A stretch of 64,000 nucleotides of DNA, from NCBI RefSeq assembly GCF_009914755.1, contig NC_060926.1. The stretch is one strand, 5' to 3'. Under the pieces are notes generated by a model. It did no database searches, was not told where the DNA came from, and saw only the letters and a list, made by a program, of their open reading frames with translations. Made by a program: the position numbers and the translations under genes. Below, one piece after another: positions 1-64,000 of the stretch. Source of the DNA: the human T2T-CHM13v2.0 reference genome, Homo sapiens. Within the stretch, counting starts at the first letter, position 1. The number at the start of each line of letters is the position of its first letter.

Positions 1-605
1 GCATTCATCTTTGCAAATAAAACAATCCCAAGCTCTTATAATGCACATCATATAAAGGGCAGATTAGTCAACGTATGGTTCAGAAATAATTATGTAATAT
101 TTATAATAAAATTAAAAATTTAGATCCTTAACTCAGATAACAATAATCCAAATTAAAATTTGATTTCATTACATAATTTAAAGTGACACCAGAATACTAG
201 TAAAAATGTAGATTAGTTTATATCATCTTTTTTAGCTGTAGGACTTTATTAGCATAAATTCAAATACAGGAACCAAAGTAAGATTGAGACCTATAGTCAA
301 AGGTTAAAATGTACACATTATAGGGGCATGATTAAACTAATTTAAAGCATAATAACATGGAGAAATATTGCAAAACATACATTTTACTGAATTAATTGTT
401 AATATCTAATCATTATGTGAGAACAAAATTAAAGAGTAGCTACACAGGCACACACCCACACACAAGTGCAATATTGTCAAATAAACGATGTTCAGCTACA
501 CTAGCAATCACACCTGTGTTTTCTCCACAGAAAAGATTAAAAATCACAATAATATTTATTGTACATATGGAGGTGAAGATACTCAAAATATTACCCTAAA
601 ATACA

Positions 606-893
<288 letters not shown>

Positions 894-899
894 AGCTCT

Positions 900-1300
900 T
901 TGACATATTTCAAGATGGCTACTCGGAAGACTGGAGATAGCATCTTCTACAAGAATAGCTGAAAAGCTGTGTTTGTTGGGGAGGTTTGCATTTGTAGAGA
1001 AAATCTGCATTGATATAGACAGGCTTTCCCTGAGATACTCCCTTGTCTGGGTTTAGGAAAGATTAACTGAGCCTGGCACGTTTACATTTCTAAAAACCAT
1101 TTCCTATCTATACTTCCCAAGAGGAGGGCTGCTCCCTTTGAGGTTTCATCCATGTAACAAGACCACCTCTGCTGCCAGGCTCCTCTTTCTTCCTTGTCGT
1201 CACCTGTCTTCCGCAAAGCCTGATTTACCAACCTACAGCTCTGTGTTTTCTGTAACCTCAAGACAGCATAGGCGTGTTGACTACCTTGCCTTTCCTGGAG
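900..1300. mobile_element. Probable ERV1-type LTR fragment (MER34/MER39-like)
   Basis: LTR-like text (tttgcatttgtagagaaaatctgcattgat, ctgtaacctcaaga) resembling this family from memory; family and boundaries uncertain. Confidence 0.35.
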
Positions 1301-2877
1301 TTTTTATATATATAGTATATATTTGTATATCTATTTATAATATACAAATATTTGTATAGATATATTTATATATATTATGTAAACTCCAAGTGCATACTTG
1401 TGCACATATCTGTAAACTTTTTTTCCTGTTAATTTGTACATTATCAGTTTGTTTTATAGACTCAAATAATTAAAGCTCCAAGGGAAAAATTTAAACTTTC
1501 CTATAGAGAAAAGACAAATATATAGGTGACAAATAATATTTAGAGGGTAAGACGCTTTTTAAAGGTATATTTGCAATTTGTGTCAAAACATTTAAATATA
1601 CATTTGTTATTTTGACTATAAAATTTCAAATAATTTAAGCCAAATACATAGTATATGCAGAAAATTTAGCAATATATCTATGTGGCACCTTACTGTGCAT
1701 TACTGTAACCAGCCGTCTAATATAAAGAATTAATTAAGGTAGCACCTACTTTTCAAATAGCGCATTTTTTTCACAGACCTATTAAATAAGACAAATAACA
1801 TTTAAACTTTATTTTTAAATTTGCAGAATAGTAGTTTTCAGCAGATGGTTTATTTTAGCAAATTCCATCTTCACATTGTGCTATGCTTTTATGAGTTCCA
1901 GCTGTTAACGGATACTATTTTACTGCTGAAACTATCATGTGTGATATAATTGCTCATTATGTGTCTTAAAACACAAGCAATATAATTATTTTCAACTTGG
2001 AGCAAATTAAAATCTTATCAGCAATTTAAAAACTCTAGAGTCGTCTTCTTCTGGTTAATTATTTTAAACTTGTATTTTTCTCTTTATGTTTTTAGTGAGT
2101 TGTCTTATCAAGGAGAAGAACTCAAGCTGATTATTCTTTTTTTTCTCTTCCATCCGCCTCGCAGGTGTGTTAATAATTTCATTTCTCAGAAAATGTTCTT
2201 TCATATCCATCTTACAAGATGAGAGACCTTTTAACATCTTCCATTCGGATGTGATACCAGTAATGGAAAATATTCCAGCTTCATGAATATGGTGATACAA
2301 ATAGTTATCCGTCTAACCTCTTTCAGTGCCAAATGTTTACTTTACTCAGTGAATTACTCAGTTGACTGGTAATTTCTTCTGAAATCACTAATGAGAGGAT
2401 CAGAGGTCTGGCTGTTGTCTGTACCTCATATGACTCCCAGTGCAGACAATTGTTTCTATGGAGCACAGACAGTTGAAAGGATTGACTTCCTGCCTAGAAT
2501 AGTTTCTGCTGTGCTTCTTATCCTTCTTGTGGAGATTTCAGATTATCTGAATTGCTTTTCTATCTTGAGAAAAAAACGCAACAATTCTCCCACCTGAGAG
2601 GAATGTAAACTGTAGTAAGTTAGCTGAACCAATCCGTAAAATTTTCACATTGTTTGTTGCAAAATGCAGCGCTGGTGTCTCCATCACTAACCTTTTCTAT
2701 CCCTCATTGCTCTTTCTTTGACTGCACTAGGATACCTCTAGGCAAATCTGTATTCCCGAGACAGAGTGCCCTTTTGGTGAGCTATAAGCACACTCAATGG
2801 TAGGCTGAAATACCAGCTTTTATCTATGGCGAAATGGAATCATATCAGTGATTTTCTTAAAAAGGAAATTTAACTCT

Positions 2878-3060
2878 TGCTATGGTTTGAATGCTTGCCC
2901 CTTCCAATCTCATGTTAAAATTTGATCCCCAATGTTGCAGGTGGGGCTTACTGGGAGGTGTTTGGTCATGGGGTTGGACCTTCATGAATGGATAATACCC
3001 TCCCTTAGAAATCTAAAGCTATCCTCCCTCCTCGGTGCCCTCAGGAATGAGTGTACCATT
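2878..3060. mobile_element. MaLR LTR fragment (MST-like)
   Basis: Begins tgctatggtttgaatg...ctcatgttaaaatttgatccccaatgttgcaggtggggc...gggaggtgtttggtcatgggg, a typical MST/THE1-family LTR terminus. Confidence 0.75.
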
Positions 3061-4639
3061 CTTTATTCACCTGTAATTTCCCCACCCATCCTTTTTGAGA
3101 TATTAATTACATGTATGTTACACTGCTGCATATTGTCTGACGTATCAGTGAGTTTCTGGCTTTCTTATTTTAGTTTACCCTTTGTCCTTTAGTTTGTAAA
3201 GCTTCTATTTTTTTCTATAAATTTTCTGATGTTAGGGTAAAATCCATTACTTATTCAATCTCATGGAATTTTTATTTCAAATATTTTTTTTCCATCTATA
3301 CATGTCACATTTTTCATTTTATAACTTCTATTTTTCTCCTATGTTCAATTTTCATTTAAGTACCTTGACATATATATGTATTTATCTATATGTATTTATA
3401 AAATATATTTACTTTAAGGACCTTGAAATTTCCTTCTTTTCTGTCATTTATAAATGACTTATTTTTATCCTGTTAATATATATCTTAATTATATATATCT
3501 TACGGCTTCTTTGCATGTCAGAGTTTTTTTTTTTGGGGGTATTTTGATGTTATGCTATTGAATATCTAGATTTTATTGGCTACCTTTGAACAATGTTGTG
3601 GCAGGCAGTTCAGTAACTTCAGGATGAGTATTTGTCTGTTGTTGTTTTAAATCTTCTCTTTAAACTTTGTGGAGTTAGTCTAGAGCCATCTGTAATTTGG
3701 AGCTAAATGAGCACTGTCACTACGGCATGAACCTCCAGTGGTCTTTACTGAATATCCTGGAGGTACAGAGGGGATTCCCTTCTCTGGCTTGTCAGAGCTA
3801 ACGTGTCTTCCTGTCATGTGATGCCAGGGAAGTGTTCTTCTTCCAACTCCCTGGTAGAGTCCTTTGGCTTAGGGACTTGGGAGAATCCTTAGGCTGATTC
3901 TTGATTCCTTTTTCTGTAAACGTTCTCTTCTACTACACATTCCAGCTACTTAACCTTTTTTGATTTTTATCTGGTTCCTCAGTGCAATGACAATGTCTGC
4001 TCTCTCTGGGATTCCTCTCTACTGCTGTCACGGAGAATCTGGGAATAAAGCAGGACTCATTCTGCCTCCTTCTCTTCTCTTGCAGAGCAGAGTCCTGCGC
4101 TGCCTGATGTTCAGTACTTCAAAAAAATGTTCCATATATTTTGCCCAGTTTACTATTCTTTAACTCTAAAAGAGTAACTCCAGTCCCAGTTACAGCATCA
4201 TGTTCTGTAACTCTACTCCTTGTTGCTTCATTCTGCCATTGTCTGGTATGATCGCCCCTTTCCCTTCTGTAATCAGGCCAAGAGCATAATATAATACTAT
4301 TTATAACTGCACAGCTTGCCTCCGTTGTGTAAAAAAATCACTGAGACTTAACTGTGTCCAACTTTTAAAATGTGAATATAAGTACAACTAAAGCTATATT
4401 TTGGTTAATATTTGCATTGCATGCTTTTCCATTATTTACTTTCAACATATGTGAAATATGAATATAAATTATAAAAACTTTAAGAGAGTCCATTTAAAAA
4501 ATCTGGTCTGGTTATATTTTACCTGGTTTAATACAACGTGCATTATTGAATTCAGGGTCTAATATAATTGGTACATTTGTCTATTTGCAAAAAAAAAAAA
4601 ACTTGACAATATTTTAAAATTAATTTATCCAACTCACAA

Positions 4640-5320
4640 CTTAAATGCTTCTGCCGTTGTATGGAGGATACATTTTAAACTTTATGAGATAGCATTCTGT
4701 TATACAGTCGATATCCAATTAAATTTCTCTCTATGTTTATTTCTTTCATTAAAAAAATTGTTCTAACTGCAAACTTTCATCAGGGATCATGGCTCTTCTA
4801 CCTGAAGAATAATCTTCAGTATTTCTTTTCCTATGGGTCTGCTTGGGAGAAATTCTTTATTGTATCTTTGCTTTTGATGGATATGTCCACCAAGTAGACA
4901 GTTCTAGGTCAGCACTTATTTTATTTCAGGACTTGAAAGATATCAGTACCTCACTTGTTGGCTTTCGTTGTTTCATTTGAGAAAGTTGTTATCAGTCAAC
5001 TCTTTCTCTTTGTAGTTAGCCCAATTTTTTTTATCTAGTGCTCTTTACATTTTTCTTCTACTTTTCGGAAATTGTCCCATTATGTTTCTAGATGTGTCCT
5101 CTGTGTGTCTTTTCCTTTGCTTTGAAAAGTCTCCTGAACCTGAGGTTTAATATTATTGGCCAATTTTTATAAAACCTCTAACATTGCCACTTAAAATGCT
5201 GTTCAGACAAGCTGTTTTCTCCTTCTTAGATTTCAACGTGTTAGATTATTACTCTGTTCTTCATATTTTTTAAATGACCTTTCTCTACTATTTTTTTAAG
5301 TTGGTTAATCTGTATTAGTG
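4640..5320 (-). mobile_element. Old degenerate L1M fragment
   Basis: T-rich antisense L1M-like text (tttgagaaagttgttatcagtc, gtctgcttgggagaaattcttt); boundaries approximate. Confidence 0.4.
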
Positions 5321-5555
5321 TATATTTTGTTTATTTTATTTTATTTTATTATTATACCTTAAGTTATAGGATACATGTGCACAATGTGCAGGTTTGTAAC
5401 ATAAGTGTTCATGTGCCATGTTGGTGTGCTGCACCCATTAACTTGTCATTTAGCATTAGGCATATCTCCTAATGCTATCCCTCCCCACTCCCCCCACCCC
5501 ACAACAGTCCCCGAAGTGTGATGTTCCCCTTCCTGTGTCCATGTGTTCTCATTGT

Positions 5556-9339
<3,784 letters not shown>

Positions 9340-9402
9340 TATGATGTTAGCTGGTTATTTTGCTCGTTAGTTGATGCAGTTTCTTCCTAGTCTCGATGGT
9401 CT

Positions 9403-10414
9403 TTACAATTTGGCATGTTTTTGCAGTGGCTGGTACCAGTTGTTCCTTTCCATATTTAGTGCTTCCTTCAGGAGCTCTTTTTGGGCAGGCCTGGTGGTGA
9501 TAAAATCTCTCAGCATTTGCTTGTCTGTAAAGGATTTTATTTCTCCTTCACTTGTGAAGGTTAGTTTGGCTGGATATGAAATTCTGGGTTGAAAATTATT
9601 TTCTTTAAGAATGTTGAATATTGGCCCCCACTCTCTTCTGGTTTGAAGAGTTTCTGCTGAGAGATCAGCTGTTAGTCTGATGGGCTTCCCTTTGTGGGTA
9701 ATCCGACCTTTCTCTCTGGCCGCCCTTAACATTTTTTCCTTCATTTCAGCTTTGGTGAATTTGACAATTATGTGTCTTGGAGTTTCTCTTCTTGAGGAGT
9801 ATCTTTATGGCATTCTCTGTATTTCCTGAATCTGAATGTTGGCCTGCCTTGCTAGATTGGGGAAGTCCTCCTGGATAATATCTTGCAGAGTGTTTTCCAA
9901 CTTAGTTCCATTCTCCCCGTCACTTTCAGGTACACCAATCAGACATAGGTTTGGTCTTTTCACATAGTCCCATAATTCCTGCAGGCTTTGTTCATTTCTT
10001 TTTATTCTTTTTTCTCTAAACTTCCCTTCTCCCTTCATTTCATTCATTTCATCTTCCATCACTGATACCCTTTCTTCCAGTTGATTGCATTGGCTCCTGA
10101 GGCTTCTGCCTTCTTCACGTAGTTCTCGAAACTTGGCTTTCAGCTCCATCAGATCCTTTAAGCATTTCTCTGCATTGGTTATTCCAGTTATACATTCGTC
10201 TAATAGTTTTTCAAAGTTTTTAACTTCTTTGCTATTGGTTTGAATTTCCTCCTGTAGCTCGCAGTAGTTTGATCATCTGAAGCCTTCTTCTCTCAAATCG
10301 TCAAAGTTATTCTCTATCCAGTTTTGTTCCATTGCTGGTGAGGAACTGCATTCCTTTGGAGAAGGAGAGGCACTCTGCTTTTTAGGGTTTCCAGTTTTTC
10401 TGTTTTCTCCCCAT
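9403..10414 (-). pseudogene. L1 ORF1 (RNA-binding chaperone), disrupted
   Basis: ATG at 10414 followed by an early small deletion; fragments LWDYVKRPNLCLIGVPE and KPIRLTADLSAETLQ...YQPLQKHAKL* match L1 ORF1p. Confidence 0.93.
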
Positions 10415-11425
10415 CTTTGTGGTTTTATCAACTTTTGGTCTTTGACGATGGTGATGTACAGATGGGTTTTTGGTGTGGGTGTCCTTTCTGTTTGTCAGTT
10501 TTCCTTCTAACAGACACGACCCTCAGCTGCAGGTCTGTTGGAGTTTGCTAGAGGTCCATGCCAGATCCTGTTTGCCTGGGTATCAGCAGCGGTGGCTGCA
10601 GAACAGCGGATTTTCGTGAACCACAAATTCAGCTGTCTGATCATTCCTCTGGAAGTTTGGTCTCAGAGGACTACCCGGCCGAGTGAGGTGTCTGTCTGTC
10701 CCTACTGGAGGGTGCCTCCCAGTTAGGCTGCTCGGGGTTCAGTGACCCACTGTAGGAGGCAGTCTGCCCATTCTCAGATCTCCAGTTGCGTGCTGGGAGA
10801 ACCACTACTCTCTTCAAAGTTGTCAGACAGGGACATTTAAGTCTGCAGAGGTTACTGCTGACTTTTTGTGTGTCTGTGCCCTGCCCCCAGAGGTGGAGCC
10901 TACAGAGGCAGGCAGGCCTCCTGGAGCTGTTGTGGGCTCCACCCAGTTCCAGCTGCCTGGCTGCTTTGTTTACCTAAGAAAGCCTGGGCAATGGCGGGCC
11001 CCACTCCCCCAGCCTCACTGCCGCCTTGCAGTTTAATCTCAGAGTGCTGTCCTAGCAATCAGCAAGACTCCATTGGCATAAGACCCTCTGAGCCAGGTGC
11101 GGGACACAATCTCCTGGTGTGCCGTTTTCCAAGCCTGTTGGAAAAGTACAGTATTAGGGTGAGAGTGACCCTATTTTCCAGGTGTCATCTGTCACCCCTT
11201 TCTTTGACTAGGAAAGGGAACTCCCTGACCCCTTGTGCTTCCCGAGGCAATGCCTCGCCCTGCTTCGGCTCCCACACAGTGCGCTGCACCCACTGTTTTT
11301 CACTCCCTTAGTGAGATGAACCCGGTACCTCAGATGGAAATGCAGAAATCACCCATCTTCTGTGTCGCTCATGCTGGGAGCTGTAGACCAGAGCTGTTCC
11401 TATTCAGCCATCTTGGCTCCACCCC

Positions 11426-11792
11426 TCATTTCATTATTTCATCATTTAATCATTTCACTTCATTTCATCATTTCATTTCATCATTTCACACCATTTCTTC
11501 ATTTCATCATTTCATCTTTTCATTTCATTTCATCATTTCATTTCATTTCACCATTTCACTTCATCATTTCATTTCAGCATTTCATTTCATTTCATTTCAC
11601 CATTTCATTTCATCATTTCATTTCATCATTCCATTTCATCATTTCATCATTTCATCGTTTCATTTCACCATTTCATCTCATCATTTCATTTCATCATTTT
11701 ATCATTTCATTTCATTTCTTCATTTCATCATTTCGTTTCATCATTTCATCATTTCATTTCATGTCATCATTTCATCATTTCATTTCATTTCA
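11426..11792. repeat. (CATTT/CAT)n simple satellite-like tract
   Basis: ~365 bp of CATTT pentamers interspersed with CAT triplets, directly abutting the L1 5' end. Confidence 0.95.
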
Positions 11793-12665
11793 GTGATACA
11801 TGTATTTAAGTGCTAATGTGATGCCCAGGAGACACCCTATTTCCCTTTGTAAAACACCTCCTTCAACAAAAGTCAACCTCTCATCGCTGGCTAAGTCTGC
11901 AGGGATACCAGCCTCTCTTCAACCACCCAGTTTGATTCAGAACCTCAAACAGCACCTCAGTTTCATAAAAACCTAAAACATAAACACAACACTTGGTTGT
12001 ATGTGAGCCAACAGTTTCTTGTCTCTTTCTCTGCTCAAGGCTTAAGGCTGTGTCTCCCCAACTATGTTCAGTGGAAGAAAAGATCCCCTGGACAAATAAG
12101 TTTGAGAACTCTTGTTGCAGGACTTCTGAGAACCTTTAAAACACAAATCCTCATCCGCAGGGATCTTCAGGAGGGAGATGGCTGATGCAGCACAACATTC
12201 TTTCACAGGAGTATCTTGTAGAATACAGTATGAGATACAGAAAGGCTGCATTGAGTCTTTTTAAGGGCCTGGGCCTCTGTGGCATTGGTGTAGGAGCTCT
12301 CCAGATAGCATCTAATGAGTAGGAACATTCAGGTTGCTTTTTTTTTCCCTTACTGGCAAAACTGTGTGTGCATCATGAATGAAGCTGGTGTCCCTTATCC
12401 ATATCAAAACTAAACCCAAATTAATTGGCTAAACTGGGACTCAACACCTCCAGGAGCCATGCAGAAGAAAGCCCCACCACACTTTAAAGTAGCTTACCTC
12501 ATCATATTTGATGAAAGCAAAACGCTTATGACCAGTATGCTGCTAATACAAGTCAACAGATAATGCTGTATGAAAAATTATTTTTCCTAATCATAGCTAC
12601 CATAGTCCACATGTTGCATTACATTTTCTCTTTTTTTAAATTTTAAACACAGGTCCTTTTCTCTC

Positions 12666-12809
12666 CTTTTTTTAAATTTTAATTTAATTATATAAGACGG
12701 AGTCTCAGTATGTTGCCCAGGCTGGTCTTCAACTCCTGAGCTCAAGCGATACATCCGTCTCTGCCTCCCAAAGTGCTGAGATTACAGGCCTGAGACACTG
12801 TGCCCGGCC
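12666..12809 (-). mobile_element. Alu monomer (FLAM/AluJ-like left arm)
   Basis: T-rich tail then gacggagtctcagtatgttgcccaggctggtcttcaactcctgagctcaagcgat...tgtgcccggcc. Confidence 0.85.
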
Positions 12810-13173
12810 TTAAACACAAATCTTAATTCATTCTTACAATTATCCTGGGGTTAGAAAAATGGAAGGGGAAGAAAGATGGCAAGCAGGTAGGCTGACTTCG
12901 GCTTCATTATTTGGAAGGAGAGTTTGCTCGGTTAAAACACACTACTGCCCACAAAAGCCAAGACAACAGAAACATACAGACATATAAATAGATTTTATAT
13001 GTCACAGCGTTTGAATGGAGACTTTTTCAATGCAAATGACAAACAGCTTTCCTTGGGAATAAATGACAACGAATTTTTTTTATCTCAACAGCTGTCCTGA
13101 GAGCACGTCTCTACATCTCTACCTGCATTCTGGAGTCAGGGAGGAAGCCAAAACGGACGAAAAGACACTAGAT

Positions 13174-13366
13174 CAGCCGTGTCCAACCCTTTGACTACAA
13201 GGACTTTCCAGCCTATCTGTGGTGGTGGGTATCATGAAAATTATGCAGAAACCTTTTTTTTTTTTAAGCTCATCAGCTATCATTAGCAGTAGTGTATTTT
13301 ATCTGTGGCCCAGGAGCATTCTTCTTCCAATGTGGCCCTGAGAAGCCAAAAGACTGGACACCTGTG
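13174..13366 (-). mobile_element. MER30-like non-autonomous hAT (Charlie) DNA transposon
   Basis: Imperfect terminal inverted repeats (cagccgtgtccaa / ctggacacctgtg), MER30-like interior, and an exact 8-bp target-site duplication CACTAGAT at 13166-13173 and 13367-13374. Confidence 0.85.
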
Positions 13367-13487
13367 CACTAGATCAAAAGGCTACTCCTTCTGGAAGCAA
13401 TTGTAAAGAATTTCTGACATTATCTTGACATGAAAACCAATGGATAGTGAGACAGAATGCAAAATCTTCAAGAATTTTTCTTGTTGG

Positions 13488-13751
13488 TTTTTTTTTTTTT
13501 TTTTCAGTCAAGGTGTTGCTCTTTGGCCCAGGCTGGAATACACTGGTGAGATCACAGCTCAGTGCAGGCTCAAGTGCTCCTCCCACCTCAGCCACAGTAG
13601 TAGCTAGGACTACAGATGCGCACAACCACTCCTGGCTAATATTTTATTTTTTGTAGAGATGGGGTCTCACTATATTGTCCAGTTTGGTCTCAAACTCCTT
13701 GACTCAAGGGATCCAGGACAGGATAACAGGCGTGAGCCACCACACCTGGCC
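13488..13751 (-). mobile_element. Alu SINE (AluJ-like, diverged)
   Basis: Poly-T then a dimeric antisense Alu ending ggcgtgagccaccacacctggcc; internal deletions. Confidence 0.9.
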
Positions 13752-14214
13752 ACGTGCATGAACTTTTAAGACAAATACAAGGCTCCACAAAAGTTAAGGT
13801 TTTCCCACCTGATTTCCAGGGGATCTTTTGGTGCAAGGATGAGAAACCCTTAAAAGTACACAGACAACTCCAAAGATTCAAGAGAGTTCATTTGGGCTGA
13901 GCCAGCCCACTGGGCAGACTGACCTTCAAACAAGGCCCACCCATGACATACACCAGATAGCTCTCCAAGAATCTCTCCAGTTCTCAGGGTCCCTAAGGTA
14001 CTGGACAGAGCTAGAGAGGCAAACCCATTTGCTTCTTCCTGCACGAAACCCCTTGAGGTCAAGACCCCACAATCAGACGAGGATGGAGTGGCTCACCCTC
14101 AGTCAACAGGCCAGACTCAAGGTGGTATAATGTCTTAACCAAGCGAGTGGGCCTCCAGGTCTGACTCAGTGCTCCTTTAATAACCACTCTTTGTTAATTC
14201 TCCTTAACAGGGGT

Positions 14215-14285
14215 TCCTGGCAAGTCATTTCTCCCTCAGGCCTTCGGTTTCCTCACCTACAAGATGAGAGGGCTGCACCAGATGG
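14215..14285. mobile_element. MIR core fragment
   Basis: ggcaagtcatttctccctcaggccttcggtttcctcacctacaagatgag resembles the MIR core. Confidence 0.55.
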
Positions 14286-14568
14286 AAAATCGGGGGGTAA
14301 GGGGATGTCCGCGCGCAGCCCACCCCGCCCACGGGACCCTCGAGCCTCCATCACAGTTCCCAACACGCACCCGCCCCACAAATCCTGCCCAAGGTGAGGG
14401 CTGGTCCCGGGTCCTCTGGCTGCCGCATCAGCGAGTGCAGGAGGGAGGAGAAGCCTCCAAGGGGGTGATGTGGGCTCAAGGATGCAACTCGGCCAGGAGT
14501 GAACTGGGGCCCAGAGGGAGGTGTCCATTCCGGTGCTGGAGCCCAGCCCTGGTCCCCGACCCCCTTAC

Positions 14569-14799
14569 CTCCACGGTCCGTATCTCCTGCTGGGTGAGGT
14601 CCTTGGACACAGCGCACTTGGTGCGCAGCCCGCGCAGGCTGCCAACGGAGATGCCGATGAGCTTCTGGAGCTGCCCGCACTGCTGCAGTGTCCGGCTGGC
14701 CGCGGCCCCTGCACCTCCCTCCGCGATAGCCGCGTCACCCCCGCCACCGCCCTCCTTCTTCTCTCCCAACGCGGCCGAGCGCAGCGCTGCTCTATGCAG
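14569..14799 (-). pseudogene. KSR1: Duplicated, unprocessed KSR1 coding exon 1 fragment (KSR1P-type pseudogene)
   Basis: 77 open codons, [77 protein letters not shown], match the KSR1 N-terminus as I recall it ([24 protein letters not shown]...[25 protein letters not shown]...[11 protein letters not shown]). Followed by donor GAG|GTAAGG at 14568. Met1 is now CTG and Met11 is now TTG. No further KSR1 exons recognised. Confidence 0.9.
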
Positions 14800-14950
14800 G
14801 CTGCAGCGGCCCAGGAGCAGAGCCCGGGGCGCCAGCGTCTAGGCAAGGAACGCCCGAACCAGGAGAGCTGGACAAGGAGCGCCCCTCGGCGCTGCCTTAG
14901 CCAGGACGCCGGTAGAGCTGGCAGCCGAGTCTGCCGATCCCGCCCTCAGA

Positions 14951-15955
14951 CCCGCGGCGGTGGGGGCAAAAAGCCGCGGTGATGGGGGCAACAAGCCGCG
15001 GTGGCGGGGGCAAAAGCCGCGGCGGCGGAGGCAAAAAGCCGTAAAAAGCCGCAGCGTCGGGGGCAAAAAGCCGCGACGGCGGGGGCAAAAAGTCGCGGTG
15101 GCGGGGGTAAGAAGCCGCGGTGGCGGGGGCAAAAAGCAGGGGCGGGAAAAACCTGCGGCGGTGGGGGAAAAAAGCCCCGGTGGCGGGGACCAAAAGCCCC
15201 AAAAAGCCGCGGCGTTGGGTGCCAAAAGCCGCAAAAAGCCGCGGCGGAGGGGGCCAAAAGCCGCGGCGGCAAAAAGCCACGACAGCGGGGACATAAAGCC
15301 GCAAAAACCCTCAGAGGCAGGGGCAGAAAGCCGCCGCTGTGGGGGTAAAAAGCCGCGGCGAGGGGGGCAAGAAGCCGCGGCGGCAAAAACCCGCGGCGGG
15401 GGGTTCAAAAAGCGGCTGGGGTGATAAAAAGCCACGGTGGCGGAGGCAGGAAGCCGCGTAGGGGGCAAGGAGCCGCGGCTGCGGGGGCAAAACGCCGCGG
15501 TGGCAGGGACAAATAGCAGCAAAAAGCCGCGGCGCAAAAAGCCCGGGCGGTGGGGGCAAGAAGCCGCGGCAGGAAAAACCCGCGGCGGCAAAAAGCCGCA
15601 AAAAGCCGCGGCGCCGGGGGCCAAAAGCCATAAAAAGCCGCGGCGGAAAAAGTCGCGGTGGCGGGGGCAAAAAGCTGCGGCAGCAGGGGGAAAAAAGCCG
15701 CCGCGGCGGGGGGAGAAAGACGCAAAAAGCCGCGGCAGCAAAAAGCCGCGGCGGCGAGGGCAAAGAGCCCCAAAAAGCCACGGCGGCAGGGGCTAAATTC
15801 CGCGAGGCCGGGGGCAGAAAGCCGCGGTGGCAGGGGCAGAAAGCCGCGGTGGCGGGGGCAGAAAGCAACGGCGGCGGGGGCAAAAAGTCGCAAAAACCCG
15901 CAGTGGCGGGGGCAAAAATCCATGGCGGCAAAAAGCCGCGTCTGCGGGTGCAAAA
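14951..15955. repeat. GC-rich tandem repeat (GGGGGCAAAAAGCCGCGGCGGC)n, CpG-island-like, pericentromeric duplicon-associated
   Basis: ~1 kb of degenerate 12-23 bp units built on AAAAGCCGCGG plus G-runs; very CpG dense and T-poor on the + strand. Confidence 0.93.
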
Positions 15956-16101
15956 CAGTGGAAATGGGGTAGAAGGCCAGCACAGCTTGGCATTCCTGAA
16001 GTGTGATGTGGAAGGAAAAGTGCAGAGGAAGACAAACAAAGATGTAAGTAGGCTTGACTCAGTGCAGCTAAGAACCCAGATGTTATCTTGATGTTATCTA
16101 T

Positions 16102-16228
16102 CAGCTAATTTTTTGTATTTTAGTAGAGAAGGGGTTTTACCACGTTGGCCAGGATGGTCTCGATCTCCTGACCTCATGATCCACGCACCTCAGCCTCCCA
16201 AAGTGATGGGATTAGAGGCATGAGCCAC
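16102..16228 (-). mobile_element. Alu fragment (left arm, AluS)
   Basis: cagctaattttttgtatttttagtagaga...gccaggatggtctcgatctcctgacctcatgatcc...gcatgagccac. Confidence 0.9.
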
Positions 16229-17264
16229 AAAGTGCTCAAAAAATCTATTAATTAAAAAATGTATATGTAGCCGTCTTTAATCTACCATGTCCATTAGCAG
16301 ATAAATACTATAAGCAAAATAACAACAATGAAAGAAACATAGACTTAGAGTAGATACTCTGATTTATTTAATAAAAATTTGAAAATAGACCAAATTACTC
16401 TGATAAAAAAAATCTGTTGCTATTGAGGATGAGGGTTAGTGTTTGGAAAGGGGCAGGAGAAGTATCACTATTTTTAGTAATATTCTATTTTCATACATGG
16501 TTATAAGCAAATACATGTGTTTCATTAATGAAGCTATCCATATTTAATCATTGTACTTTTCTGCATGTATGATATGTCAATAAATGTCTTAAATTATATA
16601 CAGCAAAAATAGACAAAACCACAAGAAGACATACACAAATGTTAAACCTAGAGAGAAATTTGAATATAAGTAAGTCTCCGAATGACTAGTAGAACAAACC
16701 GAAAAATAGGATGGAGACGTTTGGAACAGCATGACTAGCAAAATTGACATATCTGTCTTTTAATATAGGCAGAAACATAGATAAAAAAAGGACTTGTCTC
16801 GGAGCATGATTTCTGAAAATAGTGGAATCGAGTTTGAATCTAGTAAGTACATATAAATAAATGTCTTAAAACTCCTCTTATGTTAGCTAATTAAGAAACA
16901 TTATTGTAATAGACATTAGAAAATATTTTAATAAATTGAGTGGATTTCACACGCTAAGGAAATGATCTTACTTGCATTTGATAGTTCAATTAGATAGATA
17001 TATACCTATAGGTAGTTTAAAATATTTGTAATAACCTTATATACTTTTAAAAAGCATTGATATCTGTTGGCACTATCTGGTCTATAGAGTACACATACCA
17101 AACATGATTATAGCTCTTCTGCTATAAACTTCAAATATCTAATTAATACAAAAATCTAGAATGAGACGAGTTCTTTGCAATTTTTTTTTTTTTTACCAAA
17201 TAGAATATAGGAAAGATAGCTGCAAATATACCTGACACACTTATCTGTGAGTATGGTGGTAGCC

Positions 17265-17556
17265 TTTTTATTTTATTTTGAGAGAGGGTCTCACTTTGTC
17301 ACCCAAGATGGAGTGCAGTCATGTGATCAGAGCTCACTGAAGCCTTCACATACTGTGCTCAAGCGATTCTCCCACCTCAGTCTCCTGAGTAGCAGGGACT
17401 GCAAGTGCATGACACCATACTAGCTAATTTTTGTAAAGATGGGGTTTCACCATGTTGCCCTGGCTGATCTCCAACTCCTGGACTCAAGAGATCTGGCCAC
17501 CTTGGCCTCCCAAAGTGCTGGGATTATAGTTTTGAGGCACCGCGATCAGCCCAGCC
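17265..17556 (-). mobile_element. Alu SINE (AluJ-like)
   Basis: T-rich tail, gagagagggtctcactttgtcacccaag...ctcaagcgattctcccacctcag...ctcccaaagtgctgggatta. Confidence 0.92.
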
Positions 17557-19320
17557 TTAAAAAAGGCTGACTAGAGATCTTTATCTATGTATATCTATAT
17601 CTATCTATAAAATAAACATATGTGTTACTTATATAAAAATATATATTATTAATATTATATAAAAATTTTTTTCAAGGTAGAAATATATAAAGAGGGTGCA
17701 TGTAGAGCCTGGGGCATTGTGTAGTGAAGCTCAAGACCTCTGAAGAAATGCCCCTTGCCTCTTTTGTCTGGGCTAGAATCCGAGAAGGGAAAGCAGCAGA
17801 TGCACTGGTTCCCAGGTTCTTGGCATCCTACAGAAAGAAACTTGTTTGAGCTAGGGTAGCGTTAAACACCCTTGTTCTTACTCTCCTGTTTTATGTAGTG
17901 AGCAGAGACTAGCTTCATGAGAACAGACTGTGACAGTCAAGGCTGCCTGTTATTTTGTGCAGCATTAATTGAGAAATTCTAGCACCTGAAGACCTCTGGG
18001 CCATTTGAGGGTAGGTGCAGGGGAGGAAAGGGAAGTTTGCATCCCTCCTGCTGTGGAGAGAACCCGTGGGAAGCACAGACCTTGTCCTAACTGAAGGCAG
18101 ACCCCCTTGCTAACCAGCTTCTCATCAGCCAACCCTGGATGAGTTTCCATGTCTATTTACTAAATAATCCTTATTGCTTTTCTTCATATGGGCAAAGTAT
18201 GGTTTACAGGGAATATTGTTCCTTTGAACACCCATTGTGGAAACCCCTTCCTGTTGTGGGAAAACAGGCTTCCATATGTGTCTTATTGGGAAACACATAG
18301 GCAATTTCTATGTTTTTACTGCATCTATTTCAGGGATATGAGAACTGAATAGTGACCATCAAAGTCTCACCTGATGTTGGAAATTGATCTGAGAGCGCGG
18401 AAGGACAGAATTCTTTCTTTGTTCCTGGGCAGCGGTGGTTGAGGGATCATTTTGTGGCAGCTACAGTGGCAATGATGGAGGCAGAATGGAGTGCTCAGTA
18501 CGAAGACAAGGAGAGACTTGGCCTCACAATGGCAGCATTGCAGGGGTGCGCTCTACAGAGCATTTGCTCACATGGTTTTGAACATTGTCTCTAACTACAT
18601 TGCTTCCCCAGTAGGTTGACCCATTCTAACTAACTCCTTTTCTCTTTAAAAAAGCAAACTTCATTTGTATGACTTGCAACTGTAAATGACACCAATTGGC
18701 CAGTTATCATTCAAATTCTCTGTTACTTAATCCTGCCTTTTCCTAACGTATGCAACTTTCCCCTAAAAAACTGGACACTTTGTTGCTTACTCATTGTCTT
18801 TACACATTTTAAAATGTTGCTTTATGCCCCCAATCCCTAACTACATTTTCAATGTTTTGCAAGTGGAGTCCATGTGTTCTTGATTTACATGAAGCTCAAA
18901 ATAATGGTTATAGTAACTAGTACTTCATAATTAAGCAAAAAGCTCTTATTGAAAAATGACAGAACTATACATAGGGATGACAACATGGAGAGATATTTCG
19001 TGAGATCACAAATTTATGGTATGGCAGAAGTAGAACGCTGAGTAGAGACTCTGTGTTCCCAATCATTATTTCTACCACCAGCTTTCTATTTGGATGTTAA
19101 TAATGTTCTTATGTGGACAACCCTACATATTTGCCAATGTTTAGTTCATTGACAAAGAAATATAAAGAGCTTCAAGAACACTCTAATCTTTAAAAAATAA
19201 AATATCTATAATTGGCCATATGAAAAAATTGGTACTTGACATATACTGAGATCGTTTTATTTTGTGCTAGACAAATGAAGTCATAGAACAGAATGTGCTT
19301 TAAATATTATGAATAGTGCT

Positions 19321-19323
<3 letters not shown>

Positions 19324-19351
<28 letters not shown>
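19324..19351. repeat. (GT)n microsatellite
   Basis: About 14 uninterrupted GT units. Confidence 0.95.
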
Positions 19352-21544
19352 CTATAGATGCATATTAGGCCGCTGAAAAGTTTTATTAGTCTTTCCAGGA
19401 GAGAGACTGCCAACTTTTGAACCTAACTAGAACAAGTATATTGCTTCTTCATATTTTTATTAAGGCAAAGAGAGTCTAGTTAAAAATAATTCAACTTATC
19501 GTGGAAATGCTATAAATTGCTGTGAAGTGAGTTGCTGGCTATGGCTTGTCAGAGCAAATATATTGTACAAATCTTAGGGGAGAATTAGTGCTTATGCATT
19601 CAAATCAAATCATCTTGCAGCACACTGAGAAAAAGGTTAGATTTTTAAGATAATTTCAAAGTCATGAAAAGAGCAAATATGCTCCACAAAGAGCCTAGCA
19701 ACCCTCAATGACCAATTCCCCTTTTATATAGTTTGGTATCTGAATTAGAATCCCAGAATCTACAAATTCCTCTGGGTGTGGGTGCTGCATTTTAAGGATT
19801 TTATAACACTGCCATCACCAAGCTCTCTTTTGATATTCACTTTAAGGAGATAATTTACGGGCAACCAGAGAGCATAAACCAAAGTAGATATCTATCTAGA
19901 TAGCTAGATACATCTCCATATCATTGACAGGATACATTCTGGCCGAGTGTGAGTACAACCTATGGATGTGGTTGGAGAGAACATGTGTTCCACCTCAATG
20001 GCAGATCAGGATTATTCCTTCTCATCTGCTGCAATGGCTCAATGTGTTAAGGAGAGGAGCGAGACAGCAAGAACCGCATTCATTCAGTCATACAGACCAA
20101 AAGGAGGAATGTCGCCCAGCCCTCTAAACTGACCCAGAACCCAGATCATGTCTCAACTGCTACCTCTCCTACTTAGAAAGAAGTAACTCCACCAAAGCAG
20201 GGTTCTGGACAAATATTTTTTTATTGATCATATACAAATAGATGAAGATGGACTTGGATGTTAAGAAAAATAATACTATACAAAATCGAGAGTAGACAGT
20301 TGCCCCTAGACTTAAATTAAAAGTGTGCACATTAGATAATTTAATCCAATGTATCAGGTAAAAACTTGAACAAACCTTTTGGCCTCTTCCTTAAAATTCA
20401 GGGAAGCATGTCCTCCACAAAACAGAATCAAAATATAAATAAAAGACTGCCTTAAGACGAAAGGAAACCTTACAGATGAAAAGAAGCCAGATGAGAGGCA
20501 CTTAACTAAGAATGAAAAGAAACTGAGTGGACAAAATAATTATGAGAAGATGAACCTTCAAATCAGAAAGAGGGAAAAAAGCTTATTTGATACTATGGGA
20601 ACTCAAAAGAGAGTGAACACAAATGTGAAAATTCCAAGAGTGAAGAAAAGTATCATAACTACATTTAGAGCATGAGAAAAAGTATACAATTTTGAGTAAT
20701 AAGAACAGAAATCAAAAGTAACTATTGTATGCTGTATTTTAGTAGAGCAACACTGAAGAAGAAAGAAAACAAGAAATAATATTAAATATGAACATATGGA
20801 GAACAGAATAATATTTTTAAAATTTTTAGTTTCTAAGCTTATCTGAAATTTTAATTTTCTTTTCTTATGTAATACCAGAGTTATTAGGAAGGTATTATCT
20901 AATAACACTATTTTCAGTGATATTTTAAGTAGTTGTCCTAGAAAAATTTCTATTTTTTAAAAATGTATATTTAAAAATACATTAAATGTGTATATACATC
21001 AATCATATGTATCGATTTCTGTTTTTCTTGAATTGCAAATGAAATTTGTATTTTTGTGTTCCTGGAATAAAATAAACTCGAATGGGTCGTAATATATTAT
21101 TCATGCTGTAATTCAACGTATTTGAATACTTTAAGAATGTTACATTTATAGTTAACAGATACTGACCTATAAATTTTCTGTCATATAATGATGCTGTGAG
21201 ACAATCTGAGAAGAATTAAAATTTAAATTCATGTATTCCTACTTTTTTCTCTGTTCTCTAACTGTAAAATATTTTCATTACAGATGGAGGAACAAATAGA
21301 TGTTAGATAAATAGATATATAATAGATCATCCAAAATTCTTATTCTTATGGTTTTATGTAGTCAGTATTTACCTCTATTTTTCTACATGTTTATCCTTCC
21401 AATTTAGTTCATTACTTCCTGCACCTTTGATGTCATATACATAAACAGGAAATAACACATGGTGGCTGGGATGTAGAGAGAGCCACAGGACTTGTGAATG
21501 AAATCCACAGGCAAGGATGTGGCGATTCCTTTTGCAATATTGGA

Positions 21545-22179
21545 GGGAATGCCAAACCCTATGTTTGCTGTGGAAAAGAGTATGGTAGTTCCTCAAAACA
21601 TCAAAATGGTATTGCCTTATGATTCAGCAGACCCACATCCCAAGACAGCAAAAGAATTGAAAGCAGAGTCTTGAAAAAATATTTGCACATCCATGTTTGC
21701 AGCAGCATTATTGGCAATAGCTAAAACGTAGAAGCAATTGAACTGTCCAACAACAGATGAATGGATGAGCAAAACATGATATATACATACAATGGAAAAT
21801 TATTCAGCCTTAAACGAGGGAAATATTCTGACATATGTTGCAACTTGGATGAAACTTGAGGATATTATGCCAAGTGAAATAAGTTAGTCAGTGAAGGACA
21901 AATACAGTATAATTCCATATGTATAAGGGACTTGAAGTGGACAGAATCATAGAGATAGTACAATGATGGTTGCCAGAAGCTGGGGGGAGGAAGAAATGGG
22001 GAAGTATTGTTTAATGGGTATAGTTTCAGTTTTACAAGATGAAACGAATTATGGAGATGGATGGTAGGGATGGCTGCACAATGTTATGACTATATTTAGT
22101 ACCACTGAACTGTACACTTAAAATGTTTAACAGAGTACATTTTATGTTTTATGTATCTTACCACAATAAAAAAATAAAA
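21545..22179 (+). mobile_element. L1MB-type 3' end
   Basis: Degenerate ORF2 C-terminus and 3'UTR (cagatgaatggat, aacttgaggatattatgccaagtgaaataag, tggttgccag, ccactgaactgtacacttaaaatg) ending in an A-rich tail. Confidence 0.85.
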
Positions 22180-24221
22180 TACCTTAGGAACATTTTCCTG
22201 AAAGAGTCCACATAAAATTCATTTTAATGCATGTGTTTATGCATAGCTTTCTATTTTTCTCTTTTCTCTTTACATTCCAAATTAGAATATAATGCTAATC
22301 AAGTATAGTGGCTGCGTTTCTTTCTTCCTCTAGTCTGCAGGTAGCATACAAATGTAATAAAGTACTCATTCATGTCACATCTATTTATTTTCTGCCTTAT
22401 ACCAAGCTTGTGGGATTCTCTTAAATACAACATTTTTATACTTACACCTATGCAATACCCATTAGCATCGCCTTCCTAAATCAGGGGAAATTGAGTCTCT
22501 GTAAGGTGCAGTAACTTACTAAGATACAAAACTCAGCATTAAAGTCTGTATACTTCAATATCCTGCCCTCTTCTCATTTGTCTTTACTGCCTTTTATGTA
22601 TGTGTTAGATGTTCAATAAATTCTCTTTTTTAAACTGAATTTAAGCCGTGGAGCAGTGTTTTGTTGAACAATAAATATGATATTGGACACTCTTCCTCCC
22701 TTTCATTTATGATGCAGTTCATGAAAAAGAGAAATTCTTTCACTGTGGTAGAAGCTTAAAATAATGAAAATGCCACTTTCTACATTAAACAGAAACTGAA
22801 GGGAATCAAGGTGAATTGCATGAGACATAGAAAACAAGTGGGAAATAAATCTAGTATAATTTCCCCTTTGTGTACCTTTGTTATTTAACATTTGAGAAAA
22901 TGTTTCCCCCAAATATCTTCCCATCTTAATTCATGTCTATAAAGTAGACATTTATGTCTCACCTTGTCAAGAAGGGCAAACTCTAACAAACATTTCCCAA
23001 AAATTCTTCCTGCTAAAACGTAAGCTCAGTCTGGCTAGAAATTAAGCTCACTTCATAAAAATTAGTTGGTAGCTAATCTTTGCACACTGTTCTCTGAACC
23101 TGAGAGAAAGCTGTCCATCAGGCATACAAGGAATGACGGAAAAGATGACAACAGAAGATGAATGCTATGTCACTAACCTTCAAAGATGACCTGCCTTTTC
23201 TTTCAAATTCTTGATATCTTAAGACTTCATTAATTCATCTTTCTTTGCCCTTGGTTCAACATTGTGCTATACCAAAACTCATGTAAAACAATGATCTATT
23301 GTAATAAAAATGGCATTTTTCTTTCATGTAGATGCAAGCTCTCTGGCATTTTTACAATCAAAATAGTTCCGTTGTCAATTTTTCATTCTGTATTGGAAGT
23401 AATTGGTAGGTATTTCTGAAGGGATGAAGGTGTTTCTGTGTTCATTGTGATCCAAACTTTTTTTAGACCTAGTGGTGTTTGTAAAACAATTTGTGCCAGC
23501 TGACCAAGGACCACTGTGGCAGAAAGCAGCAAACTTGCATAAGATGTCACTGCCTCATCAGTTGGCTTTGAAAACTAGGGGCTATCAAAGACATTGATAG
23601 ATGTAGTATAAGATTACAATCATATTTTCCTTTTGACAGTCACATTATAAAGCATGATGTATTGCAATTAATCTCAATTAGCTGATGACAATTAAAATTA
23701 ATAGTTTATTATTGCTGATAAACAATCATGACTCTCCTCTTCTCAAATGTGCAAGTAATTCTTGTAATTTTAATACAAATTTGCATATTACTAATTGATT
23801 TAATCTCATTGTATTTGGTTCATGGATCCAATTTATTAAAATATTGATAATGGGGTAATGATTTATCTCCCCATTTCATTTACACTAAAAGACACAATTC
23901 GTACAATGGTCTGCAAGCCCATCATGATCTGCCGCATGTTAACCGCCAAAATTCTTTTATGTCTTCACCCTTGTTCTTACCAGTGGTCCTGTCCACCTCA
24001 CTGTCCTCTGGACATGCCAACATGCTGCTGTCTTATGACCAAGACTCTAGTTAATTTCTTGGCTTTGAAAGATAGCCCTCCATATATCCATTGATCAGCT
24101 CATTCAACTTCCTCAAGTCTTTACTGAAACCTCACATTCTCGATGAGACCTATTCAGTATTTCAAACTGCCTCCCAGCTGAAACATTCCAAAACCCCTTA
24201 GTCTTCTGTGTATTTTTGAAA

Positions 24222-26760
24222 GGATTTATTGAGATATAATTTACATACTGTACAGTGCACACATTAATGTCTACAAGTCAATGGCTTTTAGTATATGCAC
24301 AGATAAGTGGAGCCATCATCACAATGAATTTTAGAGCATTTTCATCACTTCAAAAAGAAACCCCACCTTCTCTAGCTGTTAACCTCTTATGCACTCATCC
24401 CCTACTCAATCCTAAGCAACCACAAATCTGTTTTCTGTCTCTGTAGATTTTCCTATTCTATTTTCATCTAAATAGAATCATACAATAGGTGGCCTTTTGT
24501 GCCTGGCTTCTTTCAGTTGGCATAATGCTATCAAGGTTCATATGCGTATTGGTACTTTATTTCTTTTTATAACTGTATAACATTCAATTTCATGGATATA
24601 ACATTTTGTTTATCCAATAATATTTTTATTGACATTTGAGTTGTGTTCAGCCTTTGGCTATTTTAAATACTGTTGCTAAAAATACTCGTGTACAATTTGT
24701 GTTTGAACACCTCTTTCCAATACTCTGGGTGTATACCTGGGAATAAATTTCTGGGTCATATGACAATTCTATGTTTAATATATTTAGAAGCCATCAACCT
24801 ATTTTCCAAAGTGGCCAGTTCAAGCCATAGAGTATCTAACTGTGGTTTTGATTTGTAGTTGCTTGATGAGTGATGCTGTTGAGTATCTTTTTATGGGATT
24901 ATTGACCGTTCGTATATCTTCTTGGGATACACATCTATTCCTATCATTTATCAGTTTTGAGTTGGGATTTTTGTTACTGAGTTAAAACAATTTTTCTATA
25001 TTCAAGATACATATATATGCAGACATATAGATATGTGTTTTTCAAATATTTTCTCACAATTTTTGAGCTGCCTTTTGACTTGCTTGGTTGTCCTTTGAAA
25101 CACAAATGTCTTTAATTTTTAAGAAATTTTAAATATCTAATTTTTATTTTGTTGCTCATGTTTTTGGTGTTACAGCTATTTCTTTGCTAGATCCAAAATC
25201 CTGAAGATTTTCCCATATGCTTTATTCTAGCTGTTGCATGTATGTCTTTAATTCATTTGAGTTAATATTTTTGTATGCTTTGGGGTAAGTGTTCCAATTT
25301 ATTATTTTGCAAGTGGCGATCCAAGTGTACGATGTTGACCCAGTTTCTTCAAAGACTGTCTCTTCCTCATTGAATTGCACATGGCATCACTGTAAGAATC
25401 CATTGACTATAGATACATAGTTTTATATATGGACTCTCAATTCTCTTCCATCAATCTATATATTTTTCCTTCATCAGTATTGTGTTGTCTTGATTACTGA
25501 TGCTTTCCCGTAAGGTTTGGAGCATGGGGGTGTGAATTATCCTAATATGTTTTCTTTTTTCAAGACTATTTTAGCTATTTTGAGTCCCTTACAATCCCAT
25601 GTGTATTTTAGAATTAGCTTGTCAGTTTCTAGACAGAAGTCTATTGGGATACTTGCAGGGATTACGTCATATCTGTAGTTCAACTTGTAAAGTACTACAA
25701 TATTAAATCTTCCAATTCATGGGTGTAAGATGTTTGCTAATTATTTAGATCTTCTTTAAACAATAATTTTTAATTTTCAGAGTAAAATCTTGTATCACAT
25801 TTTCCAAATTAATTATTATTTCTTTTTTTGATGCTATTGAAATTGAAGTGTTTTCTTAATTTCATTTTGGGGTTTTCATTGTAGATGTGTGCAATTGATT
25901 TTTGTATATTTATCTTGTATGCAGTAATATTGCTGAAATAATTTACTAGTTCTGTCATTCAGTGGATTCCTTAAAATTTTCTATATACAAGAATGTTATT
26001 TGCAAATAAAGTTTTTTCTTCCTGTTCAGTATGGGTGACTCTTATTTCTTTACTTGCCCATTTGCCCTGCATAAAATCTTCAGTACAGCGTTGACTAGAA
26101 GAGGTCAAAATATGTATCTTATTCTTATCTCTGACCATAGCGGGAAAGTATCCTTTCTTTCACCACTAAGTTGAATATTTGCTCTTGGCTTTTCACAGGT
26201 GCCATGTATCTGGTGTAGAAAGTTCTCTATTCCTGGTTCATTGAGTTTTTATTTTTATTTTTAATCATTAAAGCATTTGGATTTTGTTAAATGTCTTTTC
26301 TGAATCTATCGACATGATCATGCAATTCTTGTTTCTTATTCTATGGATAAGATGTATTACCTTAATGGATTTTGGGGTGTTAAACCAACCTGAGATTACT
26401 AGTATAAATTTCACTTTGTCATAGTGTATAATTCTTTTATATGTTGCTAGATCTGATTTGTTAGTAGTTTTTAAGGAATTTTGCATTTATACTTATAGTA
26501 GTTTTATTTTTCTATGCTATTTGGACTAATTTTTGTATCAAGGTAACACTGGCCCCACAGAATAAATTGGGAAGTGAATATTTCTCTTTTAAAAAAAAGT
26601 CAGTCAAGAATTAATATCAATTAGTCAATACTAACAAATATGATTAATATTATACATTATTAATTTCTCTAATTTTTATTTTCTTCCTTCTGCTTGCTTT
26701 AGGTTTAGTTTGCTATTCTTTCCAGTGCCTTAATGTGGAAGGTTATCTTATCTCATCCTT
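24222..26760 (-). mobile_element. Old L1M (L1MB-like) 3'UTR plus degenerate ORF2
   Basis: Antisense 3' end tttattgagatataatttacatac; ORF 26268-26486 (KRIIHYDKVKFILVISGWFN...KSIKVIHLIHRIRNKNCMIMSIDSEKTFNKIQ) is L1 RT-like. Confidence 0.85.
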
Positions 26761-26794
26761 TCATTTGTCTTTTCATTTTCGAAATAGTGTCTTT

Positions 26795-27100
26795 TTAGCA
26801 TCAGGTGAGCTCCCCAGGTTGGTAGTACTCCATGTTTATTGCTGTACAACAATGACAGGTAATATGTCCTGAAGACAATGGAAACTTAACATTCAAAATC
26901 CTCCTAGATTCCAACTTATGTGATATGTCTCTTCCTTTGATTGGTCCTAATTTCTACCCTTTCTCTATTATAAACCATGAGTACAATGGCATTCAATGAG
27001 TTCTGTGAGTCTTTTTAGTAAATTCTTGAAACTGAAGGTGTTCTGGGGAAACCCCTGAACTGGCAGTTGGTGACAAAAGTGCGAATCATCTTATATGGAC
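26795..27100. mobile_element. LTR fragment (MER21-like)
   Basis: gtgagctccccaggttggt...ataaaccatgagtacaa...tgagttctgtgagtc...aaacccctgaac resembles the MER21 family. Confidence 0.6.
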
Positions 27101-27704
27101 TCTTCCTTTGAACTTTGCAGCTGGACCCAAACTCTGCACAATTTGGGCCAGAAGTCTCATGTTGACTTTGCAGCCTAATTATCTTGTAGTTTGTCTAACC
27201 CTCAATAAATTTGCTTTCATCAAATATTGTATTTATTATCCCAAAATTACCATCATGTTTTTTTCTCCAAATAACTAACATTGGGAGAAATAGCCAGCTG
27301 AATCTGTAACTCAACAGAAACAAGTGATCCATCTACCATATAAGTGGCCATTTCATTTTGCCTCCTTCCACCAAATCTTAGCAACCTCAACCATTGCCAT
27401 GAGCCCCTGTAGGCCTACCGTCTACAAACAAACCAGTATCTTTTAAAAACACTTCACACTCCCATTTGATAAATTTCCCAGCAAAGAGATGCTTACTTTA
27501 ACTCTATGCAAGTGGCTCATATTCGCAAAGTCTGGAGACATTATTCATGTAGTGTGAGAAAATCATCCCAGTGATGCCAGCACATTCTCTTTCCCGTGAT
27601 CTGCTTAGTTTGCAAACATATTCAGGCTGTAGGTGAGAGATTTGTATTTCACAGTACAACAATTTTATGGAGGTCATTGAAACTTAGATTTAGCAATTTT
27701 AGCA

Positions 27705-28045
27705 CAGTCACGCATCACTCAATGACAGGGATATGTTCTATCAGATGCATCCATAGGCAGTTTCATCATTTTGCAAACATCACAGAGAATATTACAAACA
27801 CCTAGTTTGTACAGCCTACCACGTTTAGGTTATATGGTATAACCTCTCTCTCTTAGGCTACAAACCTGTGTATACATTACTATACTGAATACTGCAGGCA
27901 ATAAGAACACAGTGGTAAGAGTTTATGTATCTAAACATACTTAAACATAGAAAAGTGTGTAAAAATATGTATTATAATCTCATGGGACCAATTTTGTATA
28001 TGTAATCCATCTTTGACTGAAATGTGATTATACATGACATGACTC
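27705..28045 (-). mobile_element. Tigger3a-like non-autonomous TcMar DNA transposon
   Basis: Termini cagtcacgc / catgactc; interior ggctacaaacctgt...tactgaatactgcaggcaat...tattataatctcatgggacca; ~340 bp. Confidence 0.8.
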
Positions 28046-31000
28046 TATGACAAAAATAATACATTTTTAAAAATGTACACATGTATCAAACATATTATTA
28101 TAAAAATAAAAATATTTATTCAGTGTAAGAATTTGTAATGATCACAAAATATTCACAGCTTATATTTAAGTACAGTTTCAAATGCCTAGTGCAATTACCG
28201 TTTATTTCTTTGTGTATTTTAACCATGTATATAATAAATATTTTTCAGGTTCAACAATATATATCAATCCTACAGGCTCTTATAAATATTAGCTAAAATG
28301 AATTAGTAAATTCATGCATATATATGCATACCTGTATCAGTGAGCGTGTGTGCATGTATGTTTGTGTAAGTGTAATTGTATCTGTGTGTAAATGTAATTG
28401 GATGCATCCTTATATTTACCCTTACCTACAAGATTTCCAAGATTCATTTATGATCTTTAGATGATGGGCATTTAAAGATTTACTAAATACAACTGTAATA
28501 GTGGAAAATATCAAGATGTTATTAAATTCATCTTGTGCACATAATTGTTTCTATAAATTTATGTTTCTTGCAAAACTTGCAGTAATGCTCATGCACAAAA
28601 TATTTTCTAAATAAAAAATAAAAACGTTTTCTCAGTCATTAATTATTAAAATTATTTCTCCCCAATAATTAATGTGAATTAATTCTTAATTCTTAATTAT
28701 AGAATAATGTTGCCCTTCAGAGTTCGGAAACTTTTACATGTTGTACACATTTGACTAACCAGAACAACTTCCGAAATATTGGCATTAATTAATGTCACTC
28801 AGCAATTATTGATTTCAAAGGCATAAAATACCGTTCATATTCTGAATCACAAGGGTACTTTGGCATCTTATTTAATCAAGCTCTTTGTATCATCATCTAC
28901 ACTTTAATTACTTAACAAACATTTCTCTGTGTGAGAAAGATTGAGCAGTTTATTGTGCTTTTTTAAGATGCAACTTTTGCTTAATCTAGAGACAGGCAAT
29001 GCTCCCTATAAGGGACAAGGAGAAAAATAAATGAGCAATAGAGATGTGACAGGCATGGAAAAAGACACTACATTTATCAAACAAATAAGGCCACGGATGA
29101 CGATAATGGGGATCAAATCTTGAGATACTGACTCAGTTTATAACCGCACTGTATAATACAGCAAATCATTTGTTAACTTTTTTACAAATGGAATTTAATT
29201 TAATTAAGATGAATACAGTGTTTTAAACAAGGCAGGTCATCTTAAAATAAAATAGTGGAATAAAGTGATAAAACCAATGTAAAAATCGTAAACATTTTAT
29301 AAAGAATTTTTGTCATGTAGTTTAATATTTTTGTTCATTTAAAATCACCCAAGTCAAAATAATTTTATCTTAATTAACAAATAATCATCAGAAGTTTAAC
29401 TAATTTTTACTTTATAATACTACGTTTAAAAATTCTTAACTATATTTTTAATCACATATGCTTATATATAAAATAGACATAGGATATATATTTACATGTT
29501 CACAATATTATATTGTAATTGCTCCTATGGATGTGGTTTTTCAATAGAATTAATAAGCATTTTTAAAAAGTTTCAATTTCAATGATGTATATGATTGATT
29601 TTTCTTAGACAAAGCATACATATATTGATAGGTAATAATATGAAAATCTTCTAAAGGCATTACAGGAACACGAAAATGTAATTAAATACTCACTAATTTG
29701 TAATGTTTTATGTAAGTGGAACACATTTAACTGAAAATTGCTTTTATATAATACTCAAACGAGACTAAAAACTTTTTAACCAGCGGAGTAAGTCTTCAAA
29801 TTGATAATCTGAACTATATAAGAGGAGAAACTTCAGGCACTCAAATATTTGAAATGCTACAAAATATTTATATAAACTATTATTTCACAATTTCTGTTTG
29901 TAGAGTGCTATACAGTACTCAACATAAATGACATCTCAAGTCTTTCTATAGCTTTGACCACATTTACCTCCTAATTTTAATTATTAATATGTTGGAGTAG
30001 TGCATACAACTAGATTCCGATCTTCCTTTTTAATGAGTAAAAATATGTCCTTTGAGACAGCATTAAAGAAAGAGCACCTTGTATAAATTCAATGCCTAGA
30101 GACAAGATATTCTTGATTCTGGAGTCTTGTTCTTTTATACAGCAATGTAATTAATAAGAAGAAAAGCAGGACATAGATGTGGAGCCTATTTTAATAAAAA
30201 ATTGTCTACAGATTTTGATGATAAAATTTAAAAATCTACTATATTTAGTTAGTTACAAAAAACTAGGTTGTGGGAAAATATTTGGTCAATAAAACACCCC
30301 TACCAAGTGCTGACAAGAAAAAAAATTAGGTACCACCTTTCTTCTCTGCAGATGGCCTGAGATGGTTTAATTTGAAAGAATGCTTCCAAAGCTGAGGTGA
30401 CCCCTGAGAACAGCATAATCCACTGCTGTCTCCCACATTCAGTTTCTCAGTTTGTGCTCTTTTAATTTTGCAGGGAGGGAAGCCAGCCCTTTAAACCAAT
30501 CTTCAGCATGATGGCAGAGCCAAGGAATGCGGACAGGTGGCACGGTGTCTGACTTTGTTCCAGCAGCCACTTGGGCTTTCTCTGGATCTTCTCTGCCCTA
30601 GTGACAGCACCACTATTGAAAACATATCTTTGTGACATTCTCTATGCCAGGAACTCCCAACACATTTTCCTTGAAATTGATGAAATGAACAAAAATAAAC
30701 CAAGAGGTGTGCTGTTTGTTTCTGTTTCCTCCTTTCTGCAGCCCTTCTTGATCATCTAATATTTTTAAATACATTGTCGATCACCAAAAGGAGCATAAGG
30801 GGTATATTGATTTGTAGCAGATGTATTAATAGCTCAGCCCCTATTCCTTACCTATAGCTGCTGGGAAGAAAACCATTCTTAACACTCTACAAGGTCTCCT
30901 TTCCAGAATTTGCAGCTGTTTCTAGCTGAGGACTTTCTCTAGCAGCACGGGAGCTTGATACTGGGCATGAAGTGGGAAGAAAAGGTGAGGGTAACGAAGA

Positions 31001-31967
31001 AGAATCTCCCTGGATTCAGTGATGTAATTCTGAGGCATGTTCCACATAGCTTCCCATAGAATTAAGCCCAGATATCTAACACAGGAACTTGCCTCTTAAC
31101 ACGTGTGGCACTGGCTTTTCTATCTTTCCTGTTTTATTTTGTTCTCTCTTCCTTGTCTCACTTTCACTGTGTCCTCACTCCTGCTTTAAGAATACCCAAA
31201 CAAACACATTCATTTATTTTTTTGGAGTCTCAGAACACACTTGATAGTGTAACTTGTAATCTATGATAATCAGCTTGGATGCTATACTGACAGGAAGATG
31301 GTGAACTCACAATGTCTAATTAAGATAAAATTTAAAAGTATATTGATTCATGTCCAAAGACTTAAAAAACCTAAGCGGCAGTGTCATAATTTCTTCTTTT
31401 TACTTTACATGGTTTCTTAAACGCCTACAATTGTTTTAAAGGAAGACTTGAATCTAGGAAAAATTGAGTCATATGGAATAAATTACTAACCCATTTCTCC
31501 TTGAAATCCATTAGATGCTTGATGATTTTTCACATATATTTCTGCATTGAAAAGCTAGTTGCGAATTATTTTTATAAGCATATCCTTATGTAATATTTTG
31601 TTTTTAACAGTGAATTGAAGGTTTAAAGATTAAATTATTCTATCCAGAGAATAAAAAGCAATTATTTCACAAGGAGAACATGTGTACGTTGACACGACAT
31701 TTTAAAGTCTAGATTTTAAAATAGGTCTCATATACTTTTGTGTCAGTTAGAATATGTTTGTATCAGTCTGTCTACAGTTTTACACCTGTCAAAATGTACT
31801 TGAACTACAACAACTACCTTGAACAATTTTGAAATTTATGATTCCTCTGAAACTGATTAGAAGAATTTTGGTAGAGTGAAATTCTGATTGACATAATTTG
31901 GGAGAGAAATTATTCCTTGGACATCAACCTCTGCCAAGATAGTTTATAATGACATTGAGGCTGTCAT

Positions 31968-32073
31968 TATATATATATATATATATTATATATATAATAT
32001 ATATGTATATATATTATATATATATTATATATGTATATATATTATATATACATATATATTATATATATATATA
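31968..32073. repeat. (TA)n-rich low-complexity tract
   Basis: ~105 bp of interrupted TA repeats. Confidence 0.95.
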
Positions 32074-33449
32074 AAGTCTGTGACTTTAATTAAAATTGTA
32101 CTACAATTAAATGTCTAAATAAATTAGAAGGGTACATGGTATATCTAATTGAATGTTTATATATTTTATCTGTGCATTTTTTTTCCTAGGGTTTCTTTTG
32201 CTTTAGTTTGTAAAACGTTCTTATTTTTATGATAATGTAGCATATACTAAATAAAGAAAAATCAGGAAATAGAAAATGAAGAAGAAAGCATTAGCTATTG
32301 TCAACCAAATAAAAATTGTGAAATCTCTAAGCACATGAACTATGTAATATTTGTACAGCATAGTACCGTGTTTTTGCTTCACAGGGTAAGGTAGAGACTG
32401 CAAAACCTTGAACTTGGGACAAATAAGAAAGTAAGGAAATTTTCACAACATATTAATATTATAGAAAATGTTGAACTTAACAGTTAAGATACAAGTAGTG
32501 AAAAATGATAGTATTTAAGGAGATCTAGAAAATTTAATCTATACCTGTAATGTGTGAGAAGTATTAGAATAATGCTTGTATTTCTGGATTGGCATCGATT
32601 TCTATTGAGACTGGAAACATAATAGAAGTGAGGGGAAAAGAATTTAAATTGTGGATACTTGAGTTTTATACCTAGGAGTTTGAGAAATACATTTTGTTAC
32701 TATCAAAGCAGTTGGCACAAGAGTGTACAAAATTCCCTAATTGTGTCTATGTGGAGAAGACATAGACAAACAGAGAATAGCAAAACAGAAATAGCAAAAA
32801 AGCAGAGATAAATTTTACCTGTATTTTTAAGTAAAAGCCAATTAGAGAAGGAAAACATGAAATTTGTGTTTTATCAAAATTTTTCTCTTTCTCATAATAC
32901 AGTTGAATATATTACTGGGAAATATTTTAAGCACTGGTATGTTCACAAATAAAAGTAATATATAAGGTCAAAACCATGGGAATGCAGGGAGCAGACAAAA
33001 TATAACTAAACACCGAAACTGATTTTGCCCTATGGACATGTAGCAAAATGAATGACTGCAGATTCCTACTGTCATACATCACATAGGACAGTAAAGAAAT
33101 ACATAGTTTTTCCCAAGATAGGGCATCACACAGGAGCTCCTCCCTAAAGCTAGGACCAAAATTTATATCCTCAGTATAAAGAAGAATCAGAGGTAAATTA
33201 GTCCCATTTCACATTCCCTGGAAATGGCAAATAAAAATGACTTGAGATTGGACGGATTTAAAGAAACTCAATCGTTAATGATTTACAGCAACTAATTTAA
33301 AAATTGTTTAAATGTGCAGTCCAAACATATGTTCGAACACCTTTAGGCCAAGAATTAACATAATGTGGTCCCAGAATGGTGGTGCCTTTAGTAGAATCAC
33401 AAAAAATTCAAATTCTCTTTAGCAAATTTTCTACTTACTAATCCACAAA

Positions 33450-34480
33450 AGTGCACAAAAATAATTTTCAGAGAAAAGTAAATATTTGTCATTCAAAGGC
33501 ATCTAAGCATGCAAGGAAATGATATTCCACCATTTGAAAGGAAAGCAGAAAAAGAGTACAAACAGATCCACAAAGGTTCATTAGTAGAAATATCACTGTT
33601 AGATTATAAAGCACATTTGCTTTCAAAAAATTTTTTAAAAAATGAATATATTGTTAGGAGACTAAAAAATTCATGTAGCAAATTTGAAAAGTAGTTTGTA
33701 TAAAAATATAGTTATTTTAAATTAAAAACTCAAAAATGAACTCATCAGATTAGACATGGCCAAGGTAACAGTTCATAAATATTTCAGAATGCATTACAGA
33801 AAATTTTAAAAAATGTAAAATGTGGACAGAATGATGGAGAGACATGGAAGATACAGTGAGAAAGTGTAGCATGTGTTTAGAGAGTGTTCTCATAGAAGAA
33901 GGGAACTGGGAAGGGACAATATGTGATGGTATTTTGGCTGAAAGTTCCCTAGACTTTTGTAAGACACTAATCTGCATATTCAAAAATTCCATGCATGCTA
34001 AGCAAGCTACAATGGAGATAAACCCACACCTATGTATCTCCTAGAGAAATAGTAAACAACGAGGAAGGGAAAAATATTTCAATTAGCACCAGAAAAATGA
34101 AATTACTTTTAATCATATTGAAATCTGAAAAAATGAAAGGTAAAATAAACAATATTATCTGTTAAGAATAATAATGCCATTCTGAATTTCTAAACGAAGA
34201 AAAATATTCATCAACCTATGGCTAAATAACATATTTAGAGACAAAAAACAAAACGCCACCAGCAGAATTCCACTAAAGAAACTAAAGAGAAACTCTGAAA
34301 ATATGCTTCAGAAAGGTTGAAGTTCTGAAATCAAAGAATGAACACAAAGTAAAATATATTGTAAACATACAGATAGAACAAATAAGAAACTGGGTGTTGA
34401 AACAAAAATATATTTAAAATTAGATAAGCACTGCAATATGTATGATAAAAAGAAAATTATTAGGGCTAAAGTATTCAAAG
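33450..34480 (+). mobile_element. Ancient L1M ORF1-region relic
   Basis: A-rich; ORF 33844-34044 (MEDTVRKCSMCLESV..EEGN...ILAESSLD..K) resembles a degenerate L1 ORF1 RRM start. Confidence 0.55.
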
Positions 34481-34545
34481 AACCCTTAACTGTCTGACAA
34501 GAGCAGAAAAGTGAGTAAGACTTTGCAACTCTTTTTCTTTTTCGA

Positions 34546-34888
34546 GTGGAATGGAATGGAATGGAATAGAATGGAATGGAATGGAATGGAATGGAATGGA
34601 ATCAAATGGAATTGAATGGAGAGGAATGGAATGGAATGGGAGATGAGATTGTGCCATTGTGCTACAGGATGGGTGACAGAGTGAGACACTCTTGAAAGAA
34701 AGGAATGGAATGGAAAGCAGAGGAATAGAATGGAATGGAATGCAATGGAGTGGAGTGGAGTGGAGAGGAGAGGAGTGGAATGGAGTGGAATGGAATCGGA
34801 TGTAATGGAATGTAGTGGAATGGAATGGAATGGAATGGAATGGAATGGAATGGAATGGAACGGAACGGAACGGAATGGAATGCAATGG
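34546..34888 (+). repeat. (GGAAT)n HSat3-type pentamer block
   Basis: Pure and variant GGAAT/GGAGT/GGAAC pentamers without ATC triplets; marks the start of the satellite. Confidence 0.93.
34640..34702 (+). mobile_element. Alu 3'-end fragment embedded in (GGAAT)n
   Basis: gagatgagattgtgccattgtgctacaggatgggtgacagagtgagacactcttgaaagaaag aligns with the Alu 3' end (GAGATCGCGCCACTGCACTCCAGCCTGGGCGACAGAGCGAGAC...A-tail). Confidence 0.8.
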
Positions 34889-37800
34889 AATCATCATCGA
34901 ATGGAGTAGAATGGAATTATCATCGAATGGAATCAAATGGAATCATCATCAAATGGAATATAATGGAGTCATCATCGAATGGAATCGAAAGGCATCATCA
35001 TCGAATGGACTTGAATGGAAACATCATCGAATGGACTCGAATGGAATCATCATCGAATGGAATCAAATGAAATCATCATTGAATGGAATCGAATGGAATC
35101 ATCATCGAATGGAATTGAATGGAATAATCACTGAATGGAATCGAATGGAATCATCGAATGGACTCGAGTGGAATCATCATCAAATGGAATCGAATGGAAT
35201 CATTATCAAATGGAATCGAATGGAATCATCATTGAAAGGAATCGAATGGAATCATCAACAAATGTAATCAAATGGAATCATCGAATGGAATCTAAAGGAT
35301 TCATCATCAAATGGAACTGAATGGAATCCTCATTAAATGGAACTGAACGGAGTAATCATCAAATGGAATCAAATGGACTCATGATCGAATGGAATCGAAT
35401 GGAATCATCATTGAATGGAATCGAATGGAATCATCATCGAATGGAATCAAATGGAATCACCGAATTGAATCGAATGGAAAGATCATCGAATGGAATCAAA
35501 GGGAATCATCGAAAGGGATCAAACGGAATCATCGAAGGGAATCGAATGGAATCATCAAATGGATTCGGATGGAATCATCAGCGAATGGAAATGAATGGAA
35601 TCATGGAATGGACTTGAAGGGAGTCATCATTAAATGGAATCCAATGGAATCATCAAATGAACACGAATGGAATCATCATTGAATGGAATCAAAAGGAATC
35701 ATTGAATGGCAACGAATGGAATCATCATCGAATGGAATCTAATGGAATCATCAAATGGACTCGAATGGAATAATCAAATGGGCTTGAGTGGAATTGTCAT
35801 CAAATGGAATCGAATGGAATCATCAAATGGACTCGAATAGAATCATCATCAAATGGAATCAAATGGGATCATCATCAAATGGAACTGAATGGAATCATCA
35901 TTGAATGGAATCAAATGGAATCATCATCGAATGGAATCACCAAACTGAATCAAATGGAATGATCATCAAAGGCAATCAAAGGGAAATATTGAAAGGGATT
36001 GAATGGAGTCATCGAATGGAATCGAGAGGAATCATCGAATGGATTCAAATGGAATCATCATTGAATGGAATCGAATGGAATCATCAAATGGACACGAATG
36101 GAATCACCATTGAATGGAATTGAATGGAATCATCGAATGACATTGAATGGAATCATCATCGAATAGAATCAAATGGAATAATCGAATGTACTCGAATGGA
36201 ATCATTGAATGGACTCGAGAGGAATAATCATTGAATGGAATCAAATAGAATCATCAAATGGACTCGAATGGAATCCTCATCGAATGGAATTGAATAGAAT
36301 CATTGAATGGAGATGAAGGGAATCATCATGGAATGGAATCGAATGGAATCATTGAATGGAGTTGAAAGGAATCATCAGCAAATGGAATCGAATGGAATCA
36401 TCGAATAGCAATGAATGGAATCATCATCGAATGGAGTCGAATGGAATCATCAAAAGAACTCGAATGGAATCATCATCGAATGGAATCGAATGGAATCTTT
36501 GAATGGACCCAAATGGAATCATCATCAAATGCAAACGAATGGAATCATCATTGAATGGAATCGAATGGAATCATCATCAAATGGAATCACATGGAATCAT
36601 CAAATGGAAAAGAATTGAATAATCATAGAAAGGAATTGAATAGAAACATTGACTAAAATCGAATGGAATCATCATCGAATGGAATTGAATGGAATCATCA
36701 TCGAATGCATCTGAATGGAATCATCATCGAATGGAATCGAATGGAATCATCAATGAATGGAATTGAAAGGAATCATCATCAAATGGCACCAAATAGAATC
36801 AACAAATGGACTCGAATGGAATCATCAAATTGACTCGAATGGAATCATCATCAAATGGAATCGAATGGAATCATCGAACGGAATTGAATCGAATCATCAT
36901 CGAATTAAATCAAATGGACTCGAATGGAATCAACATCGAATGGAATCGAAAGGACTCATGGATTGCACTCGAAGAGAATCATCGAATGGACTCAAATGGA
37001 ATCAACATCGAGTGGAATCAAAAGGAATCATCGAATGGACCCGAATGAAATCATCATTGAATGGAATCGAATGGAATCATCGAATGGACTTGAATGGAAT
37101 CATTATCTAATGGAACCGAATGGAATCATCATCAAATGGAAACGAAAGGAGTAATCATCGAATGGAATCACATGGAATAATCATCGAATGGACTTGAATG
37201 GAATCATCATCGAATGGACTCGAATGTAATCATCATTGAAAGGACTCGAATGGAATCATCATCGAATGGGCTCGAATGGAATCATCATCAAATGGAATCC
37301 AATGAAATCACCGAATGGAATCGAATGGAATCATCATCAACTGGAATTGAATAGAATCATCGAATGGACTCGAATGGAATCATCGGAGAATGGAATCGAA
37401 TGGAATTATTGAATGGACTCGAATGGAATCAAATTTGAATGGAATCGATGGGAATCATCAAATGGAATCGAATGCAATCATCATCGAATGGAATTGAATG
37501 GAATCATCGAATGGAATCGAATGGAACCACCATTGAATGCACTCGAATGGAATAATCATTGAATTTAATCAAAAGGTATAATCGAATGGACTCGAATGGA
37601 ATCATCATCGATTGGAACCAAATGGAATCATTGAATGGAATCAAAAGGAATCACCATCAAAAGTAATCAACTGAAATCACTGAATGGAATCGAATGGAAC
37701 CATCTTAGAAAATAATCGAATAGAATAATCGAATGGAATCGAATGCAAACAACTTCAAATGGAATCGAATGGAATCATAGAATGACATAGAATGGAATCA

Positions 37801-40800
37801 TCAACGAATGGAATCAAAGGGAATCATCATCGAATGGAATCAAAAGCAATCACTGAATGGACTTGAATAGAATCATCAAATGGATTTGAAGGGAATCCTC
37901 ATCGAATGGAATACAATGGAACCATCGAATGGAATCGAATGGAATCATCATCGAATGGAATCAAATGGAATCATCAAATGGACACGAATGGAATCATCAT
38001 CAAATGGAATCGAATGTGATCATCATCAAATGGAATCAAATGGAATCATCGAATGGACACGAATGGAAGGAACAAATGGACTCGAATGGAAACATCAAAT
38101 AGAATCGAATGGAATCATTCAATGGACACGAATGGAAGGAACAAATGGACTCGAATGGAAACATCAAATAGAATCGAATGGAATCATCGAAAGGAATCGA
38201 ATGGAATTATTGAATGGACTCAAATGGAATCATCGAATGGACACGAATGGAATTATCATAAAATGGAATCGAATGGAATCATCAAATGGACTCGAATGCA
38301 ATCATTGAATGGACTCGAATGGAATCATCGAATGGACTCAAATGGAATCATCATCAAATGGAATCGAATGGAATCATCGAATGGACTCAAATGGAATCAT
38401 CAAATGGAATCAAACAGAATCATCATCAAATGGAATTGAATGGAATCAACAAATGGAATTGAAGGCTATCATCATCGAATGGAATCTAATGGAATCATCA
38501 TCAAATAGAATCGAATGGAATCATTGAATGGAATCAAATGGAATCATCGAATGGAATCAAATGGAATCATTGTTGAATGGAATGGAATGGAATGGAATGG
38601 AATCATTGAATGGAATTGAATGGGATCACCAATGAACGGAATCAAATGGAATCATCTTCTAATGGAATCGAAAGGAATCATCGAATGGACTCGAATGGAA
38701 TCATCAAATGGACTCGAATGGAATTATCAAATGGTCTCGAATGGAATCATCAAATGGACCCTAATGGAATCATCATCGAATGGAATCTAATGGAATCATC
38801 AAATGGACTCGAATGGAATCATTGAATTAACTCTAATGAAAACATCAAATGGATTCAAATGGAATCATCTTGGAATGGTATTGAATGGAATCCTCGAATA
38901 GAATCAAATGGAATTATGAAATGGAATTGAACGGAATCATCATTGAATGGAATCGAATGGAATCATCGAATGGAATCGAAGGCAATCATCATCGAATGGA
39001 ATCAAATGGAATCATCAAATGGAATTAAATAGAATCATTGTCAAGTGGAATTGAGTGAAATCATCGAATGGAATCGAATGGAATCATTGTCGAATGGAAT
39101 GGAATGGAATCAATGAATGGAATTGAATGGAATCACCAATGAATGGAATTGAATGGAATCATCATCGAATGGAATCGAATGGAATCATCATCAAATGGAA
39201 TCGTGTGAAATCATCTAATGGGCACGAATATAATCATCATCGAATGGAATCGAATGGAATCATCATCAAATAGAATCGAATGGAATCACTGAATGGACTT
39301 GAATGGAATCATCATCAAATGGAATCGAAAGGAATCATCTAATGGACTCAAAAAGAATCATCATTGAATGAAATCGAATGGAATCACTGAGTGGACACGA
39401 ATGGAATCATCATCGAATAGAAACGAATGGCATCAACAAATTTACTCGAATGGAATATAATCGAATGGAATCAAAAGCAATCATCGAATGGACTCAAATG
39501 GAATTATCGAGTGGACTTGAATGGAATCATCGAATGGACCCGAATGGATTCATAATCGAATGGACTCAAATGGAATGATCGAATGGAATAATCATCAAAT
39601 GGAATCGAATGGAATCATCATCAAGTGGAATCGAGTGGAATCATAGAATGGAATCGAATGGAATCATTGTCGAATCGAATGGAATGGAATCAATGAATGG
39701 AATTGAATGCAATCATCATCGAATGGAATCAAATGTAATCATCAAATGGACTTGAATGGATTCATCATCAACAGGAATTGTGTGAAATCATCTAAAGGTC
39801 ACGAATAGAATCAACATCGAATGGAATCGAATGGAATCATCTAATGTATTCGAATGGAGTTATCATTGAATGGAATAGAATGGAATCATTGAATGGAATC
39901 AAAAAAACATCATAGTTTGGATTCGAATGGAATCATCGAATGGACTCGAATGGAATCATCAGAGAATGGAATCAAACGGAATCATCAAATGGACTTGAAT
40001 GGAATCATCATCAAATGGAATCGAATGGAATCATTGAATGGACTCAAATGGAATCATCATCAAATAGAATCGAATGGTATCATTGGATGCACTTGAAGTG
40101 AATCCTCAACAAATGGTTTCGAATGGTATCATCGAATGGAATCGAATGGAATCATCTTCAATTGGCATCGAAAGGAATCACCGAATGGACTTGAATGGAA
40201 TAATCATTGAAAGGAATCGAATGGAATCATCGAATCGAATCGAATGGAAAAATCATCAAATGGAATCAAATGGAAACATCGAATGGACTCGAATGGAATC
40301 ATCATCGTATGGAATCAAATGGAATCATTGAATTGAATTGAATTGAATCATCATCAAAAGGAATCAAATGGAATCACCATCGAATGGAAATGAAAAGAAT
40401 CATAACCAAATGGAGTAGAATGGAATCATCATCGAATGGAATCCAAAGGAAACAGCATTGAATGGAACCGAATGGAATCATCATTGAATGGAAATGAAAG
40501 GAGTCATCATCGAATGGAATCACATGGAAACATCATCGAATGGAATCGAATGGAATCATCATCAAATGGAATCTAATGGAATCATTGAATGGAATTGAAT
40601 GGAATCATCATCAAATGAATTGAATGAAATCATCGAATCATCTCGAATGGAATCATTATCAAATGGAATCAAAAGAAGTCACCGAATAGAATCGAATGGA
40701 ATAATAATTGAATGGACCCGAATGTAATCATCATCAAATGGAATCAAAAGGAATTATCAAATGGAATCGAATAGTATCATCTAATGGACTCCAATGGAAT

Positions 40801-43800
40801 CATCGAACGGAATGGAATGGAAAAATCAATGAATTCGAATGGAATCATTGTTGAATGGAATCAAATGGAATTATCATCAAATGGAATCGAATGTCATCAT
40901 CATCGAATGAAATCGAACAGAATCATCATCCAATGGAATCAAATGGAAGCATATTCGAAGAGAATCCAAAGGAATCATCATTGAATGGAACCAAAAGGAG
41001 TCATCATCGAATGGAATCGCATGGAATCATCATCGAAAGGAATTGAATGGAATCATCATCAAATGGAATCTAATGGAATCATCTAATGGAATTAAATGTA
41101 ATCATCATCGAATGAATTGAATGGAATCATCGAATGATCTCGAGTGGAATCATCATCAAATGGAACCAAATGGAATCATGGAATAGAATCAAATGGAATA
41201 ATCATCAAATGGACTCGAATGGAGTCAACATCAAATGGAATCGAACAGAATTATCAAATGGAATCAAATAGAATCATCGAATGGACTCAAATGGAATCCT
41301 CAAATGGAATGGAATGGAATAATCAATGTACTCAAATGGAATCATCATCAAATGGAATCGAATGGAATCATCGAATGGACTCGAATGAAATCATCACCTA
41401 ATGGAATGAAATGGAATCATCGAATGGAATCTTCATTGAATGGACTCTAATGGAATCATCAAATGGACTCAAATGGAACCATCGAATGGACTCGAATGTA
41501 ATCATCATTGAATGGTATCGAATGGAATCATTGAATGGACTCAAATGGAATAATCATCAAATGGAATCGAATGGAATCATCATCAGATGGAAACGAATGG
41601 AATCATCATCGAATGGAATCGAATGGAATTATCAAATGGAATCAGATGGAATCATCATCAAATGGAATAAAATAGAATCATCAAATGAAATCGAATGGAA
41701 TCATCATCAAACTGACTTGAGCAGAATCATCATCGAATGGAATAAAATAGAATCATTGAATGGACTCCAATGGAGTCATCATCGAGTGGAATCAAATTGA
41801 ATCATTGAATGAAGTCGAATGGAATCTTCATGGAGTTGAATGGAATGGAATCATCGAAAGGAGATGAAAGGAATCATCATCGAATGGAATCGAATGGAAT
41901 CATCGAATGGACTCGAATGGAATCATCATCGAATGGAATAGAATGGAATATTTGAATGGACTAGAAAGGAATCACCATCGAATGCAATCGAATGGAATCA
42001 TCATCAAATGGAATTGAATGGAATCATCATTGAATGGAATCAAAAGGAATCGTCAAATAAAATAGAATTGAATCATCATCGAATGGAATCGAATAGAAAC
42101 ATCGAATGAAATCAAATGGAATCATCATCAAATGGAATCGAATAGAAACAAAGAATGAAATCCAATGGAATCACCATCGAATGGAATTGAATGAAATCAT
42201 CATCGAATGACATTGAATGGAATCATCACTGAATGGAATCGAATGGAATCATCAATGAATGGAATCCAATGGAATCATCATCAAAGGGAAACAAATGGAA
42301 TCATCAAATGGACTTGAACGGAATCATCGAATGGAATAGAATGGAATCATCATCGAATGAAATCAAATGGAATCATCGAATGGACTTAAATGGAATCATC
42401 ATCAAATATAATCCAATAGAATCATGGAATGCACTCGAATGGAATCATCTAATGGACTCAAATTGAATCAACATCGAGTGGAATCCAAAGGAATCATCGA
42501 ATGGACTTGAATGGAAACATCTAATAGACTCGAATGGAATAATTATTGAATGGAATCGAATTGAATCATTGAATGGACCCGAATGGAATCATCAACGAAT
42601 GGAATCAAATGGAATCATTGAATGGAATCTAATGGAATCGTCATTGAAAGGAATCGAATGGAATCATCATCGAATGGAATCAAATGGAATCATCATCGAA
42701 TGGAATCAAATGGAATCATCATCGAATGGAATCTAATGGTATCATCATCCAATGGAATCAAATGGAATCATCAATGAATGGAATTGAATGGAGTCATTGA
42801 AAGGAATCTGTTGTATTCGTCATCGAATGGAACCGAATGCAGTCATCATCGAATGGAATCGAATGGAATCATCAAACGGACTTGAATGCAATCATCGAAT
42901 GGACTCGAATAGAATCATCATCGAATGGAAACGAACAGAATCATCAAAGGGACTCGAATGGAATTATCGTAGAATGGAATTGAATGGAATCATTGAATGG
43001 ACTCGAATGGAATCATCAACGAATGGAATCAAATGGAATCTTTGAATGGACTTGAATGGAATCATAGAATTGACTTGAATGGAATCATTGAATTGACATG
43101 AATGGACACGAATGGAATCATCATCGAATGGACTCCAGTGGAATCATCATCAAATGGAATCCGATGGAATCATCGAATGGAATCGAGTGGAATCATCATC
43201 GACTGGAATTGAATGGAACAATTGAATGGACTCGAGTGGAATCATTGGAGAATGGAGTCGAATGGAATTATCAAATGGACTCGAATGGTATCAACTTTGA
43301 ATGGAATCAAAGGGAATCATAGAATGGAATCAAATGCAATCATCATCGAATGGAATCGAATGGAATTATCAAATGGAATCAAATAGAATCATTGAATGGA
43401 CTCGAATGCAATTAACAAAAGGAATGGAATTGAATAATAAATGAAGACGAATGGAATCATCATTGAATGGAATCGAATGGAATCATCGAATGGACACGAA
43501 TGGAATAATCATCAAATGCAATCAACTGGAGTCATCATAGAATGGATTCCAATGGAATCATCATCTAATGGAATCGAATGGAATCATCGAATGAAGTAGA
43601 ATTGAATCATCATCGAATGGAATCGAATAGAATCATCGAATGAAATCGAATGGATTCATCATCGAATGGAATCAAATGGAATTATCATTGAATGCAATTG
43701 AATGGAATCATTATCGAATGGAATCGAATGGAATCATCAACAAATGGAATCCAATGGATTCATCATCAAATAGAAAAAATGGAATATCAAAAGGACTCGA

Positions 43801-46800
43801 ATGGAATCATCGAATGCACTCGAATGGAATCATCACCAAATGGAGTCAAATGGAATCATTGAAAGGAATCAAATGGAATCATCATCGAATGAAATCAAAT
43901 GGAATCATCGAATGGACTCGAATGGAAACATCACCAGATGCAATTGAAAGGAATCATGGAATGCACTTGAAAGGAATCATCAAATATACTCATATGGAAC
44001 CAACATTGAGTGGAATCGAAAGAAATCTTCGAATGGAATTGAATTGAATCACCGAATGGACTCAAATGGAATCATCATTGAATGGAATCGAATGGAATCA
44101 TCATCTAATGGAATCGAGTGGAATCATCAATGAATGGAATCGAATGGAGTCACCAAATGCAATCCGTTGGAATCATCATCGAATGGAACCAAATGCAGTC
44201 ATCATCTAATGGAATCAAATGGAATCGTCGAATGGACTCAAATGGAATCATCGTATGGACACGAATGCAATCATCATCGAATGGAATCTAATGGAAGCAG
44301 TAAATGGAATCCAATGGAATAATCATTGAATGGACACAAATGGAATCATCATTGAATGGAATCGAATGGAATCATCATCGACTGGAATTGAATGGAATCA
44401 TCGAATGGACTCGAATGGAATCATCGGAGAAAGGAATAGAATGGAATTATCGAATGGACTCGAATGGAATCAACTTTGAATGGAATAGAAGGGAATCATC
44501 AAATGGAATCGAATGCAATCATCATGGAATGGAATCGAATGGAATCATCTTCAGCTGGAATTGAATGAAATCATCGAATGGACTCGAGTGGAATCATCGG
44601 AGAATGGAATCAAATGAAATTATCAAATGGACTAGAATGGAATCAACTTTGAATGGAATCGAAAGGAATCATCGAATGGACTTGAATGCAGTCATCGAAT
44701 GGACACGAATGCAATCATCATAGAATGGATTCGCATTTAATTATCATCGAATGGAATCGAATGGAATCATCATCAAATGGAATCAAATGGAATCATCGAA
44801 TTGAATTGAATGGAATCATCATCGAATGAATTGAATTGAATCATCAAATGGTCTCAAATGGAATCATCATCAAATGGAATCGAATGGAATTATCGAATGG
44901 AATCGAATAGAATCATTGAATGGACTCGAACGTAATCATCAAAAGGAATTGAATGGAATAATAAATGAAGACAAATGGAATCATCATTGAATTGAATCGA
45001 ATGGAATCATCGAATGGAATTGAATGGAATCATCATCGAATGGAATCGAATGGAATCATCATCGAATGGAATCGAAAATAATAATCATCAAATGAAATCG
45101 AATGGAATCATCATCGAATGGAATCCAAAGGAATCATCATAAAATGGAACCGAATGGAATCATCATCGAATGGAACCAAAAGGAGACATCATCGAATGGA
45201 ATCACATGGAATCATCATCGAATGGAATTGAATGTAATCATCATCAAATGGAATCAAATGGAATCATCCAATGGAATAGAATTGAATCATCATCAAATGG
45301 AATCAAATAGAATCATCGAATGAAATCGAATGGAATCATCATCGAATGGAATCGAATGGAAAAATCATCGAATGGAATCGAATGGAATCATCATCAAAAG
45401 GAATTGAATGGAATCATCATAGAATGGAATCGAAAAGAATCATCATCAAATGGAATCGAACGGAATCATCATCGAATGGAATCCAAAGAATCATCATCGA
45501 GTGGAACCGAATGGAATCATCATCAAATAGAACCAAAAGCAGACATCGTCGAATGGAATCAAATGGAGTCATCTAATGGACCTGAATGGAATCATCGTCG
45601 AATGGAATCAAATGGAATCATCTAATGGACCTGAATGGAATCATCATTGAATGGAATAGAATTGAATCATCATCGAATGGAATCCATTGGAATCATCAAA
45701 TGGATCCGAATGGAATCATCATTGAATGGAATAGAATGGAATGACCATCGAAGGTAATTAAATGGAATCATCTAATGGACAAGAATAGAATCATCATCGA
45801 ATGGAATCGAATGGAATCATCTATTGTACCCAAAAGGAATCATCATCAAATGGAATAGAATGGAATCATTGAATGGAATCAAATGGAATCATCATCGTAT
45901 GGAATTGAGTGGAATCATTGAATGGTCTCATATATAATCATTGGAAAATGGAATCAAATGGAATCATCGAATGGAATCGAATTGAATAATCATCAAATGG
46001 AATCGAATGTAAACATCTAATGGACCCAAATGAAATCATCATTGAATGGAATCGAAAGGAATCATCAAATGGACTCGAATGGAGTCATCGTCGAATATAA
46101 TTGAAAACAATCATCAAATATATTTGAATGGAATCATCGAATGGATTCAAATGCAATAATCATCAAATGAAATCAAATGGAATCATCAAATGGATTCGAA
46201 TGCAATCGTCATCAAATGGAATAGAATGGAATCATCGAATGGAATCGAATGGAATCATCGTTGAATGAAATCGAATGGAATCATCAAATGACTCGAATGG
46301 AATCATCATCAAATAGAATTGAATGGAATCATCGAATGGACTCGAATGGAATTATCATCAAATGGAATCAAATGGAATCATCTAATAGAATCGAATGTAA
46401 TCATCATCGAATGAAATCGTATTGAATTATCAAATCTCCTCGAATGGAATCATCATTGAATGGAATCAAATGGAATCATCGAATAGACTCGATTGGAATC
46501 ATCATCGAAAGGAATGGAATGGAATCATCAAATGGATTCGAATGGAATAATCATCGAATGAAAGCGAATGGAATCATCAAATGGAATCATCATTGAATGG
46601 AATCAAATGGAATGATCTAACAGACTCCAATGGAATCAACATTGAATGGAATCGAACAGAAACATCGAATGGAAGTGAATGGAATCATTATTGAATGGAA
46701 TCAAATGGAATCATCAAATGCAATCAAATTGAATCATCATCGAATGGAATCAAATGGAATCATCGAATGGAATAGAATAGAATCATCTTCGAATGCAAAC

Positions 46801-49800
46801 CAATAGAATCATCGAATGAAATCAAATGGAATCATCATCGAATGGAAACGAATGGAATCATCATCAAATGGAATCGAAAAGAATCATCATCGAATGGACT
46901 CGAATGGAATCATCATTGAATGGAATCGAATGGAATCTTCGAATGGACTCGTATGAAATCATCATTGAATGGATATGAATGGATTCATCATCGAATGGAA
47001 TGGAATGGAATCCCCGAATGGAATAGAATTGAATCATCATCAAATGGAATGGAATAGAATCATCGAATGAAATCATATAGAATCATCATCGAATGGAATC
47101 CAATTGAATCATCACTGAATGGAATCAAATGGAATCACCATCAAATGGAATCGAACAGAATCATCATCGAATGGAATTGAATGGAATCATCAAATGGACT
47201 CGAATGGAATCATTGGAGAAATGAATCAAATGGAATTATCGAGTGGACTCGAATGGAATCAACTTTGAATGGAATAGAAGGGAATCATCAAATTGAATTG
47301 AATGCAATCATCATGGAATGGAAACAAATGGAAGCATCTTCGACTGGAATTGAATGAAATCATCGAGTGGACTCGAATGGAATCATCAGAGAAAGGAAGA
47401 GAATGGAATTATCGAATGGACTCGAATGGAATCATCGAATGGACTCGAATGGAGTCAACTTTCAATGGAATCAAAAGGAATCATAGAATGGACTCGAATG
47501 CAATCATCGAATAGACTCGAATGCAATCATCATCAAATGGAATCAAATGGAAACATCATCAAATGGAATCGAATGAAACCATCATCGAATGGAATCGAAT
47601 GCAATCATCATTGAACGGAATCAAATGGAAACATCATCGAATGGAATCGAATGAAACCATCATCGAATGGAATCGAAAGGAATAGTCAATGAATGGAATC
47701 AAATGGAAACCTAGAATGCAATCCAATGGAATCATCATCAAATGTAACCGAATGGAATCATCGAATGGACTCTAATGGAATCACCATCGAATGGAATCAA
47801 ATGGAATCATCGAATGGACTCGAATGGAATCATCATTTAATGGAATTAAATGGAATCATTGAGTGGAATCAAATGGAACCATCATCAAATGGAATCAAAT
47901 AGAATTATCAAATGGAATCTAATGGAATCATCGAATGGATTCGAATGGAATCATCATTGAATGGAAACGAATGGAATCATCGAATGGAATTGAATGGAAT
48001 CATCATCGAATGAAATTGAATGGAAACATCGAATGGACTCGAATGCAATCATCATCAAATGGGATCGAATGCAATCATTGAATGGACTCGAATGGAATCA
48101 TCATCGAATGGAATAGAATGGAATCCTCGAATGGAATCGAATGGAATCAGCGAATAGCATCGAATGGAATCATTATTGAATGGAATAGAATGGAATCCTC
48201 TAATGGAATCGAATGGAATCAGCGAATGGCATCGAATGGAATCATCATCAAATGGAATCATCGATGGAATCGAATGGAATCATCATCAAATGAAATCGAA
48301 TGGCATCATCGAATGTCATTGAATGGAATCATCATCCAATGGAATAAAATGGAATCATCTAACAGACTCATATGAAATCATGATTGAATGGAATCGAGTG
48401 GAATCATTGAATGGACACGAATGGAATCATCATAGAATGGAATCCAATGGTATAATCGAATGCACTTGAATGGAATCATCAAAGAATGGTATTGAATGGT
48501 ATCATCCAATGTAATCGAATGGAATCATCTTCAATTGGAATGGAAATGTATCACTGAATGGATTCTAAAGGAATAATCATCAATACGAATCGAATGGAAT
48601 CATTGAATGGAATCGAATATAATCATCATCGAATGGAATCGAATGGAATCATCATCGAATGGAATCAAAAAGAATCATCATCAAATGGAATCGAATGGAA
48701 TCATCATCGAATGGAATCGAATAGAATCATCATCGAATAGAATCAAAAAGAATCATCATCAAATGGAATCGAATGGAATCATCATCGAATGGAATCCAAA
48801 GGAATCATCATCGAATAGAATTGAATGGAATAATAATCGAATGGAACCAAAAGGAGACATCATCGAATGGAATCGCATGGAATCATCATCGAATGGAATC
48901 CAATGGTATAATCGAATGCACTCAAATGGAATCATCAAAGAATGGTATCGAATGGTATCATCGAATGTAATCGAATGGAATTATCTTCAATTGGAATGGA
49001 AATTTATCACTGAATGGATTCTAATGGAATAATCATCGATACGAATCAAAAGGAATCATCGAATGGAATCGAATATAATCATCATCGAATGGAATCGAAT
49101 GGAATCATCAAATGGACTGGAATGGAATCATCATCGTATGGAATCAAAAGGAATCATCAAATGGAATCAAATATAATCATCATCGAATAGAATCAAATGG
49201 AATCATCATCGAATGGAATCGAAAAGAATCAACATCAAATGGAGTCGAAAGGAACCATCATTGAATGGAATCCACAGGAAACATCATCGAATGGAACCGA
49301 ATGGAATCATCATCGAATGGACGTGAAAGGAGTCATCATCGAATGGAATCACTTGGAAACATCATCGAATGGAATCAAATGGAACCATCATCAAATGGAA
49401 TCTAATAGAATCATCGAATGGAATTGAATGGAATCATCATCGAATGAATTGAATGGAATCGTCGAATGGTCTTGAATGGAATCATCATCAAATGGAATTA
49501 AATGCAATTATCGAATGGATTCGAATAGAATCATCGAATGGACTCGAATGTACTCATCGAATGCAATGGAATGGAATAATCAAGGAACACGAATGGAATC
49601 ATCATTGAATTGAATCGAATGGAATCATCGGATGGAATTGAATGGAATACTCATCAAATGGAATTGAATGGAATCATCATCAAATAGAATTGGATGAAAT
49701 CATCATCGAATGGAATAGAGTGAAATCATCATCTAATGGAACGAATTGTAATCATCAAATTTAATCTAATGGAATCACCATTAAATGGACTCGAATGGAA

Positions 49801-52800
49801 TCATCATTGAATAGAATCGAAAGGAATCATCGAATGGGCTTGAATGGAATCATCATCCAATGCAATCAAATGGAAACGAATGGAATCATCATCAAATGTA
49901 ATCAAATGGAATCATCAAATGGAATCGAATGGAATCATCATCGAATGGACTCGAATGGAATCATCATCAAATGGAATGGAATGGAATCATTGAATGGACT
50001 CCAATGGAATCATCATCAAATGGTTTCGAATGGAATCATTGAATGGAATCGAATGGAATCATCATTGAATGGAATCAAAAGGAATCATCGAATTGCATCG
50101 AATGGAATCATCATCGAATAGAATCAAATGGAATCATGTAATGGACACGAATGAATCATTATTGAATGGAGTCGAATGGAGTCATTGAATGCAATCAAAT
50201 GGAATCATGATCAAATGGAGAAAATGGAATCATTACCGAATGGAATCGAATGGAATCATCATCGAATTGAATCAAATGGAATCATCATTGAAAGTAATCT
50301 AGTGGCATCATCATCTAATGGTATCTAATGGAATCATCAATGAATGGAATCGAATGCAGTCATCAAAAGGAATCCGCTGGAATCATCATTGAATGGAACC
50401 GAATGCAGTCATCATTGAATGGAATCGAATGCCATCATCGAATGGACTCGAATGGAATTATCATCGAATGGAATCGAATGTAATCATCGAATGGAATCGA
50501 ATGGAATCATCATTGATTGCATTCTAATGTAATCATCTTCAAATGGAATCGAATGGAATCATCATCGAATTTTATCTAATATAATCATCATCTAATGAAA
50601 TCGAATGGAATGATCAATGAATTGACTCAAATGGAATGATTGAATGGACTCCAATGGAATCATTGAATGGAAACGAATGGAATCACCAATTGGACTCAAA
50701 TGGAATTATCGAATAGGCTCACATGGAATCATTGAATGGACTCGAATGAAATCATTATCGAATGGAATCGAATGGAATTATCAAATGGAATCGAATGGCA
50801 TCACTGAATGGAATCAATCGGAATCACCATTGAATTGAATCGAATGGAATCATCGAATGAAATCGAATGGAATCATCATTGAATGGAGTCGAATGGAGTC
50901 ATCAACGAATGGAATCGAATGGAATCATCGAATGGAATACAATGGAATCATCATCAAGTGACATCGAATGGAATCATCGAATGAACTCTAATGGAATCAT
51001 CATCACATGGACTCGAATGGAATCACCATCAAATGGAATCGAATGGTGTCATCGAAAGTACTCAAATGGAATCATCAAATGGACTCGAATGGAATAATCG
51101 AATGGAATTGAATGGAATCATCATTGAATAGAATCTTATGGAATCATTGAATGGACTCGAATGGAATCATCATCGAATGAAATCAAATGTAAACATTGAA
51201 TGGAATCGAATGGAATCATCATCAAATGGAATCCAAAGGAATCATTGAATGGAATCAAATGGAATCATCAATGAATGGAATCGAATGGAATCATTGAATG
51301 GCATCAAATGGAACCATCATCAAAAGGAATCAAATGTAATCATCTAATGTACTTGAATGGAATCATCATCGAATGAAATCAAATGGAATCCTCGAATGTA
51401 CATGAATGGAATCATCATTGAATGGAATCGAATTGTATCATCATCGAATGGAATTGAATGGAATCACCAAATGTACACGAATGGAATCATCATTGAATGG
51501 AATCGAATTGTATCATCGTCGAATGGAATCGAATGGAATCATCAAATGAAATAGAATGGAGTCATAATCGAATGGAATCGAATGTAATCATCGAATGGCA
51601 TCAAATGGAATCATCGAATGGAATAGAATGGAATCATCATCGAATGGAAACAAGTAGAATCACCAAATGAAATCGAATGGAATCATCATCGAGTGGGGTC
51701 AAATGGAATCATCATTGATTGGAATCTAATGGAATCATCAATGAATGGAATTGAATGGAACCATCATCGAATGGAATTGAATGGAATCAACAATGAATGG
51801 AATCAAATGGAATTATCGAATGGAATCCAAAGGAATCATCATCAAATGGAAGCGAATGGAATCATCGAATGGCATCGAATGGAATCATCATCAAATGGAA
51901 TCGAATGGAATCATCAAATGGAATCGGATGGAATCATTGTCTAATGCAATCGAATGAAATCATAGAATGGAATCCCATGGAATCAACATCGAATGGAATC
52001 GATTGGAATCATTATCAAATAGAATTCAATGGAATCACTGAATGGAATCATCATCAAATGGACTCCAACGGAATCATCGAATTGACTCTAATGGAATCAT
52101 CACTGAATGGAATAGAATGGAATAATCAAATGGAAACGAATGGAATCATCATCAAATGGAATCGAATGGTATCATCAAATGCACTTGAATGGACTCATCA
52201 ATGAATGGAATCGAATGGTATAATCGAATGGAATCAAATGGAATCATCTTCGAGTGGAACCTAAAGGAATCGCCAAATGGACTCCAATGGAATAATCATC
52301 GTATGGAATCGAGTGGAATCATCGAATGGAATCGAATGGAATCATCGAATGGAATCGAATGGAATCATCGTCGAACGGAAAAGAATGGAATCATCAAGTG
52401 GACACGAATGGAATCAACATCTAATGGAATGGAATGGAATAATCAAATGGATGGAATCGAATGGAATCAAATGGAATCGAGTGGAATCGAATGGAATCAT
52501 CATCGAATGGGATCCAAAGGGATCACTGAATTGAATGGAATGATCATTGAATGGAATTGAAGGGAATCATTGAATGGGGTGGAAAGGAATCATTGAATGG
52601 AATCCAATGGAATCATCAAAAGGATTCGAAAGGAATCATCATCAAATGGAATCGAATGGAATCATCAAATGGACTCGAATGGAATCATCATCGAATGGAA
52701 TCGAATGGAAACATCGAATTGACATGAATGAAATCATCATTGAATGGAATCGAACGGTATCGAATGGACTCGAATGGAAACATCATGCTGTGGAATCAGA

Positions 52801-54388
52801 TGGAACCATCGATTGGCATCGAATTGAATCATCAGTGAATGTAATCTAAGGGAACAATCGAATGGAACTGAATGGAATCATCAAATGGACTCGAGTGGAA
52901 TCATCATCGAATGGAATCGAATGGAAACATCGAATGGACACGAATGGAATCATCTTTGAATGGAATCGAATGGAATCATCGAATGGACTCGAAAGGAATC
53001 ATCATCAAATGGAATCGAATGGAATCAACATCAAATGGAATCAAAAGGAATCATTGAATGGAATCAAATGGAATCATCATCGAATGGAATGGAATGGAAT
53101 CATTGAATGGACACTAAAGGAATCATCACCGAATGGAATTGAATGGAATCTTCGAATGGACTCGATTGAAATCATCATCAAATGCAGTCGAATGGAATCA
53201 TCATCAAATGGAATCGAATGGAATCATCATCGAATGGAATCGAATGGAATCATTGAGTGTACTCGAATGGAATCATCATCAGATGAAATCGAATGGAATC
53301 ATCGAATGGCATCAAATAGAATCATCAATGAATGGAATCTAAGGGAATAATTGAATGGAATCAAAAGGAATCATCAAATAGACTCGAGTGGAAGCATCAT
53401 CGAATGGAATCGAATGGAATCATCAAATGGACTCAAATGGAATCATCATCGAATGGAATTGAATGGGATCATCGAAGGGACTCGAATGGAATCATCATCG
53501 AATGGAATCGAATGGGATCATCGAATGGACTCGAATGGAATCATCATTGAATGGCATCGAATGTAATCTTTGAATGCACTCGAATGGAATCATCATTGAA
53601 TACAATCGAATGGAATCATCATCAAATGGAATCGAATGGAGTCCTCATCAAATGGAATCGAATAGAAGCATCCAGTGTAATAGAATTGAATCATCATCAA
53701 ATGGAATCGAATAGAATTATTGAATGGAATCGAATGGAATCATCAACGAATGGAATCGAATGGAGAAATTGAATGGAATCCATTGTAATCATCATCGAAT
53801 TGAACCCAATGGAATCATCAAATGGACTCGAATGGAATCATCGAATGCAATCGAATGGAATCATCATCAAATGGAATCGAATGGAATCATCAAATGTACT
53901 CGAATGGAATCACCATCGAATGGAATCTAATGGAATCGTCTAATAGACACTAATGGAATCATCATCAAATGGAATCGAATTGAATCATCAAATGGACTAG
54001 AATGGAATCATCATCGAATATTACTGAAAACAATCATCAAATGGATTCGAATGGAATCATCAAAAGGACTCAAATGGAGTCATCAAATGGACTCAAATGG
54101 AATCATCATAGAATGCAATGAAATGGAATCATCGAATGGACTCGAATGGAATGGTCATCGAATGGAATCGAATGGAAATATCAAATGGAATCATCATCGA
54201 ATAGAATTGAATGCAATCATCGAATGGACTCAAATGGAATCATCATCAAATGGAATCGAATGGAATCATTGAATAGAATCGAATGTATTTGTCATCGAAT
54301 GAAATCGCATTGAATTATTGAGTGGACACGAATGGAATCATCATCGAATGGAATATAATGGAATCATTGAATGGACTCCAATGGAGTC
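34889..54388 (+). repeat. Satellite II (HSat2/HSATII) array, GAATG-strand orientation, diverged
   Basis: Continuous 23/26-bp monomers CGAATGGAATCGAATGGAATCAT(CAT) with GGACTCG variants. Confidence 0.97.
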
Positions 54389-54390
54389 CG

Positions 54391-57300
54391 TCTATTCCAT
54401 TCAATGATGATTCCATTCGGATCCATTTGATGATTCCAATGGATTCCATTCGATGATGATTCAATTCTATTCCATTCAATGATGATTCCATTCAGGTCCA
54501 TTAGATGACTCCATTTGATTCCATTCGACGATGTCTGCTTTTGGTTCTATTTGATGATGATTCCATTCGGTTCCACTCGATGATGATTCTTTGGATTCCA
54601 TTCGATGATGATTCCGTTCGATTCCATTTGATGATGATTCTTTTCGATTCCATTCTATGATGATTCCATTCAATTCCTTTTGATGATGATTCCATTCGAT
54701 TCCATTCGATGATTTTTCCATTCGATTCCATTCGATGATGATTCCATTCGATTTCATTCGATGATTCTATTCGATTCCATTTGATGATGATTCAATTCTA
54801 TTCCATTGGATGATTCCATTTGATTCCATTTGATGATGATTACATTCAATTCCATTCGATGATGATTCCATGTGATTCCATTCGATGATGTCTCCTTTTG
54901 GTTCCATTCGATGATGATTCCATTCGGTTCCATTTTATGATGATTCCTTTGGATTCCATTCGATGATGATTCCATTCGATTTCATTTGATGATTATTATT
55001 TTCGATTCCATTCGATGATGATTCCATTCGATTCCATTCGATGATGATTCCATTCAATTCCATTCGATGATTCCATTCGATTCAATTCAATGATGATTCC
55101 ATTTGTCTTCATTTATTATTCCATTCAATTCCTTTTGATGATTACGTTCGAGTCCATTCAATGATTCTATTCGATTCCATTCGATAATTCCATTCGATTC
55201 CATTTGATGATGATTCCATTTGAGACCATTCGATGATTCAATTCAATTCATTCGATGATGATTCCATTCAATTCAATTCGATGATTCCATTTGATTCCAT
55301 TTGATGATGATTCCATTCGATTCCATTCGATGATAATTAAATGCGAATCCATTCTATGATGATTGCATTCGTGTCCATTCGATGACTGCATTCAAGTCCA
55401 TTCGATGATTCCTTTCGATTCCATTCAAAGTTGATTCCATTCTAGTCCATTTGATAATTTCATTTGATTCCATTCTCCGATGATTCCACTCGAGTCCATT
55501 CGATGATTTCATTCAATTCCAGCTGAAGATGATTCCATTCGATTCCATTCCATGATGATTGCATTCGATTCCATTTGATGATTCCCTTCTATTCCATTCA
55601 AAGTTGATTCCATTCGAGTCCATTCGATAATTCCATTCTATTCCTTTCTCCGATGATTCCATTCGAGTCCATTCGATGATTCCATTCAATTCCAGTCGAT
55701 GATGATTCCATTCGATTCCATTCAATGATGATTCCATTTGTGTCCATTCAATGATTATTCCATTGGATTCCATTTACTGCTTCCATTAGATTCCATTCGA
55801 TGATGATTGCATTCGTGTCCATACGATGATTCCATTTGAGTCCATTCGACGATTCCATTTGATTCCATTAGATGATGACTGCATTTGGTTCCATTCGATG
55901 ATGATTCCAACGGATTGCATTTGGTGACTCCATTCGATTCCATTCATTGATGATTCCACTCGATTCCATTAGATGATGATTCCATTCGATTCCATTCAAT
56001 GATGATTCCATTTGAGTCCATTCGGTGATTCAATTCAATTCCATTCGAAGATTTCTTTCGATTCCACTCAATGTTGGTTCCATATGAGTATATTCGATGA
56101 TTACTTTCAAGTGCATTCCATGATTCCTTTCAATTGCATCTGGTGATGTTTCCATTCGAGTCCATTCGATGATTCCATTTGATTTCATTCGATGATGATT
56201 CCATTTGATTCCTTTCGATGATTCCATTTGACTCCATTTGGTGATGATTCCATTCGAGTGCATTCGATGATTCCATTCGAGTCCTTTTGATATTCCATTT
56301 TTCTATTTGATGATGAATCCATTGGATTCCATTTGTTGATGATTCCATTCGATTCCATTCGATAATGATTCCATTCAATTGCATTCAATGATAATTCCAT
56401 TTGATTCCATTCGATGATGAATCCATTCGATTTCATTCGATGATTCTATTCGATTCCATTCGATGATGATTCAATTCTACTTCATTCGATGATTCCATTC
56501 GATTCCATTAGATGATGATTCCATTGGAATCCATTCTATGATGACTCCAGTTGATTGCATTTGATGATTATTCCATTCGTGTCCATTCGATGATTCCATT
56601 CGATTCCATTCGATGACGATTCCATTTGAGTCCATTCGATGATTCCATTCGATTCAATTCAATGATGATTCCATTCGTCTTCATTTATTATTCAATTCCA
56701 TTCCTTTTGTTAATTGCATTCGAGTCCATTCAATGATTCTATTTGATTCCATTTGATAATTCCATTCGATTCCATTCGATGATGATTGCATTTGATTCCA
56801 TTCTATGATTCCCTTTGATTCCATTCAAAGTTGATACCATTCGAGTCCATTTGATAATTCCATTCGACTCCATTCTCCAATGATTCCACTCGAGTCCATT
56901 CAATTGTTCCATTCAATTCCAGTCGATGATGATTCCACTCGATTCCATTCGATGATTCCATCGGATTCCATTTGATGATGATTCCACTGGAGTCCATTCG
57001 ATGATGATTCCATTCGTGTCCATTCATGTCAATTCAATGATTCCATTCAAGTCAATTCTATGATTCCATTCAAGTCCATTCAAAGATTCCATTTGATTCC
57101 ATTCGTTGATGATTCCATTCGAGTCCATTCAATGATTCCATTCAATTCCATTCTACGATAATTCCATTCGAGTCCCTTCGATGATTCTGTTCGTTTCCAT
57201 TCGATGATGATTCTATTCGAGTCCATTCGATGATTGCATTCAAGTCCGTTTGATGATTCCATTCGATTCCATTCGATGATGACTGCATTCGGTTCCATTC

Positions 57301-60300
57301 GATGACGAATACAACAGATTCCTTTCAATGACTCCATTCAATTCCATTCATTGATGATTCCATTTGATTCCATTGGATGATGATACCATTAGATTCCATT
57401 CGATGATGATTCCATTTGATTCCATTGGATGATGATACCATTAGATTCCATTCGATGATGATTCCATTTGATTCCATTCGATGATGATTCCATTTGATTC
57501 CATTCGATGATGATTCCATTCGATTCCTTTCAATGACGATTCCATTAGATTCCATTCAATGATTCCATTTGATTCCATTCGTTGATGATTCCATTCGGGT
57601 CCATTCAATGATTCAATTCGATTCCATTCAATAATTATTCCATTCGAGTCTATTAGATGTTTCCATTCAAGTCCATTCGATGATTCCTTTGGATTCCACT
57701 CGATGTTGATTCAATTTGAGTCCATTAGATGATTCCATTCGAGTGCATTCCATGATTCTATTGGATTATATTTGATGATGATTCCATTTAAGTCCATTCG
57801 ATGATTCCATTTGATTTCATTCGATGATGATTCCATTCTATTCCATTCGATGATTCCGTTCAAGTCCATTTGATGATTCCATTTGTTTCCCTTTGATGAT
57901 GATTCCATTGGATTCCATTCATTGATGATTCCATTCGATTCCATTCAGTGATGATTCCATTCAATGTCATTCGATGATGATTTCATTCAATTCCATTCGA
58001 TGGTGATTCCATTGGATTTCATTCTTTGTTTCTATTCGATTCCATTTGATGATGATTCCATTTGATTTCATTCGATGTTTCTATTCGATTCCATTCGATG
58101 ATGATTCAATTCTATTTTATTTGACGATTCCTTTTGATTCCATTCAATGATGATTCCATTCAATTCCATTTGATGATGATTCCATTCGATTGCATTCGAT
58201 GGTGATTCCTTTCTAGTCCATTCAAATATTCCATTCTATTCCATTCGATGATGATTCCATTCGAGTCCATTCGATGATTCCATTCGATTCCATTCGATGA
58301 TGATTCCTTTCATCTCCTTTCGATGATTCCATTCCATTCAACTCCATGAAGATTCCATTCGACTTCATTCAATGATTCAATTTGATTCCACTCGATGATG
58401 ACTCCATTGGAGTCCATTCAATGATTCTATTTTATTCCATTCGATGATGATTCTGCTCAAGTCAGTTTGATGATGATTCCATTCGATTTCATTTGATGAT
58501 TCTATTTTATTCCATTTGATGATGATTCCATCTGATTCCATTTGATAATTCCATTCGATTCCATTCGATGATGATTCCATTCGTTTCCATCTGATGATGA
58601 TTCCATTCGATTCCATTTGATGATTATTCCATTTGAGTCCATTCAATGATTCCATTCGATACCATTCAATGATGATTACATTCGAGTCCATTCGATGGTT
58701 CCATTTGAGTCCATTTGATGATTCCATTAGAGTCCATTCAATGAAGATTCCATTCGATGATTCCATTTCATTCCATTAGGTGATGATTTCATTCGAGTCC
58801 ATTCGATGATTCCATTCGATTCCATTTGATGATGATTCCATTTGAGTACATTGATTATTCCATTCCATTCCATTTGAGGATTCCATTTGAGTCCATTCGA
58901 TGATTCTATTTGATTCCATTTGATAATTCTGTTCGATTCCATTTGATGTTGACTCCATTCGAGTCCATTTGATGATTATTCCATTTGATTCTATTCCATG
59001 ATTCCATTTGGTTCCATTTGATGATGATTCCACTCGAGATCATTCGATGATTCCATTCAATTCATTCGATGATGATTACATTTAATTCCATTAGATGATT
59101 CCATTAGATTCCATTTGATGATGATTCCATTCAATTCCTTTCGATGATGATTCCATGCGATTCCATTCGATGATGACTCCTTTTGGTTCCATTCAATGAT
59201 GATTCCTTTGGATTCTCTTCGAATATGCTTCCATTTGATTCCATTGGATGATGATTCTGTTCGATTTCATTCGATGATGATGACATTCGATTCCATTTGA
59301 TGATAATTCCATTTGATTCCATTCAACAATGATTCCATTCGAATTCATTGATTTTTCCATTCCATTCCGTTCGATGATTCCATTGGAGTCCATTAGATGA
59401 TACTATTCGATTCCATTTGATAATTCCTTTTGATTCCATTTGATGATGATTACATTCGGGTCCATTCAATTATTATTCCATTCGATTCTATTCGGTGACT
59501 TCTTTTGATTCCATTTGATAATGATTCCATTCGAGATGATTCGATGATTTCATTCAATTCATTTGATGATGATTCCATTCAATTCCATTCAATGATTCCA
59601 TTAGATTCCATTTGATGATGATTCCATTCGATTCCATTCGATGATGTTTCCATGTGATTCCATTCGATGATGACTCCTTTCATTTCCATTCAATGATGAT
59701 TCCATTCGGTTCCATTCAATGCTGTTTCCTTTGGATTCCATTCGATGATGATTCCATTCTACTCCATTTGGTTATGATTCTTTTCATTTCCATTCGATGG
59801 TGATTCCATTTGATTCCTTTTGATGATGATTCAATTCAATTCAATTCAATGATTCCATTTGATTCCATACGATGATGATTCCATTCGAGTCCATTCGATG
59901 TTTCCATTTGATTCCATTTGATGATTTTTCCATTCGATTCGATTCGATGATTCCATTCGATTCCTTTCAATGATTATTCCATTCAAGTCCATTCGGTGAT
60001 TCCTTTCGATGCCAATTGAAGATGATTCCATTCGATTCCATTCGATGATACCATTCGAAACCATTTGTTGAGGATTCACTTCAAGTGCATCCAATGATAC
60101 CATTCGATTCTATTTGATGATGATTCCATTTGAGTCCATTCAATGATTCCATTCGATTCCATTTGATGATGATTCCATTCAAGTCCATTTGATGATTCCG
60201 TTTGATTCCATTCTCTGATGATTCCATTCGAGTCCATTCGATGATTCCATTCGAATCCAAACTATGATGTTTTTTTGATTCCATTCAATGATTCCATTCT

Positions 60301-63300
60301 ATTCCATTCAATGATAACTCCATTCGAATACATTAGATGATTCCATTCGATTCCATTCGATGTTGATTCTATTCGTGACCTTTAGATGATTTCACACAAT
60401 TCCTGTTGATGATGAATCCATTCAAGTCCATTTGATGATTACATTTGATTCCATTCGATGATGATTGCATTCAATTCCATTCATTGATTCCATTCCATTC
60501 GATTCGACAATGATTCCATTCGATTCCATTCTATGATTCCACTCGATTCCACTTGATGATGATTCCATTCGATTCCATTTGATGATTATTCCATTCGATC
60601 ATTCCATTTGAGTCCATTCGATTATGAATCCATTCGGGTCCATTCGATGATTCCATTCAAGTCCACTCGATAATTCCATTTGAGTCCATTCGATGATTGC
60701 TTTTGATTCCATTCGATTATATTCCATTCGAGTAAATTTGTTGATGCCATTCGTTTCTATTCGATGATGATTCCATTCGTGTCCACTCAGTGATTCCATT
60801 CGATTTCATTCAATGATGATTCTTTTTGAGTCCATTAGATGATTCCTTTCGATTCCATTTGATGATGATTCCATTCAAGTCCATTCAGTGATTCCATTCG
60901 ATTCTATTTGATGATGATTCCATTCGATTCCATTCGATGATGATTATATTCGTGCCCATTAGATGATTTCACACGATTCCATTTGATGATGATTCCATTC
61001 GATTCCATTCGATGATGATTCCATTCAATTCCATTCATTGGTGATTCCATTCAATTCCATTCATTGATTCCATTCCATTCCATTCGACAATGATTCCATT
61101 CGATTCCATTCGATGATTTCACTCAATTCCACTTGACAATGATTCTATTTAATTCCATTTGATGATTCCATTTGATTCCATTCGATGATGATTGCCTTCG
61201 ATTCCATTCGATGATTCCATTCGATTCCATTCAATGATGATTCCGTTCAATTCCATTTCATAATTCCATTTGATTCTATTCGAGGATTCCATTCAATACC
61301 ATTCCAAGATGATTCCATTTGAATCCATTTGATGTTTTCATTAGAGTTAATTCAATGATTCCATTCGAGTCCATTTGATGATTCCATTAGATTCCATTCG
61401 ATGATGATTCCATTAGGGTCCATTTGATGATTCCATTCGAGACCATTTGATAATTCCATTCGAGTCCATTTGATGATTCCATTCGAGTCCATTCGATGAT
61501 TCCTTTCGATTCCATTAGAAGATGATTCCATTTGATTCCGTTCATTGGTGATCCCATTCAATTCCATTCAATGATTCCATTCCATTCCATTCCATTCCAT
61601 TCAACAATGATTCCATTTGATTCCATTCGATGATTCCATTTGATTCCATTCAATGATTCCATTCGATTCTATTTGATGATGATTCCATTAGATTCCATTC
61701 GATGATGATAGCCTTCAATTCCATTTGTTGATTCCATTCAATTCCATTTGATGATGATTCTGTTTGATTCCATTTGATGATTCCATTTGAGTCCATTCGA
61801 TGATTCCATTCGATTCCATTTGATGATGATTCCATTTGAGTCCATTCGATGATTCCATTCGAGTCCATTCAATGATTGCATTCGAGTCCATTTGATGATT
61901 CCATTCGATTCCATTTTATGATAATTCCATTCGTGTCCATTCGATGATTCCATTTGAGTCCATTCAATAATTCCATTCGATTCCTTTCGATGATTCCATT
62001 CGATTCTATTTGATGTTTCCATTCGAGTCCATTTGTTCCTTCCATTCGTGTCCATTGAATGATTCCATTCGATTCTATTTGATGTTTCCATTCGAGTCCA
62101 TTTGTTCCTTCCATTCGTGTCCATTCGATGATTCCATTTGATTCCATTTGATGATGATCACATTCGATTCCATTTGATGATGATTCCATTCGTGTCCATT
62201 TGATGATTCCATTTGATTCCATTCGATGATGATTCCATTCGATTCCATTCGATGGTTCCATTGTATTCCATTCGATGAGGATTCCCTTCAAATCCATTTG
62301 ATGATTCTATTCAAGTCCATTCAGTGATTGCTTTTGATTCCATTCGATGATGATTCCCTTTGATTCCATTCGTTGATGATTCCATTCTATGTCATTCTAT
62401 GATTCCATTCGATTCCATTTGAAGTTGTTTGCATTCGATTCCATTCGATTATTCTATTCGATTATTTTCTAAGATGGTTCCATTCGATTCCATTCAGTGA
62501 TTTCAGTTGATTACTTTTGATGGTGATTCCTTTTGATTCCATTCAATGATTCCATTTGGTTCCAATCGATGATGATTCCATTCGAGTCCATTCGATTATA
62601 CCTTTTGATTAAATTCAATGATTATTCCATTCGAGTGCATTCAATGGTGGTTCCATTCGATTCCATTCGATGATTCCATTCAATTCCATTCGATGATGAT
62701 TGCATTCGATTCCATTTGATGATTCCCATCGATTCCATTCAAATTTGATTCCATTCGAGTCCATTCAATAATTCCATTCGATTCCATTCTCCGATGATTC
62801 CATTCGAGTCCATTCGATGATTCTATTCAATTCCAGTTGATGATGATTCCATTCGATTCCATTCGGTGATTTCATTGGATTCCATTTGATGATGATTCCA
62901 TTCGAGCCCATTCGATGATGATTCCATTCGAGTCCTTTCAATGATGATTACATTCGAGTCCATTCGATGATGATTCCATTCAAGTCCATTCGATGATTAT
63001 TCCATGTGATTCCATTCGATGATTACTCCTTTCGTTTCCATTTGATGATGATTCCATTCGGTTCCATTAGATAATGATTCCATTCAAGTCCATTCGATGA
63101 TTCCATTCGATTCCATTCAATGATGATTTCATTCGGGTCCATTCGATGATTCCTTTTGATTCCACTCGATGTTGATTCCATTTGAGTCCATTCGATGATT
63201 CTCTTCGAGTGCAATCCATGAGTCCTTTCGATTCCATTCGATGTTGATTCCATTCGAGTCCATTTGATTTAATTCGATGATGATTCGATTCAATTCCGTT

Positions 63301-64000
63301 CGATGATTCCATTCGATTCCATTTGATGATGATTCCATTCGAGTCAATTTGATGATTCCATTCGAGTCCATTTGTTGATTCTATTTGGTGCCATTTGATG
63401 ATGATTCCTTTCAATTCCATTCATTGATGATTCCATTCGATTCCATTCGATGATGATTCCATTCAGATGCATTCGATGATGATTCCATTCAATTCCATTC
63501 GATGATGATTCCATTCGATTTTAGTCAATGTTTCTATTCAATTCCTTTCTATGATTATTCAATTCTTTTCCATTTGATGATTCCATGTGATTCCATTTGA
63601 TGATGATTCCATTCGATTCCTTTCAATGATGATTCCATTCGTTTGCATTTGATGATGATTCCATTTGGGTCCATTCAAAGATTCCATTCGATTCCATTCG
63701 ATGATGATTCCATTCGAGTTCTTTTGATGATTCCATTCGACTCCATTCGATGATGATTCCATTCATTGCTATTCGATGATTCCATTCGATTCCATTTGCT
63801 GATGATTCCTTTCAACTCCATTCAATGATTCCATTCGATTCCATTCCATGATGATTCCCTTCATCTCCATTCAATGATTCTATTCAATTCCATTCGATGA
63901 GGATTCCATTCGAGTCCATTTGATGATTCTATTTGATTCCATTCAATGATTATTCCTCTCGAGTCCATTCAATGATTCCATTCGAGTACATTCAATTATT
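54391..64000 (-). repeat. Satellite II (HSat2) array in opposite (CATTC) orientation; inverted copy of 36177-45735
   Basis: ATTCCATTCGATTCCATTCGATG(ATG) monomers; minus-strand ORFs are near-identical mirrors of plus-strand ORFs at 36.4-45.6 kb. Confidence 0.97.

What the first reader, a model, noticed from the sequence alone, without database searches (positions are those of the whole stretch)
36177..64000. Giant near-perfect inverted repeat (palindrome) hidden inside the HSat2 array
Seen: 54391-64000 is the reverse complement of 36177-45735, giving arms of 9610 and 9559 bp around an 8655-bp spacer (45736-54390). Mirror coordinates sum to a constant (100177, e.g. ORFs 37880-38308+ and 61869-62297- give identical peptides), stepping to 100125, 100076, 100077 and 100126 at discrete indels. 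Rare variants such as aaaaaaacatcatagtttgg and atctgttgtattcgtc appear in both arms, so this is a specific copy, not generic satellite similarity. Monomers within an arm are far more diverged from each other than the arms are, so the event is recent or kept homogenised. Known: strand switches in HSat arrays exist in complete human assemblies, so the class is not new, though this locus may be undescribed. Inference: arms this similar can undergo arm-to-arm gene conversion, recurrent inversion of the spacer and fold-back instability.
Basis: partly seen in the sequence, partly recalled or inferred. Interest (0 to 1): 0.85.

Follow-up and report, generated by a model that had tools for sequence, protein, structure and literature searches.

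The report
Giant palindrome beside chromosome 2 centromere
The satellite inverted repeat is real, but it is only the core of a roughly 307,000-base mirror-image duplication next to the centromere of human chromosome 2, of the same kind as the large sex-chromosome palindromes.

Summary
36177-45735 mirrors 54391-64000 with 8 mismatches in 9,508 aligned bases and four indels (52, 49, 49 and 1 bp). Other HSat2 segments reach at most 88%.

The palindrome is not hidden inside the satellite; the satellite is its centre. Using flanks from the same assembly, the mirror runs from about window -103,100 to about 203,540 (chr2:94.695-95.002 Mb). That gives arms of about 149 kb, an 8,655-bp HSat2 spacer and a total of about 307 kb. 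Over the 95.6 kb aligned base by base there are 37 mismatches, or 99.96% identity. They are unevenly spread: one 34.4-kb run has none (0 of 200,000 simulations reach that).

The inner breakpoint lies in HSat2. The outer one lies about 300 bp inside alpha satellite, and the alpha satellite on the two sides is in opposite orientation.

Best reading: a young inverted segmental duplication made by a fold-back or template-switch event, later partly homogenised by exchange between the arms. It is a new member of a known kind. I found no paper that names it.

The parts
1..45735 (+). In-window part of the left arm. The full arm runs from about window -103,100 (outside the window) to 45735, about 148.8 kb, chr2:~94,694,900-94,843,735.
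   Evidence: Base-by-base mirror alignment from -49,999 to 45,622. Five of five 2-kb probes between -99.6 kb and -57.6 kb have a mirror copy. The outer end comes from L034: at least 99% identity out to about -103,100, then 88-91% in alpha satellite to -104,142.
34823..45735 (+).
   Evidence: TRF periods of 26 and 49 bp; 47.8 GGAAT per kb against 0.1 ATTCC per kb.
45736..54390 (+). Spacer: 8,655 bp of HSat2 in the same orientation as, and continuous with, the left-arm array. It has no mirror partner.
   Evidence: The alignment collapses to chance-level fragments here. Pentamer strand bias is the same as in the left arm. Skew is unchanged until about 54.4 kb.
54390..54391 (.). The single novel inner junction (strand-switch point): the plus-oriented array abuts the inverted copy of position 45735.
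   Evidence: Sequence read directly. The bases just inside the two boundaries do not match each other, so no microhomology is visible. The lost ancestral continuation cannot be examined.
54391..64000 (-). In-window part of the right arm. The full arm runs from 54391 to about window 203,540 (outside the window), about 149.2 kb, chr2:94,852,391-~95,001,540. HSat2 runs to 65,304.
57427..57478 (.). 52-bp stretch present only in the right arm (a satellite-unit-sized indel).
56612..56660 (.). 49-bp stretch (one 23+26-bp HSat2 unit) present only in the right arm.
45569..45617 (.). 49-bp stretch present only in the left arm, 118 bp from the inner boundary.
   Evidence: A different scoring scheme renders it as 5 clustered mismatches and ends the alignment earlier.
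14479..14838 (-). KSR1 N-terminal pseudo-exon, used as a non-satellite marker of the arm. Its mirror copy lies at about 85.3-85.7 kb on the plus strand.
   Evidence: Pfam PF20406 SAM_KSR1_N, E 3.7e-12. The region 14305-16305 recurs at chr2:94881869-94883869(-) with 3605 against 3609 bits.

Best explanation
The HSat2 inverted repeat is the centre of a palindromic segmental duplication of about 307 kb at T2T-CHM13 chr2:~94.695-95.002 Mb. It has two arms of about 149 kb at about 99.96% identity around an 8,655-bp HSat2 spacer. It lies between two alpha-satellite blocks of opposite orientation, on the q side of the centromere.

Shown:
- the anatomy, the arm identity and the two breakpoints;
- that each arm is far closer to the other than to any other paralogue (98% at most);
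- that the differences are very unevenly spread.

Inferred origin: one inverted-duplication event.
1. A break or stalled fork in the plus-oriented HSat2 array at 54390 switched template to the complementary strand 8.66 kb back, at 45735 (fold-back priming or a replicative template switch).
2. Synthesis copied about 149 kb towards the centromere.
3. Synthesis returned to the original direction by homology once it entered alpha satellite, because inverted alpha satellite already lay on the distal side.

At the ordinary human mutation rate (recalled, about 0.5e-9 per site per year), the divergence of 0.4-0.8 per kb dates this to roughly 0.4-0.8 million years, or later.

Inferred maintenance: exchange between the arms. 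Arm-to-arm gene conversion has erased differences over long tracts, and small patches may have been imported from paralogues. This explains a 34-kb stretch with no difference next to stretches with 0.66 per kb.

Expected behaviour (inferred from sex-chromosome palindromes):
- spacer inversion by intrachromatid recombination, which would move the strand-switch point from 54391 to 45735;
- dicentric and acentric products from sister-chromatid recombination;
- unit-sized slippage near the centre.
For: Structure:
- The mirror alignment is continuous from window -49,999 to 45,683 against 150,432 to 54,394.
- Five of five 2-kb probes further out have an inverted copy at 3562-3608 of 3608 bits.
- The outer end is resolved in L034.

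Identity: 37 mismatches and 15 indels in 95,608 aligned bases.

Specificity:
- The next-best paralogues of the probes are at most 98% identical, on chr9, chr22 and chr10.
- Within HSat2, the best non-mirror match is at most 88.1% in 19 of 19 chunks.

A duplication rather than an inversion: both copies are present, and the annotated genes mirror each other. LOC102724983 at 14305..22639(+) matches LOC128966588 at 78942..85910(-). LOC124906045 matches LOC124906044, with mirror sum about 100,435 (hub table).

One asymmetric junction: the spacer has the orientation of the left arm.

Outer junction in homologous, inverted alpha satellite:
- Identity falls from 100% through 99.2% and 95% to 88-91% within about 1.5 kb at the alpha-satellite edge.
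- The alpha satellite to the right (208-264 kb) is inverted relative to that on the left.

Uneven divergence:
- 21 mismatches in 32.0 kb, 3 in 52.8 kb and 13 in 10.9 kb.
- The longest clean run is 34,424 nt, reached in 0 of 200,000 uniform simulations.

Instability at the centre: three of the four largest indels (52, 49 and 49 bp, about one HSat2 unit) lie within 3 kb of the inner boundary. This parallels the centre-focused instability of X palindromes (PMC8327919, passages read).
Against: - No microhomology is visible at the inner junction, and the ancestral sequence past 54390 is lost. The fold-back or template-switch step is therefore a model, not an observation.
- Which arm is the original cannot be told. 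The spacer orientation could have been flipped since.
- Uneven divergence could instead come from regional mutation-rate differences, from mismatch clusters imported from the 95-98% paralogues, or from alignment choices in tandem repeats. Default BLAST scoring gives 38+182 mismatches with more gap openings, against 37 mismatches.
- About 49.5 kb of the left arm (-99,500 to -50,000) was sampled by only five 2-kb probes, not read in full.
- Only one haploid assembly was examined. No reads, other humans or apes were available, so age, frequency and even germline origin are untested.
Confidence: 0.55

Rival explanations
1. A very recent inverted duplication (tens to hundreds of thousands of years old) with no arm-to-arm conversion. 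On this reading the arms are alike simply because there has been no time to diverge. The denser patches of mismatches would be hypermutable tandem repeats or small tracts imported from the 95-98% paralogues on chr9, chr22 and chr10.
For: - The central 52.8 kb has only 3 mismatches, or 5.7e-5.
- Mismatches cluster: 8 fall within -24,647 to -22,059, and 5 within -18,783 to -18,161, beside a 246-bp indel.
- Many paralogues at 95-98% exist as possible donors.
Against: Patchy import would have to account for most of the 21 outer mismatches, which are spread over 32 kb. Twenty-seven of the 37 differences are transitions, as expected for ordinary point mutation. No donor was tested.
Confidence: 0.2
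2. An old palindrome that predates the human-chimpanzee split and is held at over 99.9% identity by continuous arm-to-arm gene conversion, as are the Y and X chromosome palindromes.
For: - The identity (99.96%) and arm length fall in the range of Y and X palindromes. X palindromes have arms of 8-140 kb and identity up to 99.99% (PMC8327919, passages).
- Identity decays gradually at the outer edge, as expected where conversion tracts seldom reach.
- Divergence along the arms is uneven.
Against: - No protein-coding gene family is annotated in the arms that selection could act on; there are only pseudogenes and lncRNA models (hub table).
- The locus identifiers of the right-arm genes date from the T2T era. 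This suggests the second arm is absent from, or unassembled in, GRCh38 (an inference from identifiers, not tested).
- No ape sequence was available.
Confidence: 0.18
3. An assembly artefact, or a rearrangement private to the CHM13 cell line, rather than a normal human germline structure.
For: - Only one assembly was examined.
- The arms contain identical stretches (34 kb) longer than HiFi reads, so joining the variants across them depends on ultra-long reads.
- HSat2 shows HiFi coverage anomalies (10.1101/2021.07.02.450803, passages).
Against: - The arms differ at 37 sites and 15 indels, including 246, 52 and 49 bp, and the spacer is asymmetric. Chimeric fold-back reads would give a spacer-less, error-level mirror.
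- The structure spans about 307 kb and ends in distinct flanks.
- The validation paper lists only five rare-duplication regions totalling 160 kb, the largest a 142-kb tandem duplication (passages). A 149-kb excess copy was therefore apparently not flagged. This is weak evidence, because k-mer copy number is hard to read in such paralogous sequence.
- Similar near-perfect inverted pairs occur at other pericentromeres.
Confidence: 0.06
4. A plain inversion (strand switch) inside an HSat2 array, of the kind counted in the T2T centromere maps, with no duplication.
For: The strand of the array does flip at 54391. Strand switches in satellite arrays are known (10.1101/2021.07.12.452052, passages).
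Against: An inversion leaves one copy. Here both copies are present at 99.9% identity and extend about 138 kb beyond the satellite on each side.
Confidence: 0.01

Closest known systems
Large palindromes of the human Y (P1-P8) and X (26 palindromes) chromosomes
   Same: Inverted arms tens to hundreds of kb long at over 99.9% identity around a unique spacer, with rearrangements concentrated at the centre. The same outcomes are expected: arm-to-arm conversion, spacer inversion and dicentric formation (PMC8327919, passages; Y palindrome figures are recalled).
   Different: - It is autosomal and lies directly beside a centromere.
- The centre and spacer are HSat2 satellite, and the outer ends are alpha satellite.
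- The arms carry only pseudogene and lncRNA models, not testis-expressed coding families.
- Conservation and conversion are untested here.
- The arms (about 149 kb) exceed the largest X arm quoted in that paper (140 kb).
Satellite strand switches (inversion breakpoints) catalogued in T2T-CHM13 centromere maps
   Same: An orientation flip inside an HSat array (10.1101/2021.07.12.452052, passages).
   Different: This is a duplication, not an inversion. The flip is the inner junction of a 307-kb palindrome that is mostly not satellite.
HSat2-associated pericentromeric inversions bounded by palindromic repeats (chromosome 7; pangenome centromere preprint 10.64898/2026.09.03.749043)
   Same: Pericentromeric location, HSat2 involvement, and palindromic repeats proposed to drive recurrent inversions of 20-70 kb (section 6 read). 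In CHM13, a chr7 pair at 58.85/58.90 Mb carrying a paralogue of the window's 14.3-16.3 kb module is 99.98% identical in inverted orientation.
   Different: The main text describes chromosomes 1, 7, 9 and 16 and does not name this chr2 locus. Here the spacer is only 8.66 kb and the arms are far longer.
Inverted duplications with a short single-copy spacer, made by fold-back priming or replicative template switching (known from constitutional and tumour rearrangements; recalled)
   Same: The inverted copy adjoins the original, with a few kb of single-copy spacer between them and one asymmetric junction.
   Different: - No terminal deletion or dicentric resulted.
- The copy ends after about 149 kb inside inverted alpha satellite.
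- Junction microhomology cannot be assessed.
The roughly 200-kb palindromic repeat in the distal junction of the acrocentric short arms
   Same: A large autosomal palindrome embedded in satellite-rich heterochromatin (PMC9186530, passage).
   Different: It is at a different locus with different sequence, is shared among five chromosomes, and is transcribed and conserved. Nothing of that kind is shown here.

Membership tests
Large genomic palindrome (as defined for sex-chromosome palindromes) | Two copies in inverted orientation on one chromosome | tested here: met
   Minus-strand self-alignments.
Large genomic palindrome (as defined for sex-chromosome palindromes) | Arms longer than about 8-10 kb with arm-to-arm identity above 99% | tested here: met
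   Arms of about 149 kb. There are 37 mismatches in 95,608 aligned bases, and five of five outer probes score 3562-3608 of 3608 bits.
Large genomic palindrome (as defined for sex-chromosome palindromes) | Unique spacer between the arms | tested here: met
   45736-54390 (8,655 bp) has no mirror partner.
Large genomic palindrome (as defined for sex-chromosome palindromes) | Arm-to-arm gene conversion (concerted evolution) | tested here: inconclusive
   Strongly uneven divergence (0 of 200,000 simulations) is compatible with conversion, but other causes are not excluded. A real test needs several haplotypes or outgroups.
Large genomic palindrome (as defined for sex-chromosome palindromes) | Protein-coding (often testis-expressed) gene families in the arms | tested here: not met
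   The hub annotation lists only pseudogenes and lncRNA models. The KSR1-like exon is a pseudogene fragment. This feature is typical of the family rather than defining.
Human satellite 2 (HSat2) | Diverged CATTC-derived repeat with 23- and 26-bp units, as opposed to near-pure pentamers (definition recalled; derivation from (CATTC)n is stated in 10.1101/2021.07.12.452052) | tested here: met
   TRF periods of 26 and 49 bp at 71-73% matches. Only about 48 perfect GGAAT per kb. The best genomic matches of the spacer lie at chr16:39.27 Mb and chr7:59.17 Mb. The subfamily was not determined.
Simple satellite inversion (strand switch) | Orientation change without gain of a copy | tested here: not met
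   Both copies are present.
Fold-back or template-switch inverted duplication | Inverted copy adjoining the original with a short single-copy spacer | tested here: met
Fold-back or template-switch inverted duplication | Microhomology or short inverted homology at the junction | tested here: inconclusive
   None is visible between the spacer end and the sequence beyond 45735. The ancestral continuation is unknown.
Segmental duplication polymorphic in, or specific to, humans | [quoted passage not shown] | not testable with these tools
   Only the CHM13 assembly is held.

The most novel reading that the evidence does not exclude
HSat2 arrays, together with the GC-rich KSR1-pseudogene module next to them, are recurrent seeds of fold-back palindromes in human pericentromeres. 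This chr2q palindrome (149-kb arms), a chr2p pair (89.82/89.88 Mb, 100% identical over 4.5 kb) and a chr7 pair (58.85/58.90 Mb, 99.98%) would be independent, human-lineage products of one mechanism. In that mechanism a break in the satellite is healed by inverted copying that terminates in oppositely oriented alpha satellite. The resulting autosomal palindromes then evolve in concert, like those of the sex chromosomes. They would toggle their spacers and act as hidden sources of isodicentric chromosomes next to centromeres.
Probability: 0.25. Interest if true: 0.7.

Novelty: new member of a known kind. Interest (0 to 1): 0.5.

Why it matters
Palindromes with arms over 100 kb at above 99.9% identity are textbook features of the X and Y chromosomes. 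There they undergo gene conversion, invert their spacers and generate isodicentric chromosomes. An equally large one on an autosome, abutting a centromere and centred on a satellite array, extends that biology to pericentromeres.

It gives one concrete, base-resolved case in which both breakpoints of an inverted duplication can be read, one in HSat2 and one in alpha satellite.

It predicts a cryptic inversion polymorphism: the strand-switch point would toggle between chr2:94,843,735 and chr2:94,852,391. It also predicts concerted evolution of the arms. Both can be tested directly in existing pangenome and ape T2T assemblies.

On the practical side, reads from either arm cannot be placed uniquely, so variants and methylation calls across about 300 kb of 2q11.1 need palindrome-aware handling.

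Tried and rejected
- Whole-genome search with 10-kb queries scored only 1 of 40,418 candidates and missed even the self-match. I switched to 2-kb probes.
- Search with a 2-kb piece of the HSat2 spacer scored 2 of 15,836 candidates and did not list the self-match. It says nothing about whether a near-identical copy of the spacer exists elsewhere. It only shows generic HSat2 at 74-78% on chr7 and chr16.
- Probe 205,801-208,100 found itself and dispersed 91-97% copies but no mirror copy among 40 scored of 14,576 candidates. I took this as the palindrome having ended. L034 then confirmed it.
- I tested whether the mirror continues at lower identity through the alpha satellite. The left alpha satellite aligns to the right array at many 342-bp registers at 81-85%, with none standing out, so no older outer stratum can be claimed.
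- Simple inversion is rejected (see rivals).
- I tried to fetch the midpoints of the chr7 and chr2p inverted pairs, to see whether they are also centred on HSat2.
- Earlier findings of this scan were not open.
- Literature: five searches and passages of six papers gave no description of this chr2 palindrome.

Full report
**1. The observation**

The window is T2T-CHM13 chr2:94,798,001-94,862,000 (hub note; confirmed).

An inverted-repeat scan of 34-64 kb finds 36177-42797 against 57380-64000 (6,621 nt, 100%), with 1,848-nt (99%) and 923-nt (98%) continuations. The other long inverted pairs in the satellite are only 77-90% alike.

A global alignment of the left stretch with the reverse complement of the right gives five blocks:

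| Block length (nt) | Mismatches | Mirror sum |
|---|---|---|
| 6,522 | 2 | 100177 |
| 766 | 1 | 100125 |
| 309 | 0 | 100076 |
| 1,794 | 5 | 100077 |
| 117 | 0 | 100126 |

- That is 8 mismatches in 9,508 aligned bases.
- The blocks are separated by indels of 52, 49, 1 and 49 bp.
- Inside 45736-54390 the alignment breaks into chance-level fragments.
- The two rare words and the pair of identical ORFs sit at mirror positions.

As a control, I cut the left arm into 19 chunks of 500 nt. All 19 have a mirror match (median 100%). Their best non-mirror match within the array has median 83.2% and maximum 88.1%.

**2. What the satellite is**

- TRF finds periods of 26 and 49 bp, with consensus of the GAATGGAATCGAATGGAATCATCATC type at 71-73% matches. 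The array runs from 34.8 to 54.39 kb on one strand and from 54.39 to 65.30 kb on the other.
- Perfect GGAAT pentamers number about 48 per kb on the plus strand up to 54390, and ATTCC about 48 per kb after it.
- GC and AT skew change sign in the 54-56 kb bin.
- This is HSat2-type sequence. The 23+26-bp unit definition is recalled. The derivation from (CATTC)n is stated in the T2T centromere preprint (passages).
- The 8,655-bp 'spacer' has the orientation of the left arm and is continuous with it. There is therefore one novel junction, at 54390/54391.

**3. The real extent**

The left arm 'starts' at 36177 only because its partner runs off the window at 64000. I fetched the next 200 kb to the right, 50 kb to the left, and one further 9.5-kb piece from the same assembly.

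- Self-alignment shows the mirror is continuous from window -49,999 to 45,683 against 150,432 to 54,394.
- Five 2-kb probes taken from the right side at 158, 170, 178, 188 and 198 kb each find an inverted copy on the left, at chr2:94.738, 94.726, 94.718, 94.708 and 94.698 Mb. They score 3608, 3603, 3562, 3608 and 3595 of 3608 bits.
- The next-best paralogues, on chr9, chr22, chr10 and others, are at most 98% identical.
- In L034 the mirror holds at 100% to about -101,600 and at 99.2-99.6% to about -102,900. It is 95% around -103,100, then 88-91% to -104,142.
- That decline begins at the edge of alpha satellite. On the left this is a 171/342-bp repeat from -108,978 to -102,783.
- On the right, the mirror ends in a 1.36-kb alpha-satellite stub (342-bp dimers at 93%). 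This is followed by an interspersed repeat at 204.6-208.0 kb: dispersed copies at 91-97%, with no mirror copy among 40 scored of 14,576 candidates. It is probably LINE-1, which I did not test.
- Beyond that lies monomeric alpha satellite from 208,023 to at least 264,000.
- That array is inverted relative to the left alpha satellite. It aligns to it at many registers at 81-85% with none standing out. I therefore claim no mirror beyond about -103,100 / 203,540.

Summary of the extent:

| Part | Window coordinates | Length |
|---|---|---|
| Left arm | about -103,100 to 45,735 | about 148.8 kb |
| Spacer | 45,736 to 54,390 | 8,655 bp |
| Right arm | 54,391 to about 203,540 | about 149.2 kb |
| Total | chr2:~94,694,900-95,001,540 | about 307 kb |

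The annotated genes mirror each other. LOC102724983 (+) pairs with LOC128966588 (-), and LOC124906045 (+) pairs with LOC124906044 (-). About 49.5 kb of the left arm was only sampled, not read in full.

**4. How alike the arms are**

One gapped alignment covers -49,999 to 45,622. It has 95,608 aligned bases, 37 mismatches (27 of them transitions) and 15 indels totalling 384 nt, the largest being 246, 52 and 49. That is 99.96% identity at aligned positions. With default BLAST scoring the same region is reported with more mismatches and gap openings (38+182), so the count depends somewhat on how tandem repeats are gapped.

The differences are very unevenly placed:

| Region (window) | Mismatches | Length |
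|---|---|---|
| -50 kb to -18 kb | 21 | 32.0 kb |
| -18 kb to 34.8 kb | 3 | 52.8 kb |
| HSat2 part of the arm | 13 (8 with the gapping) | 10.9 kb |

The longest run without a difference is 34,424 nt. None of 200,000 uniform simulations reaches that.

**5. How it most likely arose and works**

Shown:
- an inverted duplicate adjoining its original;
- one asymmetric inner junction in HSat2;
- an outer end about 300 bp inside alpha satellite;
- oppositely oriented alpha satellite on the two sides;
- extreme but uneven arm identity;
- unit-sized indels clustered near the centre.

Inferred origin:
1. A break or stalled fork in the plus-oriented HSat2 array at 54390 switched to the complementary strand 8.66 kb behind it (fold-back priming or a replicative template switch).
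2. Synthesis copied about 149 kb towards the centromere.
3. It was resolved by homology when it entered alpha satellite, because inverted alpha satellite already lay distally.

The interspersed repeat, whose copies elsewhere are 91-97% alike, separates the stub from the array. This argues that the stub belongs to an older right-hand array.

No microhomology is visible at the inner junction, and the ancestral continuation is lost. This step is therefore a model.

Dating: with a mutation rate of about 0.5e-9 per site per year (recalled), 0.39-0.84 differences per kb give about 0.4-0.8 million years if there has been no exchange. The central 53 kb alone would give well under 0.1 million years. 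Either long arm-to-arm conversion tracts have erased differences, or the duplication is very young and the denser patches are imported or hypermutable.

Expected behaviour, by analogy with X and Y palindromes (PMC8327919, passages):
- intrachromatid recombination that flips the spacer;
- sister-chromatid recombination that gives dicentric and acentric products;
- instability focused at the centre.

**6. Comparison with what is known**

- Strand switches in satellite arrays are catalogued for CHM13. This case is a duplication, not an inversion.
- Large palindromes are well described on X and Y. The X paper notes that human autosomal palindromes remain to be searched for with complete sequence.
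[quoted passage not shown] Its main text does not name this chr2 locus, and its supplements were closed.
- In CHM13, paralogues of the window's 14.3-16.3-kb module also sit in near-perfect inverted pairs. One is at chr7:58.85/58.90 Mb (99.98% over 5,148 nt). Another is at chr2:89.82/89.88 Mb (100% over 4,503 nt). The architecture therefore recurs.
- Five literature searches and passages of six papers gave no description of this palindrome. It is presumably present in the public SD and CenSat tracks, which I could not consult.

**7. Verdict**

The framing needs correcting: the satellite lies inside the palindrome, not the reverse, and the arms are about 15 times longer than reported.

It is a new, unusually large autosomal member of a known kind. 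An artefact is unlikely: there are 37 substitutions and 15 indels, an asymmetric spacer and distinct flanks. It is not excluded without reads or other genomes.

Interest is moderate. The specific locus, its base-resolved breakpoints in two satellites and the uneven divergence make several standing ideas about palindrome birth and concerted evolution directly testable in existing assemblies.

Noticed in passing
window 14479-14838 (-): This ORF fragment matches the KSR1 N-terminal helical hairpin (Pfam PF20406, E 3.7e-12). It lies antisense to the annotated transcribed pseudogene LOC102724983. Its mirror copy lies at about 85.3-85.7 kb on the plus strand.
   Followed up: partly
window about 14,800-16,100: A block of 65% GC is made of a tandem, arginine/lysine/glycine-coding-looking repeat that is open in several frames. 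It contains the word GCAAAAAGC 15 times between 14,966 and 18,935. From memory, this resembles the GCTTTTTGC-type repeats described at pericentromeric duplication boundaries. Paralogues at 74-83% lie in pericentromeres of chr1, 2, 7, 10, 13, 16, 17, 21 and 22.
   Followed up: partly
L003/L004 (chr7:58,901,269-58,906,416 and 58,846,450-58,851,597); L007/L008 (chr2:89,879,153-89,883,655 and 89,817,755-89,822,257): Two further near-perfect inverted pairs carry paralogues of the same module: 99.98% over 5,148 nt and 100% over 4,503 nt, about 50-57 kb apart. Equal-score inverted pairs also appear on chr1 (128.80/128.98 Mb), chr7 (58.66/59.10 Mb) and chr16 (34.73/34.85 Mb) in the hit lists. Their centres could not be read.
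   Followed up: partly
outside the window: -108,978 to -102,783, and 203.2-204.6 kb plus 208,023 to at least 264,000: Alpha satellite on the two sides of the palindrome is in opposite orientation. The right-hand array shows no higher-order period (monomeric), the left sample shows weak 342-bp dimers, and the right stub shows 342-bp dimers at 93%.
   Followed up: partly
outside the window: 204,577-208,023: A 3.4-kb interspersed repeat has many copies at 91-97% across the genome. It separates the alpha-satellite stub from the right-hand array. It is probably a LINE-1, which I did not test.
   Followed up: no
outside the window: 170,667-173,456 (right arm): A 2.8-kb simple satellite with 5-, 13- and 18-bp periods of the TCATT type lies inside the arm. 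Neighbouring sequence forms an internal tandem with copies at 73-78%.
   Followed up: no
outside the window: right arm about 119,205 against left -18,778: A 246-bp stretch is present only in the right arm. It is the largest arm difference and is flanked by a cluster of 5 mismatches.
   Followed up: no
L019 (chr2:94,962,001-94,972,000): This 10-kb piece of the right arm matches chr10:38,804,444-38,813,619 at 91% over 9.3 kb. The arms are thus a mosaic of interchromosomal pericentromeric duplications (chr9, 10, 15, 16 and 22 at 90-98%).
   Followed up: no
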